This document shows, one piece after another, positions 1 through 64,000 of a stretch of DNA of 64,000 nucleotides (positions are counted from its first letter, which is position 1; the number at the start of each line of letters is the position of its first letter). The notes beneath the pieces were generated by a model that searched no databases, was not told where the DNA came from, and saw only the letters and a program-made list of their open reading frames with translations. The translations under genes were made by a program, and so were the position numbers. Source of the DNA: Bdellovibrionota bacterium (GTDB lineage: Bacteria; Bdellovibrionota_G; JALEGL01; DATDPG01); assembly GCA_963668355.1 (NCBI GenBank), contig OY764265.1, positions 288,111 through 352,110 of the forward strand, given 5' to 3'.

Positions 1-793
1 CGCTTTGAATATTTCGAATGCTCTCGACGACTTCTTCCAACGCAGAAGCCATGAGCTCATGCATTTTTTCCGGGTCATCCCCTTCCACAAAGTAGGGCGT
101 CCAGCCGCAACCTCGTAAGAACTGATCCAATTCCTCCCGATCAATGCGGGCCAGCACGGCTGGATTGGCGATCTTATAGCCGTTGAGATGGAGAATCGGG
201 AGGACGACTCCATCGGTGATTGGATTCAAGAATTTGTTGGAGTGCCATGCTGTGGCCAACGGACCGGTTTCCGCTTCGCCGTCCCCAATCACACAGGCGA
301 CAACCAATTTCGGATTGTCGAACACGGCCCCAAATGCGTGACTGAGAGAGTATCCCAACTCGCCTCCTTCGTGAATCGACCCTGGACACTCCGGTGAGGA
401 ATGGCTGGGAATCCCGCCGGGAAAGGAGAACTGGGTGAACAGTTTCTTTAAGCCCGCTTCGTCTTGGCTGATGTTTGGATAAATCTCGCTGTAGGTGCCT
501 TCGAGATAGGTGTTGGCTACAAGCGCCGGGCCACCGTGACCGGGACCGGAAATGTAGATCATGTCCAGGTCATATTTTTTGATCACCCGGTTGAGATGCA
601 CATAGATGAAATTCTGCCCCGGAGTCGTGCCCCAATGTCCGAGGAGCGTGGGCTTTACGTGAGATTGTGTGAGCGGCTCTTTTAGCAGCGGGTTGTCGTA
701 TAGATAGATCTGTCCGACAGACAGATAGTTAGCCGCACGCCAGTAGGCGTCCATCTTGTAAAGAAGTTCACGGGAAAGAGTTTCCGTCGTCAT
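1..793 (-). CDS. xfp: phosphoketolase (xylulose-5-P/fructose-6-P), N-terminal portion; gene runs off the window start
   Basis: Reverse translation from 793 reads [31 protein letters not shown]...[12 protein letters not shown]...[20 protein letters not shown]...[22 protein letters not shown], the classic Xfp N-terminal motifs. ATGA overlap with ackA stop. Confidence 0.9.
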
Positions 794-2001
794 AATTGCA
801 TCCTTTCTTTTTCGCCAAGGGCGAGCACGCGGCAAACCGTCTTTGCGATCATCTGTTCCTCGTCCGTGCGAATCAGACGCACCGTGGCCGAACTTGCGTT
901 CGCGGAAATCACCTCCTCATTCGCGGCGTTTTGCTTTTCTTCGACTTCAATGCCAAGAAATCCAAGCCCATCACAAATCCGGGCGCGGACGGAAGGTGCA
1001 TTCTCTCCGATGCCGCCCGCAAACACTAGCGTGTCTAGTCCACTCAATGCGGCCGCGAATCCCCCTATCCATTTTTTGACTTGGTAGCAAAACAACGCGA
1101 CCGCCTCAGCCGCGCGCACGTCCTGTCTTTCACGGTCGAGCAAGTCACGCATATCGGAACTGGTCTCCGATACTCCGAGCAGTCCAGACTGGGAATTGAT
1201 CATTTCGTTGAATTCCTTTGCGCTCATGTTTTCGGTGCGCGCGAGATACCCAACCAATCCGGGATCGAGATCGCCTGAGCGGGTGCTCATCGGCACTCCA
1301 GCCGTGGGCGTGAAGCCCATACTGGTGTCGATGCATTTTCCTTCACGCACGGCGGCCAGGCTCGCGCCGTTTCCAAGGTGGGCAAGGATCACGCGGCCTT
1401 GAGCCGCTTCCGTTCCTGCCAACCGGGCCAGCTCTTCCATGAGAAAGGCATACGACAACCCATGAAACCCATATCGCCGCACTCCCTGAGTTTCGTAGCG
1501 GCGCGGGATCGGCAACAGTCGGGCCACGCGGGGTAGATCATGGTGAAAGGCCGTGTCAAAACACGCCACTTGGGGCAGGTCAGGGAATCGGCGACAAAAT
1601 TCCTCGATTAAATGGATTTCCTCTGGCAGATGCTCCGGATCCAACGGACTTAAGCCGCGCAACTCCTCAATCATTTCCGCCGTAATTCGCCGTGGCTCGC
1701 TATACTTGGGACCGCCATGCACCACGCGATGCCCGACTGCGGCCAAGGCATTTCGCCCGCTGCGCTCCCCGATCCAATCCATCAGAATCCCTACCGCCTC
1801 CGCGTGATTATTTGCCGCCACTAACCGTGAAACGTTTTCTGCTTGGTTCGCCGCTTTCACGTTTAACGTGGCTTCCGGTAGTCCGATCCGTTCAATTCTG
1901 CCCTCCACAATCTGATGGAGTCCGTCGCTGGCATCAAACAGTGCGGACTTGATACTTGACGAGCCGCCATTGAGCGTCAGGATTGGAATCTCGCATTTCA
2001 T
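790..2001 (-). CDS. ackA: acetate kinase
   Basis: 403 aa with the acetate/propionate kinase signatures ([35 protein letters not shown]). Lies directly upstream of xfp in the same orientation. Confidence 0.9.
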
Positions 2002-2201
2002 TCGATTTTCTGCGGTGAAGACGCTTCCGAATCGACCCGTTCTTTTTTTGATTCGCGGCCCAGAGCTTCAATTTTGCTCAGGTCTGTATCAAACCCCGCA
2101 ACCGAAAAGCCTTGGTTGGCCATGTTCCGCAAGAGATCGCGGCCGATGGGGCTCGACCCCAACCCGCTGATCTCGAGGGTTTGTGGTTCCTTTTTTGTCA
2201 T
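1998..2201 (-). CDS. small ORF (67 aa) resembling a decayed N-terminal NAD-binding segment of a 6-phosphogluconate dehydrogenase-family protein
   Basis: Strong SD (GGAGGTG, 5 nt spacer, ATG). ATGA overlap with ackA. The sequence ...EISGLGSSPIGRDLLRNMANQGFSVAGFDTD... aligns by eye with the Gnd N-terminus [30 protein letters not shown] but the GxGxxG motif is degraded. Confidence 0.35.
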   Translation of the reverse strand: MTKKEPQTLEISGLGSSPIGRDLLRNMANQGFSVAGFDTDLSKIEALGRESKKERVDSEASSPQKIE

Positions 2202-2349
2202 TGCTTCACCTCCATAACGATTCTCCGCCTTCCGCGTTCCTTGGTAGAAGGACCTTTCAAGAGCACGCTCCTATTCAATTCAACCCTTGGGCTAGATCAC
2301 GGCTCACCACATTTGAGAATACTTTTGATGTTTACAGGCACCTTCAATC

Positions 2350-2400
2350 ACCGACTATGAGGAAGTGTCGTCATATATCGTCGAAAAACCCGACATATAA
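2350..2400 (-). promoter_or_regulatory. copy 1 of the recurrent bipartite intergenic motif (GTCG-N7-CGAC inverted repeat, 13 nt, CTTCCTCAT box); divergent region between the ackA-xfp operon and the type III PKS
   Basis: Plus-strand sequence is ccgactatgaggaagtgtcgtcatatatcgtcgaaaaacccgacatataa. Matches seven other copies in this window. Confidence 0.5.
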
Positions 2401-2480
2401 GATGCGCCCCGCCCTCTCGGGCGTCTCATGATTCCCCAGGTCTTTCGTATTCTTTCCCTCATGGGGGGATAAAATGTGGT

Positions 2481-3548
2481 ATGGCTCTCGTCGTGCCACG
2501 TATAATCTCAACCGGTACCGCGGTTCCTCCCCATGTCTTGCGCCAAAAAGACGCGCAGGACTTCGCCGTTCGAAGGTTTGGCCAGTTCTTCCCGGAAGAA
2601 ATCGAACAGCTGACTGAAGTTTTCGATCATGCCCTGATTCAGACGCGATACATTTGTATGCCCATGGATTGGTTCGATGAGGAAAAATCTTTTTCCGAAA
2701 AGAATGATCTTTATATTCGCATGGCCGTGGAACTTTCAGCCAACGCTTCGCGCGTCGCTCTCGAACGTGCCGGTTGGACACCAAGCCAGGTGACTCACAT
2801 CATTTTTCTTTCGAGCTCGGGTCTGGCCACCCCCAGTATCGACGCAAGATTGATTGGTTTACTGGGCATGCGACCGGAAACTCGACGCACACCAATTTGG
2901 GGCCTAGGTTGTGCCGGTGGGGCGGCGGGGATCTCCCATGCCTATCACGCGGCCTTAGGTGATCCCAAAAGTCGAATCCTTGTCGTGGCGACCGACCTTT
3001 GTAGTCTTACGTTTAATTTTCAGGATTTCAGTAAAAGTAACCTGGTGGCTACCGCTTTATTTGGCGATGGAGCGGGGGCAACATGTATCGCCGGAGACGA
3101 AGTCGATCAGGCGGGCCTCGAAATCCGGGCCGCGGGGAGTTTTCTCTGGCCAGATTCCCTGGACGTCATGGGTTGGAACATTATGAATGCAGGCATGCAG
3201 GTTGTCTTCGCCAAAACCATTCCTGATATTGTTGCCCGAAATTCCCACGAAAACATCGGAAACTTCTTGGAACCGTTTGGTCTCACCATCGAGGATCTTT
3301 CCTACTTTGTCGCTCACCCAGGTGGCGTGAAAGTGTTGAAGGCCTACGAGGAAAGCCTTCGGCTTCCCCCTGAAACCCTGAACCTCTCAAGGGAAATCCT
3401 CCGAGATTTTGGGAATATGTCATCTTCGACCGTGCTATTTGTGCTCGACCGCTTCCTCGCGAAAGAGAGCTTGAAGTCACCAGCTCACGGTCTCATCACT
3501 GCCCTGGGACCGGGCTTTTCGGCCGAGAACATACTCTTTGAAACCTAA
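2481..3548 (+). CDS. type III polyketide synthase (chalcone/stilbene synthase family)
   Basis: 355 aa. Catalytic-triad context is present: GCAGGAAG (Cys), HPGG (His), GNMSSST (Asn). KAS III-like fold signatures. Confidence 0.85.
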   Translation: MALVVPRIISTGTAVPPHVLRQKDAQDFAVRRFGQFFPEEIEQLTEVFDHALIQTRYICMPMDWFDEEKSFSEKNDLYIRMAVELSANASRVALERAGWTPSQVTHIIFLSSSGLATPSIDARLIGLLGMRPETRRTPIWGLGCAGGAAGISHAYHAALGDPKSRILVVATDLCSLTFNFQDFSKSNLVATALFGDGAGATCIAGDEVDQAGLEIRAAGSFLWPDSLDVMGWNIMNAGMQVVFAKTIPDIVARNSHENIGNFLEPFGLTIEDLSYFVAHPGGVKVLKAYEESLRLPPETLNLSREILRDFGNMSSSTVLFVLDRFLAKESLKSPAHGLITALGPGFSAENILFET

Positions 3549-3695
3549 AGGTGTTTGAATCAGGGAACGCCCGAATAACGGAAAAATCTGGTGTTTTCTG
3601 CACTACAACGTTTCTTTGTTGCAATGTTTTGGATCTAGTTTTTTAGTTCGTTGTAAAATCGACATTTAGATATAGGAATACAAATACGGGTACAT

Positions 3696-4433
3696 TTGGA
3701 CATGTTGGAAGATTGGTCTTTGGGATGGCCGTTTTTTCAGATAGACCTGGGCGCAATGGGAAAAAAGCATTTTACTCAGCGTCTGAATTGGTTGCGGGCG
3801 AGCGTGCTTGGAGCCAATGATGGCATTATTTCTACGGCGAGTTTGATTTTGGGAGTCGCCGTAGCTGGGGAGCCAACCCGAAGTATTTTGATTGCGGGTT
3901 CGGCAAGCTTAGTGGCCGGGGCCATTTCTATGGCCGCAGACGAATACGTTTCGGTCAGTTCTCAGGCGGATACCGAGAAAGCAGATCTAGAGAGGGAAAA
4001 AGAGGAACTCGACCAGAATCCCGAAGCCGAGAAAAAGGAGTTAACGAATATTTACGTCGAGCGGGGTCTTTCACGCAGTTTGGCCAAACCTGTTGCCGAG
4101 CAGTTGATGGAAAAAGACGCTTTAAAAGCGCATGCACGAGAAGAGTTGGGGATCATAGAAATCCATAAAGCCCGTCCGATTCAGGCAGCCCTTGCTTCTG
4201 CATCGGCATTTACGTTTGGCGCTTTGCTACCCCTGGCCTTGGCTTATGTGACGCCGGTATCCCAATTGCCGTTGGTGGTTTCTGGCGGCTCTTTACTCTT
4301 TCTCGGTTTGCTCGGGGGTCTCGCTGCAAAGTTTGGGGGAGCTCGCATTCTTGTGGGTGTAAGCCGAGTTATGTTTTGGGGAGTATTGGCAATGCTGTTG
4401 ACATCCTTGATAGGATTTCTTCTAAGAGGCTAA
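3696..4433 (+). CDS. VIT1/CCC1-family membrane protein (putative Fe/Mn transporter); real start may be the internal ATG at 3756
   Basis: Contains LRASVLGANDGIISTASLILGVAVAG plus a central acidic coiled segment and C-terminal TM helices, typical of the VIT family. Confidence 0.75.
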   Translation: MDMLEDWSLGWPFFQIDLGAMGKKHFTQRLNWLRASVLGANDGIISTASLILGVAVAGEPTRSILIAGSASLVAGAISMAADEYVSVSSQADTEKADLEREKEELDQNPEAEKKELTNIYVERGLSRSLAKPVAEQLMEKDALKAHAREELGIIEIHKARPIQAALASASAFTFGALLPLALAYVTPVSQLPLVVSGGSLLFLGLLGGLAAKFGGARILVGVSRVMFWGVLAMLLTSLIGFLLRG

Positions 4434-4461
4434 ACGCGAAAAAAATGAAAGACTTCGAAGG

Positions 4462-4845
4462 CTATTTTATCTCGCGATAATTAACGGAAATAGTTTCAAC
4501 TCGACCTTGATCATGAATAAAACCATTGAGAAAAAAACTAATGAGGCTCACAAAAAGGGCGCCAAATAGAGCCGTCCAAAATCCATGAATTTCAACTCCC
4601 GGAACCAGACCCGCGGTAATCCAAAAACAAAAAGCGTTAAGGACAAGCAAAAAGAAGCCCAAGGTAAAAAACGTTAAGGGCAGTGTTAGTAAAACCAGAA
4701 TGGGGCGTACGAGGCCGTTAATGACACCTAAAAACAAGCCCGCCAGAAGCGCGGAAAAAATATTGTTGACTTCGATGCCAGAAAAGAGAGCGCCTACCGC
4801 CATGATAGCCACGGCATTAACGAAGATTCGAAGAAAAATTCCCAT
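4462..4845 (-). CDS. small integral membrane protein, PF04020-like (phage holin 4_2 / YvlD-like)
   Basis: 127 aa, four TM segments. The ...GLxNxxVRPILxLLTLPLTxxTLGxFLLVLN... pattern is typical of this family. Confidence 0.6.
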   Translation of the reverse strand: MGIFLRIFVNAVAIMAVGALFSGIEVNNIFSALLAGLFLGVINGLVRPILVLLTLPLTFFTLGFFLLVLNAFCFWITAGLVPGVEIHGFWTALFGALFVSLISFFLNGFIHDQGRVETISVNYREIK

Positions 4846-5193
4846 GCCTGGGTTTTAGCGGAGTTGATTTTAATTTGAAAGTGAAAAAATTCCGGGCCTA
4901 CTTTTACTCTAAAAGGTCAACTATTCAATATGGCATCTATTCTGAATCATCGTTGGTTTTTTTAGGCTTCCCAAAGGCCCATTTTTCTTTTCTGACTTGA
5001 TACGTTCACGGGAACCGTTTTAGCTATTCTATCCGTCTTGTCCACCAATGGACTTTAGCCTTTTAAAAAACGACATGAACCAGTGCAGTAGTCGGGTAGA
5101 TTCCGACCGTCCTTCCCAGAACCGTCGAAGGCCGCTGATAATGCGGAGAAATAAGTGCTACAGGGTACTAGACCCTCATGGTAAAGAGGCGTT

Positions 5194-7236
5194 ATGAATC
5201 AAGCAATGGATCTGACCTGTATCAACACCATTCGAACACTTTCTATGGATGGAGTTCAGGCGGCCAACTCGGGGCATCCCGGAACGCCCATGTCGATGGC
5301 GCCTGTGGCTTACACGCTTTGGCAAGAATTTCTCCGATTTGATCCTGAGCATGCCCAGTGGTTCAATCGCGATCGTTTCGTCCTGTCGATCGGTCATGCT
5401 TCCATGCTCCTTTATTCTCTTTTGCATTTAGCCAACGTACGAGACGCCGATGGGAAGCAACCTTCGATTTCGCTGGACGACATTCGTGGGTTTCGACAAC
5501 TCGAAAGCCGTTGTGCGGGACATCCCGAGTACGAATTGGCTCCCGGCATCGAGATGACTACTGGTCCCTTGGGACAGGGGGTAGCCACCAGCATTGGAAT
5601 GGCGATGGCCGGACGGTGGCTGGCGGCTCGATTCAACCGCCCCGACCTTCAGCTTTTTGACTACGACGTATATGCACTCTGTGGAGATGGAGACATGATG
5701 GAGGGCATCTCCTCCGAAGCCGCTTCTCTGGCCGGGCATTTGAAGCTCTCCAACCTCTGTTGGATTTACGACCAGAATCAAATCACGATTGAAGGGAGAA
5801 CGAACCTTACGTTCAGTGAAGATGTTTCGGCTCGTTTCTCCGCATACGGCTGGGATGTGGAAGAAGTTTCCGACGCCAACGACCTGAAAGCGCTCTCCGG
5901 GGCTTTTTCCCGATTTCGAGAGGGGACCGGCCGACCGCTTCTCATCGTGGTCAATAGTAGAATCGGGTTTGGTGCACCCAATAAAGAAGATACTTCCTCG
6001 GCGCATGGCGAACCGCTGGGAGAAGAGGAGATTCGGGCGACCAAGCGAGGGTACGGATGGCCAGAGGATGCTACGTTTCTTGTTCCCGAAGGGGTGCGGG
6101 AGCATTTTCAAAATCATTTAGGAAAGCGAGGAAGGGAGCTCTTTTCTGCGTGGCAAACAACGTTTGCGCGATACCAAGCTGCATATCCCGATCTGGCAGA
6201 AGAGTTAAAGACGATGGAGAACAGACAGCTTCCTGCGGGATGGGATCAGGATTTTCCTGTCTTTCCGCCGGACCCGAAAGGGATGGCGGGAAGAGTTGCA
6301 TCGGGAAAAGTTCTTAATACGCTGGCGCAAAATATTCCCTGGCTGTTTGGTGGCTCGGCAGATCTTTCGCCATCTACAAAAACCCGTTTGACCTTTGAAG
6401 GGGCGGGAGATTTTCAAAACGGAAGTTACCTTGGGCGCAATTTTCATTTTGGGATTCGTGAACATGCGATGGGTGCGATCCTCAACGGACTTTCGCTCTG
6501 CAAGGTTCGACCGTTTGGTTCGGGATTTCTCATTTTCAGCGATTATGCCCGGCCGGCGATTCGTTTGAGCGCACTGATGGAACTTCCAACGATTCATGTT
6601 TTCACGCACGATTCGATCGGCGTGGGAGAAGACGGGCCGACGCATCAACCAGTGGAGCAACTGGCTTCTCTCCGTGCGGTGCCAGGGCTGATCGTTTTGC
6701 GACCGGCCGATGCCAATGAAGTTGTGGAAGCGTGGCGCATGATTTTGGAACTTCGCTCGGAACCGGTCGCACTGATTCTGTCGCGCCAAAATCTGCCTAC
6801 GTTAGATCGGAACCGGTATCGGCCGGCATCGGATCTAAAAAAAGGTGGATATGTTCTGGCCGATTCAGAAAAGGGGGAGCCAGAGGTGCTTTTATTGGCA
6901 ACCGGCAGCAGCGTCTCTCTTGCAGTCGAGGCGTTCGAGCGGTTGTCGACCGAAGGGGTTCGTGCTCGCGTGGTGAGCCTCCCCTCTTGGGAACTTTTTG
7001 AACAACAGAGCGCAGCCTATCGAGATCAGGTTCTTCCGCCCGCCGTTACGGCCCGCGTTGCGATTGAAGAGGGGGTGACGATGGGGTGGGAGAAATATGT
7101 TGGGTCGAAGGGTAAGATATTGGGGATGAACTCGTTTGGGGCTTCGGCTCCAGCAAATGATTTGATGAAGAAGTTTGGATTTACGGTGGACCATCTTATA
7201 ACGGCCGTTCGGGAGCAGTTGATTGACGTAAAATGA
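5194..7236 (+). CDS. tkt: transketolase
   Basis: 680 aa. Shows GHPG, the TPP-binding GDGxxMEG motif and the C-terminal transketolase domain. Confidence 0.95.
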   Translation: MNQAMDLTCINTIRTLSMDGVQAANSGHPGTPMSMAPVAYTLWQEFLRFDPEHAQWFNRDRFVLSIGHASMLLYSLLHLANVRDADGKQPSISLDDIRGFRQLESRCAGHPEYELAPGIEMTTGPLGQGVATSIGMAMAGRWLAARFNRPDLQLFDYDVYALCGDGDMMEGISSEAASLAGHLKLSNLCWIYDQNQITIEGRTNLTFSEDVSARFSAYGWDVEEVSDANDLKALSGAFSRFREGTGRPLLIVVNSRIGFGAPNKEDTSSAHGEPLGEEEIRATKRGYGWPEDATFLVPEGVREHFQNHLGKRGRELFSAWQTTFARYQAAYPDLAEELKTMENRQLPAGWDQDFPVFPPDPKGMAGRVASGKVLNTLAQNIPWLFGGSADLSPSTKTRLTFEGAGDFQNGSYLGRNFHFGIREHAMGAILNGLSLCKVRPFGSGFLIFSDYARPAIRLSALMELPTIHVFTHDSIGVGEDGPTHQPVEQLASLRAVPGLIVLRPADANEVVEAWRMILELRSEPVALILSRQNLPTLDRNRYRPASDLKKGGYVLADSEKGEPEVLLLATGSSVSLAVEAFERLSTEGVRARVVSLPSWELFEQQSAAYRDQVLPPAVTARVAIEEGVTMGWEKYVGSKGKILGMNSFGASAPANDLMKKFGFTVDHLITAVREQLIDVK

Positions 7237-7982
7237 TTCGAGTTTTTCCAACCCTTGAAGAGCTTGCTCAAGACGCTGCGAAGCTTATCTGCCAAGTCGC
7301 AGGAGAACGGATTCAAAAGTCGGGGCGTTGCACGATCGCGCTTTCAGGAGGGCAAACCCCCAAAACGCTCTACAATTTCTTGGCATCAGATCTTTATCGG
7401 GACCGAATTAATTGGTCTCAAGTTGAAATCTTTTTTAGCGATGAACGAAGCGTACCGCCAGATCATGCCGATTCAAACTACCGAATGGCGTGGGAGTTGA
7501 TGCTGTCGAGACTCCCAATGGCTAAAGGGCAAATTCATCGAATGAAAGCTGAACAAACTGATCTGAGTGCGGCCGCAGCGGACTACCAAGTTGAGATTGC
7601 GAATCGGTTTGGAATTTCCCCAGAAGGTCCGCCTCCCTCTTTGGATATCATTATATTGGGAATGGGGGGCGACGGACATACGGCCTCTCTTTTCCCGGGA
7701 ACAGAAGTTCTTCAAGAGAACCAAAAGTGGGTAAGCGTTGGGCAGGGAGGGAGCCCAAAGAGTGGGCGAATGACCTTGACCGTTCCACTTCTGAATGCGG
7801 CCAAGCAGATTTTGTTTTTGGTTTCCGGAAGCGAAAAAGAATCAGCACTCAAGTCTGTTTTGGCAGAAGAGGGAGATCCCTTCCGTTACCCGGCCAGGTT
7901 GATTCGGCCGAACTCCGGAGAGTTAATTTGGTTTGTGGATGTGAAAGCGATGGATGAGGACTCGCAAGGGAGAGAAAAATGA
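7233..7982 (+). CDS. pgl: 6-phosphogluconolactonase
   Basis: 249 aa. Has TIALSGGQTP and GMGGDGHTASLFPG. ATGA overlaps with both tkt and zwf. Confidence 0.9.
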   Translation: MIRVFPTLEELAQDAAKLICQVAGERIQKSGRCTIALSGGQTPKTLYNFLASDLYRDRINWSQVEIFFSDERSVPPDHADSNYRMAWELMLSRLPMAKGQIHRMKAEQTDLSAAAADYQVEIANRFGISPEGPPPSLDIIILGMGGDGHTASLFPGTEVLQENQKWVSVGQGGSPKSGRMTLTVPLLNAAKQILFLVSGSEKESALKSVLAEEGDPFRYPARLIRPNSGELIWFVDVKAMDEDSQGREK

Positions 7983-9520
7983 CCGAAGAGAAGCGTGCGC
8001 AATTCGACGTTGAAACGAAAAAAATCAACGGTTCCCCGATATTGAAAGAAAAAGGCGTCGAACCGTGTGTCATCGTCATTTTTGGTGCCACTGGGGACTT
8101 GACCGCCCGAAAACTGATTCCGGCAATTTACAACTTGAACCTCAATGGCTCGTTGCCCGATGCAACCACGGTCGTTGGCGTGGGACGTCGGCCGAAGAGT
8201 TCAGCTGAGTTCCGGCAACATCTTCGAGAGGCCACCGAGGAATTTTCACGTCGAAAGCCGGTGGAAAAAAAGGCTTGGGATGCTTTGGCGGCGAACGTGG
8301 AGTATGTCTCAGGAGAGTATGACGACCCAAAAACGTTTCAGAAACTGAAATCCCAACTGGCCGAGATCGATCGATCGCGTGGTACGCAAGGAAATCGGCT
8401 CTATTATATGGCAACCCCTCCGGAGCTGTTTCCCATCCTTCTTACGAGTTTGGTGAAGGCTGGACTGATTTACCCTGCCGGAGAGGAGCCTTGGTCTCGC
8501 GTGATCATCGAAAAGCCGTTTGGAAAAGATCTCAACTCCGCGCGAGAGCTAAACCAACTTGTGGCCAAATCAATTGATGAGTCACAGACGTTTCGAATCG
8601 ATCACTACTTAGGAAAAGAGACCGTTCAAAACATTTTGGTCTTTCGTTTTGGGAACTCCATTTTCGAACACCTCTGGAATCGAAAGTATATCGATCATGT
8701 CCAGATTACCGCCGCGGAAACGATCGGCGTGGGGCATCGTGGATCGTTTTACGATGCGACCGGAGTGATTCGGGATGTGGTTCAGAACCACCTTCTGCAG
8801 ATTTTGGGACTGGTCGCCATGGAAGCTCCTGCTTCATTTTCGCCCGAGGACATCCGAGAGGAGAAGGCACAACTCTTTCGCTCGATTCGTCCGATTGTAG
8901 GGGAAGAAGCACGAGAGCAGGTCGTTTTGGGGCAGTATCAGGGGTATGGCAAGGAAGAAGGGGTTTCCGACGACTCGCGGACGCCAACGTTTGCTGGGAT
9001 GAAAGTTATGGTGGACAACTGGCGCTGGCAAGGGGTTCCTTTTTATCTCCGCGCAGGAAAGAAATTGAGCCAACGTGTAACCGAGGTGTCAGTTCAATTT
9101 CAGTCCGTTCCGCTCTGTCTGTTTGGTCAGGAAGAGGCCTGTCAGGTGCTGGAGCCGAATGTCTTGACGATGCGAATTCAACCCGACGAGGGAATTTCCA
9201 TGCGTTTTGTGTCGAAGGTTCCTGGGGAGCATCTCGCGGTGGGAAATGTTTTCATGAACATGAACTACGCAGAGGCCTTTGGCAAACCTCTTTCAGACGC
9301 CTATGAACGTCTTCTCTTAGATTGCATTCGGGGGGACGCCACCCTTTTTGCTCGGCGAGACAGCGTAGAAACCAGTTGGAAATTCATCACCCCGATTTTG
9401 GAAGCTTGGGAAAATGAAACGAAATCATTTCTGCCATGCTATGAGCCGGGGAGTGAGGGACCCAAGGAAGCAAACCTGCTTCTTTCGCGTGATGGGCGCC
9501 GATGGCGAACGCTCGCGTAA
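7979..9520 (+). CDS. zwf: glucose-6-phosphate 1-dehydrogenase
   Basis: 513 aa. Has IFGATGDLTARKL, RIDHYLGKE and the C-terminal G6PD domain. Confidence 0.95.
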   Translation: MTEEKRAQFDVETKKINGSPILKEKGVEPCVIVIFGATGDLTARKLIPAIYNLNLNGSLPDATTVVGVGRRPKSSAEFRQHLREATEEFSRRKPVEKKAWDALAANVEYVSGEYDDPKTFQKLKSQLAEIDRSRGTQGNRLYYMATPPELFPILLTSLVKAGLIYPAGEEPWSRVIIEKPFGKDLNSARELNQLVAKSIDESQTFRIDHYLGKETVQNILVFRFGNSIFEHLWNRKYIDHVQITAAETIGVGHRGSFYDATGVIRDVVQNHLLQILGLVAMEAPASFSPEDIREEKAQLFRSIRPIVGEEAREQVVLGQYQGYGKEEGVSDDSRTPTFAGMKVMVDNWRWQGVPFYLRAGKKLSQRVTEVSVQFQSVPLCLFGQEEACQVLEPNVLTMRIQPDEGISMRFVSKVPGEHLAVGNVFMNMNYAEAFGKPLSDAYERLLLDCIRGDATLFARRDSVETSWKFITPILEAWENETKSFLPCYEPGSEGPKEANLLLSRDGRRWRTLA

Positions 9521-9545
9521 GAGAAAAAACTTACGTGTCGAGACC

Positions 9546-10499
9546 CTAATTTTGCTCAGCATGTCCTCCAAATTCAAAGCGCATCGCGGAGAGCAGTCTA
9601 TTTTGAAACTCTGATTCTCCGCGGGAATCAAAACGACTAAAGAGCGCGGCGGCCAAAACATGGAGAGGAACTCCTGCTTGAATCCCTGCTTCCAGCGTCC
9701 AACGCCCTTCGCCGGAGTCGCTCACCTTTGGGGAATGCTCTTTGAGCGTGGAACTCTGATTGAATGCAGAAGCGGTCAAATCCAGAAGCCATGAGCTGAT
9801 CACGCTCCCCCGACGCCAGACTTCTGCTACATTCGTCAGGTCGAAGTCGTACCCAAACTTGTCCCCTTTATGAAGGAGGTTAAATCCTTCGGCGTACGCC
9901 GCCATCAAACCGTATTCGATTCCGTTATGGACCATTTTCACAAAGTGCCCAGCCCCGTGAGGTCCGCAGTGCAAATATCCGAGTTCGGCTGTTCTAGGCC
10001 CACTCTTTTTCTCCGCTGTTTTCGGAATCGTCCCTTCACCTGGAGCCAGGGCTTGAAAGATCGGATCTAGATGGGAAACGGGTTCTTTCTCACCGCCAAT
10101 CATCAGGCAGTAGCCACGTTTGAGTCCCCAGACTCCTCCACTCGTACCGACATCGATATAGTGAATTCCCTGGGAGGCTAGTTTTTTGGCTCGTATGATG
10201 TCGTTTCGAAAATCGCTGTTTCCACCGTCGATAACAATATCGCCGGATGCGCAAAGAGGAGTCAGTTCTTCAAGTGCGTTGTCTACGACACCCGCGGGAA
10301 CCATCAACCAGATGGATCTAGGGGAAGATAGATTCTTCGTGAGTTCTGGAAGGGAAGAGACTGTTGATATTCCTTCTTTTTTCATGGAAGCCAACGCCTC
10401 TTCCGAGCGGTCGTACACGACACAAGAGTGACCCGCAGCCTGGAGCCTTCGGACCATGTTGCTCCCCATTTTTCCTAAACCGATCATCCCAATTTCCAT
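9546..10499 (-). CDS. gnd: 6-phosphogluconate dehydrogenase (decarboxylating), short YqeC/Gnd-like form; the ORF-track N-terminal extension is probably not translated
   Basis: MEIGMIGLGKMGSNMVRRLQAAGH at the N-terminus. 6PGDH C-terminal domain. Convergent with zwf. Confidence 0.85.
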   Translation of the reverse strand: MEIGMIGLGKMGSNMVRRLQAAGHSCVVYDRSEEALASMKKEGISTVSSLPELTKNLSSPRSIWLMVPAGVVDNALEELTPLCASGDIVIDGGNSDFRNDIIRAKKLASQGIHYIDVGTSGGVWGLKRGYCLMIGGEKEPVSHLDPIFQALAPGEGTIPKTAEKKSGPRTAELGYLHCGPHGAGHFVKMVHNGIEYGLMAAYAEGFNLLHKGDKFGYDFDLTNVAEVWRRGSVISSWLLDLTASAFNQSSTLKEHSPKVSDSGEGRWTLEAGIQAGVPLHVLAAALFSRFDSRGESEFQNRLLSAMRFEFGGHAEQN

Positions 10500-10654
10500 A
10501 GCATTCCCTTTCTTTCGAAAAAGACATCTTGACCCTTTGACCTTCATCTTTCAAGGCCGAACGCGGTGAAGAAAGTGTGGCGGAGAAAGCCTCTTCACCC
10601 CTCATTTGTCCGAGACCCCCGGTCCTCTGCGGCCCCCGATTTCACTTCCTACCC

Positions 10655-13015
10655 TCAAAATCGTCGCAACCATTCCAATAGAGCAGAGACGCGACTGGAT
10701 TCATCTCCGGAAGCTGTGTGAAGTAAGGACGTTAAATACCAGCCATATCCCAATCGTTTTCGAATTCCGGCTTCCTGACCCTCATGGCCCGATCCCACAA
10801 CCAAGGAAGTCCCCTCAGTGAGTTTCACGCTAGCGGAAACTTTTCCGGTTTCCGGGTTGTAACCCACCCGTTGGATGGGGGTCGATGCGAAAAGATAAAG
10901 AGAAGCTAAGGTAACGGCTCGATCAGCCATCGCAGCGCTCAACTTTCCCACGGATCCAGAGTCGGTCGAGTCCAAGCTGGAAAGAGGTTCTCCATAGATC
11001 AGGACCGAAAGAATCTCATTTTCCGGTAAGGGAGGAACGGACTCCATATGAACGGTCGGTTTCGCTAGGGTTCCTTTCAATTTGATCAAGATCTTGTAGT
11101 CCACATAGTGAACGGAAACTAATCCATCAATTGGACTGTCATCGATAGGTTCTTTGAACTCGACTTTGAATGAATCAACGCGCGCATCCCTTCGAAACAA
11201 ATCCAAAGGGGTTGAGCCAACATTCACCCAACCTTCAAGCTCCTCCGAGGGTTTCAAGCGAACATCCAATGAAATCGGTAAGGGTTCTTTCGTATACTTG
11301 CTTAAGATTTCGATGCCATTCTCTGCTTTGGTTTTCAAAGATATATCGTTGGCTATGGAAAATGATTTTTCGTCTATGACCTTGGTCTCTTCTGTGAGGG
11401 GCTCTCTCCGCACGAATCGACCATCCAGGGCAAACCGCGGAATTGGATAGGGGTTCATCGGAGGTAGCGCGATGCGAATCTTTTTAATGTCGACGTTCAC
11501 AATATTTTGAAGTGATTCCGGTTTCCCATGGTTTAGTTTGAGTTCACTTGTTCCCCGCGTGGTAAATTGAAGCGACTGCAATTCCGATTTCAAATTCGAT
11601 TCAATCGAGAGTGAGATCTTTAGGATGTCTCCCCCGAAAGGTAGGATTGGCTTAATTTTCAGAAAGATTCGGCCGTCTAACATTCTCAAAGGCGCAGGGA
11701 CGCCATAGTCTCCGTTTCCCAAAGCGGACACGAGAAATTGAAAGTGTTTTATGTCCAAGTGAAGGTCACCGTTTAAACCCACCTGCATGGCTTCAAGCTC
11801 ATTCACTCGACCCTTGGTCGTAGCATCGAGCACGCCATAGAACGTCATCCAGGAATTTTCGATTCGATCGATGCTGGCATGAAAACTCGTCTTCCAAAAC
11901 TGGGACGGCTGCGGAAGAATTCCTTGGTGCTCGATGCGAGAGGTTACCTTGGCATGAAGAGTTTTCGGTAATTCGAGGTTTAGATCTTGATGGCGTTGCA
12001 TCGCCGACTCACCGAAGTCGATCTGAAGGGGACAGTTGATCGTTGTCAAATCATTCAGGAGCTGCGCGTGACAATTTTTGATCTGAACTTCTTGAATATC
12101 CGCGAGGGTCGGATGAGCCGTGGCGGAGAAATCAGCACTAATCCGTTTCTTTTCGGCTACAACATCGGCTTGGAGATGTAGGTCGCCCTGACTTGTCTGC
12201 GTATCGGCCGTAAGGGCGATTTTCGCCTGTTTTTGATCTGAAGGAATGGATGCATTCAAATGGATCTTTCCCGAAGCTGTCCCAGGAAGGTCGAAGCGAA
12301 GACGAAGATTCGCTTGGACATCGCCCGATTGAAAGTGACTTTTGGATTCCAAGGTTCCCGAAAGGGCAAAGGTTCTTTGGCTTTGCTGATCCTTCAATTC
12401 TCCCAAAATTTCAATGTCACCCAATTTCTTTTTGACCGGCTTCATGTCGATTCGGAGATGTCCCTTTAGATCTCCCGCTTTCGGATCCACCCAGACGAGA
12501 TCAGGAATATCGATCGTGGCCGATTTAAACACAGTCTTTGAGAAGATTTCGGGCAATTTCGCGAGCGAGAGATCGATCTCTCGAATGGGGTCGCCTGGTG
12601 CTTTCGAATCCGATTTCTTCTTGGAAGACGGTGAGGAACCGTCCAGAATGACATGTCCCCCCGTCATGTGGATGGGACCCAAGACGGATATTTCCGGAAG
12701 ACCAAATTTCGCCGACCATTGAATCTTCGTCGAAATGGATTTGAAGCATGCCTTTTTAAGCGTTTCTTGGGTCTCGACGCATGTGTCTTCCGCCGAAAAA
12801 GACCAATTTTGTGTCAGGATCCCCTCGCCTGTTTTCTGGCTTTCAAAATTCTTCCACGAAAGCTGAATCCCTTTCGCACTTAAGTAATCCTTTAGAGCAT
12901 CCGCAGCCTTATCGCCAAGGTAATCCAGGAGTCCGGCCGATGCACTGGACGGGATGCAAACAAAGAGGAAGAAACTAAGAGCCTTCAGAGTTCTGAATCG
13001 ATGAGGGCGCATCAA
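10655..13015 (-). CDS. TamB-like translocation and assembly module protein (DUF490-type C-terminus)
   Basis: 786 aa, N-terminal signal anchor, long beta-rich body, TamB-like C-terminal region. Immediately downstream of an Omp85-family gene with an ATGA overlap. Confidence 0.55.
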   Translation of the reverse strand: MMRPHRFRTLKALSFFLFVCIPSSASAGLLDYLGDKAADALKDYLSAKGIQLSWKNFESQKTGEGILTQNWSFSAEDTCVETQETLKKACFKSISTKIQWSAKFGLPEISVLGPIHMTGGHVILDGSSPSSKKKSDSKAPGDPIREIDLSLAKLPEIFSKTVFKSATIDIPDLVWVDPKAGDLKGHLRIDMKPVKKKLGDIEILGELKDQQSQRTFALSGTLESKSHFQSGDVQANLRLRFDLPGTASGKIHLNASIPSDQKQAKIALTADTQTSQGDLHLQADVVAEKKRISADFSATAHPTLADIQEVQIKNCHAQLLNDLTTINCPLQIDFGESAMQRHQDLNLELPKTLHAKVTSRIEHQGILPQPSQFWKTSFHASIDRIENSWMTFYGVLDATTKGRVNELEAMQVGLNGDLHLDIKHFQFLVSALGNGDYGVPAPLRMLDGRIFLKIKPILPFGGDILKISLSIESNLKSELQSLQFTTRGTSELKLNHGKPESLQNIVNVDIKKIRIALPPMNPYPIPRFALDGRFVRREPLTEETKVIDEKSFSIANDISLKTKAENGIEILSKYTKEPLPISLDVRLKPSEELEGWVNVGSTPLDLFRRDARVDSFKVEFKEPIDDSPIDGLVSVHYVDYKILIKLKGTLAKPTVHMESVPPLPENEILSVLIYGEPLSSLDSTDSGSVGKLSAAMADRAVTLASLYLFASTPIQRVGYNPETGKVSASVKLTEGTSLVVGSGHEGQEAGIRKRLGYGWYLTSLLHTASGDESSRVSALLEWLRRF

Positions 13016-14271
13016 AACTCCTCTCCGAAGCTAACGTAAAACTGATGACCCGTAAGCCGCTCGTTCGCGGGGTCATTATTGTTAAGCAAAAGTCCGCGTG
13101 CATAGGTTCCTCGCAAAACGCCGATGGGAGATTCCCATCGGAGTCCCACACCTGGGTTCCAATAGATGGTTTTCTTGAGTGAAAATGAGCGATCCCCCGT
13201 GGCTCCGAAATCAGCGAATACAAAGGGCTGAATATTAAATGGAAGCACCTCTACAAATCGCGACTCAAGTCCAACATAGGCCGTCGATAGAGCACCTGTG
13301 CGATCTGGATTGACTTCCAAGGGGATGTCGTTGCGCGAGAAACCTCGTAAATCCTCCGAGCCTCCCAAGTAATGAACAAACTGAGGAGGAAGGCGAAGAA
13401 ATTGAGGATCGTTTCGGTCCGCAACCGTGGTTCGAAAAGCGTAGCGTGTTCCAAAAACCAGAAAGGGAGGACTTAGGTTGGCGACATTCCAAAGGTGTTC
13501 GCCGCTAAATGAGAGGCGCTGTGCCGTAACGTCGGAGAAAACATCTCTTCGATTTAGATTTACGCTCGCTTCAAAAGAATACCCGGAGCGAGGCGCCGTG
13601 CTGAAAAACTCAAAATCGTGTGACATGAGACTGGCCCTCACGATGCCCGACAAAAATCTCGTGTCGCCTTTTTGTGCCCCTTCAAAAGTTCGTGTCCAAC
13701 TCCACTCGGGAATGACCCCAAGGGTTCCATGTCCCCAAACGTTATCCCAGGTGACATATGGGCCCATTCCCGCACGCGTTGTAATTGTATAAAACTGATC
13801 CTCCTGCTCGCGCGAAAACGAAACTTCCGGCCTTAGATAAAGCCTGGAGGGTGTGTGAAGAAAATACCAATCGAATCCAGTCGTAATCGTCTGTTCTAAG
13901 AAAGAAGCATACAAATCAATCTCAAACGTCGATCCCAAGTTATTGAGACGATGAACCGTAAAGTTGGCACGGGAGAGGACCAAACCTTCCGTATCTGCAC
14001 CGACGCCAATTCTGAAGACGCGGGGCTCGCCTGCGATAATTTCTTCTCGAATGTCCAGATCATCATTCGAAGCGCAGTTTGGAATCAGGTGGGCTGTTTG
14101 AACAATGCCGTCCTCTTCCATTCTTCGCGTGGAAAGTTGATTGAGCATTCCATTATAAGGATCACCCTTCCGAAAGGCGTAATACCGATCCAAGACACCC
14201 AGTTTGAGGTCATCCAGTTTTTTGCGATTCACCTCAGGATAGACATAGGTCTCCCCTTCGTGAATATGCAA
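13012..14271 (-). CDS. Omp85-family outer membrane beta-barrel (TamA/BamA-like), POTRA plus barrel portion; apparently the downstream part of a frameshifted gene
   Basis: Terminal aromatic residue ...YVSFGEEF and the barrel motif GLRWESPIGVLRGTYARG. Begins with a TTG in the ORF track, continuing from 14229-14786 in another frame. Confidence 0.6.
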   Translation of the reverse strand: MHIHEGETYVYPEVNRKKLDDLKLGVLDRYYAFRKGDPYNGMLNQLSTRRMEEDGIVQTAHLIPNCASNDDLDIREEIIAGEPRVFRIGVGADTEGLVLSRANFTVHRLNNLGSTFEIDLYASFLEQTITTGFDWYFLHTPSRLYLRPEVSFSREQEDQFYTITTRAGMGPYVTWDNVWGHGTLGVIPEWSWTRTFEGAQKGDTRFLSGIVRASLMSHDFEFFSTAPRSGYSFEASVNLNRRDVFSDVTAQRLSFSGEHLWNVANLSPPFLVFGTRYAFRTTVADRNDPQFLRLPPQFVHYLGGSEDLRGFSRNDIPLEVNPDRTGALSTAYVGLESRFVEVLPFNIQPFVFADFGATGDRSFSLKKTIYWNPGVGLRWESPIGVLRGTYARGLLLNNNDPANERLTGHQFYVSFGEEF

Positions 14272-14786
14272 ATGGACATCTCCGGAAGGGATAAAAGCCT
14301 GTGTCGAAATTTTTGCACAGGGGTGAGCCTTTTTTGAAGCTCAAACGGCGCCCACGTTTCGAGCTGATCTAAGTAGGAAGGGGTGAGTGGTTCGCCGGTC
14401 AGAAACCGACGCTTGTCTAGATTTGGGTAGGAAACCTTGGGATCCTTTTTAATGACAGACCGGACGATGGTCCGTGGGCCGGGTAGGATAATGAGATTTT
14501 CGCTTTCGATCTGGAACGTGGGCTCGTGGTAGGCACGTTCTTGAAGAAAGGGCGTGATGAAGAGTTTGACTTGGTTGAACGGAATCTCGGCCCAGCTCTT
14601 CGATTTTGGGAAACCACAAATCATTCCCCGCTCATTTTCAGAAAAGCGAATGGACGCATCCCCTCGGATAAAAACCCGATCGCAGAGCTTTTGATCTTTG
14701 GGAGCCTTGGCTGAGGCCGCAAAGCCAGAGGAAGCCCAGGCCAACGAAATGGCTAGGAGAACAAGGATATTCCGGCTCAAATACAC
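14229..14786 (-). CDS. N-terminal fragment of the TamA-like protein (signal peptide plus POTRA-like region); frame-shifted relative to 13012-14271
   Basis: Signal peptide MYLSRNILVLLAISLAWASSGFAASA. Overlaps the next ORF by about 40 nt in a different frame. Combined length of about 600 aa fits TamA. Confidence 0.4.
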   Translation of the reverse strand: MYLSRNILVLLAISLAWASSGFAASAKAPKDQKLCDRVFIRGDASIRFSENERGMICGFPKSKSWAEIPFNQVKLFITPFLQERAYHEPTFQIESENLIILPGPRTIVRSVIKKDPKVSYPNLDKRRFLTGEPLTPSYLDQLETWAPFELQKRLTPVQKFRHRLLSLPEMSICIFTKGRPMSILR

Positions 14787-15030
14787 GGCCCCTACTTACC
14801 CAATCTCCCTGCCATTTGGAAGAGCCAACGCGGGAGGAGCGAACCACGGGGCCTCCTTATAGGAAAAACCTTTCTGTAATGCCTGAAAAAAAGAGAATCT
14901 GATGGCCCTTTCTGTAGTTCAGGTGACAGCTATTTCCCCTGATCATTTACAGAACGAAGTTCCATCCCTTCGAACATTTTTACGGTTTTCCTCCTCACAG
15001 CCTTGATGATCCAGACAATGCGGGGCACCA

Positions 15031-15086
15031 CAATATGTCGCTTTTTTCGACGATGCACGCTCAAACTTCCTTATAGTCGTTTGGTG
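15031..15086 (+). promoter_or_regulatory. copy 8 of the bipartite motif, in the opposite genomic orientation to the other copies
   Basis: Sequence is caatatgtcgcttttttcgacgatgcacgctcaaacttccttatagtcg. Same element order and 13-nt spacing as the other copies when those are read on the minus strand. Confidence 0.5.
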
Positions 15087-15183
15087 GTCGTGGAGGTACA
15101 CGCTAGGGGAGATATGTTGGTTGGTGAACCGGTTGTGCGCCAAGAATAGTGAGCGCAATCCGTCGTCTTTTCATCACGACCAT

Positions 15184-15537
15184 TCAAGCACCGAACTCCA
15201 TGTGGGGTGAGAACTGTATCAATGAGGAAAACATCATGAACAAACATCCCCAGCACAAAAGACTCGGGCTCCTTTTAACCTTTTGTTTTTTAATCTCAAT
15301 GTTAGGTGCATGCGCACGCACCATGAGCTCAACAAACAAACAGCAACTGCGCTTCAGAAATCTTCCTGCTCGCTCGCCTTCCTCCTTCGTGAAATCCCCC
15401 GCCTTCTCAAGCTGATCTGCCGACGCATCGACAGCCAGGTGAAGCCATTCCATTGACTTCTCTCTGCCCGTCATAAGTTGTTCCTTGGTCTTTGAGGCCA
15501 ACTTTTCAAAGTTGGAAATTTCGCGGTCTTCATTCAT
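15184..15537 (-). CDS. hypothetical small hydrophilic protein; only the first ~63 aa look protein-like
   Basis: Strong SD (AAGAGGAG, 6 nt spacer, ATG at 15537). The N-terminal coiled-coil-like segment is plausible; the C-terminal half is low-complexity and antisense to the lipoprotein ORF. Confidence 0.35.
   Translation of the reverse strand: MNEDREISNFEKLASKTKEQLMTGREKSMEWLHLAVDASADQLEKAGDFTKEEGERAGRFLKRSCCLFVELMVRAHAPNIEIKKQKVKRSPSLLCWGCLFMMFSSLIQFSPHMEFGA
15236..15415 (+). CDS. putative small lipoprotein (59 aa)
   Basis: Lipobox LLLTFCFLISMLGAC after a basic N-terminus. SD GAGGAAAA. About 150 bp downstream of motif copy 8. Overlaps an antisense ORF, so uncertain. Confidence 0.3.
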   Translation: MNKHPQHKRLGLLLTFCFLISMLGACARTMSSTNKQQLRFRNLPARSPSSFVKSPAFSS

Positions 15538-15634
15538 GGGGTCTCCTCTTTCCTGTCACGCTTTGTGCCTGAGCTTGTAAGTTTAGTGGGCGGCACCCTC
15601 GGCCTTGGCCCATCCACACATCCGTTTGCATAGT

Positions 15635-16411
15635 TCATCCTAAAGGGGAATATTCCTTATAAGCCTGTTCCTCGATCCAGTACCCTTGATACCGGTAATG
15701 TCGATAGAGCCCGGTCTCATACTCCCGAGTCGGAAGAGTCTTTTCCAACCATTCCGGTGACTGCTTGACGGTTTCGCGGGGTAAGTTCACGAAGACTTTC
15801 GACTCGTTCCAACTCACGCGCTCGATCCACTTCGGCGAAACCAGAACCTTTTTTCCTGTCCACCAGGCTCCGGTGTCGATAATCAAGTAACGAATCGCCC
15901 ACGTCTCGTCGTCCACGATAAAATCCTCCACGTGGCCAATCTCCCCGTCTTTGGCTTGGATGTGATAACCGGTCACTTTTTGAGTACTGCGCAAATGAGC
16001 GTCCCACGGTTTTTCCCCTGGCGTGGACATTCTCCGTTTTTCAGGATCCCGAACCGGATGAGGGTGGGAGCCCCACATATGCGGACCGCCCCAATACATT
16101 GGCAACCCATAATACCCATAGTACGTATTCTCGAATTGCCTGGAGACGGGCTTGTCCGTGTCCAAGGATGGACTTTCTTCGATCTGTTTTTGGGTCAAGT
16201 CGACCGTGATTTGTTCAGCTTCGCTATCAATGGCCACCATCGAATACGGAGAAATCAGAACTTGCCTCCCCGTCAGCCAGTTTCCGGTATCGGCGACCAG
16301 ATAACGAATGGCCCAGTGTCGGTCGTCGAAGTAGAATTCTTTGACCTTACCGATCTCCCCGTCCCGGCTGTTTAGTGTGTAACCTCTTAGTAGTTTTGCT
16401 TTGCTTAACAT
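15635..16411 (-). CDS. tandem PRC-barrel domain protein
   Basis: Two repeats of ...DGEIGxVxxFxxDDxxWAIRYLxxDTGxWxTGxxVLxSP... SD AAAGGAG. Confidence 0.7.
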   Translation of the reverse strand: MLSKAKLLRGYTLNSRDGEIGKVKEFYFDDRHWAIRYLVADTGNWLTGRQVLISPYSMVAIDSEAEQITVDLTQKQIEESPSLDTDKPVSRQFENTYYGYYGLPMYWGGPHMWGSHPHPVRDPEKRRMSTPGEKPWDAHLRSTQKVTGYHIQAKDGEIGHVEDFIVDDETWAIRYLIIDTGAWWTGKKVLVSPKWIERVSWNESKVFVNLPRETVKQSPEWLEKTLPTREYETGLYRHYRYQGYWIEEQAYKEYSPLG

Positions 16412-16548
16412 TGGTTCTCCTTTGGAAGGTTGTTATGTTTTTACTTGTGAAGCGTGGCCTAACGAATGAACGCGCTGAAACGCGCTTCCATCTTTCTTCG
16501 GGTGGGTTCCCAAAAGCAGGAGATAAACCGCTCGTTGGGGCGTTCTCG

Positions 16549-19095
16549 TCATCGCTGCCATAGAATTCGCCCTTCTTCCAGTGGGATCGCAACGCCCTTG
16601 CTGTGGGGAATCACGCGCACTGTATAGTCGGTTGAAGGTCGAGCCGCGGATACAGACATGCGGTATACGTGGCTGCCCGAAGTGTCGGCCTGTTGACGAA
16701 CGTGGTCCATCTCATGGCGTACGGGGGGAGCACCCATGTCACCGTCGGCATAGAGCTCTACCCGCACCGCATTGGGGTCGAGATCATGAAGATCAATTTG
16801 GACCTCAAAAACGTGTTGTTCCTTGTGAGTCTCAACCTTCACTTCGCGAAACTGCAGCGCACTCCATTTCTGTTCTAGATTGTGCTGCCAATCGAGCATT
16901 TGCCTGCCGATTTGTCCGTTCTCGGCCATACGCAAACGGTAGGCGGCAGCGGCTGGCAGATAGTATCGATCCGTGTATTCGCGCACGGTGCGGTCCGCAG
17001 AAAAGCGCGGAGTCAACTGAGCCATGCTTTCCCGCATGCGTTTCATCCATGCGATGGGAATGCCATTCTTGTCTCGGGAATAGAATTCGGGAATCACTTC
17101 ATGTTCGAGCAGGTCATAGAGCGCGGCCGCTTCGGCCGCATCCCATTCGGGATCGTCGCCATGCTCTTGGCCGTCCCCCAACGCCCAACCCACTTCTGGT
17201 GTGTAGGCTTCTGCCCACCAACCGTCCAATTCCGAGAGGTTGAGGCCTCCGTTGACGAGTACCTTCATTCCGCTTGTTCCGCTCGCCTCCCAGGGTCTTC
17301 GTGGTGTGTTGATCCAAACGTCCACTCCCCGCACCAGTTGCTCCGTCAACCGCATGTCATAGTCGTTCAGAAAGGCGATATGGGGTCGGACCTCCGGGCG
17401 GCGAATGAACTGAATCCATGCTTGGATCAACGCTTGCCCCGGCCGGTCCTCCGGATGAGCTTTGCCGGCGATCATGAGTTGCACCGGACGATCGGGATTT
17501 GCCAAGATACGCAGCAAACGCGCCGGATCGTGCAGCAGTAAGTTGGGTCTCTTGTAGCTTGCAAAGCGGCGGGCAAAGCCCAGGGTTAGAGCTTGGGGAT
17601 TGAACAAATTTTTCGCCAGATCAATCTCCTCGGAAGACGCGCCGCAAGAGGTGAGCTGCCGTGACAATCGTTGGCGGGCGTATGTAACCAGAGACTTGCT
17701 GGCGGCGACACGAAACTGCCAGAGTCTGGTGTCGGAAACCTGCCGAATGTCCTGTTCCAAAGTTTCATTCGTCCCCAGCCAGCGGTCCTTGCCGGCGGCT
17801 TCCGTCCAAAGATCGTCAGCGGGAGCCGAATCCCAGGTCGGCATGTGGACACCATTGGTCACATGCCCGATAGGAATCTCTTCCTTGGGCCAGTGAGGAA
17901 AGAGCGGTTCGAAAATATGTCGGCTTACTTGGCCGTGCAAACGACTCACGCCGTTGACCGCACCGCTGCCGCGCACGGCAAGATAGGCCATGTTGAAACT
18001 CTCCGATGAGTCATTCGGGTTCTGCCGTCCCAGGGCCAGCAAATCATGAATGGTGATGCCAAGCTTTTCTTGAGCGTAGCGACCCAGGTATTGCTCAATC
18101 AGAGCCGGAGCGAAAAGGTCAAAACCCGCCTTTACCGCCGTGTGGGTTGTGAAAAGATTTCCCGCTCGGGTGACAGCCAGCGCAACATCAAAGGCCTGCT
18201 GCGCTTCTTCCATAAAACTCCGAGCCCTTTCCAACACGGCAAAGGCCGCATGACCTTCGTTTAAATGACAGACTTCCGGTTGGATGCCCAACGCACGCAG
18301 CAGTCGCCATCCGCCGATCCCGAGGAGCAGTTCCTGCTTGAGACGCAGCTCCGACCCTCCGCCATAAAGTTCGCTGGTAATTCCTCGATGAGTAGGAAAG
18401 TTCGCCGCGTCGTTGCTGTCCAGGAGGTAAAGCTTCACCCGACCCACCTGTACCTGCCAGGCACGAAGCCAGACCGCGTAACCGGGCAGGTCGATTTTAA
18501 GTCGCAACCATTCGCCATTCGCCTGCCGCAACGGTGTGATTGGTAACTGTCCAGGGTCGTTATAGGGATAGAGCGCCTGTTGCGCTCCGTTCTTGTCGAT
18601 GACCTGGCGAAAATAACCTTGCTGGTAGAGAAGTCCCACGCCGACCACCGGCACACCCAAATCGCCGGCAGCTTTGAGCTGATCGCCGGCTACGTTGCCC
18701 AACCCTCCCGAGTAGATGGGTAAAGCTTCACTCAACATGAACTCCATACTGAAATAGGCGACACAGGTGAGGGGACTCCGGGAATGCTTTCGTTGAAACC
18801 ACGCGGGCGCCTCCACGGCCTTCCGCCGGTTCTGCACCAGGTCATCAACTTTTTTATGAAAAACGGGATCAGCCATGACACGCTCAATCCGTTCGCGCGA
18901 GACCGTTTGAAGAACGACCCAGGGGTTATGCGTGATTTCCCATAACTCGGAATCAAGTTCTCGCCACACATGATCGGTGGCATGATTCCATGTGGAGCGC
19001 ATGTCCAAAGCCAGCTCGGCCAGGGAGTCGAACCCCTCAATCTCCGTGGGAAGAACATTATATAGAGGATGGTCGGCACGGGTCTGTTTGTTCAC
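16549..19095 (-). CDS. glgP: alpha-glucan (glycogen/maltodextrin) phosphorylase, GT35 family
   Basis: 848 aa. Has GGLGNVAGDQLKAAGDLGVPVVGVGLLYQQGYF and the large alpha-1,4-glucan phosphorylase family architecture. Confidence 0.9.
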   Translation of the reverse strand: MNKQTRADHPLYNVLPTEIEGFDSLAELALDMRSTWNHATDHVWRELDSELWEITHNPWVVLQTVSRERIERVMADPVFHKKVDDLVQNRRKAVEAPAWFQRKHSRSPLTCVAYFSMEFMLSEALPIYSGGLGNVAGDQLKAAGDLGVPVVGVGLLYQQGYFRQVIDKNGAQQALYPYNDPGQLPITPLRQANGEWLRLKIDLPGYAVWLRAWQVQVGRVKLYLLDSNDAANFPTHRGITSELYGGGSELRLKQELLLGIGGWRLLRALGIQPEVCHLNEGHAAFAVLERARSFMEEAQQAFDVALAVTRAGNLFTTHTAVKAGFDLFAPALIEQYLGRYAQEKLGITIHDLLALGRQNPNDSSESFNMAYLAVRGSGAVNGVSRLHGQVSRHIFEPLFPHWPKEEIPIGHVTNGVHMPTWDSAPADDLWTEAAGKDRWLGTNETLEQDIRQVSDTRLWQFRVAASKSLVTYARQRLSRQLTSCGASSEEIDLAKNLFNPQALTLGFARRFASYKRPNLLLHDPARLLRILANPDRPVQLMIAGKAHPEDRPGQALIQAWIQFIRRPEVRPHIAFLNDYDMRLTEQLVRGVDVWINTPRRPWEASGTSGMKVLVNGGLNLSELDGWWAEAYTPEVGWALGDGQEHGDDPEWDAAEAAALYDLLEHEVIPEFYSRDKNGIPIAWMKRMRESMAQLTPRFSADRTVREYTDRYYLPAAAAYRLRMAENGQIGRQMLDWQHNLEQKWSALQFREVKVETHKEQHVFEVQIDLHDLDPNAVRVELYADGDMGAPPVRHEMDHVRQQADTSGSHVYRMSVSAARPSTDYTVRVIPHSKGVAIPLEEGRILWQR

Positions 19096-20768
19096 GATTT
19101 CTCCCTTACGAATGTCTTGGACTCAATACTCTCCAGGGCATGACTGACGACAGTCTGAGCTTCCGCCACGATGCGACGAAGATGATCGGCACCCAGAAAG
19201 CTCTCCGCATAGATCTTGTAGATGTCTTCTGTCCCGGACGGACGGGCCGCAAACCATCCGTTTTCGGTCATGACTTTGAGCCCGCCGATCGGAGCGTCGT
19301 TTCCAGGTGCGCGGGTGAAACACGCTTGAATCTTTTCACCGGCTAAGTCGGTGAGCTTCACCTGATCCGGCGAGAGATTCTTCAACAACTCCTTTTGTCC
19401 TGGCGTGGCTGGCGCTTCGACGCGGTCATAAAACGGCTCCCCGAACTCGTGCGTGAGTTCGCGATACAGTTGACCGGGGTCTCGATCCATCCGCGCCGTG
19501 ATTTCGCCGGCGAGCAAGGCCGGGACGATTCCGTCTTTGTCGGTGGTCCAGACACTGCCGTCCATACGCAGGAAAGAGGCTCCCGCACTCTCTTCGCCTC
19601 CGAAGCCAAGCGAGCCATCGAGTAAACCGTCGACAAACCACTTAAACCCGACCGGCGTCTCATAGAGTTTTCGACCCACCTTGGCGGTGACACGATCGAT
19701 CATCTGGCTGCTCACCAACGTCTTGCCCACGGCAGCCTCCCTGGACCAGTTAGGTCGGTGTTGAAAGAGATAGAAGATGGCCACCGAAAGGTAGTGATTG
19801 GGAGGAAGTAGTCCGGTGCTAGGGGTGACAATGCCGTGCCGATCGTGGTCGGTATCGCAAGCAAAGCCGATGTCGAAACGGTCCTTCAGTTCGATGAATT
19901 TTTGCATGGCGTAGGGTGATGATGGATCCATGCGGATCTGGCCGTCCCAATCCACCGTCATAAAACGGAACGTCGGGTCGACGGTCTCGTTCACGATCGT
20001 GAGGTTCAACCCGTAGCGTTCGGCAATCGGTTCCCAGTAGTGGATCCCGGCGCCGCCGAGTGGATCGACCCCCAGGTTGCTCTTCGCGGCGCGAATGATG
20101 CCCATGTCAATTACATTTCCAAGGTCGTTGACATAGGCATTGAGATAATCGTGCCGGTGCGTCGTAGGGGCGCGGAGGGCTCTTTCGTAGGGAATTCTCT
20201 TCAAGCCCGGAAGGTCATTTTCAAGAAACTCGTTGGCCTTGGTTTCAATCCACCCGGTGATGCCCGATTCTGCCGGCCCGCCGTTGGGGGGATTGTATTT
20301 GAACCCGCCGTCATGGGGCGGGTTGTGTGACGGCGTGATGACAATCCCGTCGGCAAAGCCCGACGTGCGTCGGCGATTGTACGTGAGAATCGCGTGGGAA
20401 ATGACAGGCGTTGGCGTGTATTCATCTCCCTTCGCGAGCATGACTTCCACGCCGTTTGCCGCCAGAACCTCGAGCGCGGTGGCCAGAGCCGGCACGGAAA
20501 GAGCATGCGTGTCCATGCCGAGAAACAGTGGGCCACCAATATTCTTCTGCTTCCGGTAGAGGCAAATGGCCTGACTGATGGCCAGGACATGTTGTTCGTT
20601 GAAGGCCTTTTCAAACGCGCAACCGCGGTGGCCCGAGGTGCCGAAGGCCACCCGTTGTTCGGGGACGAAGGGATTCGGTACTTCCGTATAATAAGCCGTA
20701 ACCAGTTTCGGTACGTCTACCAGCATCGATGCTTCGGCCGACTTTCCTGCATAGGGGCTTACGGTCAT
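19092..20768 (-). CDS. pgm: phosphoglucomutase (alpha-D-glucose phosphate-specific)
   Basis: 558 aa. Active-site TPSHNPPHDGGFKYN and the Mg loop FDGDGDR-like region. ATGA overlaps on both sides. Confidence 0.9.
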   Translation of the reverse strand: MTVSPYAGKSAEASMLVDVPKLVTAYYTEVPNPFVPEQRVAFGTSGHRGCAFEKAFNEQHVLAISQAICLYRKQKNIGGPLFLGMDTHALSVPALATALEVLAANGVEVMLAKGDEYTPTPVISHAILTYNRRRTSGFADGIVITPSHNPPHDGGFKYNPPNGGPAESGITGWIETKANEFLENDLPGLKRIPYERALRAPTTHRHDYLNAYVNDLGNVIDMGIIRAAKSNLGVDPLGGAGIHYWEPIAERYGLNLTIVNETVDPTFRFMTVDWDGQIRMDPSSPYAMQKFIELKDRFDIGFACDTDHDRHGIVTPSTGLLPPNHYLSVAIFYLFQHRPNWSREAAVGKTLVSSQMIDRVTAKVGRKLYETPVGFKWFVDGLLDGSLGFGGEESAGASFLRMDGSVWTTDKDGIVPALLAGEITARMDRDPGQLYRELTHEFGEPFYDRVEAPATPGQKELLKNLSPDQVKLTDLAGEKIQACFTRAPGNDAPIGGLKVMTENGWFAARPSGTEDIYKIYAESFLGADHLRRIVAEAQTVVSHALESIESKTFVREKS

Positions 20769-21467
20769 ACTTGTTCCTTGGGAGCCGTGCGATGGAGCAA
20801 TGCCTCTCGTTCGAAATGAACAAGATCACCGATGTGCTCAATCGAAATATCAGCGCGCGGAAATGTGGTCACCACCTTGCGGTCGAGAGCATAATGTCCC
20901 TGGCGGGGCCAAACCGTGGTTAACCTCTCGCCCCAAAATTCCTTCATGGCTGTGAGGATTCGAAGTTTATCGTCAACCATCACGTAATGGCTCGCTGGAT
21001 AGCGCTTTTCGATTTCATCGAGCATCTGCTCTTTATGAATGTAAATCAGCACACGGCCCTCAACTGCGTCCCAGAGTCCCGATCGTTGAACCTTCCGCGG
21101 CTGGAAGACGGCGTCGCCATCGGTAAGAATGACCGTCGGTCCCCAGAGCCCAGCGCGCGTAAGAACTTTGAAAGCATCAGGGTATAAACGGTCCGCAAAG
21201 GGGTAATCCATCAGATACGAAGACATGGTCAAGAGTCGCGGGTCGAACCGTTCTTCGAGGCGGTAGCGCTGCAGAGTTCCCAGATGGTCCGAGTACCCAC
21301 ACTCAGCGTGCAACTCTTCAAAAATGGCCCAGTACCGTTCTTGAACGTCAGCCCCGAACTCATGCTCAAGATGGCTCTTAAGATCATTCTGTACGACATC
21401 GTTGTCGAGCAACGTGTTGTCAACATCGAAAAGAAATACCATGTTTTCCTTTGCCATCATCCCAGAA
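20765..21467 (-). CDS. HAD-superfamily hydrolase (phosphatase), first gene of the HAD-pgm-glgP operon
   Basis: DxDxT motif FLFDVDNTLLD near the N-terminus. The ORF-track extension LWGVEPPRSTPPSSG is translation of the upstream hairpin element and is unlikely to be real. Confidence 0.75.
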
Positions 21468-21470
21468 CTC

Positions 21471-21545
21471 GGGGGAGTGGAGCGGGGGGGCTCCACTCCC
21501 CAAAGCACAAAACTATTGTTTCGTGCTCATTTCGGGCGAAAGGAC
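21471..21545 (-). promoter_or_regulatory. structured leader element B, copy 1: an 8-bp hairpin with a (A/C)ATAG loop followed by an 11-bp GC hairpin (GGGGAGTGGAG / CTCCACTCCCC)
   Basis: About 85% identical to 27113-27186. Sits immediately 5' of the HAD start codon. Wobble and compensatory changes in hairpin 1 preserve pairing between the two copies. Confidence 0.45.
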
Positions 21546-21592
21546 AGGCGCTCCATTTCTTGAATCCAGCCAATGTATATCTTGGTACCCCA

Positions 21593-21644
21593 CCGTCGAC
21601 GATAAGGAAGTTTCTTCGTATATCATCGGAAAAAGTGACATATC
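21593..21644 (-). promoter_or_regulatory. copy 2 of the bipartite motif, upstream of element B and the HAD-pgm-glgP operon
   Basis: Sequence is ccgtcgacgataaggaagtttcttcgtatatcatcggaaaaagtgacatatc. Confidence 0.5.
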
Positions 21645-21697
21645 GAGAGGACCGGGCCTAGTGGCTTCACGGTCCTCCTGAGGTTGATATGGCCTGT

Positions 21698-22147
21698 CTA
21701 TGAGACTTTGACCTCAATCGCCTTGGGCTTGGCTTTTTCGCTCTTCATGAGCCGAACATTCAATACACCATCCTTGAACTCGGCTCGGACGTTACCTTCT
21801 TCTACATTTTCCGGCATCGTGAAGGTTCGAAGGAAGGATCCGTACAAACGCTCGACGCGATGAAACTTCTTCCCCTTCTCTTCCTTTTCCTGATTCCGCT
21901 CGCCCTGAATCCGAAGGATTCCGTTATCCACCGAAACTTTGACATCATCCTTTTTCACCTCCGGTATCTCCACTTTGAGAATGTATTCCTCCGGGTTCTC
22001 GATAATATCAACGGTCGGCGTCCAATCCGGAGCGGTAAGCATTTCTTTACCTGTTTCCGCACGAACCACGGGTCGACCAAAGGCTCGATTTAGGCGATCG
22101 TTCATTTCTTCCAATTCATGATATGGATTCCAACGAGTTAATTGCAT
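21698..22147 (-). CDS. Hsp20/alpha-crystallin family small heat-shock protein
   Basis: 149 aa, alpha-crystallin domain, ends ...AKPKAIEVKVS. Confidence 0.9.
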   Translation of the reverse strand: MQLTRWNPYHELEEMNDRLNRAFGRPVVRAETGKEMLTAPDWTPTVDIIENPEEYILKVEIPEVKKDDVKVSVDNGILRIQGERNQEKEEKGKKFHRVERLYGSFLRTFTMPENVEEGNVRAEFKDGVLNVRLMKSEKAKPKAIEVKVS

Positions 22148-22244
22148 GACGGTTCTCTTTCCTGGGCAGCTCTGTAGGAAATGAACGACCTTGGGAAGCT
22201 GCGCCTTGGCCCAGGGCCGTTCATCTTACGAGTTACGCTGTAGA

Positions 22245-22445
22245 TTATTTGGATTTGTTTGGCGTTTTTGTAACGTCGCGTTCCGCCGCGAACCAGTCCT
22301 CTTGCTCATGGCCGGATCCAAAGCCGCGCTTTTCCGCCTTGTAATAGGCATCTTTTGCCACCTTGGCGTGGCAGTCTGTATGGGTCTGACAGTCTTTTTC
22401 GTGTGGCTGCTTTGTTTTTGAGCCAGTCTTTGGTTTTGTTTTCAT
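22245..22445 (-). CDS. DUF2934-family small protein (paralog of 28888-29091)
   Basis: 66 aa. HAKVAKDAYYKAEKRGFGSGHEQEDWFAAERDV matches the DUF2934 pattern AYxxxExRGxxxGxxxxDWxxAE. SD AAAGGAG. Confidence 0.6.
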   Translation of the reverse strand: MKTKPKTGSKTKQPHEKDCQTHTDCHAKVAKDAYYKAEKRGFGSGHEQEDWFAAERDVTKTPNKSK

Positions 22446-22552
22446 GGGCTATTTCTCCTTTTGAATACGTATTTCATTCAATTTAAACATTTGTTCTCGA
22501 AATTGTTTCGCCATAGTCGAGGAAGCCTCTATTTACAGGCAACCTCAACCAC

Positions 22553-22602
22553 CAACTATGAGGAAGTTTCATCGTATAGCGTCGGAAAATACGACGTATA
22601 GA
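22553..22602 (-). promoter_or_regulatory. copy 3 of the bipartite motif (divergent region between DUF2934 and 22847)
   Basis: Sequence is accaactatgaggaagtttcatcgtatagcgtcggaaaatacgacgtatag. Shares an extended upstream box TTTACAGGCAnCnTCAAnCACC with copy 1. Confidence 0.5.
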
Positions 22603-22846
22603 ACGCCGATCACGGAGTTACAGCTCATCTCGAGAGTACTTGAGAAAAGGCATAATTGAAGGCCTTGATATCGCTTTCGGACATCTCGAGGCTATAGCTT
22701 CGTGAAACAAGATCAACTCCAACCTATCGCTTTTTACGACCCTACGCGTTTGAATTTCCAAATAGTCAATAGACCCCTGGGACACGTAAAAGGAAACCTG
22801 ACGATTGCTGTCTTATGAGACTTGTAGAAGAAAGTAGGAGTACGTT

Positions 22847-23128
22847 ATGGAAAACAAAAAAGAACACATTGGAAACATGGAAAAGAAACTCACACAATGG
22901 GGTAAAACGCTCGATGAACTCACGGCCAAGGCTGAGAAAGCCGGCGGTGATGCGAAGAGTGATTACCGCAAGGGAGTCGACGATCTAAAAGCGAAATACA
23001 AATTCACTCAAACCAAACTTGCGAAATTTAAAACCGGAAGCAGCGAAAACTGGGACACGTTCAAGACCGGGATTGAAAATGCCTGGGATGAGCTTGAAGA
23101 GACGTTCAAGAAGCTTACGAATCAGTAG
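22847..23128 (+). CDS. hypothetical small hydrophilic coiled-coil protein (93 aa)
   Basis: SD AGGAG. Lys/Glu-rich, with no TM segments. Confidence 0.5.
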   Translation: MENKKEHIGNMEKKLTQWGKTLDELTAKAEKAGGDAKSDYRKGVDDLKAKYKFTQTKLAKFKTGSSENWDTFKTGIENAWDELEETFKKLTNQ

Positions 23129-23142
23129 GGAGGAAGTGAATC

Positions 23143-23313
23143 ATGTTATGGACCCTTGCGATCCTCTTTATTCTAATTTGGGGGCTTGGCCTAGCCACCT
23201 CGTACACACTGGGTGTTTACCTTCACGTGTTGGTCGGACTGACGGTCGTGCTACTCCTACTTCGGATCATTCGGGGTGGTCGCCGCGAGGAAAAACCAAA
23301 AGTCTGTCCCTAA
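23143..23313 (+). CDS. lmo0937-like small membrane peptide (56 aa); not in the supplied ORF track because it is under 60 aa
   Basis: GGGAGGAAG SD 6 nt before the ATG. MLWTLAILFILIWGLGLATSYTLGVYLHVLVGLTVVLLLLRIIRGG matches the MLWT...IHLLLV...RG small stress membrane peptide family. Confidence 0.55.
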   Translation: MLWTLAILFILIWGLGLATSYTLGVYLHVLVGLTVVLLLLRIIRGGRREEKPKVCP

Positions 23314-23386
23314 GGTAAGCTCAGCTGTAGGCCGATGAAATCCGGATCCATGAGTATGGAAGTCGTCTTCATCACTGGTTTCGCTA

Positions 23387-24124
23387 GTGGCTATGACTAA
23401 GAAACGCAACCGGCTAAAGATGGCAACGGCTTCCTTTGTCTTTATTTTTGCGGCGCCGAATCTTGATTTTAAATCCGAGGACATCCGATCTAAGCTTCGT
23501 GAGGTACCGAACGCGACCAAACTGACCGAAATCGTCGACGCAAGAACGTTTGTGGTTGAGACGAAACCCAAATCGATGGTGGCTAGGCCGGTGGTTTTCG
23601 TCTACTTGTTGGATCATTTGGAGGAGTGTGCCACAGCGGGAAAAGCACTAGGCCTTTCCACCTATAAAGCTCGGCGGGAACCTGATCAACGACTTTTTGG
23701 TGATGACGGTCATGGGGTCTCGGGTTACTTAACCATTGTTCGAGCCGGGAACGGAGAGAGAATCATTTTTTTACAGCAAGAAATCGATGGGGTACTTACG
23801 ATCGGAGGGGAGGCGGTCATCCTGTTGACCTATCAACTCAAGGTTGGAGCCCTTTCTCCCACGGGTACCGAATATCGCTTGCGGGGTTGGATTCGTCTCA
23901 ATAATCCCATTCTGGCTTTTTTTAGTCGCATTTTTGCTGCCAGAGCCCGTCTCGTGGCGAAACGACAACTTATGCGGATGCTCGGAGTGCCTGTGGCGGT
24001 GGCCCAAGCCATTGAGAGCAATCCGGATGGAATCCTGGCAAGGCTGGAAGAGTCCTTCCCGGATGAAACCGCACCCGTGGGGCCTTTGATCAACTTGATT
24101 CGCCGTGAATACGCAAAACCATGA
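23387..24124 (+). CDS. hypothetical protein (245 aa)
   Basis: ORF with coding-like composition; no family recognised by eye. Confidence 0.4.
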   Translation: MAMTKKRNRLKMATASFVFIFAAPNLDFKSEDIRSKLREVPNATKLTEIVDARTFVVETKPKSMVARPVVFVYLLDHLEECATAGKALGLSTYKARREPDQRLFGDDGHGVSGYLTIVRAGNGERIIFLQQEIDGVLTIGGEAVILLTYQLKVGALSPTGTEYRLRGWIRLNNPILAFFSRIFAARARLVAKRQLMRMLGVPVAVAQAIESNPDGILARLEESFPDETAPVGPLINLIRREYAKP

Positions 24125-24174
24125 AACGTTCACCAGGTACATCCAACTTTGAATGCATCCAACAGGTGAACGGC

Positions 24175-24738
24175 TTAAGGCGTGGTTTTTTCGGCTGGGG
24201 CCTTGGAAGAAAGATCCTCCAAAATCGTCATTTGAAGTTCCTGAATTTCCAAAAGTCGTTGCCACTGATGAGATACCAATCGGTCGAGTTTGTCGTTGAT
24301 CACGCCAACTTCAATTTCCGTTTTTAGGTTGATGCGATAGTCATTTTCGTCACGCTGGCGATCCCGCGCTTCCAATCGATTCTGGCTCATCAAAATGATT
24401 GGGGCCTGTAGGGTGGCCAAGGCGGAAAGAATTAAATTCAAAAAGATATAAGGATAAGGATCGAAGGGGTGACGAAGAATCAGAAGAGAATTAAGCAGAA
24501 CCCATCCTAACAACACGCTGCCAAAAAGCATAAGGAAGGTCCAACTCCCTCCAAAACTGGCGACGTGATCGGCCAGACGCTCTCCAAGCTTTAGTTTTCC
24601 CTGAGATTTTTCTTCTGCATTCGACGCTGCAGTTTCTCGTTCATGCAAAGCTCGTGTCATTTCATGATTGAGTTCGGATAGTTCCTCCTTTTCTTTTCGA
24701 AGAATTTGGAGGAGTTGTTCGTTTTTGCTGGATGTCAT
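24175..24738 (-). CDS. DUF1003-family membrane protein
   Basis: DPYPYIFLNLILSALATLQAPIILMSQNRLEARDRQRDENDY is the DUF1003 signature. Confidence 0.7.
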   Translation of the reverse strand: MTSSKNEQLLQILRKEKEELSELNHEMTRALHERETAASNAEEKSQGKLKLGERLADHVASFGGSWTFLMLFGSVLLGWVLLNSLLILRHPFDPYPYIFLNLILSALATLQAPIILMSQNRLEARDRQRDENDYRINLKTEIEVGVINDKLDRLVSHQWQRLLEIQELQMTILEDLSSKAPAEKTTP

Positions 24739-25094
24739 GATGGATTGGGCTCGGCAGGGCGATGAATTGCCCTATGATTTTTGCCATCGCGTTTTCGTCC
24801 TTGCGTGTTCTCGATCAATCTGGCCAGTTTGTCGAGGGCGCCGTCAATGGCATGATCCAGAGTTGTGGCCTGATGAGTTACCGCGATGGGTTGGCTCTTC
24901 TTGAGACGCGCTTCCATCATGCACCGCTTATCGTGCGAACCGATCTTGGGACCGTTTTCGTCACTGAGGTGAATCTCCACACGGGTGATGTGTTCGCTGA
25001 AGCGGCTCAGGGTGTTTTCGACGGTGTCATGGACATAAGTGCCCAGTGCCTCGGAAACATCGATACTATGGTCAGAATTGATTAAGACTTGCAT
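24735..25094 (-). CDS. hpf: ribosome hibernation promoting factor / RaiA family protein
   Basis: MQVLINSDHSIDVSEALGTYV...ITRVEIHL...AIDGALDKLARL has the HPF/YfiA fold signature. ATGA overlap with the DUF1003 gene. Confidence 0.7.
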   Translation of the reverse strand: MQVLINSDHSIDVSEALGTYVHDTVENTLSRFSEHITRVEIHLSDENGPKIGSHDKRCMMEARLKKSQPIAVTHQATTLDHAIDGALDKLARLIENTQGRKRDGKNHRAIHRPAEPNPS

Positions 25095-25115
25095 GGGGAT
25101 CTCCTATCATGATCG

Positions 25116-27108
25116 CTACCCGGGATTAGTGGCCATCCCGTAAAGAATATGCAGAGTGAAAAGAAGGGAAATCTGTGCTTCTCGGAATAACGTTCCAAAT
25201 ACACGGTGGAGCGGAATGTGAAACCATTTTCGTTCATTCCAGCGCTTCGCCATGGCCTGCCAAAAACAATCCAGATCTTGGCGCGTGTAAACTTTGTTGA
25301 TGGACAAGGCCGGATACCACTTGGTCCAGAACAAGCGAAGTTTGGAGGGAACCTTTAGAGACGGAAGTTGCACTTTGGTGCGAAGATGGGCCAACTGGAT
25401 GTCGGCCAACTTCAAACTACCACGCGCCGTTGCACAGATTCGATTGATTTCCTGTGCAATCAATCGTTCTGCTTGCGTGGACTGGCGGGTCTGCAACCAG
25501 ACCTCTTGCATCTCTCTCACCACGCCAAACATTCGGACAAGCTGCACGGATACTTCTTTTATACGCATTTTGAAGAACTCCCACCAACCCTGCACAGGAT
25601 ATCCCGGGCGGCGATCTTTTCGCTTTTTCAACTGAAACAAACCACACATCATGGGGTGGCGTTTCTCAGTCTGGATCGAATTCTTGCACCACATGAAACG
25701 AACAAGATTGTTCCAATAATTTCGCTGCGAACTTCTTTGCAGAACCTTTTTCATGTTTTCGAGGCTGTAAAAGCTATGCCAGGCCTCGTGGTAAAGTTCC
25801 GTCCAGAGGCCATCCTTTAAATGAGGATGCCTGGTCACAGGATGATCCGAATCGTACAGATTGTAATCCGGATTCATCCATTCGCCGCGTCGAACCATTT
25901 CCATGTGGTCCTTCGAGCCGGGCAAGGGCATGAGCATGAAAAATGAGACATGATCCGGCCGAACCTCATTTTCAAGGTAGTCGAGATCTCGGCGGACCGA
26001 CTCGGGCGTATCGTTTGGGAAGCCGATGATGTAACTCGCGTGGACGGAAATCTCGCGGCTTCGGTAGGCTTCGATGAGTTGGGGGTATTCATCAACGTGG
26101 TTCTGGTTTTTTCCCGTCGCTTTGAGGTTGTCTGGATTAATGCTCTCCATGCCAATGAAGACATTGAGGCAACCGGCACGACGCGCTTTCTCGATAAAGT
26201 TTGGAATTTTCCAGGAGAGAACATCCGCCTGCATCATGAAGCTTACCGGAATCTTTTCTTTCTCTCGCAGGTGGATGAGGAGATCAAAGATCGGTTCCCA
26301 ATTTTTATTGCGAGCGAAGTTGTCATCGGTGAAGAAATAGAAGTTCACACCACGTTGGAGGTAATTGTCTCGCACGGCGGCCGCAATCCTCTCGGCCGAG
26401 CGATAGCGTACTTTCCGACCTTGCACATGGATGATCGTGCAAAAGCCGCACTCGAAGGGGCAGCCGCGGCCACAATCAATGGTACCGAAATTAGAGGCCA
26501 CAAATTTACGTAGATAGTCTTTGCGAACGATGGGCAGGGGTTGATCATAGAGATCTGGTTTGCGGCTGACAAAATCGTAGAGGGGTTCAAGGTTATCGGT
26601 GAGGGTGTCTCGAAGAAGATCCCCCCAGGTATCCTCCACCTCCCCTTTGACCACAGTGACGCCCAGATCCAAGAGTTCCTGAACCTCAGCCGGAATTTCG
26701 GGGCTGAGTTCGAGCGCGCCGCTAACGTGAAACCCGCCGATCATCACCGTAAGCCCCGCATGACGAAACTCTCGCGCCAGATCGACGGCACGGGGAAACT
26801 GATTGGTTTGAACGCCGGCGAGGCAGACCACCGTTTTCGTGTGTCGATTGCGATGCGAGCGGCAGATGCGTCCAACGGGAATATGTTCTACCGTTTCATC
26901 CAGGAGGTGAAGCTTGATTTTTAGGGATGGCCCGAACGCCTTCTTTTGCCTTAGGTCTTCGGTCAGACCGGCCAGACAGGCCAAGGTATTGCTTGGTAAT
27001 ACACCTCGCCAGTGGCGAACCACATAACCGTCGTCGTCATAACGGGAGGGTTTGATTAGGTAGAGTTGAAGCCTCTTGATTCCGGAATATGTTTTCATTG
27101 ATGAACTC
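25116..27108 (-). CDS. B12-binding domain radical SAM protein (class B, long form with a C-terminal extension)
   Basis: N-terminal cobalamin-binding Rossmann-like region, then CGRGCPFECGFC (CxxxCxxC), then a ~250-aa C-terminal domain. The start MSSSMKTYSG is at 27108 or 27096. Confidence 0.8.
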
Positions 27109-27112
27109 ATGA

Positions 27113-27186
27113 GAAAAGGGGGAGTGGAGGGGGGACTCCACTCCCCAAACACGAAACTATGGTCTCGTGCCCATTTCGGGCGATAT
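27113..27186 (-). promoter_or_regulatory. structured leader element B, copy 2, between the OmpA-like gene and the radical SAM gene
   Basis: Sequence is agggggagtggaggggggactccactccccaaacacgaaactatggtctcgtgcccatttcgggcga. In the gene orientation the GC hairpin is followed by CUUUUCUC. Confidence 0.45.
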
Positions 27187-28632
27187 GACGACATCAATTC
27201 GCCGATTCATGGCTCGGCCTTCCGTCGTGGTATTGGGCGCCACCGGTTTGGCGGGTCCGTAACCGACCGAGACGATTTGGGCATTCGTCAAGGTGCGATT
27301 GGCTAGGAAATATTCCTTCACGGCATCTGCACGGGAAAGGGACAAATGCTCGTTCATGGCGGCTGACCCGGTCGTATCCGTATGACCTTCAATGGTCACT
27401 TGCGGCTGTCCGAAGGTGCGGATGGCATGCTGCACCTTGCTTAACAGCGTGTAGTTGTCCGGCATAATTACTGATTTGCCCACCGGAAACCGCATGGCTT
27501 TGAGTCGAATCAGAAGTTGGTCGCCTTGTTTGTAGACCTCGGCATCTTTAGGGTCAAAGTACGAACGCACTTCGCCATAAAGCTTATTAAAACGCTTCTC
27601 CGCTTCCAGTCGAGCCGTGGCCTCTTGTTCGGTTTTGCTGGTGCCTTCTAACGAGGCAATTTTTTGATGAAGATCGGCGTTCGTCATTTCCTGACTCGTG
27701 GTTTTTTCGGCTAGATACATCCGGTCTTTTTGTAGGCCGACAATCGTTCCGTTGATATTTTCCACTTGCGTCTTGAATGTCTGGTTACGCATGTCGGGGG
27801 CAAATAACGTGTTCGCAATTTGGGTCAGCATGTTTTCCATCCAAATCGCCGATTGTTCCGGCGATTTCTTGCGCAGGGCCACGCTTTGGTCGAGCATGTA
27901 TTTCAAACGTTCGGCGTGAAAGATCGCTTCGTTGGCTTTCTTAAGCATTTCCTCTCGGTTGTATCGATTTTGGGAAATGAACGAATCGGCTTCAGCCAAC
28001 TTCTTCTTGGCGAGAGCTAACGTTTCCGGCACCACCTTCTTAGCCTCTCGTTTTTCGGCCTCACCGATAAGGTCACGGGCTTGGCCGAGAGCCTTTTCTT
28101 TAATGGCTCGAAGTTCGAGGTTGCGAAAGCTTTGGGTGACGCGAGGTTGGTTGTTTTTAGCCCATTCGAGATTGTTGTCTTCAATTTCTTTGGTCAGTTT
28201 TTGAAAACTGGCTTCGGCTGCGTCATAGTCTTTACCGAGCGAAGGCGCTCCAGCCGCTTGGGCGTCGTCGCGTGCGGCGATCACGTTTGGCAACGCGGTT
28301 CGGGCCACTCTGGCCATTTCATTGGCTTGCTTAAGCTCTGCCCGTCCCTGACTGACCTCGGCAAAGATGTCATCGAGGCTGCTTCCTTTTTTCTGAAGCT
28401 GCTTGGCCTTAGCTAGTGACGCTTCGGCTTTGGTATATGAAGTGGGCGCAAGTACATTTACTTTCTCGGTTCGTGCCTGATGGACAGCCGTATCCAAAGA
28501 AGAAATTTGTTCGCTGGGATTTGCGGTGGAGGAAATTTTGGTCACATTCAGACTTTTTCCTCCGCAACTCATCAACACGAGAGATGCAAAAAGCATCATC
28601 GTGCGGTTAAAAAGCTGGGTTTTCATGGTCAT
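27157..28632 (-). CDS. OmpA-family lipoprotein with a long coiled-coil region
   Basis: Lipobox LVLMSCGG, about 330 aa of coiled coil, and a C-terminal OmpA domain (GHTDTTGSAAMNEHLSLSRADAVKEYF...NRRIDVVI). Confidence 0.8.
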   Translation of the reverse strand: MTMKTQLFNRTMMLFASLVLMSCGGKSLNVTKISSTANPSEQISSLDTAVHQARTEKVNVLAPTSYTKAEASLAKAKQLQKKGSSLDDIFAEVSQGRAELKQANEMARVARTALPNVIAARDDAQAAGAPSLGKDYDAAEASFQKLTKEIEDNNLEWAKNNQPRVTQSFRNLELRAIKEKALGQARDLIGEAEKREAKKVVPETLALAKKKLAEADSFISQNRYNREEMLKKANEAIFHAERLKYMLDQSVALRKKSPEQSAIWMENMLTQIANTLFAPDMRNQTFKTQVENINGTIVGLQKDRMYLAEKTTSQEMTNADLHQKIASLEGTSKTEQEATARLEAEKRFNKLYGEVRSYFDPKDAEVYKQGDQLLIRLKAMRFPVGKSVIMPDNYTLLSKVQHAIRTFGQPQVTIEGHTDTTGSAAMNEHLSLSRADAVKEYFLANRTLTNAQIVSVGYGPAKPVAPNTTTEGRAMNRRIDVVISPEMGTRP

Positions 28633-28726
28633 GTTCCTTTCGGCACACCGAAACCTGGAAAAACAATTTTTTCAGGGAGAGGTGCTCCATTTTGTGAATC
28701 GACTAAACGTATATCTTGATCCCAGG

Positions 28727-28780
28727 CCGTCGACGATAAGGAAGTTTCAGCCCACTATGTCGAAAAAACCGACCTATTCA
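28727..28780 (-). promoter_or_regulatory. copy 4 of the bipartite motif, upstream of the OmpA-like gene
   Basis: Sequence is ccgtcgacgataaggaagtttcagcccactatgtcgaaaaaaccgacctattc. Embedded in a ~150-bp segment duplicated from the hsp20 3' region. Confidence 0.5.
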
Positions 28781-28887
28781 AAAGGGCCGTGAAAAACGGG
28801 TCTTGCCCGGCCCTCATTGGGTGGATAAGGCCTATCTAAGAGACTGTGGTTTTACCGGCTTTGGGTTTGGCTTCTTAGTCAGGAAAA

Positions 28888-29091
28888 CTATTTTAAGAGG
28901 ATTCCCTTTTTCGTGATGGCACGTTCCGCGGTGAGCCAGTCTTCTAACTCACGGCCGCCGGCAAAACCGCGGTTTTCCGCTTCAAAGTAGGCAGCTTTCG
29001 CGATCTTCGCGTGGTCATCAGCTTGCGTTAGGTTGGCTCGGCCTTTGGTTGAGTTGTTTGTTTTCGCTTCGTTTTTTCGTTTTATATACAT
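28888..29091 (-). CDS. DUF2934-family small protein (paralog of 22245-22445)
   Basis: HAKIAKAAYFEAENRGFAGGRELEDWLTAERAI. Confidence 0.55.
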   Translation of the reverse strand: MYIKRKNEAKTNNSTKGRANLTQADDHAKIAKAAYFEAENRGFAGGRELEDWLTAERAITKKGILLK

Positions 29092-29106
29092 AGACGCCTC
29101 TTCTTT

Positions 29107-29310
29107 TTACGAATGTTGGGTTGTGGGTAAGGGAAGGATTTCAGAAACCTTAACGGCTTTTTCGTTCTGGTCAGGATTCTTGATTGATGCTGTATCGGGA
29201 GTTCTGGTCATAGAAGTATGACTTTTCGCCACACCAGGCCAAGTGTCGGCCAAAGCTAATTGCACGTTGCGTGCGGCCGTTAGTGCCGGCAATGTAAATA
29301 TTTCTTTCAT
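29107..29310 (-). CDS. hypothetical small protein (67 aa)
   Basis: Strong SD GGAGGAAACT immediately before the ATG. Divergent from the LysR gene; motif copy 5 lies about 90 bp upstream. Confidence 0.45.
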   Translation of the reverse strand: MKEIFTLPALTAARNVQLALADTWPGVAKSHTSMTRTPDTASIKNPDQNEKAVKVSEILPLPTTQHS

Positions 29311-29390
29311 AGTTTCCTCCGTTTAGGGACGGGTTGCGCTCGTGTCAAACGTGATCTGAGCTAGGAGATGATTCATACATTCCAAACAAT

Positions 29391-29445
29391 CTGGCGACTA
29401 TTCGGAAGTTTAAGTGTGCATTGTCGAAAAAAACGACGTATAGCA
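29391..29445 (-). promoter_or_regulatory. copy 5 of the bipartite motif (LysR / small-ORF divergent region)
   Basis: Sequence is ctggcgactattcggaagtttaagtgtgcattgtcgaaaaaaacgacgtatagc. Confidence 0.45.
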
Positions 29446-29450
29446 GGGGC

Positions 29451-30353
29451 ATGGAATGGCTCAACTACCACCATCTTTTATATTTCTGGGTTGTAGCCAA
29501 AGAGGGAAGTATCGTGGCGGCGAGTCGGCAGTTGCGTCTCGCCCATCCTACCATTAGCGGTCAGATCCATCGGCTTGAGGAAATGCTTGGGCAAAAATTG
29601 TTTACGAAAAAAGGACGGAATATCGTTCTGACCGAAGAAGGCCGAGTGGCCTTTCGTTACGCCGAAGAAATTTTCACACTTGGGAACGAGTTTTTAGACA
29701 CGGTCAAAGGTCAGCCGAGCAGTTGGCCTTTGCGTTTGGTTGTGGGGGTTTCGGATGCCCTTGCCAAGTCCGTCGTGTACAGAATTCTGCAGCCTGTATT
29801 CAGTCTGGACAAGGATGTTCAAGTGGTCTGTCGCGATGATCGTTCGATCAAAGAATTCATGGGGGATTTGGCCTTGGGTGAAGTGGATGTCGTGCTTTCG
29901 GATGCCCCGGCGGGTCCCGGTTCGCCCGTGCGGGCTTTTAGCCATCTTCTTGGTGAGTGTGGCACAGCCTTTTTTGCGGCCCCCGCGCTGGCCAACAAAC
30001 TTCGGCGCAAATTTCCGCAGTCGCTCGATGGTGCCTCTTTTCTAGTGCCAGGCATTGATTCTACGCTTCGCCGAGCGTTGCGGGGATGGTTTGAGAGGCT
30101 GGATATCCAGCCAAAGATTATCGCCGAATTGGATGACGCGGCGCTGGCCAAGATTTTTTGTGAGGCTGGGTTGGGCGTGATGGCGGCCCCTGATGTTAGT
30201 GAGAAGGAAGTGAAGGCGCGCTACCATGTGCAGGTGGTTGGTCGGTCAGAAAAGGTGCGGCAACAAGTTTTTGCGATTTCGCTTGAACGAAAAATCAAAC
30301 ATCCTGCGGTGATCACGATTTGTGAGGCGGCACGGAAGAGCGTTTTTTCTTGA
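29451..30353 (+). CDS. LysR-family transcriptional regulator
   Basis: N-terminal HTH (LNYHHLLYFWVVAKEGSIVAASRQLRLAHPTISGQIHRLEE) plus a LysR substrate-binding domain. The ORF-track start at 29421 overlaps the motif, so ATG 29451 is preferred. Confidence 0.85.
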   Translation: MEWLNYHHLLYFWVVAKEGSIVAASRQLRLAHPTISGQIHRLEEMLGQKLFTKKGRNIVLTEEGRVAFRYAEEIFTLGNEFLDTVKGQPSSWPLRLVVGVSDALAKSVVYRILQPVFSLDKDVQVVCRDDRSIKEFMGDLALGEVDVVLSDAPAGPGSPVRAFSHLLGECGTAFFAAPALANKLRRKFPQSLDGASFLVPGIDSTLRRALRGWFERLDIQPKIIAELDDAALAKIFCEAGLGVMAAPDVSEKEVKARYHVQVVGRSEKVRQQVFAISLERKIKHPAVITICEAARKSVFS

Positions 30354-30753
30354 GTTTGGTTGATCGTTTGGACGCAACTTTTCTTTTTTTCTTAGGGGCG
30401 CGTTTAGTAGGTAGGGAATTTTTTTTAGTCACAGGTTTTGATATTCTCTCCTGACGTTCTTGTTCTAGTTTAATGATGCGAGCCACAGAGCGAGCCGCAC
30501 GATCCACGGCTCGATTGAAGGCGGTAAACACATCAGGATCAGTTTCTTGCACATTCACCGAACGGGCCAAGCCCACTTGGATGCGGCAGCGTTTTTCCGC
30601 GGGGCTGTGATGGACATTCGAGTTGGAAAGGTGGACGGTAACATGGTCGATGTTTTCAGCGAATCGGCTTAAGGCAAAACCAAGTCTAAGTTCAACATGT
30701 GAACGCAGAGTCTTGGTGACTCTGATGTCACAACTTTGTATTTGAATCTTCAT
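30313..30753 (-). CDS. HPF/RaiA-like ribosome-associated protein with a Lys-rich C-terminal tail (second paralog)
   Basis: MKIQIQSCDIRVTKTLRSHVELRLGFALSRFAENIDHVTVHL... has the HPF-like N-domain, followed by a KKKRKVASKRSTKLKKKR tail. The 3' end overlaps the LysR gene 3' end by about 40 nt. Confidence 0.6.
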   Translation of the reverse strand: MKIQIQSCDIRVTKTLRSHVELRLGFALSRFAENIDHVTVHLSNSNVHHSPAEKRCRIQVGLARSVNVQETDPDVFTAFNRAVDRAARSVARIIKLEQERQERISKPVTKKNSLPTKRAPKKKRKVASKRSTKLKKKRSSVPPHKS

Positions 30754-30955
30754 GGCAAAGATACGTTACGCTTCCTGGAGATGCCCGAATATAAGGAAAT
30801 GACAGGACGAAACGTTGTAATATCCGTCATGGGAAATCCGAACGGAAACAGCCCACGGCAGCGTTCGCCACCGCAGGCTGTGTTGTCACGCTACGAATTG
30901 ATCTTACGCGTAGGGGGAAGGGGTGGTAAGGATCCGTAGAGTGTGATCAAGCAAT

Positions 30956-31156
30956 TTATTGTTTGGGAAGGGATTTTTGAAAAGCAGCGATTTCTTTTTC
31001 GACATCCGATTTAGAACGTTTGTAAACTGTGGACACTTTATTGGCTAGGATCGACATGTCTTTTCCAATTGTGCGGATGTCGCCCTCGCTTAGCTTTTCC
31101 CATTTAGCATGAATTTTTTCACTTAATGTTGTTTCTGAACCTTTGGATTCGGTCAT
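30956..31156 (-). CDS. CsbD-like general stress protein (66 aa)
   Basis: SD AAGGAG. MTESKGSETTLSEKIHAKWEKLSEGDIRTIGKDMSILANKVSTVYKRSKSDVEKEI resembles the CsbD family. The longer ORF-track version has an implausible N-terminus. Confidence 0.6.
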   Translation of the reverse strand: MTESKGSETTLSEKIHAKWEKLSEGDIRTIGKDMSILANKVSTVYKRSKSDVEKEIAAFQKSLPKQ

Positions 31157-31223
31157 CTTAATTCTCCTTGAAAACGATTTGGTAGTTGTATTTGAATGTC
31201 CTGTATATCGATGATGGCGCTCA

Positions 31224-31268
31224 ATAAATATGAGGAAATATGAAAGAAAGGCGTCGACAAAAACAACG
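31224..31268 (-). promoter_or_regulatory. copy 7 (weaker) of the bipartite motif, upstream of the CsbD-like gene
   Basis: aatatgaggaaatatgaaagaaaggcgtcgacaaaaacaac. Retains the TTTTTGTCGACG half and a TTTCCTCAT box at 13-nt spacing. Confidence 0.3.
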
Positions 31269-31498
31269 TGTATGAAAACGTGCCTGTTGTTCGTTTTTTG
31301 CCAACCCGGCTGAGCAAAAAACACCAAAGGCATTCTTGAAATCGCAGCCTCCGATGGGAGCCCGGAAACCCCAGCTTATTTGCTGGATCATGCCTACGCA
31401 GTTGCACCTGATGTTCTTAAAGCCGCACGCAATGCACAGAATTTATAAGTCGGGGGGGCAGGTAGGGACCTGCCCGCGACTTACAGTTTCTCGCATTC

Positions 31499-32503
31499 TT
31501 ATGATGGTCTATTACCACTGTTTCCAGGTGAGGAATCCGAAGATGCCATGCCTAACCCGGGCAAGGGTGCCATCGCCGAATCCGACGCCCTGCCGGTCTG
31601 GTCGGCTTCCATCATGGCGTTGCGCATTTGTTCGGTGAGAGTGCTGAGATTGCCCGGCGAGTGGGGAATCAGGATCGCATTTGTCCGCGACGAGGCACCG
31701 ATCTCCTTAAGCATGTCAAAATATTGGGTCATCAACACGAGGTTCATCACATCTTTTGCGGTTGTGCCCGGCACGGACTTCCGAAACTCATCCACCGAAT
31801 CGCGCAGACCCGCGACAATGGCTTGGCGTTGATCGGCAATGCCTCGACCCTGCAGGGCCTTGCTTTGAGCATCGCCCTCAGCAGCCTTGACCTTCAGGAT
31901 CCGATCTGCTTCGCCTCGCTCGGTCGCCGCTACCCGCATGCGCTGGGCCGCATTGATTTCGTTCATCGACACCTTCACATTGGCATCCGGATCAATGTCG
32001 GTAACAAGCGCCTTGAGGATCCCGTACCCGAAACCTTCCATGACTTGGGCGAGTTCGCTCTTCACGATGTTGGCAATATCATCCTTTTTCTCAAACACGT
32101 CATCGAGTTTGATTTTGGGCACTTGGGCCCGCACAACATCAAAGACAAAGGAAGTAATTTGTCGTTTCGCATTGTCGAGTTTGTAAAATGCATCGTACGT
32201 CTTCTCCGGCAAGACAAAGAACTGTACGGCGACCACCATGCGGACGAAGACGTTGTCTTCCGTCTTGGTCTCGATCTCGACGTCCAGTTGCTGAACACGT
32301 AAGTTGACACGACCGACAACTCTATCGATAAAAGGAACCTTGATACGGATACCCGGTCCGGCTTCCCGCACGAATTTTCCAAACCGCTGTACGATCGCAG
32401 TTGAGCGTTGTTCCACCGTAAAAAATGTCGCCGTAAGCACAACGAGCATCCCGACCGTAAACACACCCGCACCAAAAATATAGGTCATAATTTCATTTTG
32501 CAT
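31499..32503 (-). CDS. SPFH/band-7 (stomatin/prohibitin-like) membrane protein
   Basis: N-terminal TM, SPFH domain, coiled-coil region and a disordered Ser/Gly-rich tail. SD AAGGAG. Confidence 0.85.
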   Translation of the reverse strand: MQNEIMTYIFGAGVFTVGMLVVLTATFFTVEQRSTAIVQRFGKFVREAGPGIRIKVPFIDRVVGRVNLRVQQLDVEIETKTEDNVFVRMVVAVQFFVLPEKTYDAFYKLDNAKRQITSFVFDVVRAQVPKIKLDDVFEKKDDIANIVKSELAQVMEGFGYGILKALVTDIDPDANVKVSMNEINAAQRMRVAATERGEADRILKVKAAEGDAQSKALQGRGIADQRQAIVAGLRDSVDEFRKSVPGTTAKDVMNLVLMTQYFDMLKEIGASSRTNAILIPHSPGNLSTLTEQMRNAMMEADQTGRASDSAMAPLPGLGMASSDSSPGNSGNRPS

Positions 32504-32552
32504 CACATCTCCTTAAGTTTCATAACTAGTGTTTTTATACTTCTGGAGTTGA

Positions 32553-32610
32553 CCATCGACCATGAGGAAGTTTCATCGTGTAGCGTCGCAAAAAGCGACA
32601 TGATTATTCA
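32553..32610 (-). promoter_or_regulatory. copy 6 of the bipartite motif (SPFH / GGDEF divergent region)
   Basis: Sequence is ccatcgaccatgaggaagtttcatcgtgtagcgtcgcaaaaagcgacatgattattc. Confidence 0.5.
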
Positions 32611-32647
32611 ACGATAATGATAAGAGCAATATGATAAATTAACAGGT

Positions 32648-33592
32648 ATGCGCATCCGTTCACCAAGGGCCGTAACCCAGCCTCGCCGATCCCGGGCAAC
32701 GGTTATGCTATCCCTGGCAGCAACCGTTCTTATCGGGCTGTTGGATCACCTCACGGGTCCTGAATTTGGCTTCTCGGTATTCTATCTGCTTCCGATTCTT
32801 GCCTGTGCTTGGCGGGTTGGCATACGAACTGCCATCCTTCTTGCCGCAACCGCCAGTGTCTGTTGGTTTGCTTCGGATTTTGCCCTACGCGATCAGTCCC
32901 ATGTTTGGATTTCCTCCTGGAACGGTTTTTCTCGGTTTGTCATCTTCGGCGCGATGGCCGTGTTGGTCTTTTATCTACGTCGAAGTCAAAAGCGGCTGGT
33001 GATCCTTAACCGGCAACTCGAGAGTTCGGCAAAGCATGAAGCAGGGCTCGCGCGAACCGATTCGTTGACGGGCTTACCCAACGGCAGGTCGTTTCTGGAG
33101 GTCCTGACTCGAGAGGCAAATCGGAATCTGCGTTCGGGACAATCCATTTGCGTTGCCTATATCGATGTTGATAATTTCAAAGGTATTAACGATCAACATG
33201 GACACGCAGTTGGTGACGATGTCCTGAAACGATTGGCTGAATCCTTTCAGCACGTAGTTCGAGGTGGCGACGTGGCCGCTCGACTGGGTGGAGACGAGTT
33301 CGCCATCCTTTTTTGGAATGTCCAGCAGAACGAAGTGGAAGAGATGGCCAAACGGTTGAAGCACCAAGCCGCTCTGATCGCTAAGGATTATCCGGGAATG
33401 GGCCTCGGGATCAGCGTCGGGCTCGCGTATTTTCAAAAACCGCCCTTGGACCCGCAGGACTTACTTACTAAGGCAGATGCCGCCATGTACCAGGGCAAAG
33501 AAACCGGCAAAGACCGTGTGGTGATGTGGATCGACGATCCACAGGGCTTTGTTGCGTCGGCTTCACATCTTTATGACCATACACCACACTAG
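32648..33592 (+). CDS. GGDEF-domain diguanylate cyclase with an N-terminal membrane sensor region
   Basis: GGDEFAILF active site, upstream RxxD I-site-like motif, 4-5 N-terminal TM helices. Start uncertain (alternative ATG at 32705). Confidence 0.85.
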   Translation: MRIRSPRAVTQPRRSRATVMLSLAATVLIGLLDHLTGPEFGFSVFYLLPILACAWRVGIRTAILLAATASVCWFASDFALRDQSHVWISSWNGFSRFVIFGAMAVLVFYLRRSQKRLVILNRQLESSAKHEAGLARTDSLTGLPNGRSFLEVLTREANRNLRSGQSICVAYIDVDNFKGINDQHGHAVGDDVLKRLAESFQHVVRGGDVAARLGGDEFAILFWNVQQNEVEEMAKRLKHQAALIAKDYPGMGLGISVGLAYFQKPPLDPQDLLTKADAAMYQGKETGKDRVVMWIDDPQGFVASASHLYDHTPH

Positions 33593-33598
33593 AATTAA

Positions 33599-33635
33599 GG
33601 TGCGACTCCGCTACAAATGGCGTCCCCAAGGGGAC
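33599..33635. repeat. direct repeat containing the 3'-terminal ~17 nt of tRNA-Glu (att-like), copy a
   Basis: ggtgcgactccgctacaaatggcgtccccaaggggac. The tggcgtccccaagggga portion is identical to the 3' end of the tRNA-Glu gene at 37467-37544. Confidence 0.6.
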
Positions 33636-34025
33636 AACCTGAAAATTGATGATAGCCCGAGCCGAAGGGGTACCCAGTAACGCTGGGTCTGAGGCGAGAT
33701 CTTTGCTGGTCTACGAACGCGAGTTCGTGAACTTCAAGTGTCGCTGGCATAGCGACACTCTTACAAAGAGCGAGGCGCGGGTGCCCTCTGGGCAGCGACG
33801 AGTCTCCCTAGAAGAACTCGAGCGCGGCTAGCGCGACAAATTTTCGAACTGAGTGTATGAGGTTGCCGGCCTAATACTGCCAAGTTCGAGCAATTAAAGA
33901 CTGTTTTTACATTAACTGACTTTATCGACCCCGACTGATATGGTCGCTGCACAAAAAAGACTCGTTGGCCCCCTGCCCCTTCCTTCCCGGAGCCCCCTGC
34001 CTCTTTCTTGTAGAACGGTATCAAC

Positions 34026-35216
34026 ATGACAAACCAAACTATAAATGTACTTCAAGTGGCGACCCTCAATCGGCCTATTCGAAAAGACTTGGGCTACGGA
34101 CCCATCGAAACAGTGATTTACAACATCGATCAAGGATTGCACGAGTTGGGGCATCGTTCGATTGTGGCTTGCTCAGGAGACTCTTGTGTATCCGGCGAGC
34201 GATATACAACCATCAAAAAAAGTTTTAGCGAATACTGGAGTAAGAATACGTCCGCCCAAAAAGAGAGCAGTCGTCGGCACCTCACCATGTCGCTCGAGAG
34301 AGCCAGCCGAGGTGACATTGATATCATCCATATGCACGACGCCGCGATGGTCGAATACATTTTTAAAGGAGTGTTAAAAAGCCCGGTTCCCATCGTCATG
34401 ACCCTTCACGTTCCCGCGGAAGAAAAGGGTTCGTTCAAGCGCTGGAATGAAACCTTAACTCCTGCCTCGAAAGTATTTTTCGTCCCCATCAGTGAATTCC
34501 AAAAAAACCAGAATCATGGCTTAGTCAACCTCCAGGAGGTGATCCACCATGGAATTGATATAAAAGACTACCCTTTCAACGACGCCCCCCAGAACGATAA
34601 CTATCTGTTCACGATTGGAAGAGTCACGCAGGACAAAGGACAGGACAAATCCATCGAAGTCGCTAAGCGCAGCAATTCGAGACTTGTTATTGCCGGAAAT
34701 GTTCAGAATAAATCAAAAGACAGGGCATTCTTTAAAACGTTAGAGCCTTCGATCAACCTTTCGATTGATGCAAGCGAAAATCCCGGCGACGACAACTATT
34801 ACGACGAGGTCATCAAACCGGTTTTGGAATCCGGCCTACAGATCATTTATATTGGAGAAATCAATAGCGCCCAAAAAATGCATTGGTATCGCCATGCGCA
34901 AGCTACCCTATTTCCCATTCAGTGGGGAGAACCGTTCGGCTTGGTCTTAGTCGAATCGATGGCCTGTGGCACGCCGGTCCTAGCTCTCAATCGAGGGTCT
35001 GTACCTGAAATTATCCTAGACCGAGAAACGGGTTTCATCGCCGATTCCATCGATGAAATGGTCGAACATGTACAAGACATTTCTCGCATTGACCGTCATA
35101 TCTGTCGGCTCCATATCCAAGACCATTTTTCGATCGCGAGCATGGCAAAAAAATACTCACAATTGTACCAACAGATTCTGGTTGAAAGGGCTTCATGCCA
35201 AAAGACATCCCCGTAA
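34026..35216 (+). CDS. GT4-family glycosyltransferase
   Basis: 396 aa. EPFGLVLVESMACGTPVLA is the GT4 E-x7-E region. Confidence 0.85.
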   Translation: MTNQTINVLQVATLNRPIRKDLGYGPIETVIYNIDQGLHELGHRSIVACSGDSCVSGERYTTIKKSFSEYWSKNTSAQKESSRRHLTMSLERASRGDIDIIHMHDAAMVEYIFKGVLKSPVPIVMTLHVPAEEKGSFKRWNETLTPASKVFFVPISEFQKNQNHGLVNLQEVIHHGIDIKDYPFNDAPQNDNYLFTIGRVTQDKGQDKSIEVAKRSNSRLVIAGNVQNKSKDRAFFKTLEPSINLSIDASENPGDDNYYDEVIKPVLESGLQIIYIGEINSAQKMHWYRHAQATLFPIQWGEPFGLVLVESMACGTPVLALNRGSVPEIILDRETGFIADSIDEMVEHVQDISRIDRHICRLHIQDHFSIASMAKKYSQLYQQILVERASCQKTSP

Positions 35217-37165
35217 GCAACGGGTCTCTGCTTTTGAATTTTGATTCGGATTATCAAATTCGAGATGTCTATTTTCCTTTTGTTGGACAAGAAAACCATT
35301 CTAAAGGACACCCCTTTCGGTTTGGCGTGTGGGTAGATGGTCAATATTCTTGCATGGATTCGGATTGGAAAAAAGATTTAAGATACCATGACGAGAGTCT
35401 TGTTACAGATGTCAGGCTAAGCCATGATATTTTAGGATTGGAGCTTCACTGTTCCGACGTCGTCGATTTTGATTTAAACATTTATATAAAAAAATTAGAG
35501 GTGATCAACCTCCAAGCCAAGCCCCGCCAGGTCAGGCTCTTTTTCAGCCATGATTTTTATCTCTATGGAAATGATATCGGAGGGACAGCCTACTTTGACC
35601 CGAGAAGCTGCTCCATCATTCACTACAAAGTCCATCGCTATTTTTTAATGAGTAGCTGGGCCCATGGCAAATGGGGAGTGCAGCATTATTCTTGCGGAAG
35701 AAAAGATACTCCAGAAGGCCTAGAAACAGGGAAGGAAGTTTCGAGCGGAGAACTGAATGGAAATCCTTCGGCTTGGGGCTCTCCTCATTCCACCCTTGGC
35801 ATTTGGTTAAACTTACCCCATCGTGGAAAGGAAACGGCCTATTACTGGATGGCAGCTGGAACCACCTACGCGCAGGTCGCAAACCTCAACTTGGAAGTCC
35901 ATCAGATCACACCGAAAAAACTCATTCAACGCTCACACAAATATTGGGAAGCATGGGTGCAAAAAGATTCCTTGCCGATCGAAGGCCTACCCAAAGCTGT
36001 GACCGATGTGTTTAGCCGTAGCCTGCTGATCCTCAGAACTCAGATTGATAATCATGGAGCCATTATCGCGGCCAATGACTCTGACATTGTTCGTTTCGGA
36101 AAGGATACGTACTCCTATATGTGGGGAAGGGACGGTGCTTTTGTCGCTGCGGCCTTAGCCAAGGCCGGACAATCTCACCTCTGCATGAAATATTTTAATT
36201 TCTGCGCCCGTATTCTGTCCGACGAAGGCTACCTCTTTCAGCATTACAATCCCGACGGTTCGCTCGCCAGCAATTGGCACCCTTGGTTAGTCGACGACAA
36301 AGAAGTGCTGCCCATCCAGGAGGATTCAACCGCCCTCACGATTTGGGCGCTTTGGGAGCATTACCAAAGCTTGCAAGACGTGGAATTCATTCGCCCCCTC
36401 TACAAAACGCTGATCAAAAAGGCCTCCCATTTCCTAGTTAGTTACCGTGACCCGGAGACATTACTCCCCTTACCCTCCTATGATCTTTGGGAGGAGCGCT
36501 ATGCCGTGCACACATATACCGTGGCTACCGTTATCGCTGGCCTTAGAGCCGCAGCGAATTTCTCCCGACTGTTTCACGATACGGCCCTTGCCCAAGATTA
36601 TGAGCGCGTGGCGGACGAAATGACAAACGGAATAACGAAATATCTTTATCACAACCGCCTAAATCGCTTTGCTCGATCCGGCAACCGAACCGAAAACGGC
36701 TATAGACTGAACGAAGTCATCGATGTAAGCCTCCTGAGCTTAGCCACTTTCGGTATCATGGACGCCAAAGATGCAAAGATGGCCAGGACGGCTGATGCCA
36801 TACACAAAGCACTCTGGCTTAAGACACCCGTCGAAGGTCTAGCCCGTTACGAAAAGGATGTTTATCAACTGGAGGCGGACAGTCCGCCGAACGTTCCAGG
36901 AAATCCCTGGTTCATTTCAACGCTTTGGTTAGGTGAATATTTCATCGAAAGAGCGCGGAATCGCAAAGAATTGAAAAAAGCGCTTCCCTACCTTGAGTGG
37001 TGCGTGAGAAACGCTCTTCCTTCAGGCGTGTTTGCCGAACAGGTACACCCGGTCAAGGGCTCTCCCCTCAGTGTTTCTCCTTTGACCTGGAGCCATTCCG
37101 CCTTTGTTTGGACCGTTCTGCGATACGTCGAAAAGTATAAGTCCTTGGCTTCCCCTGGGCCGTGA
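35195..37165 (+). CDS. GH15-family glycoside hydrolase (glucoamylase/glucodextranase/trehalase-like)
   Basis: 656 aa. N-terminal beta domain plus an (alpha/alpha)6 catalytic domain, with YMWGRDGAF and LWEERY-type motifs. Confidence 0.8.
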   Translation: MPKDIPVSNGSLLLNFDSDYQIRDVYFPFVGQENHSKGHPFRFGVWVDGQYSCMDSDWKKDLRYHDESLVTDVRLSHDILGLELHCSDVVDFDLNIYIKKLEVINLQAKPRQVRLFFSHDFYLYGNDIGGTAYFDPRSCSIIHYKVHRYFLMSSWAHGKWGVQHYSCGRKDTPEGLETGKEVSSGELNGNPSAWGSPHSTLGIWLNLPHRGKETAYYWMAAGTTYAQVANLNLEVHQITPKKLIQRSHKYWEAWVQKDSLPIEGLPKAVTDVFSRSLLILRTQIDNHGAIIAANDSDIVRFGKDTYSYMWGRDGAFVAAALAKAGQSHLCMKYFNFCARILSDEGYLFQHYNPDGSLASNWHPWLVDDKEVLPIQEDSTALTIWALWEHYQSLQDVEFIRPLYKTLIKKASHFLVSYRDPETLLPLPSYDLWEERYAVHTYTVATVIAGLRAAANFSRLFHDTALAQDYERVADEMTNGITKYLYHNRLNRFARSGNRTENGYRLNEVIDVSLLSLATFGIMDAKDAKMARTADAIHKALWLKTPVEGLARYEKDVYQLEADSPPNVPGNPWFISTLWLGEYFIERARNRKELKKALPYLEWCVRNALPSGVFAEQVHPVKGSPLSVSPLTWSHSAFVWTVLRYVEKYKSLASPGP

Positions 37166-37180
37166 TGACCATATATGTAT

Positions 37181-37221
37181 GGTGCGACTCCGCTACAAAT
37201 GGCGCCCCCAAGGGGATTTGG
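37181..37221. repeat. direct repeat containing the tRNA-Glu 3' end, copy b
   Basis: ggtgcgactccgctacaaatggcgcccccaaggggatttgg. Preceded, like copy a, by tgaccata. Confidence 0.6.
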
Positions 37222-37435
37222 CCAATTTTCCCCTGGCCTTCGGCCAGATGAAAAATGTGGCATAAGAATCTCTAATTCGCTTTGCTCATAAGAGCTTCTA
37301 AAACCCCACGGGGTTCGTCGCCTTTCGGCGACAGACTTGTGTTGAGCAAAGAGCCCCACCCATTTCATGGGTCCCCGGTTCTCTTTGTTCTATTGCTATG
37401 GCAAGTTCAAATCCCCTCTTAAAAATGACAAACTA

Positions 37436-37464
37436 AAAAGCCCATCCGAAGATGGGCTTTTTAG
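37436..37464 (-). terminator. rho-independent terminator (bidirectional-looking) just 3' of tRNA-Glu
   Basis: AAAAAGCCCATC-cgaa-GATGGGCTTTTT. Confidence 0.55.
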
Positions 37465-37466
37465 TT

Positions 37467-37544
<78 letters not shown>

Positions 37545-37618
37545 GCATGTATTCAATTTTAATGTGCCCGGCTTCGCATTGCTACGCCGGGGCACCAAAT
37601 TTCCCCTGCGGGAAAATT

Positions 37619-37693
37619 TGGTGAGCCAGGTTGGTATCGAACCAACGACCCTCTGCTTAAAAGGCAGATGCTCTACCACTGAGCTACTGGCCC
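37619..37693 (-). tRNA. tRNA-Lys (anticodon UUU)
   Basis: Manual fold: acceptor GGGCCAG/CTGGCTC, D-arm GCTC-AGTGGTA-GAGC, anticodon loop CTTTTAA, T-arm GTTGG-TTCGATA-CCAAC, encoded CCA. Confidence 0.85.
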
Positions 37694-37748
37694 AACCGAT
37701 GCGTCGTTATACAGAAAATCCCGAAGTGATCAAGCGAACTTTTCCCAA

Positions 37749-40626
<2,878 letters not shown>

Positions 40627-40630
<4 letters not shown>

Positions 40631-41763
40631 GCTTTCCCCTCCATAACCTCTTTGGCCTTCGCCACCGCCAACCCTTCTTTGGCTTGTGGAAAATACGACA
40701 TCAAACTTTTCTCAATTGTAGCAATGGCATCCAATAAATCTTTAGGCCGGACCATGCCCATATGGGAAATGCGAAACACTTTTCCTGCCAATTCGCCCTG
40801 TCCTCCAGCCAACCACAACTCCTCTTCGAATTTGAGTTGATCCAACCATTGTTTTAAATCGACACCCTTTGGCGCTTTGATGACTGAAATGGCCGGAGAA
40901 GCCTCTTCCTCTGTGTTATATAGTTCCAATCCCATGGCTGTGAACGCTTTGCGGGCCATACTCTGCATGAGATGGGTCCGCGCGAAAAGAGATGCTTTGC
41001 CTTCGGTTCGAAGGGCGCTCAAGGCCACCGCCAGCCCCTTAAACAATGAAATGGCCGGAGTGAAAGCCGTGGTGTTTTTTTTCTGACTCGCGAGTTCCAT
41101 TTGAATGGAGAAATAGCGACTTCGCGAAACCTGACCGGATAATATTTCAATGGCCCTAGAACTTAACGTCACTGTGGCCAATCCCGGAGGTGTCATCAAT
41201 GCCTTTTGAGATCCACACACCAATACGTCAATGTGATCCCGATCCATGTCCAGGTCATAGACTCCCAAAGCCGTGATTCCATCCACCACAAAAAGAGGAT
41301 GCCCGGAAGATCGCAAGCTTTCTCCAATGCGTCCAATGGGATGCGCCACGCCCGTCGATGTCTCTGAAGCTTGAATGAAAACGGCCTTGGTTTGGGGCGT
41401 GACCGCAGTCAACACCTGCTCGACGGTGGCAGCCCTTCCCCATTCCACGTGAATCACGTTCGTGTTCAATTTGTAGTGATTCGTCAACTCCGCCCATCGC
41501 TCTCCAAACTTTCCACCTTCAACCACAACCACTTCGTCTCCGGGAGAAAACATGGACGCAACTACCGCTTCCATTCCTCCAGATCCGCTGGAGGAAAAAA
41601 TCACGGATTCTCCCGATTGGGTTCCGGCTAACCAATTCAAATCCGCTCGAAGGGTCTTCAAAATTTCACCAAACTCTGGAGAACGATGATGGATCATGGG
41701 CTGGGCCATGACTTTTAGAACCTCAGGATGAACAGGCGTGGGACCTGGCGTGAGCAATTTCAT
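40627..41763 (-). CDS. class V aminotransferase (serine-pyruvate / phosphoserine aminotransferase-like), co-operonic with serA
   Basis: 378 aa, PLP fold-type I class V. ATGA overlap with serA. Confidence 0.8.
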
Positions 41764-41769
41764 GACAAC

Positions 41770-43557
41770 TTAACTGAATTCCTTCAGCACCAACTCCAAC
41801 TGCTCCACAAGCGTCACCAATTTCTTGGGATCTTTCTGAGAAATGAATCCGGGAGACGCATCCAAGAGTTTCTGAAACGTCTGCTTTCGCTGATCCGGAA
41901 CTTCGGCTCCCGTGGCTTCCATTTTACCCCGCAGTCGATGCGCCAACACCTCGGCCTTTTGAGCCAAGCGCTCTGCGTCTTCCTGGTCTTTGACCGCCAC
42001 ATCATAATCTTTGGCATTTACGCGCATGTCTTCAATTTCTTCCGGCGTCAGCCCACTGGACATCGTTACCGTAATGGATTGTTCTTTTCCCGTGTCCAAA
42101 TCCCTGGCCGCCACTTGTACGATTCCATTGGCGTCAATGTCGAAACGAACTTCAATTTCCGGCTCTCCGGCTCCGGCCTTTCGAATTCCGGTTAACGCGA
42201 ACTCTCCCAAAAGTTCATTTTCCTCCGCGACAGGTTTATCTCCCTGAAAGACTTGAATGCGAACCGTCTCTTGATTTTCTTTTACCGTGGTAAACACCTT
42301 GGTCTTGGACACTGGAACGGTGGTATTGGCTTCGATCAACCTCGTAAACATGCCTCCGGCCGATTGAATGCCCAAAGGCAAGGGCGTCACGTCCAAGAGC
42401 AACATCTCGGTTTCATCTTCCGAAACCAACGCATACCCTTGAATGGCAGCTCCAATGGCCACAGCTTCATCCGGATGAACTTGGCGAGCGGCTGAACGGC
42501 CAAAGAAATTGGAAATGCGATCCTGAACAAATGGGGTTCGCGTTTGTCCCCCAATCAACAACACATCATCCAAATCTTCTTTGCCCATGCGAGCCATACG
42601 CAAACAGTCTGCAGTAATCTCAATCGTCTTGTCGATCATGGGCTGGGTCAACTCTTCCAATAGGGCTCGATTGATCGTGAGATTGAGATGAATGGGTCCT
42701 TCGGAAGCGTTTTCAATAAACGGAAGATTGATGGCCGCCTCGCGATATTGGGAAAGATCGCATTTGGCTTTTTCACAGGCTTCTTTCAAACGCTGAAGCG
42801 CACTCAAATTTTCGCGAAGATCTACGCCGTTCTCTTTCAAAAAGCTTTCGGCGACATGATCCACCAAGACATTGTCAATGTCCTCTCCCCCAAGAAAGGT
42901 ATCCCCAGAGGTCGCAATGACCTTGAAAACGCCATCCATGATTTCCAAGATAGAGATGTCAAACGTTCCTCCACCGAAATCGTACACAGCCACACGCTTC
43001 TCATCTTTTTTGTTATAGCCGTAAGCAATGGCCGCCGCTGTAGGCTCGTTGATGATGCGCAATACATTAAGCCCCGCAATTTTCCCGGCATCTTTAGTGG
43101 CTTGTCGTTGAGCATCACTGAAGTAAGCAGGCACCGTGATCACAGCATCTTGAACTTTCGTACCGAGATGTTCCTCCGCCACGCGTTTCATCTCACCCAA
43201 AACATAGGAGGAAATTTCCGGCAAAGAGAAATCGCCCTGTTCACAACGAATGCGAATGTCCCCGTGCGGCCCTTCAAACAATTCATAGGGATACAAAGCA
43301 TCGGCCACCTTGGCCTCCGAAGAGTTGATTCGGCGTCCGATAAGCCGTTTGGCGCTGTACACCGTATTCTTCGGGTTGGTGATGATTTGACGTTTGGCCA
43401 CCTGCCCCACCAAGCGCTGCCCTTCAGGTAAAAACCCCACAACCGAAGGCGTAGTTTTGTACCCGCTCTTGTTGGGAATCACGAATGTGCGTTTTCCCTC
43501 ACAAATGGCTACACACGAATTGGTGGTTCCTAGATCAATGCCAATGACTTTTCCCAT
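41770..43557 (-). CDS. Hsp70-family chaperone, short non-DnaK paralog (HscC-like)
   Basis: 595 aa. IGIDLGTTNSCVA and DFGGGTFD motifs with a truncated C-terminal lid. Followed by a dedicated J-domain protein. Confidence 0.8.
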   Translation of the reverse strand: MGKVIGIDLGTTNSCVAICEGKRTFVIPNKSGYKTTPSVVGFLPEGQRLVGQVAKRQIITNPKNTVYSAKRLIGRRINSSEAKVADALYPYELFEGPHGDIRIRCEQGDFSLPEISSYVLGEMKRVAEEHLGTKVQDAVITVPAYFSDAQRQATKDAGKIAGLNVLRIINEPTAAAIAYGYNKKDEKRVAVYDFGGGTFDISILEIMDGVFKVIATSGDTFLGGEDIDNVLVDHVAESFLKENGVDLRENLSALQRLKEACEKAKCDLSQYREAAINLPFIENASEGPIHLNLTINRALLEELTQPMIDKTIEITADCLRMARMGKEDLDDVLLIGGQTRTPFVQDRISNFFGRSAARQVHPDEAVAIGAAIQGYALVSEDETEMLLLDVTPLPLGIQSAGGMFTRLIEANTTVPVSKTKVFTTVKENQETVRIQVFQGDKPVAEENELLGEFALTGIRKAGAGEPEIEVRFDIDANGIVQVAARDLDTGKEQSITVTMSSGLTPEEIEDMRVNAKDYDVAVKDQEDAERLAQKAEVLAHRLRGKMEATGAEVPDQRKQTFQKLLDASPGFISQKDPKKLVTLVEQLELVLKEFS

Positions 43558-43560
43558 ACC

Positions 43561-44733
43561 CTATTTCCGTTTCAGTTCGTCAAGGCCTCTTGAAGCGTCC
43601 AAATGTCGCTTTTCCAAACGCAAGGCGGCTTTGAATGCTTTTTCTGCTCGGTCCAGAGAGCCTGCGGCCAAACAAATATGACCTACTGTAGCATGAAGAT
43701 CCGCATCTTCCGGGAAATACTTCAACGCCTGCTCCCCTACATTTATGGCCTGATTTCCAGAGCCTTTCAACCTCCGGTATAACATTGTAAGGTCCCGAAA
43801 ACACTCCTTTTCTCGAATCTTCAAGGCCACGGCTTCCTCCAGCAGATAAAGCGCTCGTTTGGCATCTCCCAGGTCCATGGCTTCTCGACCTTTTCGATAA
43901 AATTCCTCCGCCCGTCTGCGGTCCAAAGCCGGCTTCAAACGCTCAAAAGAAGTTCGATAGGTTTCATTTTTCGAATCATATTGGAGGGCGGCTTGGTAGA
44001 AATTGGCGGCAGCCAAAAAATTCCCCAATTCTTCCTCCCTCTTTCCCTGGGCGTATTGTTTTTTGGCTTGGGCAATTCGTTCGATCAAGGTGTTTCCAAA
44101 TTTTTGGACTTTGGGTTTCTTTTTCTCGCTCGCATCTTCCTGGGTAGACTGCGTTTTCTTAATGGTTCGATCGTAACTTCTTCGCTTGGCTTCTTGCGAA
44201 AGCTCTTCGTATGCTTTTGAAACCTTTTCGAATAAATCTTCCAGAATTTTGGCGTAGGGCCCAAGAGCCTTTCCAAAAAAACGATCCGGATGGAGTTTTT
44301 TAACATGCATCAAATACGCTTTTTTAATTTGAGCCGTCGGCGCCTTGGGATCGACCATCAGAACTTCGTAGTAATTCTTCTTTTCCAAGCCATCGTAGCG
44401 TTCCCGAAGTTCTTTTCGTAACTCCCTGGGTATTTTGGACAGTTCCGGATCCTGATCTTCCGCATCCAACTTCGCCACAAAGGGATCTCGTTTTCCGGGT
44501 CTCTTGGGTTTCGGCGTCGCTTCCCTTACGCGAACAAAGCCTCCCTCCACACAACGGGAGAGAAGGGCCCAAACCCGATCCACATCAAAGCCTACGATGG
44601 AAGCAATCTGGCCCAAGGTCGTGTGCCCGTCTACACGGGTCAAAACGAAAGCCTCTTCGGGCTTTAGGCCCAGACTTTCGACACCGTCCATGCGGACCAG
44701 TTCGAACACAACATTTGGTTCCGGTCGATTCAT
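43561..44733 (-). CDS. J-domain plus TPR co-chaperone-like protein
   Basis: The HPD motif (KKLHPDRF) is in a central J domain, with C-terminal TPR repeats. Confidence 0.75.
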   Translation of the reverse strand: MNRPEPNVVFELVRMDGVESLGLKPEEAFVLTRVDGHTTLGQIASIVGFDVDRVWALLSRCVEGGFVRVREATPKPKRPGKRDPFVAKLDAEDQDPELSKIPRELRKELRERYDGLEKKNYYEVLMVDPKAPTAQIKKAYLMHVKKLHPDRFFGKALGPYAKILEDLFEKVSKAYEELSQEAKRRSYDRTIKKTQSTQEDASEKKKPKVQKFGNTLIERIAQAKKQYAQGKREEELGNFLAAANFYQAALQYDSKNETYRTSFERLKPALDRRRAEEFYRKGREAMDLGDAKRALYLLEEAVALKIREKECFRDLTMLYRRLKGSGNQAINVGEQALKYFPEDADLHATVGHICLAAGSLDRAEKAFKAALRLEKRHLDASRGLDELKRK

Positions 44734-45665
44734 TTCTTATTCACTTTACCCGATCTCGGATGAGACCGATCATACACCTCTTTGAGCTTTCCCATCGAGA
44801 CTTGCGTGTATCTTTCCGTGGTCTGAAGATTGGCATGCCCCAGAAGCTCTTGGATGGAGCGCAAGTCCGCACCATGATCCAAGAGGTGGGTCGCAAAGCT
44901 ATGCCGAAGGGCATGAGGAGAGAGATGGGTCCTTTTTTCCAGGGAGCGAAGATGTTTCTGAAGAATCAACGCCACCCCCCGAGTTGTGATTCGGCCTCCC
45001 CGCGCATTGAGAATCAGCGCATTGGAGCGTTCCTTTTTCTTGGAAAGCAGTTCCCCCCGTCGATTCAAATAGGCCATCAAGGCTTCCATGGCATACTCTC
45101 CAAAAAGCACCACGCGCTCCTTGCTTCCCTTTCCCAGGACACGAACTTCCCCGGAATTGAGATCCAGATCGGAAAGGTTCAACCCCACCAACTCTGCCGC
45201 ACGTAAGCCACAACCATACAGAAGCTCAAAAATAACCCGATCCCTTAACCCCAAAACGGTGTCTTTGGAGGGGGTGTTCAAAAGCTCATCCAATAATTTT
45301 TCATCGGCCACACGCGGAACCTGCTTGGGAATTTTCGGGCGATCCACCAGTTCTGTGGGGTCATCCTTCCGAATCTGCTGACGAATCAGATACTGAAAAA
45401 AAGATCTTAAGCTGGATAGTTTTCGCGTGATGCTAGTGGGAGATTTTTGACCGTAGAGCGAAGCCACAAAACTTCGGATGTGAAAACGATCCAAGCGCTT
45501 GGCATTTTGGACAAGAATGCCTTTTTCCCACTCTTGCTTGGACTTTAAAAAAGTTTCAAATTGTTGCAGATCGGATTCGTAATTTCGGACCGTATGAGGA
45601 GAAAACCGTTTCACGTACGTGAGGTAATGAACAAACTTTTCAATCACATGTTCAGTACCTGACAT
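44730..45665 (-). CDS. tyrosine site-specific recombinase, XerC/XerD family
   Basis: C-terminal R..H..R..Y context (HALRHSFATHLL...LGHANLQTTERYT). Probable start MSGTEH at 45665; the ORF-track N-extension is basic junk. Confidence 0.85.
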   Translation of the reverse strand: MSGTEHVIEKFVHYLTYVKRFSPHTVRNYESDLQQFETFLKSKQEWEKGILVQNAKRLDRFHIRSFVASLYGQKSPTSITRKLSSLRSFFQYLIRQQIRKDDPTELVDRPKIPKQVPRVADEKLLDELLNTPSKDTVLGLRDRVIFELLYGCGLRAAELVGLNLSDLDLNSGEVRVLGKGSKERVVLFGEYAMEALMAYLNRRGELLSKKKERSNALILNARGGRITTRGVALILQKHLRSLEKRTHLSPHALRHSFATHLLDHGADLRSIQELLGHANLQTTERYTQVSMGKLKEVYDRSHPRSGKVNKK

Positions 45666-47043
45666 ATCGACTCGGGTCTTCCTCCTCTTCCTCCGGCAAG
45701 ATCGGAAAGGACATCTCAAATTCCTGCGCCACTTCCTTCCGCCAAATTTCAGCTTCGGCCTTGGCATGTTTGGCCACACGTGCCCGCCGGGCCTTTTTGC
45801 CCCCTTGGCGATTTTCATCCGGAGGAAGCAACCCAAAGTTTACATTCATTGGAGCAAACGCACCATGCAAAGGTGTTTCCGTTATGGCTTTCAATAACCC
45901 CCCCATGGCCGTGGTAGGAGGTGGAGCGAACACCTCTTTCGACTTCGTCAAGCGGCCCAGAGCAACCATTCCCGCCCAAAGCCCCATTGACGCGGACTCC
46001 ATATATCCCTCGACACCGGTCAACTGCCCCGCCACGAGGATGCGAGCATCGCTTTTTAAACTCAAATCCACGCGGAGAACCTTGGGGGAATCCAGGTAGG
46101 TGTTCCGATGCATCGAGCCCATTCGAACAAATTCCGCGTCTTCGAGTCCCGGAATCATCCGAAACACCCGTTTTTGCTCTCCCCACTTCATGCGCGTTTG
46201 GAACCCCACCAAGTTGTATAACGTCGTGGGATCATTCTCTCTACGCAGTTGCAAAACGGCATGGGGTCGTTTTCCCGTTCGGGGGTCTTCCAACCCCACC
46301 GGCTTCATTGGACCAAAGGCCAGGGTCTTGGGTCCTCGTTCAGCCAACACTTCGATGGGAAGACAGGATTCGAAACATCGCATGGCCTCGAAGGAACGAA
46401 CCGGAACCTTTTCGGCTTGAAGAATTGCTTGCACAAAATTCTCATAGGTCGTCCGATCCAACGGGCAATTCAAATAATCGTCGCTCTCGGGTTCATAACG
46501 ACTCCCAAAATACGTCTTTCCCATGTCAATGCTGTCAGCCGCGACAATGGGAGAAATGGAGTCGTAAAAATACAAGGTCTCTTGTCCCAAACGTTGGGCC
46601 AAATCTTGAGCCAAACCATCGGACGTTAGCGGTCCGGTGGCCACGATCACCAGGTCATACTCCGAAGGAATTTCTGTGCATTCTTCCCGAATGACATGGA
46701 TATCATCCCATCGATGGACTTCCTCGGAGAGCGCCTTGGCAAACATCTCACGATCAACGCCCAAAGCTCTTCCCGCAGGAACCTTTGCAGAGTCTGCCGC
46801 CTGAAGGACCACGGACCCCAGGGCTCGCATCTCCCCTTTTAACATTCCAGGGGCGGACTCCGGAGCTTGGCTTCCCAAAGAATTGGAACACACCAATTCT
46901 CCCAAATCTTCCATTTTATGTGCGGGGGAGAAACGCTTGGGTTTCATTTCAAAAAGGTCGACCGATTGCCCTTGTCGAGCCAAAAAACAGGCGGCCTCGC
47001 ATCCAGCCAAACCTCCCCCAATGACCGCTACACGCGATTTCAT
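45652..47043 (-). CDS. trmFO: methylenetetrahydrofolate--tRNA-(uracil54-C5)-methyltransferase TrmFO (Gid)
   Basis: 463 aa. Begins with the FAD-binding VAVIGGGLAGCEAA. Confidence 0.9.
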   Translation of the reverse strand: MKSRVAVIGGGLAGCEAACFLARQGQSVDLFEMKPKRFSPAHKMEDLGELVCSNSLGSQAPESAPGMLKGEMRALGSVVLQAADSAKVPAGRALGVDREMFAKALSEEVHRWDDIHVIREECTEIPSEYDLVIVATGPLTSDGLAQDLAQRLGQETLYFYDSISPIVAADSIDMGKTYFGSRYEPESDDYLNCPLDRTTYENFVQAILQAEKVPVRSFEAMRCFESCLPIEVLAERGPKTLAFGPMKPVGLEDPRTGKRPHAVLQLRRENDPTTLYNLVGFQTRMKWGEQKRVFRMIPGLEDAEFVRMGSMHRNTYLDSPKVLRVDLSLKSDARILVAGQLTGVEGYMESASMGLWAGMVALGRLTKSKEVFAPPPTTAMGGLLKAITETPLHGAFAPMNVNFGLLPPDENRQGGKKARRARVAKHAKAEAEIWRKEVAQEFEMSFPILPEEEEEDPSRYVRY

Positions 47044-47061
47044 GACGATTCTAATGGACCT

Positions 47062-49371
47062 CTAATCTTTCTTCGTGGAGGAAGATTCCGTGGAAGATTC
47101 TTCGAGCGAGCGTTTGAAGCCACACTCTTTGTTCACGCACTGCAAATGCGCTCCGTCTTTCTTTGTGAATTTCTCGGCCAAATAAGGAGCACCACAATCC
47201 GGACATTTTTCCGCCACCGGTTTGTTCCACAACGCATGTTTGCATTTGGGAAATGCCGAGCAACCATAAAACACTCGGCCTCGACGCGTGCGACGTTCCA
47301 CCAAATTCCCCTTGCATCCCTTTTCCGGACATTTCACACCCGTGGAAATGGATTGGGTGTTTTTGCAATCGGGATATTTGCTGCAAGCCAAGAATTTTCC
47401 AAACCGTCCGGTCTTCATGACCATGGGTGCGCCACATTTTTCGCATTTTTCATCGACTTCGGGCTGTTCCACGATTTGGATTTTTCCGTCTTCGTCCCGT
47501 TTGAATTCTTTCGTGTTTTTGCAGTCGGGATAGCCGGTACAGGCCAGGAAATGTCCATGACGTCCCCACTTAATCACCATCGGAGAGTCACATTTTTCAC
47601 ATTTCAAATCGGTCGGCGTTTCTTCGCGCTTGATATCGCGCATTTTTTTCTTGGCCACTTTGATGGACTTGGCAAACGGATCATAAAAATCGCGAAGGGC
47701 TTCTTGCCAATCTTTTTCACCTTCTTCGATTTGGTCCAAGTCGGTTTCCATTTGCGCCGTAAATTTCACATTGAAAATTTCGGGAAAATTTTCGACCAAA
47801 AGATCGCAAATCAAAAACCCCAATTCCGTGGGTAAGAAATTGCGTTGATCTTTTTCCACGTACTTTCGAGATTGCAATGTGGAAAGAATCGACGCATAGG
47901 TGGACGGACGGCCAATCCCGTTTTCTTCCAACTCTTTGACCAAACTGGCCTCCGTATAACGAGGAGGGGGCTTGGTAAAGTGTTGTTCGGGTTTCAACTC
48001 TTTGAGTTTGAGCTTCTCGCCTTCTTTTAGCTGAGGAAAGAGCAAGTCGGCTTCTTCGGAACCCTCGTTATCCTGTCCCTCAACATAAAGCTTCATGAAT
48101 CCATCAAACTTTAGATGAGAACCGGTGGCTCGAAAATCGTAGATGCCGGCCTTGATATCAATGCTTACTTGGTCATAGATGGCTTGTTTCATCTGACAAG
48201 CCACAAACCGATCCCAAATCAATCGATATAGACGAAGCTGATCGCGCTTTAATAACTTATTCAGTTTTTCAGGCGTTTCATGCATGAGTGTCGGACGAAT
48301 GGCCTCATGAGCATCCTGGGCTCGCTTGCTCGTCTTAAACACCCGAGGGCTATCTGGAAGGTATTTCTTCCCATAATTCTCTTCAATAAAGCCTCTGGCT
48401 CCATTGAGCGCGTCTTCGGAAAGTCGGGTGGAATCCGTTCTCATATAGGTAATCAACCCCACAGGGCCTTCCGCACCTAACTCAATGCCTTCATATAGTT
48501 GCTGCGCCACCATCATGGTTCGGCGGGCCGTAAAGCCAAGCTTTCGAGCCGCTTCCTGCTGCAAGGTACTGGTCGTAAAGGGAGCCGGAGGATTCCGACG
48601 ACGATCCTTCTTAACGATTTTTTGAATGATGTAGTCTTGTTTCTCAAGATCGGAAACCAGAGCCTGTGACTCTTCTTCATTCCCGATTTCGATTTTCTCC
48701 CCATCTTTTTTCGCAAGTTTCGCGGTAAAAGGAGGAGGAGTTTTTCCCAATAAGTCGGCTTCAATGGACCAATATTCCACCGGCGTAAAGGCTTGAATTT
48801 CCCGCTCGCGTTCGCAAACAATCCGAAGCGCCACAGATTGCACACGCCCCGCACTCAATCCGCGACGAACTTTTTCCCAAAGAATGGGGCTGACTTGATA
48901 GCCGACCAATCGGTCTAAAATTCGACGCGCTTGCTGGGACTCAAAACGGGGAAGATTCAAATCTTGGGGGGCCGCAAGGGCTCGCTCCACACCTTTTTTC
49001 GTGATTTCCTCAATCAGGACGCGGCGGATGACAAAATCCTTTTTCTTTCGCTTTCCTTGAAGCTGCTCCGCAATATGCCAAGCAATGGCCTCCCCTTCGC
49101 GATCCGGGTCAGGAGCCAGATAGACCGTTTCGACACCTTTGGAAGCTTTCTTGATTTCATCAATGACCTTTTTCTTGCCTTTGATGACTTCGTAGACCGG
49201 TTCAAAGTGGTCGTCCTTGATCTCGACACCCAATTTGCTTTTGGGCAAATCAATGACATGCCCCACGGAGGCCTTGACCGTGAAGTTCTTTCCTAAATAC
49301 TTGCTGATGGTCCTTACTTTCGTAGGGGACTCAACCACAACCAGATTCTTCGCCATAGTCCGATCATTCAA
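47062..49371 (-). CDS. topA: DNA topoisomerase I
   Basis: 769 aa. TOPRIM plus Topo IA core and C-terminal C4 zinc ribbons. Confidence 0.95.
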   Translation of the reverse strand: MNDRTMAKNLVVVESPTKVRTISKYLGKNFTVKASVGHVIDLPKSKLGVEIKDDHFEPVYEVIKGKKKVIDEIKKASKGVETVYLAPDPDREGEAIAWHIAEQLQGKRKKKDFVIRRVLIEEITKKGVERALAAPQDLNLPRFESQQARRILDRLVGYQVSPILWEKVRRGLSAGRVQSVALRIVCEREREIQAFTPVEYWSIEADLLGKTPPPFTAKLAKKDGEKIEIGNEEESQALVSDLEKQDYIIQKIVKKDRRRNPPAPFTTSTLQQEAARKLGFTARRTMMVAQQLYEGIELGAEGPVGLITYMRTDSTRLSEDALNGARGFIEENYGKKYLPDSPRVFKTSKRAQDAHEAIRPTLMHETPEKLNKLLKRDQLRLYRLIWDRFVACQMKQAIYDQVSIDIKAGIYDFRATGSHLKFDGFMKLYVEGQDNEGSEEADLLFPQLKEGEKLKLKELKPEQHFTKPPPRYTEASLVKELEENGIGRPSTYASILSTLQSRKYVEKDQRNFLPTELGFLICDLLVENFPEIFNVKFTAQMETDLDQIEEGEKDWQEALRDFYDPFAKSIKVAKKKMRDIKREETPTDLKCEKCDSPMVIKWGRHGHFLACTGYPDCKNTKEFKRDEDGKIQIVEQPEVDEKCEKCGAPMVMKTGRFGKFLACSKYPDCKNTQSISTGVKCPEKGCKGNLVERRTRRGRVFYGCSAFPKCKHALWNKPVAEKCPDCGAPYLAEKFTKKDGAHLQCVNKECGFKRSLEESSTESSSTKKD

Positions 49372-50507
49372 GCAACAATCCGCACATACCTTGCGTCCGG
49401 CTGCCTGATGATTGCTCCTTTCATTTCCAGTTCCGTCAACAACTGCATCACTTGCGGCAACGCCTCGTCGACCCGACGGGCTAAGTCGTCTACACCAATT
49501 GGGGTGTCCATGACAAATTGTTCCAGCAACTTCCTGGCCTCCAAAGACAGGGAAATTGAAGAATTTTCATTTGATTTCAGCTTCTTAGCCTTTTTTTCCA
49601 GAGGAATCTCCTCCATAATATCTGCACTGCTTGAAACCAGCTTGGCCCCTTGAGAAATGAGTTGGTTGGGCCAAAAGGATAAGGGCGCATCGATGGGCCC
49701 CGGAACCGCAAACACCTCTCGAGACTGCTCCATGGCGCATCTCGCGGTGATTCGAGCCCCACTTTTTTCTCCGGCCTCCACCAAAACGACCCCCAACGAA
49801 AGACCTGAAATGATTCGATTTCTCTGAGGGAAATGCTCTCTTCGCGGGGGATCTTGGAGAAAAAATTCCGTCAGGACCGAACCCCCGTCCAGAATCCGCT
49901 CCATTAAATGAGCGTGCTCCCGAGGATAGACTTGGCTCAATCCATTGCCCAATACGGCCAAAGTCGAGGTTCCGGCCTTCAAGCAGGACTCATGGGCAAT
50001 GGCATCGATACCGCGAGCCATTCCACTGACCAAAACCACTCCCTCCTCAGCCAAGTCTTTGGAGAGCCATCGGGCCACTCGGGTACCATATGTCGAAGGC
50101 CGTCGAGGCCCCACGAAGCCTAGCCGCACCTCAATCTCACACAACGGTTTCCCTCGACCAAACAACACCAAGGGAGGATCGGGAATTTGTGCCAATAAGA
50201 ACGGGTAGTTCGGGTCCCCATACCCAACGCCCCATCCCTTCAATCGAAGAAGCTGATCCAACTCCCTTTGAGCTTTCCCACGATCCATGGATTGTGCGAT
50301 TTGATTCAGGAGAGCTTGTTCGGTTTCATCTTTGGAATCGAGAGATCGAGCCGCCTCAATCACATGAGAAGCCGATCCAAAACGATCAATCAACGAGCGC
50401 TTCATTCTCGGAGAGACTTCCGAGACTTGCGCCAAAACAATGGAGTCCAGCAACGACACGCGCGTTTCATACGAGCGGATCGATGGACCCGTCAAGATAA
50501 AACCCAA
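49368..50507 (-). CDS. dprA: DNA processing protein DprA (Smf)
   Basis: Rossmann-like DprA core GIDAIAHESCLKAGTSTLAVLGNGL. ATGA overlap with topA. Confidence 0.85.
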   Translation of the reverse strand: MGFILTGPSIRSYETRVSLLDSIVLAQVSEVSPRMKRSLIDRFGSASHVIEAARSLDSKDETEQALLNQIAQSMDRGKAQRELDQLLRLKGWGVGYGDPNYPFLLAQIPDPPLVLFGRGKPLCEIEVRLGFVGPRRPSTYGTRVARWLSKDLAEEGVVLVSGMARGIDAIAHESCLKAGTSTLAVLGNGLSQVYPREHAHLMERILDGGSVLTEFFLQDPPRREHFPQRNRIISGLSLGVVLVEAGEKSGARITARCAMEQSREVFAVPGPIDAPLSFWPNQLISQGAKLVSSSADIMEEIPLEKKAKKLKSNENSSISLSLEARKLLEQFVMDTPIGVDDLARRVDEALPQVMQLLTELEMKGAIIRQPDARYVRIVA

Positions 50508-50513
50508 AAAGAC

Positions 50514-51701
50514 TTAGAGTTTGCTTCGAACTCGATCCCCAACGGAAACAGAGTCTTTCACATCCAATACGTAAGCTGTGGAGGTCCGATCCCCGCTCTC
50601 AACCACCAGAAGTCGACCAATTACCACATCGGGAAGGTGCCGGTCATCGCCAGCAAATACGCCATCGCCTCGACGAACGATCATTAGCTTCTGACCATCT
50701 TCAACTCCGTCTTTTTTCCCAAGATTGAGATACACAAAAACATTTTGGCCGATGAGATACTCTTGATTCTCAGAGTCCACGATCTCACCTTTCATGTCTT
50801 TGTTGACCTCATGGGGCAAAACCGTATGAATCGTCGATTGATAAGGGACAAGTTCATCGCCTCGAGAAACCGCAGATTCATTGTCTACGACAACGGCTTC
50901 CACCGTTTTTTCATGTAAAGCCACAATCTTCAATACGGCTTTTCGGTGAACCAAGGTGCCCAGAGAGCGTCCAAAGAAACTATCCGGATCTTTGACACGT
51001 TTGATTTCATCAATCACATGGAACTTATCTCCAACCGAAACCTTCGTTCCCTTTTTAAAATCAAGGAACACATGATCGCCGAAAATTAAATTCGTTTTCT
51101 GGTTCCCGGAATGACTGATCTCACCCACGATGTTCAAGTCTTTTTCGGCCACAAACTTTGTGGTTTTGAGCTTTACGGCGTTTTTGTTCTTGGCAGGTTT
51201 CACCGGAGCCATTGATGTTCGGGTTTCCGTTTTTGGTTCCACCGTCGGTTCCAACACCGGGGCTTGATCTTCGACAATATCCATTCGAGGCGTGGTCGTT
51301 TGGCTGCCCGACCAAAAAGCCACTTTATTTCCCGGATAAATTAAATGAGGATTCTCAATGTATTGGTTCAAAGACCAAAGCTTGGGCCAGTACCAAGGAT
51401 TGTCCAAAAACTTCTGACAAATATCCCAAAGTGTGTCGCCCGTTTGAATTTCATAAATTTCCGGAACATTCTCTGGCGAAACCATGGTTTCGGGAGCAAT
51501 CGGCTCTACCATGGCCCCTTCTTCGTTGATCAATTCCTCTTCCTCTGAGGGAGAAATGACTTCAAGATTGGAATCCACGGGTTCGGTTCCAGCTTCTGGA
51601 ATGGGTTCCAGAGGGGGTTCATCTTGTGCCCACGCGTGAGGGGCCCAAAGAACCAAATTAATCACGAGGAGGAAGAAACTCCATCTCATCTTCATCATCA
51701 C
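50514..51701 (-). CDS. secreted LysM-domain protein
   Basis: Signal peptide and a LysM motif (IYEIQTGDTLWDICQKF). Confidence 0.65.
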   Translation of the reverse strand: MMMKMRWSFFLLVINLVLWAPHAWAQDEPPLEPIPEAGTEPVDSNLEVISPSEEEELINEEGAMVEPIAPETMVSPENVPEIYEIQTGDTLWDICQKFLDNPWYWPKLWSLNQYIENPHLIYPGNKVAFWSGSQTTTPRMDIVEDQAPVLEPTVEPKTETRTSMAPVKPAKNKNAVKLKTTKFVAEKDLNIVGEISHSGNQKTNLIFGDHVFLDFKKGTKVSVGDKFHVIDEIKRVKDPDSFFGRSLGTLVHRKAVLKIVALHEKTVEAVVVDNESAVSRGDELVPYQSTIHTVLPHEVNKDMKGEIVDSENQEYLIGQNVFVYLNLGKKDGVEDGQKLMIVRRGDGVFAGDDRHLPDVVIGRLLVVESGDRTSTAYVLDVKDSVSVGDRVRSKL

Positions 51702-52516
51702 ATTCTCCCTTTGGATGGGTTACGGTTGATCTCAGCCAACCAGGTTTTGGCCTTTTGGGCCGCAATGCTTTGTGGATACAACTTTATCAATCGATCAAAG
51801 GATTCTTGAGCCTTTTTCGGACGAGACAACCGAAGATAACAGGATCCAGCCCTCAACAAGGCATCGGGAACCTTGTTCCCTTGAGGAAATTCTCGAACAA
51901 CGCGCTCAAATTGCTTAACGGCCGAAGCGTACTTCTTTTCTTGGAAATGGCCCTCACCAATCCAAAACACAGCGTTGTCTGCATATGGGTGTTCTTTGAA
52001 ATTTTTCACAAATTGGTTCAACGCTTCGTAGGCTTGAGGAAATTTTTTCGCCTCGTATTGAGCAAAAGCGCGATTGTATACTTCTGTCGCACGGGCATCG
52101 TCCTCTTCCTGAGAAGAGGAATGAGGCGTCGGCGTTTGAATGCTTTGATCGGCACGATCTAAATCTTGATTCGACAAATTTAGCGTAGGAAGCTTTTGAA
52201 CCGACTCCGGCTGGGCAATCAAAAATGGTTCCCGAGAATCTTTTCGAGGCAACGAGCGTCTCATCTTCTTGGGTTTGGAAATGTGTCGAGAAGAAACGGG
52301 GTGGTTCGTTTGTCGGTCTAAAGCCAACTTCATGGTTTCCAAGCGATCCTGCAAAACGGAAAGCGAACTGGAAAGTCCATCCACTTTCTCTTGCAAGGAA
52401 TACTGTTGTTTTTTGAGCTGATCATTCTCTTTCCGAATGTCTTTGATCTCTTGTTTGGAAGTCGCGCACGCTGCCAAACCACAGACCAAACCAGCCACCA
52501 TTAAAACGTGTTTCAT
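51698..52516 (-). CDS. Tol-Pal system protein YbgF/CpoB-like (coiled coil plus TPR)
   Basis: Signal peptide, N-terminal coiled coil and C-terminal TPR repeats. Confidence 0.65.
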   Translation of the reverse strand: MKHVLMVAGLVCGLAACATSKQEIKDIRKENDQLKKQQYSLQEKVDGLSSSLSVLQDRLETMKLALDRQTNHPVSSRHISKPKKMRRSLPRKDSREPFLIAQPESVQKLPTLNLSNQDLDRADQSIQTPTPHSSSQEEDDARATEVYNRAFAQYEAKKFPQAYEALNQFVKNFKEHPYADNAVFWIGEGHFQEKKYASAVKQFERVVREFPQGNKVPDALLRAGSCYLRLSRPKKAQESFDRLIKLYPQSIAAQKAKTWLAEINRNPSKGRM

Positions 52517-52574
52517 GAAAAACCCAAATTTCCCTTTAATTCAAACTGATTATATGTTTTCGAGTGTGAAAAGG

Positions 52575-53363
52575 TCAAGCTAACCAACCGACAAAGCCCA
52601 ATTGCCTGCCCGTCTTCTTCCCATCCCGGCGATAGGAGAAGAATTTCTCTTCATTTTCAAAGGTACATTGATTGGCTTGCCAGATTTGATGCGCGGGAAC
52701 CCCCGATTCTAGTGCACATCGGCGGTTGATCCCGCAGAGATCCAAAAAGGCAGAGGTTTCCCCTTCCCTCACTTCGTCCGCCTGCAGATTCTGCTGCTGG
52801 GCGAAAAGAGAAACGATTCCATGACCGACTTCAAATTTATTCAAGCCAATGGCCGGACCCAATGCCAAGAAAAGGCCGCTGGGGTGACACCCATACGTCT
52901 TGCTCAGCATCTCCAACGCTTCGGGAAGAACGCCTTCTAAAGTTCCGCGCCATCCCGCGTGCACAACTCCCAAAATTTTCTTCTCGGGTTCCACCACCAA
53001 AATCGGAACGCAGTCCGCCACTCGAACGGAGAGTAGAATCCCCTTTTCCCGCGTAATGAGAATGTCGGCGTCCTGACTACGAAGGCTCCAAGCATCATCC
53101 TGTGCGAGAATTTCCAGAGCCTCTATTCCATGGACTTGCCTGGTTCCGACGATTCGAGTGGGAGAAAGATCAAATTCCCTACCCAGACGAGCATAATTTT
53201 CGTCCACGAGGTCATCTTCATCTCCCGTGTTCCAACCGAAATTCAAGGAAGCATACGGAGAAGCACTCACACCCCCTTCACGCGTCGTGAATCCGTGACA
53301 CAGGTTTGGGATGTCTTTCAGAAGAGGCGAAGAAACAAATGAAAGAGCCACAACACCTACCAA
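52575..53363 (-). CDS. pgeF: PgeF/YfiH-family (laccase-domain) purine nucleoside phosphorylase / peptidoglycan editing factor
   Basis: DUF152 motifs (TRQVHG, VADCVPIL, HAGWRG). Confidence 0.8.
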   Translation of the reverse strand: MVGVVALSFVSSPLLKDIPNLCHGFTTREGGVSASPYASLNFGWNTGDEDDLVDENYARLGREFDLSPTRIVGTRQVHGIEALEILAQDDAWSLRSQDADILITREKGILLSVRVADCVPILVVEPEKKILGVVHAGWRGTLEGVLPEALEMLSKTYGCHPSGLFLALGPAIGLNKFEVGHGIVSLFAQQQNLQADEVREGETSAFLDLCGINRRCALESGVPAHQIWQANQCTFENEEKFFSYRRDGKKTGRQLGFVGWLA

Positions 53364-53629
53364 ATTTTGGTTTTGAGGTGACCTTTGGGTTTCAAAATCT
53401 TGTCAACAATGGCTCGGTCAAAATAATTCGTGTTGGCCAACAAACTAGGGTCGACCTTCGAATGATAATGCTTTCGACCTTCATCCAACTCTTTGGCCAA
53501 AATATCAAAGAAAGAATCATTCTCGATTCCCTCTTTGACTTTGTTTTCATTGTACAAAGAGATGTCTTGGGCAATGGTTCTAGCCAATCGTTTTGCAGCT
53601 TCTATATCTGTGATTAATGGTTGAGCCAT
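53357..53629 (-). CDS. hypothetical protein (90 aa)
   Basis: ORF co-directional with and overlapping the pgeF start by 7 nt. Confidence 0.4.
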   Translation of the reverse strand: MAQPLITDIEAAKRLARTIAQDISLYNENKVKEGIENDSFFDILAKELDEGRKHYHSKVDPSLLANTNYFDRAIVDKILKPKGHLKTKIW

Positions 53630-53659
53630 AGAGATGGTCCTATGATACGGGGGCTTTAA

Positions 53660-54268
53660 TTATTCCTCAAGTTCCACGTTCCAATAGGAGAAGTCCACGA
53701 TATTGAGGAACGGAAGCCATTCTCTGTAGCGAGGATGACGCAGGGACAAGTTCAGGCACTCCGTCCAGTGAGGTCGAATGGGTTTTCGCATGAGCTTCAT
53801 CCCAGCCTCTCTGGGGGTTCGTCCACCTTTCTTTCGATTACACGGCACACAACAACAAACCACATTTTCCCAGGTCGTTGCGCCCCCTTTGGTTCGAGGA
53901 ATCACATGGTCCAAATTCAATTCACTCTTGGAGAATTTCTTTTGGCAATATTGACAGGTGTTCTTGTCACGAGCGTAGATATTGAAACGACTGAAGCGGA
54001 CCTGTTTTTTGGGCATACGATCATACGTCTGCAACAAAATGACTCTTGGAATTCTAATCATCCGGCCAACCATTCCGATGGCCTCATCGCCATTGGCCAC
54101 CGACAATTCTGACCAGCTCACAAAATCGAACGTCTTGTACTGTTCATCAACAAACTTGGCCGCCCCTCGATACACCATGCAAAACGCACGTTTGACTGAA
54201 ATGACATGAATCGGGAGATAGACTTTATTGAGAACAAGGACTCTGGATTGTAACAATGAAGTGGTCAT
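53660..54268 (-). CDS. HNH endonuclease-family protein
   Basis: CQYCQKKF...LDHVIPRTKGGATTWENVVCCCVPCNRKKG is an HNH motif with zinc-binding cysteines. Confidence 0.8.
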   Translation of the reverse strand: MTTSLLQSRVLVLNKVYLPIHVISVKRAFCMVYRGAAKFVDEQYKTFDFVSWSELSVANGDEAIGMVGRMIRIPRVILLQTYDRMPKKQVRFSRFNIYARDKNTCQYCQKKFSKSELNLDHVIPRTKGGATTWENVVCCCVPCNRKKGGRTPREAGMKLMRKPIRPHWTECLNLSLRHPRYREWLPFLNIVDFSYWNVELEE

Positions 54269-55650
54269 ACGCCTTCCGACCTCAAATCCTTCAACGTTGA
54301 TTGGCTCACCTGAATCAAGTCCGGCATTTCCTCCGCGGAAACCGTCCGCATGTCCAATACTAACTGATTCTTCTGCATACGCGAAATAACGGGAGGGTGG
54401 CCCATTCGAAGCCGCGCGCTAAACGTTCGAAGTTCTTTTTCACTTCCAGAAAACACCACGCCAAAGGAAGGAAGAGTTTCTTCAGGAAGACTTCCGCCTC
54501 CAGTCTTGGATTCGGTTTCCGAAACCTGAAGCCGAAAGCCGTGGGACACCGGATCGACGTGTCGACAAAATTCTTCGGCTTGTTGTTTGAGCTCCGACAA
54601 GGGTCTCATCAGAAGCTTCGCTACTGTGGAGGGTTCTTCAGAAAGCAGCGCCGTTTCCAAAAGCGCCAAAGTAAACTTATCCACTCGAAGAATGCGCAAC
54701 CAAGGATCTTTCCGCATTCGATCAATCCAGCGTTTCTTCCCGAGAATGATGCCGGCTTGGGGTCCTCCGAGAAGTTTGTCTCCGCTAAACGTGATCAAAT
54801 CCACCCCGGTTTTGATCAGATCCTTTGCGAGAACATTTTGAGATCCCAGTACTGGAATGGCTTGAAGGGATGCGCTTCCCACATCAAACACAACGGGAAT
54901 CTTGTTCTTTTTTCCCAGGGAAACCAGTTCTTCCAAGGGGGTTTCTTCCACAAACCCCTCCATCCGATAGTTACTGGGGTGAACCTTCAAGATCACAGCC
55001 GTTTGTTCCCCAATCGCTTTTTCGAAATCAGAGCATCGGGTTCGATTCGTTGTCCCCACTTCCTTCAATCTTGCACCAGACGCTTCACAAATATCGGGAA
55101 CCCGAAAAGATCCCCCGATTTCCACCAACTCGCCTCTCGAAATCAAAACCTCTCTTTGGTGAGCCAGAGCATGCAACGACAACATCACCGCCGCAGCGTT
55201 GTTGTTTACAACCAAGGCATCTTCCGCTCCCGAAGCTACGGCCAAACTTTCGGCACAATGGGAATAGCGAGAGCCTCGCGTCCCTTGATCCAAATCGAAC
55301 TCCAAGTTTATGTAACCGCTTCCCAATTTCTGCAAAGGCTCCAACCATTTTGCATTCACAGGAGCCCGCCCCAAGTTGGTGTGCAAGACAACGCCGGTAG
55401 CATTCAACACGCGCCGTAAAGATCCCTCTTTCAGTCGATGAAGTTCCTTGGAGACCAAATCGGGCCAACTCTGAGTGGAGATCGATTCAAATTTAGGAGA
55501 ATTTCGAGCGGTTCGCAGAACCGAGCGAATTGCTTCGGTCACCAACCATCGGGGATGAAATTGACACAAGGAGGCCACTTCCGGATCATTCAGCAACACG
55601 CCAACAGCCGGAAGTTCGCTTCTAAAATCGCTTTTCGGCGGATGTCCCAA
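54265..55650 (-). CDS. selA: L-seryl-tRNA(Sec) selenium transferase
   Basis: 461 aa, SelA N-terminal region and PLP-fold core. ATGA overlap with the HNH gene. Confidence 0.8.
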   Translation of the reverse strand: MGHPPKSDFRSELPAVGVLLNDPEVASLCQFHPRWLVTEAIRSVLRTARNSPKFESISTQSWPDLVSKELHRLKEGSLRRVLNATGVVLHTNLGRAPVNAKWLEPLQKLGSGYINLEFDLDQGTRGSRYSHCAESLAVASGAEDALVVNNNAAAVMLSLHALAHQREVLISRGELVEIGGSFRVPDICEASGARLKEVGTTNRTRCSDFEKAIGEQTAVILKVHPSNYRMEGFVEETPLEELVSLGKKNKIPVVFDVGSASLQAIPVLGSQNVLAKDLIKTGVDLITFSGDKLLGGPQAGIILGKKRWIDRMRKDPWLRILRVDKFTLALLETALLSEEPSTVAKLLMRPLSELKQQAEEFCRHVDPVSHGFRLQVSETESKTGGGSLPEETLPSFGVVFSGSEKELRTFSARLRMGHPPVISRMQKNQLVLDMRTVSAEEMPDLIQVSQSTLKDLRSEGV

Positions 55651-56032
55651 TACTTCTATTGTAAGCCCATTTGCGCCAAAGCGAAAGGGAACGTTTTCTT
55701 AAATGGTTGTTTTTATGGGAAATTTAAAAAAATAACGGGGTTACTGCCCAGGGTTCAGTGCTCGGCGATCAATAAAACGTAAAACACTCTCTCTCAACTA
55801 CAACACCAACATCAGCTTAACTCAACGCACTGCTTCTAACTCTTGGTTTAGACCACGCTTAGAGCACTGAACACCTGGCATTAACCCCGTTACAAGCACT
55901 GTATGCCATATATGCTAGCGTATTGCAATATAATGTCAACATACTAACTAATTATTTTCGTGGAATTTTTTTTTTGCCTCTCCTATATTCCGGCCAACCA
56001 GAAACCTGATCCTTACGCGAGGCCCCATAAAA

Positions 56033-58105
56033 ATGCTGTCCAAAGCCCCCCAAATCCTGAAACAACTCAATGACTCAGTGCGTACAAGATTGATCGGCCT
56101 TCCTGAAAGCACGCCCTTTTCTCCCCCCGCTCGCCCTCATCTCCATAAAGCCGCACCGCCCTTAGAAACAGAACCGGTCGCTGAACTTTCGGCCGCGCTC
56201 AAGAAAACCCTTACCCACTTGCATACGCTGCAACATGAAGCGGGTTATTGGGAAGCCGCCGTGTTTGACAACCCCACCATTACTTCTGAGTACGTCATGT
56301 TTCTCCAATTCCTGGGAATTTTGGATGAAGACATTCGGCTCCGGGCCAAAAATTATTTATGGGAAACGCAAACCAATCGGGGAGGTTGGACCCTTTATCA
56401 CGGCGGACCCGAAGAACATTCAGCCACCATCGAGGCGTATTTCACACTGAAGCTCTGCGGGGTCGATCAAAATGATCCACGCATGATCCAAGCCAAAAAA
56501 CTGATTTTGGAAAAAGGAGGAATTGAAACCTCCCGCATCTTTACCAAAATCAACCTGGCCATGTTCGGAGAATATTCCTGGGAAAAAATTCCCTGCATCA
56601 GCCCCGAACTCATGCTCCAACCTCGAAAAACACCTTTTAATATTTATGAATTTTCCAGTTGGTCCCGAGCGGTCATTATTCCGCTCTTGATCATCTTTGA
56701 TCAAAAACCGACGGCTCCTTTGAAGGAAAACGAAAAACTTGGAGAGTTATGGGAGGGCTTGACCCAACCTTCGAGACGAAAGCAAATCCAAGAATTTCTT
56801 TTGGACAAGAAATGGAACCTCGAAAAGATCTTTCGACTCGTGCAAGCCGGTCTCTTCATCTACGAAAAAAGTCCCATCAAACCGCTTCGGCAAAAAGCCT
56901 TAAAAATGGCTGAGAAATGGATTTTGGAGCATCAAGATCCCAATGGAAATTGGGGCGGCATTTTTCCGGCCATGACCAACGCGCTGGTCGCCTTGAAACT
57001 TAGAGGATACCCTCTTTCGCATCCCCGAATGGTCAAAGGGTTAAGCATGTTACGATCCTTTGCAGACGAGACTGAATCAACCATTCGCGTTCAGTCGACA
57101 GTTTCTCCGGTATGGGACACCGCCATCACAACCTATGCCATGCAAGAAACCGGCGTTCCCCCAACCGATGTCCGAGTCCAAAAATCCGTACAATGGCTTT
57201 TGAATAAACAGATTACACAGGTTTTGGGAGACTGGAGATTTAAGGCTTCCTCCAATACACCTCCGGGAGGATGGCCCTTTGAACACGAGAATGACCAATA
57301 TCCCGATTTGGATGATACGGCCCTGACCATTCTGGCCCTACTTCCCTCCGAACAATTAAAAAAATCCGACACCCATTTAAGAAGCGCCATTGACCGCGGC
57401 ATTGAATGGATGCTCGGCATGCAAGGTTCAGATGGTGGATGGGGCGCTTTTGATCGAGACAATAACCGACAAATCATCAACCAAATTCCGTTTTCGGATT
57501 TAAAATCTTTATTGGACCCGAGCACCCCAGATGTCACGGCCCACGTCATGGAAGCCTTAGGCGCGGCTCATTTTGATCTCCAAAGCAAACCTATTCAAAA
57601 GGCGCTAAGATTTCTCCGCACCACCCAAGAAGAAAACGGTTCATGGTTTGGTCGATGGGGGGTCAATTATATTTATGGCACCGGTGCGGTCTTAAGTGCG
57701 CTTCATGTCCTAGGGGTCGACATGAACCAAGACTACATCCAAAAGTCCCGAAACTGGCTCCTTAGCCTTCAAAACGCAGACGGTGGATGGGGAGAATCAT
57801 GTGCCTCCTATGATGTGAACCACTACGTTCCCCTCGGCTATTCGACGGCCAGTCAAACAGCATGGGCCATTTTAGCCTTATTGGCTTGCCCACCCGAAGA
57901 TGCCACGCCTCTTGAAGAAGGGGTCCGATATCTTTTGAAAAATCAAACCGAAGATGGCGAATGGAAAGAGCCTGAGTGGACGGGAACCGGATTCCCCAAA
58001 CACTTTTACCTTCGGTACGACTATTACCGCCTGTATTTTCCTCTGCTTGCCTTGGGAAGATATGCGGAGACTCAGACCCACAAGCATTCGTCGCCAAGCA
58101 AATAA
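56033..58105 (+). CDS. shc: squalene-hopene cyclase
   Basis: 690 aa. DxDDTA motif (YPDLDDTALTIL) and multiple QW repeats. Confidence 0.9.
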   Translation: MLSKAPQILKQLNDSVRTRLIGLPESTPFSPPARPHLHKAAPPLETEPVAELSAALKKTLTHLHTLQHEAGYWEAAVFDNPTITSEYVMFLQFLGILDEDIRLRAKNYLWETQTNRGGWTLYHGGPEEHSATIEAYFTLKLCGVDQNDPRMIQAKKLILEKGGIETSRIFTKINLAMFGEYSWEKIPCISPELMLQPRKTPFNIYEFSSWSRAVIIPLLIIFDQKPTAPLKENEKLGELWEGLTQPSRRKQIQEFLLDKKWNLEKIFRLVQAGLFIYEKSPIKPLRQKALKMAEKWILEHQDPNGNWGGIFPAMTNALVALKLRGYPLSHPRMVKGLSMLRSFADETESTIRVQSTVSPVWDTAITTYAMQETGVPPTDVRVQKSVQWLLNKQITQVLGDWRFKASSNTPPGGWPFEHENDQYPDLDDTALTILALLPSEQLKKSDTHLRSAIDRGIEWMLGMQGSDGGWGAFDRDNNRQIINQIPFSDLKSLLDPSTPDVTAHVMEALGAAHFDLQSKPIQKALRFLRTTQEENGSWFGRWGVNYIYGTGAVLSALHVLGVDMNQDYIQKSRNWLLSLQNADGGWGESCASYDVNHYVPLGYSTASQTAWAILALLACPPEDATPLEEGVRYLLKNQTEDGEWKEPEWTGTGFPKHFYLRYDYYRLYFPLLALGRYAETQTHKHSSPSK

Positions 58106-58149
58106 ACCGTTTCCTTCAACTGGAACGCGCGCTAAGTTAGCGGTTACTC

Positions 58150-58818
58150 ATGAGGCCGTCTTCAGAGAAAAGAAAGTTTGGACGCATTCAACATGTCTTC
58201 TCGGTGTCCGTTGAATTTCAAAACCAAACCTTCGAAGCTGAACTTCAAAGCCTTTCCAAGGAAGGCGCATCTCTCACGTCCATCCATCTTCCCGTTTCGC
58301 TTCACGACCAAGTCAAACTAGGCATTGAGCACTCCTCGAACCCAAACATCGAGCTTCAAGCCAAAATCATTTGGGTCAAAGAAGAAGAACAACCTCCCGT
58401 GTTTGGCGTGAAATTTGAGTCCCCCTCTTCGAGTCAGGAAGGGAAAATTCTTTCCTTGATGAAAGATTTCTTGAACGACTCTCCCCGAGGGGGGAGAAGA
58501 CATCCTCGAATCTCACGAAGAGTACCTGCGCGTTTTAGTGAAGAAGAAGAACTCAAAGCCATGTTGGAAAACATTTCTTTGGGAGGGCTTGCACTCATTG
58601 TGGAAACTCCGTTGCAACCTCAAGATCAGATCGAAGTTGAAATCTTTCCCTCACCGAGCTCTCCGCCTTTGATCGTCGGCGGTCGCGTGGTCTACTGCAC
58701 ATCCGTCAAACAAACGGGAAGATCTGCCTACCGTGTCGGCGTGGAATTCAAGGAACTTACAGAAAAAACGCTCTCAGAAATCCAACAACTTATGGATCGT
58801 TTAATGGAACTTACTTAG
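58150..58818 (+). CDS. tandem PilZ-domain protein
   Basis: Two PilZ-like modules with RxxxR (RKFGR, RRHPR) and (D/N)xSxxG-like (NISLGG) motifs. Confidence 0.6.
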   Translation: MRPSSEKRKFGRIQHVFSVSVEFQNQTFEAELQSLSKEGASLTSIHLPVSLHDQVKLGIEHSSNPNIELQAKIIWVKEEEQPPVFGVKFESPSSSQEGKILSLMKDFLNDSPRGGRRHPRISRRVPARFSEEEELKAMLENISLGGLALIVETPLQPQDQIEVEIFPSPSSPPLIVGGRVVYCTSVKQTGRSAYRVGVEFKELTEKTLSEIQQLMDRLMELT

Positions 58819-59740
58819 GCGGAAACTCTTTGTTCAGCCAGGTCTTGGCCAAGGCATATAAATTAGGTCGTTGGTTCTTTTCTAACTCTTTCATTAAACC
58901 GTCATCGCCTCGACAGGCTTTCATCATATGGGTGTTCACACGCGCCTCCATCACTTCCGCCAATTCGTGGAAATTTCTTCGAAAGCGCTCAGTAGGGGGA
59001 AGACCTTTTTCCCGAATATTTTCTTGATGACGCTCGATGCCTTCCCAAAGTTCTTCCACGCCCACGCCTTTCACGGCTTCCATCATGACAATGGGCGGTT
59101 TCCACGTCAGTTCTCGAGGTGAAAGCATCAAAGAGGTCTCGATTTCGCGAGCAATCAAGTCTGCTCCAGGTCGATCTTTTTTATTCACCACATACACATG
59201 CGCAATTTCTAAAATACCTGCTTTCAACGTCTGAATGGCATCCCCGGCTTCCGGAACCAGGACCACCACAGTAGTATCTGCAATGTCTGCAACTGCCACC
59301 TCACTCTGTCCTGCCCCCACCGTTTCCAAGAGGATGACATCAATTCCAAAGGCATCCAGCAATTGTACCAACGCTCGTGTCGAGAATGAAAGCCCTCCAC
59401 TCCTTCCACGACTGCCCACACTACGAATATAGACGTCCTTGTCTTCGCTATGCCGTTGCATTCGAACACGATCACCCAAAACCGCCCCGCCCGTAAATGG
59501 GCTGGAGGGATCGACGGCCACAACCCCAACGGTTTTCCCTTGTTTGCGAATCCACGTGATCAACTGATCAATCATCGTGCTTTTCCCGGCACCGGCTGGT
59601 CCTGTCACTCCGACCGTCAAAGCTCTGCCCGTATAGGGCCAAATCTCCGCCAGCAACTCGAAAGACTCTTCGCTTTTTTCTTCCACCAAACTCAAGAGAC
59701 GAGCAAGGGCACGCCGGTCTCCTTTCCTCATTCTCTCGAC
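58811..59740 (-). CDS. meaB: MeaB/ArgK-family GTPase (methylmalonyl-CoA mutase-associated)
   Basis: P-loop GVTGPAGAGKST and the MeaB family architecture. The start is probably internal to the ORF-track model. Confidence 0.8.
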   Translation of the reverse strand, partial: VERMRKGDRRALARLLSLVEEKSEESFELLAEIWPYTGRALTVGVTGPAGAGKSTMIDQLITWIRKQGKTVGVVAVDPSSPFTGGAVLGDRVRMQRHSEDKDVYIRSVGSRGRSGGLSFSTRALVQLLDAFGIDVILLETVGAGQSEVAVADIADTTVVVLVPEAGDAIQTLKAGILEIAHVYVVNKKDRPGADLIAREIETSLMLSPRELTWKPPIVMMEAVKGVGVEELWEGIERHQENIREKGLPPTERFRRNFHELAEVMEARVNTHMMKACRGDDGLMKELEKNQRPNLYALAKTWLNKEFPPK

Positions 59741-59748
59741 TAAGTCAC

Positions 59749-60417
59749 TCACAAATGGGCCGCCAAACAATGAAACATTTTCAAACCGTCTGTGTTTTCT
59801 AACAAACTCTCTGCACATCGATCAGGATGAGGCATGAGTCCCATCACATTTCCTTTCCGGTTTGTGATCCCGGCGATGCGGGAAACCGAACCATTAACAT
59901 TTTCTTTGTAGCGAAGCGCAACTTGATCTTGGTCTTCTAATTTCTTGCGCATGTCTTCGTCACAAACATATCGCCCTTCTGAATGAGCAATGGGCATCGT
60001 GAGTTCCTCACCGATTTCAAGTTGATCCAAAAAAATGGAACGATTGGACGCGACTTCGAGTTGAACATCTTCACATTGAAATTGAAGGCTTTCATTTTTG
60101 GTGAGAGCTCCTGGCAAAAACCCAGCCTCCACAAGAATTTGAAAGCCATTGCAGATGCCCAAGACCGGTTTTCCTTGGTCGATGAAGGAATGAAGACTTT
60201 CGACCGTGGGAGACAATTTAGCCAAGGCCCCAGCGCGAAGATAGTCGCCATAGGAAAAGCCTCCAGGGAGAAGAACCGCGTGATACGCATCGGGAACCCG
60301 CTCACCGTACCAATGAAAATGGGTGGAAAAGCCCATGGAGGTCTCGGCTGCATGAAAAACATCCCGATCACAGTTTGAACCCGGAAAAACCACAACGGCT
60401 ATTTTTGTTCCTGCCAT
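59749..60417 (-). CDS. purQ: phosphoribosylformylglycinamidine synthase subunit PurQ
   Basis: KIAVVVFPGSNCDRD and the class-I glutamine amidotransferase triad context. Confidence 0.9.
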   Translation of the reverse strand: MAGTKIAVVVFPGSNCDRDVFHAAETSMGFSTHFHWYGERVPDAYHAVLLPGGFSYGDYLRAGALAKLSPTVESLHSFIDQGKPVLGICNGFQILVEAGFLPGALTKNESLQFQCEDVQLEVASNRSIFLDQLEIGEELTMPIAHSEGRYVCDEDMRKKLEDQDQVALRYKENVNGSVSRIAGITNRKGNVMGLMPHPDRCAESLLENTDGLKMFHCLAAHL

Positions 60418-60454
60418 AAGGCTTGCCACAATAAGCAAATTTGACGAATATTCA

Positions 60455-61042
60455 ATGTGTATGAAGGTGATCGGCCTAACTGGGGGAATTGCTTGTGGAA
60501 AAACCTTGGCGACGAAGAGATTTCAAGCCAAAGAGATCCCTGTCATTGATACGGACCAAGTCGCACGGCAGCTACTCACTCATTCCAAAGAGATTCAAAA
60601 ACAAGTAAAGATGGCCTTTGGCACATGTGAACGAGCCGAACTCCGAAAACGCATTTTTAATGATTCGAATCAGCGAAAAAAACTGGAAACAATTCTTCAC
60701 CCTGAAATCCATCGGGTTGTGAAAGACCGGCTTGAGGACCTTCGGAAAACAAGCCCTTCCACGGATTTGGCCGTGGTCGTGGTTCCCCTTCTCTTCGAAG
60801 CCGGGTGGGAATCGCATTTTGACTCGATTCTTTCCATCATCTGCGGGGCCACAGAGCAAATCACACGATTGGTCGCGCGAGATGAAATCTCAAACGAATT
60901 GGCTCAAAAAATGGTCAGCGCCCAGCTTTCAAACTCCGAGAAAGCAAAACGCTCTGACTTTTCCTTGACCAATGATGGAGACATCCCTTCTTTCGAGAAA
61001 GCCGTGGATCACCTGATCCAAGAACTTCAGCAAAGTGCCTAG
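60455..61042 (+). CDS. coaE: dephospho-CoA kinase
   Basis: IGLTGGIACGKT P-loop, about 195 aa. Confidence 0.9.
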   Translation: MCMKVIGLTGGIACGKTLATKRFQAKEIPVIDTDQVARQLLTHSKEIQKQVKMAFGTCERAELRKRIFNDSNQRKKLETILHPEIHRVVKDRLEDLRKTSPSTDLAVVVVPLLFEAGWESHFDSILSIICGATEQITRLVARDEISNELAQKMVSAQLSNSEKAKRSDFSLTNDGDIPSFEKAVDHLIQELQQSA

Positions 61043-61048
61043 GAAGGA

Positions 61049-61429
61049 CTAGTGAACTTCTCGCTCTCCGGATTCGGTTTCCAAGCCATCCAGAAGCTGA
61101 AAATAACTAAAAATCATCGCATGTTGGACATCTCGACCCAATCCATTGATGAATTCTTTCTTTTCTTCAAACGAAGCCAACGAAAAGGTTCGGTTCAAAG
61201 CATCATTTACATCGTCCAAATGTTCTTCCAAGAGCTTTTTCAGTTCATCCGGATCCCTTTGAAAAGCCAACCGAATCGTTTGCGGGGCAAAAATTAAGTG
61301 ATTGCCCTTTCGACCTTCGTCCAGGAGAAAGTGAAACTTTGCAATTTCGTGCATGGTCGAGTCTAAATTGATTTTGGACAAAAATTCGCTCATCACGCCG
61401 GATAATAGGCACGTTCCCTGCCGCGTCAA
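61049..61429 (-). CDS. hypothetical protein
   Basis: ORF between accD and coaE; no family recognised. Confidence 0.4.
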   Translation of the reverse strand: MTRQGTCLLSGVMSEFLSKINLDSTMHEIAKFHFLLDEGRKGNHLIFAPQTIRLAFQRDPDELKKLLEEHLDDVNDALNRTFSLASFEEKKEFINGLGRDVQHAMIFSYFQLLDGLETESGEREVH

Positions 61430-61452
61430 GGGGGTAAAAAAAACGAATATAA

Positions 61453-62322
61453 TCAGGATGAACGGGGGCTGAATCGATGATCTGTCGCCATAGACAAGAT
61501 GCGATAAAGGGTCTCCTTCAATTCGGATCGGGGAACAATTCGATCAATCATTCCATGATCCAAAAGAAAGTCAGAGCGCTGAAACCCTTCCGGCAGCTCT
61601 TCCTTAATCGTTTGTTGAATTACGCGTGGTCCCGCAAATCCAATCAATGCATTGGGCTCAGCTAAAATAACGTCACCCAGCATGGCACAGGACGCAGCCA
61701 CGCCTCCCGTTGTAGGGTCAGTGAGGAAAGCAATGTAAGGGATTCCTTTTTTTCTCAATTGAGCCAGGGCTGCCGTAGATTTGGCCATCTGCATGAGAGA
61801 AAGGATTCCCTCTTGCATCCGAGCTCCGCCACTGGACGTGATCACAATGCAGGGCTTTTCCTCATGAAGGGCCAATTCAAACGTTCGGGTCAATTTTTCA
61901 CCCGCAACAGACCCCATGCTGCCGCCCATGTATTTGAACACAAAGGTTCCAACCACAATATCAAGATCGCGAATTCGACCCCGTCCAAAAATATAGGATT
62001 CCTTCTCTCCCCCCAATTTATCCATGGACTTGATTCGATCGCGGTACTTCTTTTGATCCCGAAATTCCAATGGGTCGGTCGGGGAGATATCCATGCTCAA
62101 TTCTTCAAACGACTCGGGTTCCAAAAAGATCTTCAGCCGATCTCGCGCATTCATCCGAAAGTGATGTTGACACTTTGGGCATACCGAAAGGTTTTTCACA
62201 ATATCTTCTTGAAAAACAATTTCGGTGCATTGCGGACACTTCGTCCACAGCCCTTCTTGAAAACCTTCTTTTTTCGCCGGAGATGAAATCTTCGGCGGCC
62301 TTAATTTATCAATCCATGACAT
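61453..62322 (-). CDS. accD: acetyl-CoA carboxylase carboxyltransferase subunit beta
   Basis: N-terminal C4 zinc finger (CPQC...CPKC) plus a carboxyltransferase domain. Confidence 0.9.
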   Translation of the reverse strand: MSWIDKLRPPKISSPAKKEGFQEGLWTKCPQCTEIVFQEDIVKNLSVCPKCQHHFRMNARDRLKIFLEPESFEELSMDISPTDPLEFRDQKKYRDRIKSMDKLGGEKESYIFGRGRIRDLDIVVGTFVFKYMGGSMGSVAGEKLTRTFELALHEEKPCIVITSSGGARMQEGILSLMQMAKSTAALAQLRKKGIPYIAFLTDPTTGGVAASCAMLGDVILAEPNALIGFAGPRVIQQTIKEELPEGFQRSDFLLDHGMIDRIVPRSELKETLYRILSMATDHRFSPRSS

Positions 62323-62324
62323 CG

Positions 62325-63587
62325 TTACTTCACAAATTCCCGTTCGATCTTTGCTCCAACCGAACTCAATTTGCGCTCCATGTTCTCATACCCACGATCC
62401 AAATGATAGATGCGGGACACTTCCGTTTTTCCTTCCGCTGCGAGTCCCGCTAAAACCAGAGACGCACTAGCCCTTAAATCTGTAGCCATCACAGGGGCCC
62501 CTCTGAGCGAGGGAACGCCAATCACCGTGGCCGATGAATCTCGAATGTGAAGATTGGCTCCCATCCGTAACAACTCGGCCACATGCATGTATCGATTCTC
62601 AAAAATTCTTTCCGTCACGGTGCTCGCACCGTTTGCAAAACACAGTAAAACCATCAATTGGGCCTGCATATCTGTGGGAAAACCGGGATATGGAGCCGTT
62701 TCCACATGTGCGGGTTGAATCGGTCGCTTTCCTCGAACCCGGATTCCATTCGAATCCTCTTCAATCACGGTCCCAATCTCACGCATTTTTGCAATGACCG
62801 CCTGCAAATGAGAAGCGTTCGCCCCTCTCAAGAAGACATTTCCCTCCGTCAGGGCCCCGGCCACCATATACGTGCCCGTTTCAATGCGGTCGGGAATGAG
62901 TTCTACATCATACCCTCCCAACCTTTCGACCCCTTCCACCTGAATCGTCCGCGTCCCCGCTCCCTGGATATTGGCTCCCATTTGATTCAACACTTCCGCA
63001 ACGGCCGGCACTTCAGGCTCGCACGCACAATTTCGAAAAATGCTGGTTCCCTTAGCCAGAGAGGAAGCAATCATGGCATTGAGGGTTCCCGTCACGGTCA
63101 CCAACTCAAAGAGAAAATCGGCTCCTTTCAATCGTGCAGCCTTGGCTTCAACGTAACCATCTTCCAATGCAATATTGGCCCCCAACGCTTCCAGAACCTT
63201 CAAGTGCTGATCAATGGGTCGCACACCGATCGCGCATCCACCGGGAAGTGAAACCCTAGCTACGCCTTCACGAGCCACCAACGGGCCCAACAAGAGCACC
63301 GAAGCCCTCATTTTCCGAACAAAATCATAGGGAGCCTCAGAACCCGTCAAATCTTTGGCTTGAAATGAGATTTCCCGTTCGCCGCGTTCAATTCTCACGC
63401 CCAAAACACGCAGAATATCCGCCATCGTATCAATATCTTTCAACGCGGGAACATTGCTCAAACGACATGGGGAAGACGTCAGCAAAGCCGTAGCCATGAT
63501 GGGAAGAGCGGCATTTTTGGCTCCACTGATGGGGATTTCGCCCTCCAATCGATTTCCCCCAATCACGGTGATTTTTTCCAACGCCAT
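62325..63587 (-). CDS. murA: UDP-N-acetylglucosamine 1-carboxyvinyltransferase
   Basis: 420 aa. EPT fold with the catalytic Cys context (ALPGGCAIGVRPID). Confidence 0.95.
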   Translation of the reverse strand: MALEKITVIGGNRLEGEIPISGAKNAALPIMATALLTSSPCRLSNVPALKDIDTMADILRVLGVRIERGEREISFQAKDLTGSEAPYDFVRKMRASVLLLGPLVAREGVARVSLPGGCAIGVRPIDQHLKVLEALGANIALEDGYVEAKAARLKGADFLFELVTVTGTLNAMIASSLAKGTSIFRNCACEPEVPAVAEVLNQMGANIQGAGTRTIQVEGVERLGGYDVELIPDRIETGTYMVAGALTEGNVFLRGANASHLQAVIAKMREIGTVIEEDSNGIRVRGKRPIQPAHVETAPYPGFPTDMQAQLMVLLCFANGASTVTERIFENRYMHVAELLRMGANLHIRDSSATVIGVPSLRGAPVMATDLRASASLVLAGLAAEGKTEVSRIYHLDRGYENMERKLSSVGAKIEREFVK

Positions 63588-63588
63588 C

Positions 63589-64000
63589 TTAAAATCCTGT
63601 GCGCGCCTTTATGATTCTAGGAATACCGGACAAATCTTCTCGAATGCCCTCAACGGTATATCCCGCCTTCTCCAAAAGTTCAGAAACCATGTTTTCCTGT
63701 CCCATCCCCATTTCCAAAAACAAAAAACCTTCCCTCAAACGATCTTTGGCGGAATCGATCAGAGCTCGAATGAATTTCAAACCATCTGTCCCTGCCTCTA
63801 AAGCTCGAAGAGGTTCAAAATCTCGAATCTCATGGGACAACGTCTTGATACTTTCTTCTGGAATGTATGGCAAATTTGCAACGATGAGATCGAAATCCTC
63901 TTCGACCTCCCCAAGCAAGTCACTTTCGATAAAACGAATGTCCAAGCCGAGAGATTCCGCGTTCAAACGCGCGACGTCCAAAGCTTCTGCGGAAATATCT
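63589..64000 (-). CDS. HemK/PrmC-like protein-(glutamine-N5) methyltransferase, C-terminal part (gene continues beyond the window end)
   Basis: DLIVANLPYIP, i.e. the (N/D)PPY motif. Confidence 0.75.
   Translation of the reverse strand, partial: DISAEALDVARLNAESLGLDIRFIESDLLGEVEEDFDLIVANLPYIPEESIKTLSHEIRDFEPLRALEAGTDGLKFIRALIDSAKDRLREGFLFLEMGMGQENMVSELLEKAGYTVEGIREDLSGIPRIIKARTGF

Follow-up and report, generated by a model that had tools for sequence, protein, structure and literature searches.

LysR-type regulators form a large group in which the classical promoters (CbnR, BenM, CysB, OxyR) have a recognition site at about -65 and an activation site at about -35. The closest described relative of the system reported here is E. 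coli NhaR, the LysR-type activator of nhaA, osmC and pgaABCD, with the consensus TCgaAAAAatCtA (PMC6307784); its binding site stays loosely defined. The general stress response is poorly understood in Myxococcota, in the lineage of the DNA studied here (probably Bdellovibrionota) and in their relatives. We analyzed a 64,000-nt stretch of this DNA (the window), in which a preliminary description had reported eight copies of a bipartite intergenic motif of about 50 bp upstream of putative stress genes. We think it likely that the motif is a two-part predicted site for an NhaR-type LysR regulator and that each copy is an activator-dependent promoter.

All eight reported copies are present, at coordinates right within a few bases, and seven form an ungapped 54-bp alignment, scoring 65-75 bits against a matrix built from the same seven; shuffled windows, 20 in number, reached at most -0.6 bits. 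A degenerate 40-nt pattern gave 8 matches in the window vs 0 in every one of 100 dinucleotide-preserving shuffles. Two further copies had been overlooked, which brings the total to ten: seven strong, one weak and these two (Table 1). The fixed 13-nt gap within the motif and the longer flanks common to copies 1/3 and 2/4 had been described correctly. All ten copies lie wholly between genes, in a region with 88.5% coding sequence, and every one faces its adjacent downstream gene. Positions 33-64 kb of the window are without any copy.

Table 1. Motif copies, predicted start sites and associated genes in the window.
Feature	Coordinates	Strand	Score or basis	Predicted start site	Predicted target or adjoining genes
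Motif copy 1 (both predicted LysR boxes)	2347-2400	-	69 bits; intergenic	~2322	small ORF-ackA-xfp operon, 2201 to below 790
Motif copy 8 (sole strong + strand copy)	15031-15084	+	74 bits	~15109	ORF 15149-15415, probable lipoprotein
Motif copy 2	21592-21645	-	72.5 bits	~21567	HAD-pgm-glgP operon, 21508 to 16549 (Pfam)
Motif copy 3	22548-22601	-	74.6 bits	~22523	DUF2934 (22445-22245), Hsp20 (22147-21698) (Pfam)
Additional copy, back-to-back with copy 3	22720-22773	+	28 bits; exact degenerate-pattern match	~22798	93-aa ORF 22847-23128
Motif copy 4	28726-28779	-	65 bits	~28701	OmpA/DUF4398-radical SAM-hibernation factor-DUF1003 operon, 28626 to 24175 (Pfam)
Motif copy 5	29390-29443	-	65 bits		two small ORFs 29310-28888 (one DUF2934) and divergent regulator gene
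LysR-type transcriptional regulator, NhaR family	29451-30353	+	NCBIfam NF008284; E. coli NhaR alignment		
Degenerate copy (overlooked before)	30781-30834	-	5.3 bits, exceeds every shuffle		hibernation factor gene 30753-30313, ATG 3 nt past predicted start site
Motif copy 6 (weak)	31220-31273	-	15.5 bits	~31195	66-aa ORF 31156-30956
Motif copy 7	32552-32605	-	71.6 bits	~32527	SPFH/Band 7 gene 32506-31499 (Pfam)
GGDEF gene, divergent from the copy 7 target	32648-33592				

The genes behind the copies agree in part with those named in the preliminary description. Its xfp assignment was confirmed: Pfam identifies ackA in the copy 1 operon, and the xfp product is 84% identical to the XFP of a public locus (L056). 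The lipoprotein behind copy 8 also stands on a by-eye reading of its signal (the translation holds ...LLTFCFLISMLGAC), and this ORF had no Pfam match. Copy 3 precedes an Hsp20 gene, left out of that description, as well as DUF2934, and just one of the two small ORFs following copy 5 matches the DUF2934 family. The ORF called CsbD-like had no Pfam match at E<=0.01, and Pfam searches likewise returned no match for the 66-aa ORF behind copy 6 or the 93-aa ORF behind the additional copy. The start of the copy 4 operon was placed from a database protein (P0121, 489 aa) that is 100% identical to the 491-aa ORF opening at 28632. In the degenerate copy, the first box is weak and the second box and the TA that follows it are intact.

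In public genomes and metagenomes, which yielded 153 unique copies, the motif is built from two T-N11-A boxes of LysR type whose centers lie 30 bp apart. The first reads TCG-nnTTTTn-CGA (fuller form ATAyGTCG-nnTTTTn-CGACg) and the second TCC-TnATnGT-CGA (fuller form AACTTCC-TnATnGT-CGA). T-27 CG-N7-CGA-15 and T3 CC-N7-CGA15 are near-invariant. Part of this was set by the searches: both patterns required T-27, C-26, C-17, G-16, A-15, T3, C4 and C5, and the one used on metagenomes required G-25 as well; in the second box, the search-independent conservation is that of C13, G14 and A15 only. The GTCG-N7-CGAC repeat, put forward earlier as a dimer-binding operator, is upheld as a predicted LysR T-N11-A box, and the second half of the motif reads as another such box over the predicted -35 region, not as a sigma element. 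A TA dinucleotide is conserved 17 nt past the second box in these copies (T32 in 71%, A33 in 83%), at positions covered by neither search pattern nor scoring matrix, and the core can be written TnGTCG-N17-TAnnnn with GGGsc before it.

In relatives, the start codons behind the motif show a sharp maximum at +44/+45, counted from the A of ACTTCC (22 of 142). This peak suggests leaderless mRNAs starting at about +44, which would put A33 at -11 and the boxes at about -65 and -35, implying, for that predicted start site, the classical layout of LysR recognition and activation sites. nATnGT was considered as the -10 element and dropped in view of the TA conserved at +32/33 and the start codons at +44/45. 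A sigma-70 consensus scan found no promoter-like site in the motif-bearing spacers, as expected of activator-dependent promoters, and its total count was not above that of shuffles. The -10 element is without a conserved T at -7, which leaves the sigma factor uncertain. Like classical LysR promoters, those in the window pair two T-N11-A dyads 30 bp apart with a weak core promoter, and include a regulator gene in divergent orientation, with a promoter that would overlap the recognition site. They differ in a second box conserved as strongly as the first, an uncommon trait in LysR activation sites, in a recognition-box T-tract of fixed orientation and in the packing of about ten sites in one 30-kb island.

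Many similar copies within 30 kb, a short inverted repeat and copy pairs with longer flanks in common would also suit a REP/MITE-like element, mobile or repetitive and dispersed, or an RNA element in a transcribed 5' leader. We regard either as highly improbable, given that ten out of ten copies are intergenic and gene-directed and that records named as Myxococcota, with a few named Acidobacteria or Nitrospira, retain the motif 5' of the same families of genes. The earlier opinion that this is not a mobile repeat therefore holds, with 0 of 10 window copies inside called genes. An RNA element is further disfavored by the lack of an Rfam match, by the lack of covariation at the free stem pair -28/-14 (7 compensated vs 32 uncompensated changes) and by the start codons at +44/45, which would put the motif upstream of the transcript. 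CTTCCTC was considered as an anti-Shine-Dalgarno sequence or RNA thermometer and set aside on the same grounds (position upstream of the predicted start site, Rfam, covariation).

The regulator gene beside copy 5 scores 227.2 bits (cutoff 219) over residues 1-299 of 300 against the NCBIfam equivalog model NF008284, 'transcriptional activator NhaR', and its product aligns end to end with E. coli NhaR (300 aa, 37% identity). The exact 300-aa sequence is present as a database protein (P0241), and homologues are named NhaR or 'activator of nhaA' in their source records. The TI(S/T)GQI helix-turn-helix segment of E. coli NhaR is kept in the window protein, and the E. coli targets have the same DNA box as the window motif, TCG-N7-CGA with a central A/T tract: the first motif box matches the E. 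coli consensus as well as TCGTAAAAAACGA and TCGAAAAATCCGA in the nhaA and pgaA upstream regions, respectively. The same pattern found no box in the E. coli osmC upstream region. Gene order differs, the regulator being divergent from its target here and nhaR following nhaA in E. coli, and the composite site is far better conserved than the E. coli sites.

The motif and this regulator are also linked in public sequences. An orthologue is present in 68 of the 102 loci retrieved by motif alone, and for 42 of 138 motif copies in such loci its start codon lies divergently at -38 to -60, most commonly at -42, which is the distance of the regulator ATG from the A of ACTTCC in copy 5. Orthologues adjoining the motif are 50-88% identical to the window regulator, and the divergent arrangement occurs in 54 of the 69 loci that include the regulator N-terminus. 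Reciprocally, orthologues retrieved by protein have motif copies alongside, located 5' of hibernation factor, Hsp20-SPFH-GroES-GroEL, GGDEF, TerC and SPFH genes. One close orthologue (L183, 77% identical) is an exception, without a canonical site at its own start and with weak sites nearby. We propose that the window regulator is the protein most likely to bind every motif copy. The preliminary description had attributed the element to one dedicated regulator of a stress regulon, which is supported, and had left the choice between a sigma factor and a dimeric regulator open; the evidence now favors the latter, in the form of the predicted NhaR-family protein from the adjoining 'LysR' gene.

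On a rival view, an alternative sigma factor (RpoH-like or another stress sigma) would recognize the whole element as its promoter, and the LysR gene would be no more than an adjoining regulon member. We find this distinctly unlikely. An RpoH-family gene stands directly behind the motif in two lineages, resembling autoregulation, GroES/EL and Hsp20 are among the targets and the -10 element is not sigma-70-like, but strong conservation extends to about -76 from the predicted start site, beyond sigma factor contacts, and the upstream half is a dyad. The TCG-N7-CGA box common to E. coli NhaR targets and the stereotyped divergent regulator gene, a LysR hallmark, point the same way. In a comparison by eye with literature sequences, neither half fits the sigma-32, sigma-B, ECF or sigma-54 consensus; sigma-32 (CTTGAAA/CCCCATnT), sigma-B (GTTT/GGGTAT), ECF (AAC/CGT), EcfG, sigma-28 and sigma-54 were each considered, and none fits in both sequence and spacing. 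Since the RpoH gene is a target in two lineages, a sigma-32-type holoenzyme could nevertheless read the core promoter.

Another reading has the NhaR-type regulator bind the sites and chiefly repress transcription until stress lifts the repression. LysR regulators often repress their own genes, and the second box would overlap the -35 region, as the first box would, at copy 5, overlap the -10 of the regulator gene itself. A -65 plus -35 layout is, however, the classical geometry of LysR activation, and repression would call for promoters able to fire unaided, whereas these are without sigma-70-like -35/-10 elements. With E. coli NhaR itself being an activator (PMC6307784), we judge predominant repression to be unlikely.

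We thus favor activation by the NhaR-type regulator. The upstream box, centered about 65 bp before the transcription start, would serve as the recognition site, and the second box, 30 bp on, would overlap the -35 region, followed after 17 nt by a minimal -10 element (the conserved TA). The two boxes would be occupied by the regulator, presumably in tetrameric form, which, on sensing a stress signal, would allow RNA polymerase to start at otherwise weak promoters. Roughly ten dormancy and stress-survival operons could be switched on in this way, encoding ribosome hibernation factors, Hsp20, glycogen breakdown, phosphoketolase/acetate kinase, OmpA-like, SPFH and small DUF2934 proteins. Autoregulation would follow at copy 5, where the site would overlap the regulator's own divergent promoter.

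The regulon predicted from these sites is different from that of E. coli NhaR and much larger. Targets common to Myxococcota and relatives are the ribosome hibernation factor, Hsp20, GroES/EL, RpoH, a fatty-acid desaturase, TerC, SPFH and GGDEF genes, which, with glycogen catabolism, set the window-type regulon apart. None of the copies, in the window or the retrieved loci, has nhaA downstream, so functional equivalence to E. coli NhaR is at most putative; NhaA homologues in two loci (L015, L028) are close by, not downstream of the motif. Loci of HAD orthologues (L055-57) and OmpA homologues (L058-61) had no motif; these come from other lineages or hold a housekeeping paralogue. Literature searches with the motif sequence string returned primers only, and those pairing NhaR with Myxococcus or Bdellovibrio gave no pertinent results. 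This regulon seems not to have been described before, and we regard it as a putative new regulon of a known regulator family. With a textbook mechanism, it offers no new principle and matters instead for annotation and the discovery of regulons.

Here, many genes for stress and dormancy are connected with a precisely delimited DNA site and a named regulator, and the motif is specific enough for regulon prediction in any genome of these groups. It also provides a clean comparative consensus for E. coli NhaR. The targets suggest that rpoH, groESL, hsp20 and ribosome hibernation may be under a LysR-type regulator in these bacteria. More broadly, and tentatively, such a regulator could be a conserved master switch for general stress and dormancy in place of a sigma factor across Myxococcota, the window's lineage and possibly some Acidobacteriota/Nitrospirota, standing above RpoH, GroES/EL, Hsp20 and ribosome hibernation and acting through an unusually rigid 50-bp dual-box promoter, often of leaderless mRNAs. 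In gene content (Hsp20, hibernation factor, OmpA-like and small stress proteins, chaperones) the regulon resembles those of sigma-B, EcfG/PhyR, RpoS and RpoH. Unlike in these sigma-based regulons, control would apparently run through a LysR-type DNA-binding protein, and, unlike in the RpoH heat-shock regulon, RpoH would be a target and not the top of the hierarchy. The hibernation factor is the most frequent motif target outside the window, and SPFH and GGDEF genes are also targets in other lineages.

All eight motif sites of the preliminary description were present in the window, and seven of them aligned without gaps across 54 bp when each was read toward its adjacent gene. A matrix built from these seven scored them at 65-75 bits, against a top score of -0.6 bits among 20 shuffled windows; it also recovered the eighth, weak site and located two copies that had gone unnoticed, one of them degenerate. 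Eight window matches were found with a 40-nt degenerate pattern, compared with none in 100 dinucleotide-preserving shuffles. No comparable site was returned by the same scans between 33 and 64 kb. All ten sites are wholly intergenic, in a region that is 88.5% coding, and all ten are oriented toward a neighbouring gene (families assigned by Pfam; see table). A mobile repeat, which the preliminary description had argued against, and an RNA element are both excluded by position, orientation and the motif's reappearance in other lineages ahead of the same gene families; the motif had no Rfam match and no covariation.

Motif copies and other features of the window (start only where one position is given)
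Feature	Position	Strand	Score (bits)	Downstream genes or content
Copy 1	2347	-	65-75	small ORF-ackA-xfp; xfp confirmed
Copy 8	15031	+	65-75	ORF with lipoprotein-like signal in its translation, read by eye; no Pfam match
Copy 2	21592	-	65-75	HAD-phosphoglucomutase-glycogen phosphorylase
Copy 3	22548	-	65-75	DUF2934 and Hsp20
New copy	22720-22773	+	28	93-aa ORF
Copy 4	28726	-	65-75	OmpA/DUF4398-radical SAM-ribosome hibernation factor-DUF1003
Copy 5	29390	-	65-75	two small ORFs, one DUF2934
Degenerate copy	30781-30834	-	5.3	second hibernation factor
Copy 6 (weak)	31220-31273	-	15.5	66-aa ORF
Copy 7	32552	-	65-75	SPFH protein
Regulator	29451-30353	+		NhaR-family LysR-type gene, divergent from copy 5
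Dense island	790-33592			see text
Mini-ORF	1998-2201	-		67-aa ORF between copy 1 and ackA
HAD hydrolase	20765-21508	-		see text
GGDEF gene	32648-33592	+		diguanylate cyclase, divergent from copy 7
tRNA gene	37470-37544	-		
tRNA gene	37622-37693	-		

Scanning 185,579 species genomes with an exact pattern gave 54 loci, and a pattern scan of metagenomes gave at least 120 stretches; pooled, these held 153 unique copies above 20 bits among the matches listed. In the profile of these copies (position 0 is the A of ACTTCC), the conserved elements are ATAyGTCG at -32 to -25, TTTT at -22 to -19, CGACg at -17 to -13, AACTTCC at -1 to 5, T at 6, AT at 8-9, GTC at 11-13 and A at 15, followed by GGGsc at 27-31, T32 (71%) and A33 (83%). 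The conservation of the 27-33 block is independent evidence, since neither the search pattern nor the scoring matrix covers this block. Both halves form T-N11-A boxes of the LysR type, T-27 CG-N7-CGA-15 (box 1) and T3 CC-N7-CGA15 (box 2), with centres 30 bp apart. The search patterns fixed most letters of box 1 and the TCC of box 2, while the CGA of box 2 was left free.

The earlier reading of the motif as a promoter or operator, which left a sigma factor and a dimeric regulator both open, is supported and sharpened by the divergent LysR-type gene beside copy 5. Its ATG lies on the opposite strand, 42 bp from the A of ACTTCC, and a database protein has exactly the same 300-aa sequence. The protein passes the NCBI NhaR equivalog model (227 bits, cutoff 219), and its end-to-end alignment to E. 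coli NhaR shows 37% identity, with the helix-turn-helix segment kept. When it was searched against every locus fetched solely by the motif, orthologues were found in 68 of 102 among the matches listed, at 50-78% identity for full-length proteins and up to 88% for N-terminal fragments at contig ends. A divergent regulator start codon was at -41 to -48 from a motif copy in 54 of the 69 loci with a regulator N-terminus, most commonly at -42 (26 loci); counted per copy, 42 of 138 with enough flank were abutted by such a start (both among the matches listed). At this spacing the conserved ATA (-32 to -30), taken on the opposite strand, reads as TAT at positions -12 to -10 in the promoter of the regulator itself, which suggests a leaderless, autoregulated transcript.

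The reciprocal test used orthologues fetched by protein sequence instead of by motif. L185 and L186 (66% identity) have a canonical copy at the regulator start and three others within 4 kb; the genes they precede are a hibernation factor, a 225-aa protein, a DUF5670 protein and an Hsp20-SPFH-GroES-GroEL string. In L184, from a Myxococcales MAG, a diverged copy at -43 faces a GGDEF gene and others precede SPFH and TerC genes. In L183 (77% identity) all copies were weak; they precede a hibernation factor gene and a Transgly_assoc gene, and the regulator start itself has none. No motif was found in related gene clusters from lineages without the regulator (L055-L057). Taken on sequence evidence, the motif is most likely a dual-box operator/promoter of an NhaR-type LysR regulator, predicted to control a stress and dormancy regulon.

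First start codons of the downstream ORFs peak sharply at +44/+45 (22 of 142 among the matches listed, versus 0-4 at most other positions), and conserved families are among the genes in the peak, namely GGDEF proteins, a small membrane protein that has no Pfam assignment and a small KQGxRDLNxYGP protein. Many Myxococcota-type regulon genes begin exactly there (L034, L098, L123, L133, L159 and others). The simplest reading would be leaderless mRNAs starting near +44, which would make A33 the -11 base, put TnGTCG (9-14) at the -35 position and centre the boxes near -65 and -35, the standard recognition-site/activation-site layout of LysR-type activators. For the seven strong copies this reading predicts starts 11 nt beyond A33, near 2322, 15109, 21567, 22523, 28701, 29365 and 32527. 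The degenerate site before the second hibernation factor gene has the same geometry, with TA at +32/33 and ATG at +47. A sigma-70 consensus scan found no promoter-like site in any motif-bearing spacer, a result consistent with weak, activator-dependent promoters. That the motif is purely a sigma-factor promoter is unlikely: conserved positions reach as far as about -76, the upstream half forms a dyad, and none of the known sigma consensus sequences compared by eye matches. Repression through these sites by the NhaR-type regulator is possible but disfavoured by the presumed -65/-35 geometry and by the absence of self-sufficient promoters.

When the ORFs downstream of the 153 copies (among the matches listed) were clustered, the largest families were the hibernation factor (16 copies), fatty-acid desaturase (about 13-15), Hsp20 (13), the KQGxRDLNxYGP protein (11), a coiled-coil protein of about 100 aa (10) and a 130-155-aa protein of no named family (10). 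TerC (8), GGDEF (7), GroEL (5), OmpA/DUF4398 (4), GroES (3), a small membrane protein with no Pfam match (3) and DUF2934 (3) followed. The KQGxRDLNxYGP protein is conserved, about 65 aa long and without a Pfam family, and carries the signature (I/M)TKQG(V/L)RDLN(Y/F)YGP. In two lineages the targets also include an RpoH-family sigma factor, with a score of 294 bits against the sigma-32 subfamily model (cutoff 241) and an RRKLFFKLR stretch that may be read as an RpoH box. RpoH is a candidate sigma factor for the core TnGTCG-N17-TA, which lacks a conserved T at -7.

The E. coli NhaR site has been called poorly defined, with a PRODORIC matrix TcgtaAaAAac and a T-N11-A consensus TCgaAAAAatCtA (PMC6307784). 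The E. coli K-12 regions upstream of nhaA (L182 587-599, TCGTAAAAAACGA) and pgaA (L188 1081-1093, TCGAAAAATCCGA) each hold one perfect TCG-N7-CGA box with a central A-tract, equivalent to box 1 of our motif on the other strand; the osmC upstream region had no box of this pattern. These boxes could aid in refining the loosely defined E. coli site. No nhaA gene was found among the targets of our motif.

Convincing matches of the genome scan, those also keeping consensus positions left unspecified by the pattern, were mostly from Myxococcota, among them Sorangium cellulosum So ce26 (L050), which carries the regulator together with the motif; a few came from MAGs under the labels Acidobacteria and Nitrospira. 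For the window's OmpA-like protein, the best-matching homologues were in Bdellovibrionota MAGs (58-60% identity). Among contigs binned outside Myxococcota, an NhaR-like gene accompanies the motif in L042 (Nitrospira MAG) and L012 (Acidobacteria MAG), and none was found near it in L002 (Acidobacteria MAG); either the distribution is genuinely wider or these contigs were misbinned. Such a mechanism is conventional, and databases already name the protein family; we found no account in the searchable literature of the regulon, the 50-bp composite consensus or its breadth across Myxococcota and relatives.

Given the genes downstream of the ten copies, the window's first 33 kb looks like a stress and dormancy island. 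It is dense with xfp-ackA, a type III PKS and VIT1, tkt-pgl-zwf, a 6-phosphogluconate-dehydrogenase-like gene, TamB/Omp85, a PRC-barrel protein, glgP-pgm-HAD, Hsp20, three DUF2934 genes, two hibernation factor paralogues, SPFH and GGDEF; the pentose-phosphate genes, PKS and PRC-barrel are among those without their own motif copy. The HAD hydrolase is 70-74% identical to proteins whose sources are named as Thermodesulfobacteriota, Isosphaeraceae and others, and at the three loci examined (L055-L057) its homologues lie beside glycogen phosphorylase and/or phosphoketolase/acetate kinase or pentose-phosphate genes. Such conservation, unusually high for a HAD protein, suggests a specific role in glycogen or sugar-phosphate metabolism. 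The 67-aa ORF has a weak NAD_binding_2 match, the N-terminal part of the 6-phosphogluconate-dehydrogenase fold, and a similar 81-aa ORF lies 5' of G6PD (L055 3732-3977); a conserved mini-protein and a gene remnant are both possible readings of it. The two tRNA genes are the window's only Rfam matches. The window's GGDEF gene is divergent from copy 7, and GGDEF genes of other lineages immediately follow motif copies or diverge from the regulator. This hints at a connection between the regulon and c-di-GMP signalling that would recall the control of pgaABCD by E. coli NhaR.

Follow-up and report, generated by a model that had tools for sequence, protein, structure and literature searches.

What links the densely packed stress-type genes of a 19-kb chromosomal region in a Bdellovibrionota bacterium, and which regulator could control them? 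A sequence-only reading of the 64,000-nt window analyzed here (the whole stretch of contig OY764265.1 under study) had described a stress or dormancy island at 14800–33600 most of whose genes are linked by a shared motif. Using Pfam or NCBIfam HMMs to assign gene families (Table 1), we found support for a co-wired chromosomal cluster of stress-type genes spanning ~18–19 kb. We consider it probable that the region is a regulon cluster under an NhaR-family LysR-type regulator (LTTR), encoded within it at 29451–30353.

Gene content and boundaries of the cluster

The proposed boundaries agree with the gene map: a tamA-like gene ends at 14786 on the left, and on the right the GGDEF gene stops at 33592, just before a tRNA-Glu fragment at 33596. 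The families named by the sequence-only reading were confirmed by HMM, with the exception of CsbD, whose gene had no CsbD match in Pfam, matched PRK10428/YjbJ only at E 7.5e-4, and found its best PDB matches, colinear from end to end, in YjbJ (E 0.09) and PA4738 (E 0.22). The lmo0937-like call stands by the Pfam DUF5670 model and falls slightly under the NCBIfam lmo0937 cut-off (25 versus 30). Both paralog pairs were recovered, the DUF2934 proteins (43 and 47 bits, cut-off 22) being 49% and the HPF proteins 32% identical, and the poly-Lys tail ascribed to one HPF corresponds to a Lys/Arg-rich tail of ~50 aa in HPF2, whose gene overlaps the 3′ end of the LysR gene by 41 nt. The HAD, pgm and glgP genes form an operon with 4-nt overlaps (16549–21460, −). 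The suggested themes of ribosome hibernation, envelope proteins and glycogen conversion to acetyl-phosphate match the verified families. Two ORFs, of 245 and 67 aa, matched no family in the Pfam/NCBIfam scans. The sll1863-family and radical-SAM genes had been missed previously.

The cluster might also be a horizontally acquired genomic island at tRNA-Glu, a reading that is compatible with a regulon and that we regard as unlikely. The copy of the tRNA-Glu 3′ end at the right edge would suit an island, but tRNA-fragment repeats flank only a GT1–GH15 segment (33.6–37.2 kb); the left edge carries no repeat and the cluster no integrase. Signs of rearrangement are many, and the regulator is better conserved than PurA (80% versus 66% identity to the nearest relative); however, GC content (0.48–0.57) is close to that of the flanks (0.46–0.55), and one element copy (P1) and pentose-phosphate genes lie outside the cluster.

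Table 1. Features of the window discussed in the text, in order of position.
Feature	Position	Strand	Evidence and context
Phosphoketolase (xfp), N-terminal 263 codons	1-789	-	directly downstream of ackA
Acetate kinase (ackA)	790-2001	-	PF00871, E 3.4e-120
6-Phosphogluconate-dehydrogenase-like NAD-binding remnant, 67 aa	1998-2201	-	PF03446, E 0.0096, below cut-off
P1	2322-2400	-	PWM 55.1, one mismatch; predicted to drive gnd'-ackA-xfp
P2	15031-15110	+	PWM 68.1; orphan copy
Truncated DUF1451	15349-15537	-	residues 1-63 of about 163
Tandem PRC-barrel protein	15635-16411	-	PF05239, two stretches, 53.9 bits
Alpha-glucan phosphorylase (GlgP)	16549-19095	-	Pfam
Phosphoglucomutase (Pgm)	19092-20768	-	Pfam
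HAD hydrolase	20765-21460	-	Pfam; start reassigned to ATG 21460
P3	21567-21645	-	PWM 55.5; glycogen operon; -10 TATACA at 21574-21579
HSP20	21698-22147	-	Pfam; downstream of first DUF2934
DUF2934, first copy	22245-22445	-	Pfam; upstream of hsp20
P4	22523-22601	-	PWM 62.6, exact pattern match; DUF2934-hsp20
P5, weaker	22720-22799	+	PWM 45.3, three mismatches, 18-nt spacer
sll1863-family stress protein	22847-23128	+	NF052504, 78 bits, cut-off 35
lmo0937-like peptide	23143-23313	+	DUF5670 (PF18919), 28.8, cut-off 23.5
245-aa ORF	23387-24124	+	third after sll1863-family and lmo0937-like genes
DUF1003	24175-24738	-	Pfam
HPF1	24735-25094	-	Pfam, PF02482
Radical-SAM gene	25116-27110	-	Pfam
Terminator-like hairpin	27119-27146		between OmpA/DUF4398 and radical-SAM genes
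OmpA + DUF4398 lipoprotein	27157-28632	-	Pfam
P6	28701-28779	-	PWM 62.4, exact pattern match; OmpA-like unit
DUF2934, second copy	28888-29091	-	PF11154, 47.2 bits; behind 67-aa ORF
67-aa ORF	29107-29310	-	upstream of second DUF2934
P7	29365-29443	-	PWM 64.5, exact pattern match
NhaR-type LysR regulator	29451-30353	+	PF00126 + PF03466; NF008284
HPF2	30313-30753	-	Pfam, PF02482; best PDB matches HPF and ribosomal subunit interface protein
CsbD-like gene, tentative	30956-31156	-	upstream of HPF2
P8	31195-31273	-	PWM 34.1; most degenerate full copy
SPFH/Band 7 protein	31499-32506	-	PF01145, E 4e-30
P9	32527-32605	-	PWM 65.0, exact pattern match; SPFH
Membrane GGDEF diguanylate cyclase	32648-33592	+	PF00990, E 5e-41; divergent from P9

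A composite promoter element

The shared motif is real: a composite element of ~75 nt is present in nine copies in the window against a chance expectation of 0.04. The search pattern gave eight matches at ≤3 mismatches (0.04 expected; none of 100 shuffles gave eight), and the PWM added a ninth. Eight copies lie within 15.0–32.6 kb and one precedes ackA-xfp. The phosphoketolase/acetate kinase operon that the motif had been said to link is real and stands behind an element copy, although at 1–2001 (−) it is away from the cluster. Its final gene, which we take to be xfp from a translation read by eye rather than from an HMM scan, extends off the window start. The first ORF past P1 is the 67-aa 6-phosphogluconate-dehydrogenase-like remnant.

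Each copy is aimed at a start codon 20–110 nt past the predicted start site. The element begins with a dyad (T-N11-A, ATAnGTCG-nTTTTTn-CGAC) centered ~65 nt upstream of that site, as reckoned from the predicted −10, and continues with a AAACTTCC box at about −46 to −39, between dyad and −35. Then come a nonconsensus −35 hexamer, (A)TAGTCG, and, after a 17-nt spacer, a −10 with the pattern TA..A; across the copies read, the spacer varies from 16 to 18 nt and is mostly 17. When 137 distinct copies from other genomes are compared, conservation runs from the dyad to the −10, with none past position 74. It includes positions outside the search pattern: ATAGTCGA is 53–97% conserved per position (≥75% at six of eight), and T and A at positions 67/68 reach 66% and 76%, the genomes having 55–71% GC. 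This anatomy fits a LysR-type activated promoter, and the LTTR model places the regulatory site at the dyad's position, −65 (review PMC11495319).

Because some copies in the window arose from one another by recent duplication (69–73 nt at 81–83%, extending past the core in families D2 and D4), the nine copies are not nine independent observations. If the predicted operons hold, the transcription units of the eight cluster copies cover all genes at 15.0–32.6 kb but the LysR and GGDEF genes, each of which is divergent against one copy: the P7 dyad (29420–29441) ends 10 nt short of the LysR ATG, and the GGDEF gene starts 45 nt beyond the P9 dyad. As far as intact genes go, the P3 operon probably ends with the tandem PRC-barrel gene, neither an element nor a terminator having been found between that gene and glgP. 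P2 is an orphan element that, as we read it, fires into a deletion junction. The 59-aa ORF downstream of it has no real homologues, and DUF1451 homologues (163 aa) align with the truncated gene only over their first 63 residues (70–87% identity), the remainder being missing in all frames. A degenerate proximal half-element was also seen at 30785–30804, between the CsbD-like and HPF2 genes.

An NhaR-type regulator as candidate

The LysR protein exceeds the cut-off of the NCBIfam NhaR equivalog NF008284 by only 8 bits (227.2 versus 219), aligns with E. coli NhaR at 37% identity and has the recognition-helix motif P-TI(T/S)GQI in common with it; its start at 29451 is supported by a recorded 300-aa protein of identical sequence. 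Two matrices published for E. coli NhaR, TcgtaAaAAac and TCgaAAAAatCtA (PMC6307784), both give the dyad core when reverse-complemented. Like the dyad, the E. coli box (PRODORIC and Krol consensus; nhaA upstream site) has a TCG-N7-CGA core whose spacer is A/T-rich, and the nhaA upstream site TCGTAAAAAACGA was the top dyad-PWM match in 2.8 kb. The element looks like a putative binding site of the cluster's NhaR-like LysR, the protein that the sequence-only reading had cautiously allowed as a possible regulator. Differences from E. coli are that the osmC promoter, a known NhaR target, has no good dyad match and that nhaA is not linked to the regulator in the window or in ~135 related loci. The NhaR label may cover a sister subfamily that responds to another signal.

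Occurrence in other genomes

Public genomes and metagenomes were scanned with the search pattern. The pattern scans placed the element at 128 loci in Myxococcota, Bdellovibrionales and Nitrospira MAGs, a census that favors well-conserved copies because the pattern derives from window copies. A LysR gene whose product is 58–81% identical divergently abuts the element in 45 of 73 assessable metagenome copies, a count in which the regulator-adjacent copy is possibly over-represented for the same reason. The motif scan of genomes gave 13 loci; a LysR of 50–76% identity is present at ten, and at no fewer than seven of these it abuts the element. Loci fetched by the LysR protein alone also had elements or recognizable variants adjoining LysR, with full copies before HPF, DUF5670, HSP20-Band7-GroES/EL and Band_7 genes.

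Elsewhere, genes downstream of the element include hsp20, HPF, GroEL, TerC, lmo0937-like and SPFH; in distant genomes it precedes HPF, hsp20, SPFH, lmo0937-like, sll1863-like and DUF2934 genes. A same-strand copy lies ≤350 nt upstream of hsp20 homologues in 16/16 cases, of lmo0937-like genes in 5/6 and of HPF2-like genes in 32/58 (≤3 kb in 18 more). GGDEF homologues occur at 11 of 80 metagenome loci, two directly behind an element.

Could an alternative sigma factor (ECF, sigma-B/F or sigma-28 type) instead recognize the element as its promoter, with LysR a mere regulon neighbor? The gene content resembles sigma-B, EcfG and sigma-S regulons, and at loci L013/L038 a copy is followed by a gene for an RpoH-like sigma factor, but the Pfam/NCBIfam scans found no sigma or anti-sigma genes in the window cluster, and element and LysR gene are tightly linked. 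GAAAC(TT) resembles an ECF −35, yet no CGT-type −10 is conserved 16–17 nt past GAAAC in the 137 copies; the conserved TA..A, 17 nt after TAGTCG, has housekeeping-type geometry, and conservation is strongest from −75 to −30, with the symmetric dyad expected of an activator site. The opposite strand, AAGTTT-N11-GTCGnAAAA, is like sigma-28/sigma-B promoters, but read that way three copies in the window would face no gene and one would be antisense to hsp20. We find this explanation distinctly improbable. Still harder to credit is a dispersed repeat without regulatory role (MITE/REP-like or a duplicated gene flank), suggested by the duplicate pairs, the OmpA-like gene's flanks copied upstream of HAD and the orphan P2, since orientation and start-codon distance are consistent, the element precedes orthologous families in 55–71% GC genomes with only defined positions kept, no terminal inverted repeats or target-site duplications were seen at the copies, and function is compatible with spread by duplication.

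Proposed mechanism and relation to known regulons

Under the favored reading, a regulon of the NhaR-family LTTR, a regulator tetramer on the dyad (the high-affinity regulatory site) would, on receiving its signal, activate promoters that are weak by themselves, the AAACTTCC box and −35 hexamer serving as activation sites and the −10 TA..A being read by a housekeeping-type sigma factor. LysR would control all nine elements and autoregulate through the copy abutting its own start codon. What we infer from sequence covers the start sites, the choice of activation over repression, the extent of the operons and the nature of the signal.

The system resembles the E. coli NhaR regulon in regulator family and in having stress genes as targets. 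E. coli NhaR senses Na+ and activates nhaA, osmC and pgaABCD; here the regulon appears much larger, including HPF, Hsp20, GroEL, TerC, SPFH and glycogen catabolism, and nearly the entire promoter is a fixed 75-bp cassette across the phyla sampled. Sigma-factor general stress regulons (sigma-B in Bacillus and Listeria, EcfG/PhyR in Alphaproteobacteria, sigma-S in E. coli) hold HPF/YvyD-type hibernation factors, CsbD/YjbJ-like proteins, lmo0937-type peptides, small heat-shock, PRC-barrel and small DUF proteins, and carbon-reserve genes. They overlap in content with the cluster and likewise connect one signal to many protective genes, whereas here a one-component LTTR activator apparently acts on housekeeping-type promoters in place of a partner-switching cascade that ends in an alternative sigma factor; no sigma-specific promoter consensus fits the element. 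The mycobacterial DosR dormancy regulon is also transcription-factor-driven and partly clustered on the chromosome, with an alpha-crystallin sHSP, a ribosome-stabilizing HPF-like factor and a palindromic box upstream of many units. It differs in using a NarL-type response regulator with sensor kinases, and in box and taxa; universal-stress-protein genes are absent here.

The predicted output would comprise two short HPF-type ribosome hibernation factors and Hsp20; at the envelope and membrane, the OmpA/DUF4398 lipoprotein, SPFH, DUF1003, and lmo0937-like and sll1863-like proteins; small DUF2934 and CsbD-like proteins; and enzymes of glycogen breakdown (GlgP, Pgm, HAD), which would supply phosphoketolase and acetate kinase. 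The signal could plausibly be salt, alkaline, desiccation or heat stress, and the gene content would be in keeping with a role in dormancy. We found no description of the element–LysR wiring in the searchable literature, and among the loci recovered here many uncultured soil bacteria share it.

Results

An upstream element shared by the stress genes

A repeat search of the window revealed a repeat of 47–73 nt, and alignment together with PWM scans defined nine copies of the element, P1 to P9 (table). The core pattern, with up to three mismatches allowed, gave eight matches in the window against 0.04 expected. An intact gene lies downstream of eight of the nine copies, in the orientation listed. 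If co-transcription of same-strand neighbors is assumed, the eight copies at 15.0–32.6 kb leave just two genes of that interval uncovered, those for LysR and GGDEF, and both of these are divergent against an element copy. PWM and half-site scans found no copy in the 31 kb to the right of 32.6 kb, and a half-site PWM search before PRC, GGDEF, tkt-pgl-zwf, gnd, VIT1, and GT1 gave no further copies; it yielded only a weak proximal half-site, before HPF2.

Coordinates of the element copies and of the genes and repeats discussed (window positions)
Feature	Position	Strand	Basis or content
Element copy P1	2346-2400	(-)	alignment/PWM
Element copy P2	15031-15085	(+)	alignment/PWM
Element copy P3	21591-21645	(-)	alignment/PWM
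Element copy P4	22547-22601	(-)	alignment/PWM
Element copy P5	22720-22774	(+)	alignment/PWM
Element copy P6	28725-28779	(-)	alignment/PWM
Element copy P7	29389-29443	(-)	alignment/PWM
Element copy P8	31219-31273	(-)	alignment/PWM
Element copy P9	32551-32605	(-)	alignment/PWM
Phosphoketolase/acetate kinase operon	1-2001		ackA-xfp
gnd-like remnant	1998-2201	(-)	67 aa
Genes divergent from P1	2481-4845		type III polyketide synthase, VIT1 iron transporter, PF04020 holin-like membrane protein
tkt-pgl-zwf and gnd-like gene	5194-10547		oxidative pentose-phosphate pathway
Full-length gnd-like gene	9546-10547
Omp85/TamA-like gene	13012-14786	(-)	overlapping ORFs 14229-14786 and 13012-14271
Fused ORFs at P2	15184-15537		truncated lipoprotein, cut DUF1451
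HAD-pgm-glgP leader	21460-21645		OmpA-unit duplicate
sll1863-family gene	22847-23128		78 bits
HPF1	24735-25094	(-)
Radical-SAM gene	25116-27110	(-)	664 aa
Terminator-like hairpin	27119-27146	(-)	11 pairs (8 G-C)
LysR regulator	29451-30353	(+)	300 aa
HPF2	30313-30753	(-)
LysR/HPF2 overlap	30313-30353		41 nt
Direct repeat, first	33596-33634		39 nt
GT1 and GH15	34026-37165
Direct repeat, second	37178-37216		39 nt
tRNA-Glu	37467-37544
PurA	37749-39038

In the direction of the gene, the consensus runs ATAnGTCG-nTTTTTn-CGAC, 11 nt, AAACTTCC-Tn-ATAGTCG, a 17-nt spacer, and TA..A, and the GTCG-N7-CGAC sequence (a T-N11-A dyad) is present in all nine copies. The gap from TAGTCG to TA..A is 16–18 nt, mostly 17, as in a housekeeping-type promoter whose -35 is poor. 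With the start site placed about 7 nt past the -10 TA..A, itself predicted from conservation, the dyad would be centered at -65. In the LTTR model, promoters are defined by a symmetric site for regulation near -65, by weaker sites that extend to the -35, and by a divergent regulator gene (PMC11495319). A transcribed RNA element was rejected, as Rfam at the gathering threshold returned two tRNAs only and conservation ends at the predicted -10.

Were the element the promoter of an alternative sigma factor, as in the sigma-B, EcfG, and sigma-S regulons, a sigma-specific -35/-10 consensus and an associated sigma gene would be expected, but the conserved positions and the orientation data do not fit. 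The conserved -10 is TA..A, 17 nt past TAGTCG; neither GGAAC-N16/17-CGTT nor GTTT-N12-15-GGGTAT is present in functional orientation at the regulon promoters; and the Pfam and NCBIfam scans of the cluster ORFs found no sigma, anti-sigma, or partner-switching gene. Two further candidates were discarded: an ECF promoter, GAAAC-N16-CGT, has nothing conserved at the required -10, and a sigma-28/sigma-B-like reading of the opposite strand (AAGTTT-N11-GTCGnAAAA) leaves three window copies without a gene and one antisense to hsp20, while genes in other genomes follow the orientation adopted here.

Genes of the cluster and its flanks

ORFs in the window were called mechanically and then scanned against Pfam and NCBIfam. 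Nearly all families named in the sequence-only reading were recovered in this way: the tandem PRC-barrel protein, the HAD-pgm-glgP operon, HSP20, DUF1003, SPFH, LysR, and GGDEF all have Pfam or NCBIfam matches, and the OmpA-like lipoprotein is an OmpA/DUF4398 lipoprotein by HMM. The two DUF2934 paralogs are HMM-confirmed, with a mutual identity of 49%. The predicted HPF pair also held, as two short PF02482 genes (46.9 and 40.7 bits; cut-off 23.7) that are 32% identical; one of them, HPF2, has a Lys/Arg-rich tail. Their PDB matches are HPF and ribosomal subunit interface protein, and both are assigned to the short type because neither shows the C-terminal dimerization domain of long HPF. The lmo0937-like peptide matched PF18919 (DUF5670; 28.8 against a cut-off of 23.5) but fell just short on NF033488 (25 against 30). 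The CsbD assignment is weak: no Pfam match was obtained (PF05532, E up to 0.1) and PRK10428 scored 19.5 bits against a cut-off of 113; the best matches are of the YjbJ type (E 7.5e-4 to 0.2), with YjbJ (E 0.09) and PA4738 (E 0.22) as top PDB matches, both colinear and weak.

Two genes had been overlooked, one for an sll1863-family stress protein and one for a radical-SAM protein between the OmpA-like gene and HPF1. The latter matched models of the B12-binding radical-SAM subfamily, all far under their cut-offs, and its gene runs in the same direction as HPF1 and DUF1003 and lies close against them. These three genes are without an element of their own, and between them and the OmpA-like gene lies the strong terminator-like hairpin, followed by CTTTTCTC; their level may be set by read-through or attenuation at this hairpin.

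The phosphoketolase/acetate kinase operon described as nearby does exist, but about 13 kb to the left of the cluster. Between this operon and the cluster lie tkt-pgl-zwf and the gnd-like gene, which carry no element copy, though their pathway would connect glycogen breakdown to phosphoketolase. The type III polyketide synthase gene starts about 85 nt from the P1 dyad and could, given this distance, also be under the regulator. Genes at 10.6–14.8 kb are TamB-like and Omp85-like; a frameshift near 14250 apparently splits the Omp85/TamA-like gene, which would be a pseudogene unless the frameshift is a sequencing error. The GT1 and GH15 genes, two tRNAs, and housekeeping genes follow to the right of 33.6 kb.

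A conserved LysR regulator beside the element

The LysR protein matched PF00126 (HTH_1; 65.3 bits) and PF03466 (substrate-binding domain; 55.4 bits). Its start was set at the ATG at 29451, and an identical 300-aa protein is on record; a longer ORF with a TTG start does no more than extend translation into the motif. The P7 dyad stops 10 nt ahead of this ATG. Over its full length the protein scored 227.2 bits on the NhaR equivalog NF008284, a narrow margin over the cut-off of 219. It is 37% identical to Escherichia coli NhaR, with a common recognition-helix motif, P-TI(T/S)GQI.

The published NhaR matrices, TcgtaAaAAac (PRODORIC) and TCgaAAAAatCtA (Krol 2018) (PMC6307784), are the reverse complement of the dyad core GTCGnTTTTTnCGAC. 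On the dyad PWM, TCGTAAAAAACGA upstream of E. coli nhaA scored 13.6 bits, the top match in a 2.8-kb region, and the E. coli osmC promoter gave no convincing match. The box thus resembles the NhaR box, but the E. coli-type linkage to nhaA is lacking: tblastn with E. coli NhaA found no match either in the window or among about 135 related loci.

Identity between the regulator and its nearest recorded relative is 80%, and with full-length Myxococcota-type copies it is 58–76%, whereas PurA of this genome reaches no more than 66% with any other recorded protein. The closest named PurA relatives (57–61%) are from Pseudomonadota and Bdellovibrionales/Bdellovibrionota MAGs, followed by Deltaproteobacteria MAGs (56%). 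The higher conservation of LysR could reflect very strong constraint or horizontal spread. The convergent 3′ ends of LysR and HPF2 overlap, as they do by 59 nt in the closest metagenome relatives (L017, 2316-2374; L018, 2153-2211); at Myxococcota-type loci, HPF is instead divergent from LysR.

The element in other genomes

Scanning one genome per species for the exact pattern gave 13 loci, among them Myxococcota MAGs, Sorangium cellulosum So ce26, a Bdellovibrionales MAG, and a Nitrospira MAG. A LysR protein 50–76% identical to that of the window was found by tblastn in 10 of the 13, abutting the element in at least seven, and the genes behind the element included lmo0937-like, HPF, hsp20, SPFH, TerC, and an RpoH-like sigma factor. 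The same pattern gave 115 metagenome loci, and LysR abuts the element divergently in 45 of the 73 copies with enough upstream sequence. First downstream ORFs were hsp20 (13), GroEL (11), TerC (10), HPF (at least 7), and GGDEF (2), with single instances of an sll1863-like protein, GroES, and a sigma factor. In soil metagenomes, the element stands most often before GroEL paralogs (L023, L031, L035, L052, and others) and TerC-family membrane proteins (L003, L011, L037, and others), and once before an RpoH-like sigma gene (L013/L038); none of these genes occurs in the window cluster.

Loci fetched through the LysR protein provided a selection independent of the motif. At one of them (L014), the regulator is divergent to HPF, and more copies stand before a 225-aa ORF, a DUF5670 gene, and an HSP20-Band7-GroES-GroEL run; another (L019) has a copy ahead of Band_7 and a weak copy beside LysR. 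At L017 and L018, the dyad beside LysR is kept with altered spacing. The DUF1451-carrying relatives L136 and L137 have no element copies and are riddled with IS elements. The pooled loci hold 201 copies in 783 kb; a same-strand copy lies within 350 nt upstream of all 16 hsp20 homologs, five of six lmo0937-like genes, and 32 of 58 HPF2-like genes, and 18 more of the 58 have a copy within 3 kb.

Conservation was measured on 137 distinct outside copies, from genomes of 55–71% GC. Information content rises at the dyad and is at background level past the TA..A box. The dyad core is 90–99% conserved at positions that the search pattern itself fixed; outside the pattern, ATAGTCGA is conserved at 53–97% per position (at least 75% at six of eight), and T at 67 and A at 68 at 66% and 76%. 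If the element were a non-functional dispersed repeat, this conservation before orthologous families in high-GC genomes would be left unexplained, even though duplication clearly spread copies within the present genome.

Turnover and rearrangement in the window

Upstream of HAD, 21542-21614 matches 28676-28748, which holds the promoter and first codons of the OmpA-like gene, and 21473-21545 matches 27118-27189, which holds its 3′ end and terminator hairpin. Because the two copies are joined, this region is a duplicate of the OmpA unit with an internal deletion. The HAD-pgm-glgP leader is that duplicate minus about 1.49 kb of coding sequence and retains a 9-codon ghost ORF and a terminator-like hairpin, GGGGAGTGGAG...CTCCACTCCCC. 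P1 and P4 share 69 nt at 83% identity. The gnd-like remnant between P1 and ackA corresponds to a 6-phosphogluconate-dehydrogenase-like N-terminus; a full-length gnd-like gene is also present.

The orphan copy, P2, faces a lipoprotein ORF that is truncated and joined, tail to tail, to a minus-strand DUF1451 gene that ends after residue 63 of about 163. The 59-aa ORF behind P2 had no real homologs in 1.8 billion representatives. The two overlapping ORFs seem to result from a single deletion that removed the 3′ parts of two convergent genes.

A mobile island inserted at tRNA-Glu would be a further explanation of the cluster, but it is supported for the GT1-GH15 segment only: tRNA-end repeats bracket 33.6–37.2 kb, the left edge of the stress cluster has no tRNA 3′-end repeat, and no integrase was found in 14.8–37.5 kb. 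The two 39-nt direct repeats are 95% identical, and the 3′ end of the nearby tRNA-Glu is duplicated in each. The pair looks like a site-specific integration scar, with no integrase left beside it, and the first repeat marks the exact end of the stress cluster.

Discussion

The gene families and the element are direct observations, and so are the limits within which the element is conserved, the way it is oriented, and its linkage to the regulator gene. Their simplest account would be a regulon under an NhaR-family LTTR, of which the window holds an unusually dense cluster of members plus the regulator gene. The poor -35 and the site at -65 suggest that the LTTR would activate rather than repress, and it would probably also control its own gene; operon extents and the physiological signal are likewise predictions. 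Judged from sequence, this set of genes suggests a role in protecting ribosomes, proteins, and the envelope and, in this genome, also an energy supply from glycogen that would run via Pgm and the neighboring tkt-pgl-zwf/gnd to phosphoketolase and acetate kinase. The original interpretation as a stress and carbon-reserve island agrees with this content.

Slightly less than an even chance is what we would give the broader proposal that Myxococcota, Bdellovibrionota-like bacteria, and some Nitrospirota run a general stress/hibernation response through one very highly conserved NhaR-family LysR and a fixed 75-bp cassette, not an alternative sigma factor. New operons would join the regulon when the cassette is copied in front of them, and here the cassette would have captured glycogen breakdown and phosphoketolase/acetate kinase, with the deleted OmpA-unit copy before HAD as a footprint. 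The LTTR/NhaR-type system is known; the regulon proposed here would be different, much larger, and stress-type, and its promoter cassette is fixed. Neither regulon nor element is described in the searchable papers, which largely exclude subscription journals, and no defined general stress regulator for these soil lineages was found in that literature.

The regulator and its site offer a concrete candidate pair for stress and dormancy control in large, little-studied soil lineages. They also give a functional setting to DUF2934, DUF1003, DUF5670/lmo0937, the sll1863 family, PRC-barrel, DUF1451, and the radical-SAM enzyme, all of which seem to share their regulation with hibernation factors and small heat-shock proteins. 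Being compact and conserved, the cassette could be used as a stress-inducible part or to predict the regulon in metagenomes. For the organism, a single circuit would join ribosome hibernation to a glycogen-to-acetyl-phosphate energy supply.

Follow-up and report, generated by a model that had tools for sequence, protein, structure and literature searches.

A duplicated two-hairpin element before a HAD and a radical SAM gene is probably an OmpA-like gene end and the scar of its deleted duplicate

The window analyzed here, a 64 kb stretch of DNA from a Bdellovibrionota bacterium, carries on its minus strand an operon for a HAD protein, a phosphoglucomutase and an alpha-glucan phosphorylase (HAD-pgm-glgP, 16549–21460; locus A, 21.5 kb), the start of which was placed from the N-termini of HAD homologues. 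At locus B (27.1 kb), the same strand encodes a 489-residue OmpA-like lipoprotein with DUF4398 and OmpA domains (27157–28626, within an enclosing ORF at 27157–28632; identical to P0121) and, downstream, a radical SAM protein (25116–27098; PF04055; 100% identical to P0001) that starts MKTYSG, with an alternative ATG at 27110. The gene labels of the initial annotation are thus broadly correct. That annotation had also described two copies of a ~75-nt repeat, ~85% identical and on the transcribed strand, just 5' of the HAD and radical SAM start codons. The repeat is real; a blastn self-comparison aligned 21471–21545 (copy 1) with 27118–27189 (copy 2), both on the minus strand, at 86.7% identity over 75 columns (E = 3e-18), and an alignment checked by hand gave 10 differing columns. 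No third copy was detected in the 64 kb window by an nhmmer profile built from both copies, and exact occurrences of GGGGAGTGGAG were limited to two hairpins, one in each copy. The second hairpin of the repeat ends 8–20 nt upstream of an ATG: 11 nt separate it from the HAD ATG (21460) in copy 1, and 8 or 20 nt from the ATG at 27110 or 27098 in copy 2. No good Shine-Dalgarno sequence is seen between this hairpin and the AUG of either gene. The HAD start region (21458–21470, GAGUUC-UGGG-AUG) aligns with that of the radical SAM gene (27096–27108, GAGUUC-AUCA-AUG).

Both copies of the repeat fold into two hairpins. Hairpin 1 occupies 21503–21528 in copy 1 (GAGCACGAAAC-AAUA-GUUUUGUGCUU) and 27147–27172 in copy 2 (GGGCACGAGAC-CAUA-GUUUCGUGUUU); 11 pairs are possible in each, and the 11-bp stem of copy 1 is present in the MFE structure. 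Hairpin 2, annotated initially as an 11-bp GC stem, is indeed a perfect 11-bp inverted repeat in copy 2 (27119–27146, GGGGAGUGGAG-UCCCCC-CUCCACUCCCC), and it extends to a perfect 12 bp in copy 1 (21472–21501, GGGGAGUGGAGC-CCCCCC-GCUCCACUCCCC), with a 6-nt loop in each case. The two copies of hairpin 2 rank second and third among the true hairpins of the window. Folding of the entire element yielded MFE values of −40.5 kcal/mol for copy 1 and −37 kcal/mol for copy 2 (z = −9.6 and −6.5 against dinucleotide shuffles). The antisense strand folds less well, and the G-U pairs work on the sense strand only, a strand specificity that fits RNA. In both leaders, the MFE and centroid structures keep hairpin 2 whole, and no competing antiterminator or sequestrator fold was found; the flanks can be paired into a putative closing helix, but shuffled flanks pair at least as well. 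An RNA thermometer of the ROSE or fourU type was considered and rejected given the perfect G+C-rich hairpin 2, an element stability of −37 to −40 kcal/mol and GGAG motifs at least 26 nt from the AUG.

In locus B, the repeat starts within coding sequence, which makes up its 5' third. Copy 2 spans the final codons of the OmpA-like gene and its TAG stop (27159–27157), which confirms the initial placement of this copy inside an operon and over the end of that gene. The native 3' coding end (27157–27183) reads TCG CCC GAA ATG GGC ACG AGA CCA TAG (S P E M G T R P stop), and it is this C-terminal tail, ...VVISPEMGTRP-stop, that supplies the 5' third. The 5' arm of hairpin 1 lies within the codons ATG-GGC-ACG-AGA-CCA, and the TAG contributes the last two loop bases and the first base of the 3' arm. 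A tail of 6–11 residues follows NRRID(V/L)VI in all OmpA-like homologues, and in the nearest ones it begins with SP; examples after NRRIDVVI are ISPTQEAN, ISPVETPLSSE and ISPMPQAG.

Hairpin 2 of copy 2 begins 10 nt past the OmpA-like TAG, is followed directly by the U-rich tail CUUUUCUC (27111–27118) and is the top terminator-like site on the minus strand between 16 and 33 kb (11 pairs, 8 of them G-C, tail CTTTTCTCAT). The G+C-rich stem-loop of intrinsic terminators (~5–14 bp with a short loop) is found in both copies, as is the location at a gene 3' end, namely after the OmpA-like TAG in copy 2 and after a remnant of that gene end in copy 1. The U-tract, present in copy 2 as CUUUUCUC, is absent in copy 1, where CGAGUUCUGGG follows the stem. 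By anatomy, copy 2 therefore qualifies as an intrinsic terminator and copy 1 does not. The attenuator-like character first ascribed to hairpin 2 of copy 2 is upheld by the terminator scan, which finds terminator or attenuator anatomy within the operon. Between this site and the radical SAM gene there is no room for a promoter, and expression of that gene must therefore occur by read-through. The downstream HPF and DUF1003 genes likewise have no space for promoters of their own and would be carried on the same read-through transcripts; hairpin 2 of copy 2 would then act as a partial intra-operon terminator of the OmpA-like gene.

In locus A, the same gene end is found with no gene upstream of it. 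Positions 21513–21539 read TCG CCC GAA ATG AGC ACG AAA CAA TAG (S P E M S T K Q stop), with the frame and the stop position of copy 2. A probable deletion junction is marked by GTCC (21542–21545), the 4-nt overlap of two blastn alignments: on its 5' side, the sequence of locus A corresponds to the promoter and 5'UTR of the OmpA-like gene (down to 28676), and on its 3' side to the 3' end of that gene (from 27189). Locus A is shorter than locus B by 1486 nt, corresponding to some of the 5'UTR together with almost all of the OmpA-like coding sequence, and a global alignment of 21455–21740 with locus B after removal of 27190–28675 is collinear end to end. In this alignment, locus A has a 9-nt gap opposite UUUUCUCAU, the stretch formed by CUUUUCUC and the A of the ATG at 27110.

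The homology continues upstream. Self-comparison by blastn matched 21542–21738 to 28676–28876 (71% over 202 nt) and the DUF2934 genes of the two loci to each other (22265–22371 and 28908–29014; 74%). In locus A, the intervening segment (21546–21740) comprises the 3' end of an intact hsp20 gene, a terminator-like hairpin, a D1 promoter-like element (21599–21645) and the start of the 5'UTR. The paralogous segment of locus B (28676–28878) carries an hsp20 3' remnant (28836–28874, EAKPKAGKTTVS-stop as compared with KAKPKAIEVKVS-stop), followed likewise by a terminator-like hairpin, a D1 promoter-like element (28733–28779) and the start of the OmpA-like 5'UTR. Each locus thus retains the 3' remnant of a gene that is intact in the other, and the hsp20 remnant implies that gene-sized deletions sparing 3' ends occurred in the duplicated module. 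As in a segmental duplication, the DUF2934 gene, hsp20 3' end, terminator, D1 promoter, 5'UTR start and two-hairpin element align in order; GAGUUC-N4-AUG probably aligns with them, and the module probably ends there on its right side.

The reading that we favor, with a probability of about 0.68, is that the 75-nt element represents the last 9–10 codons, the stop and the terminator hairpin of the OmpA-like gene, and that the HAD-side copy is the scar of a deleted duplicate of this gene. Loci A and B would be paralogous copies of one stress-gene module, ordered D1 promoter, DUF2934, hsp20, terminator, D1 promoter, OmpA-like gene, hairpins and GAGUUC-N4-AUG, which have since undergone reciprocal gene deletions. 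Locus B would hold the element in its native place; transcripts of the OmpA-like gene would start at the D1-type promoter, and hairpin 2 with its U-rich tail would stop part of them, while the rest would carry radical SAM, HPF and DUF1003. In locus A, the 1486-nt deletion would have brought the promoter up against what remained of the gene, its tail and hairpins, right before HAD-pgm-glgP, and hsp20 would have been lost from locus B in like manner. Since copy 1 lacks the 9-nt U-tract, its hairpin would no longer be terminator-like and transcription would read into HAD. Copy 1 is thereby best seen as a disarmed relic which, at most, may stabilize or modestly attenuate the HAD mRNA.

Decay would be the expectation for a neutral relic, yet the element is better conserved than its flanks, with 10 of 75 columns differing as opposed to 62 of 204 in the other duplicated non-coding DNA nearby (Fisher p = 0.003), or ~87–90% as opposed to ~70% identity. 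Continued selection on copy 1, a recent loss of its gene or homogenization by gene conversion may account for this. The first of these options leads to the strongest alternative, which we regard as unlikely though worth entertaining: the two-hairpin unit would be a selected cis-acting module (a protein or RNase binding or processing site, a 5' or 3' stabilizer, or an attenuator independent of a U-tract) that tunes the next gene in two operons of one stress regulon, its origin at a gene 3' end being an exaptation. Beyond the elevated conservation, the stems of hairpin 2 are identical at 22 of 22 positions (P ~0.0004–0.01 at local divergence rates), the AUG that follows each copy at 8–20 nt has no good Shine-Dalgarno sequence, and the same D1 promoter type drives both operons. 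Hairpin 1 was initially said to keep its pairing through G-U and compensatory changes. The pairing is kept, as all four stem differences are transitions that retain the pair on the sense strand only (A-U/G-U, G-C/G-U, G-U/G-C and A-U/G-U), but compensation is not borne out; the changes are all one-sided, there are no double compensatory changes between copies 1 and 2, and the pattern has a chance probability of ~0.12–0.22, which is not significant. Further against a selected module, there are only two copies and one duplication accounts for both, in one of them a third of the element encodes protein, neither an antiterminator alternative nor a better-than-shuffled closing helix is found, and the other six D1-driven leaders lack such hairpins.

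Searches beyond the window bear on this alternative and on the favored reading. Scans sensitive to exact patterns only, covering 596 Gb of genomes, a metagenome collection, plasmids, phages and the loci of relatives, returned no homologous copies; as far as these scans reach, the element has no counterparts elsewhere with structure-preserving variation, and hence no covariation can be cited for a selected module. Among the relatives that could be retrieved, the closest (Bdellovibrionota MAGs, 58–60% identity) have the OmpA-like gene in a rho-HU-OmpA context without the element, and no synteny was found around the radical SAM gene in its relatives; the arrangement is thus specific to this lineage, in line with the favored reading.

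The polarity of the change could also be reversed, a reading that we consider quite improbable. The promoter and two-hairpin leader of locus A would then be ancestral, and the OmpA-like gene would have been inserted into the leader of locus B, taking its last codons and stop from that leader. The junction, with 2–4 nt of ambiguous homology, gives no direction alone. However, an SP tail of equal length after VVI is the native end of OmpA-like homologues in other phyla, and the tail therefore belongs to the OmpA-like gene; a G+C-rich hairpin and U-tract straight after the stop is normal gene-end anatomy, and the adjacent hsp20 remnant demonstrates that deletions sparing 3' ends happened here. 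The protein tail and parsimony together argue for a deletion in A rather than an insertion in B.

More improbable still is a small mobile or REP-like intergenic repeat that has spread through the genome. The element is palindromic, G+C-rich, intergenic and found twice in 6 kb, but the 64 kb window contains just these two copies, terminal repeats and target duplications are absent, the scanned plasmids, phages, genomes and metagenomes gave no match, and the homology runs collinearly into the promoter flank and probably to the start codon, unlike a self-contained mobile unit. Lastly, a riboswitch or other ligand-sensing leader common to the HAD-pgm-glgP operon and the radical SAM gene is close to refuted: the element shares with riboswitches, T-boxes and leader-peptide attenuators a sense-strand leader position and a terminator-like hairpin, and it folds strongly 5' of two metabolic genes, but it is partly derived from coding sequence, was absent from all genomes and metagenomes searched, is built of two perfect hairpins that stand independently, without a junction, internal loops, a conserved unpaired or aptamer-like core, or a fold competing with hairpin 2, and matched no Rfam family at gathering thresholds (at E up to 10, hits were noise, the best scoring 16 bits on the wrong strand against a 58.6-bit gathering score).

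Several known systems offer partial parallels. The E. coli rplL-rpoB attenuator is an intrinsic terminator used as a partial intra-operon attenuator, and copy 2 resembles it in having a G+C-rich perfect stem-loop and a U-rich tract between a stop codon and the next gene of the unit. The U-tract of copy 2 is interrupted, however, and the hairpin of copy 1 lies in a 5'UTR without a U-tract. Stem-loops that stabilize mRNA include the REP elements between malE and malF and the E. coli ompA leader, a 5'UTR stabilizer. By analogy, the strong hairpins, intercistronic in copy 2 and in the 5'UTR in copy 1, could block exonucleases, a protection that would fit stem conservation irrespective of the U-tract. 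Unlike those stabilizers, they form no dispersed family, and the hairpins of copy 1 lie ~40–95 nt from the presumed 5' end.

Bacterial genomes can carry pseudogene or terminator scars where duplicated segments have reciprocally lost genes. The present modules resemble such cases in being ~70–87% identical and collinear, A without the OmpA-like gene and B without hsp20, with only last codons and a terminator left; they differ in that the hairpin is unusually well preserved and the scar forms the 5'UTR of an unrelated operon. The initial proposal of a duplicated leader dedicated to cis regulation through ligand or protein binding, as opposed to coding sequence, is not sustained, given the OmpA-like coding tail in its 5' third, the duplication and deletion that explain the HAD-side copy, hairpin 1 changes that are statistically no different from chance, and the lack of Rfam matches and of outside copies in the scans. 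A riboswitch-like leader is not the best reading of the repeat, which appears to be an ordinary evolutionary relic rather than a new class of regulatory RNA. With the scar serving as the 5'UTR of an unrelated operon, the deletion would effectively have rewired a stress promoter to HAD-pgm-glgP.

Both repeat units described in the initial annotation are borne out, lying on the minus strand, on which every neighbouring gene is also encoded. Copy 1 (21471-21545) and copy 2 (27118-27189) align by blastn at 86.7% identity over 75 columns (E=3e-18), and hand checking of the alignment left 10 of the 75 columns differing. The second hairpin of each unit, hairpin 2, has a perfect stem of 12 bp in copy 1 and 11 bp in copy 2 around a 6-nt loop; among true hairpins across the 64 kb they rank second and third, and the 11-mer GGGGAGTGGAG occurs exactly only within them. 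An nhmmer profile of the two copies, with which divergent copies were sought, detected no third copy in the 64-kb window. The 75-nt units fold at -40.5 (copy 1) and -37 kcal/mol (copy 2), with z = -9.6 and -6.5, and better on the sense strand than as reverse complements. Eleven pairs are possible in hairpin 1 of either copy, and the four differences in its stem, all single-sided transitions, preserve pairing on the sense strand only. The initial annotation had read this as compensatory change; the argument is weak because there is no double compensatory change between the copies and the pairing-preserving pattern has a chance probability of 0.12-0.22, two sequences in any case carrying no covariation information. 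A further helix, closing the 5′ flank onto the start codon region in both minimum free energy folds, was discarded, as shuffled flanks did as well in 77% of cases around copy 1 and 18% around copy 2.

Pfam assignments place the copies between minus-strand genes. Locus A, around copy 1, carries Hsp20 (21698-22147) and then the HAD (20765-21460), phosphoglucomutase (19092-20768) and alpha-glucan phosphorylase (16549-19095) genes of the HAD-pgm-glgP operon. Locus B carries an OmpA/DUF4398 lipoprotein gene (27157-28626) with copy 2, followed by a radical SAM enzyme (25116-27098), HPF (24735-25094) and DUF1003 (24175-24738). The HAD start is placed at ATG 21460, as judged from homologue N-termini, which begin 6-7 residues before VVFLFDVDNT; on this ground it was preferred to the third ATG, 21442, for which there is an AAGGA Shine-Dalgarno sequence. 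It also corrects the public gene call (P0241, 247 aa), which starts at GTG 21508 and runs through the hairpin, translating hairpin 2 (MLWGVEPPRSTPPSSG...) within 21443-21508 (minus strand). The radical SAM gene starts at ATG 27098, in agreement with the public entry P0001, or possibly at 27110. From these starts it follows that hairpin 2 ends 11 nt before the start codon in copy 1 and 8 or 20 nt before it in copy 2. Neither HAD nor radical SAM has a good Shine-Dalgarno sequence in this interval.

The 5′ third of the repeat is coding in origin. In copy 2, TCG CCC GAA ATG GGC ACG AGA CCA TAG encodes SPEMGTRP* directly after NRRIDVVI of the OmpA-like protein. All retrieved OmpA-like homologues, from several phyla, possess a tail of 6-11 residues at this position, and therefore the tail belongs to the OmpA-like gene; among the nearest homologues it starts with SP (ISPTQEAN, ISPVETPLSSE, ISPMPQAG). 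Copy 1 reads TCG CCC GAA ATG AGC ACG AAA CAA TAG, with the same frame and stop position and with no gene upstream; most plausibly, it is what remained after an OmpA-like paralogue was deleted. A leader peptide, AUG-AGC-ACG-AAA-CAA-UAG, was considered for this stretch and rejected, given the OmpA-like tail remnant and the three of five sense codons that differ between the copies.

The homology extends well past the repeat. The repeat scan showed that the DNA directly upstream of copy 1 is itself repeated, 21542-21614 matching 28676-28748 upstream of the OmpA-like gene at 81%. By blastn self-comparison and by local and global alignments, 21455-21740 is collinear with locus B throughout once 27190-28675 (1486 nt) is removed. 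The block at 21546-21740, which comprises the hsp20 3′ end, a terminator-like hairpin, a 47-nt promoter-like element termed D1 and the first ~25 nt of the 5′UTR, directly abuts the 75-nt element in locus A, the junction being a 4-nt GTCC (21542-21545); in locus B the remaining 5′UTR and the OmpA-like coding sequence separate the same two blocks. Beyond hairpin 2 the loci realign at GAGUUC-N4-AUG (21470-21458 and 27108-27096), and the global alignment shows that locus A lacks 9 nt, UUUUCUCAU, corresponding to the U-tract present in locus B. Farther upstream, the two DUF2934 genes, at 22245-22445 and 28888-29091, are likewise paralogues of each other (74%). In the interval from its DUF2934 gene to the OmpA-like promoter, locus B retains at 28836-28874 (minus strand) the last ~12 hsp20 codons and stop, EAKPKAGKTTVS*, and is missing ~495 nt of hsp20; the intact gene, which occupies the corresponding site in locus A, ends KAKPKAIEVKVS*. 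As judged from these alignments, the hsp20 remnant argues for reciprocal gene loss after duplication and lends independent support to the proposed direction of the deletion.

Taken together, the two loci are copies of one ancestral module, D1-DUF2934-hsp20-terminator-D1-OmpA-like-hairpins-next gene, from each of which a different gene was probably lost, because they share collinear homology, copy 1 bears the OmpA-like tail and locus B holds the hsp20 remnant. Segmental duplication with reciprocal gene loss, leaving a terminator scar as a new 5′UTR, is an already known kind of phenomenon. Two other direct repeats were seen in the window. One, of 39 nt (33596-33634 and 37178-37216, 95% identical, 3.6 kb apart), lies near two minus-strand tRNA genes (37470-37544 and 37622-37693) and an 18-bp perfect hairpin (37429-37468), and may be the trace of a small element that was inserted here, or of a further duplication. 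The other, of 99 nt (47357-47455 and 47513-47611, 74% identical, 156 nt apart), is probably an internal duplication within a coding region.

Copy 2 has the anatomy of an intrinsic terminator, with a stem-loop, a U-tract and a gene-end position: its hairpin 2 begins 10 nt past the TAG, is followed by CUUUUCUC, and ranks first among terminator-like sites on the minus strand of 16-33 kb in a consensus scan. With the start codon 8-20 nt after hairpin 2, a separate radical SAM promoter would not fit, and therefore radical SAM, HPF and DUF1003 must be reached by read-through. From anatomy only, we infer that copy 2 hairpin 2 is a partial intrinsic terminator, a simple non-regulated attenuator within the operon; partial termination here would leave more OmpA-like mRNA than downstream mRNA. 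Copy 1 is a terminator hairpin that has no U-tract, because locus A lacks the 9 nt, and would sit in a 5′UTR of ~105 nt if transcription starts, as inferred, just after the TAtAcA box of D1. Once the OmpA-like gene was deleted, the D1 promoter would have come to drive HAD-pgm-glgP, and read-through into HAD would have been permitted because the U-tract was lost.

The alternative that fares best is that the hairpins now act as a functional RNA module, which we consider unlikely. Its fuller version, slightly less probable again, is exaptation, by which the terminator of the lost OmpA-like gene became a cis-acting RNA module under selection, located in the HAD-pgm-glgP 5′UTR and at the OmpA-radical SAM junction, for example one on which a stress-specific RNA-binding protein or RNase docks or carries out processing, or a U-tract-independent pause or attenuation signal. 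The signature of exaptation would be 22 intact stem nucleotides against ~30% divergence of the adjoining DNA. All 22 hairpin 2 stem nucleotides are identical (P about 0.0004-0.01), and conservation of the element exceeds that of the remaining duplicated non-coding DNA (10 of 75 differing columns versus 62 of 204, p=0.003). This excess conservation could reflect continued selection on the hairpin in the HAD leader (for stability, pausing or protein binding), gene conversion, or a deletion that happened only recently. Readings of the unit as a riboswitch or an RNA thermometer each fail on at least one defining feature tested; a REP/MITE element is unlikely, with only two copies in the 64-kb window and homology that runs on into the flanks.

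Searches outside the window bear on the duplicated structured cis-regulatory leader of the initial annotation, against which an absence of homologous copies elsewhere was to count; within the sensitivity of exact-pattern scans, such an absence was found. No Rfam family matched the whole window at gathering threshold or either copy at permissive settings. Hairpin 2, written as GGGAGTGGAG-N4-10-CTCCACTCCC, matched 61 unrelated hairpins in genome_contigs (596 Gb, the source genome not among them), including a Legionella MAG repeat, none of them beside a hairpin 1; GAAATG-N22-30-hairpin 2 gave only 4 unrelated matches in metagenome_contigs, and blastn against plasmids and phages gave no match to the element. 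The source genome represents an isolated lineage, its nearest homologues reaching 60% identity for the OmpA-like protein (Bdellovibrionota MAGs), 71% for radical SAM and 75% for HAD. Among Bdellovibrionota relatives, a rho-HU-OmpA context surrounds the OmpA-like gene, and these loci show no synteny and carry neither the element nor D1; the radical SAM loci of the nearest relatives show no synteny, element or D1 motif. The 2.92 Mb contig that carries P0001, P0241 and the OmpA-like protein P0121 also encodes, outside the window, a second OmpA-like paralogue (P0125, 486 aa, 54% identical, tail IKPKAGNVQ), which may be the orthologue of the rho-HU-OmpA-context gene.

D1 is probably a more interesting feature of the region than the repeat. 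The repeat scan found seven copies in one orientation, at 2354-2400, 21599-21645, 22555-22601, 28733-28779, 29397-29443, 31227-31273 and 32559-32605 (minus strand), and blastn an inverted eighth at 15033-15079 (plus strand). They conform at fixed spacing to GTCG-N7-CGAC, N13, AAACTTCC, N26, TAtAcA, in which GTCG-N7-CGAC includes a LysR-type T-N11-A box; a degenerate version of the pattern has 6 exact matches against 0.02 expected. D1 copies stand upstream of genes of stress type, namely DUF2934, Hsp20, OmpA-like, two HPF genes, Band 7, HAD-pgm-glgP and an unannotated 69-aa ORF (30956-31165) with no Pfam match, and the motif is absent from 72 of 72 fetched loci, those of Bdellovibrionota relatives included. 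A LysR-family regulator (HTH_1 and LysR_substrate, 29421-30353, plus strand) is encoded back to back with, and divergently from, the D1 copy at 29397-29443; since such regulators are usually arranged in this way, the protein is a candidate for activating the D1 promoter family as a whole. Together they suggest a LysR-controlled stress island, two operons of which exapted hairpins would co-tune.

A convincing-looking duplicated structured leader can be a gene-end scar, whose apparent structure-preserving variation comes from only two paralogous copies. A stress-inducible promoter can gain a new operon, here for glycogen and sugar-phosphate metabolism, by deletion of an intervening gene, and the old terminator stays in the new 5′UTR after rewiring, where losing the U-tract seems to have disarmed it. 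Should the hairpin retain a function in the HAD leader, it would be a documented case of terminator-to-leader exaptation.
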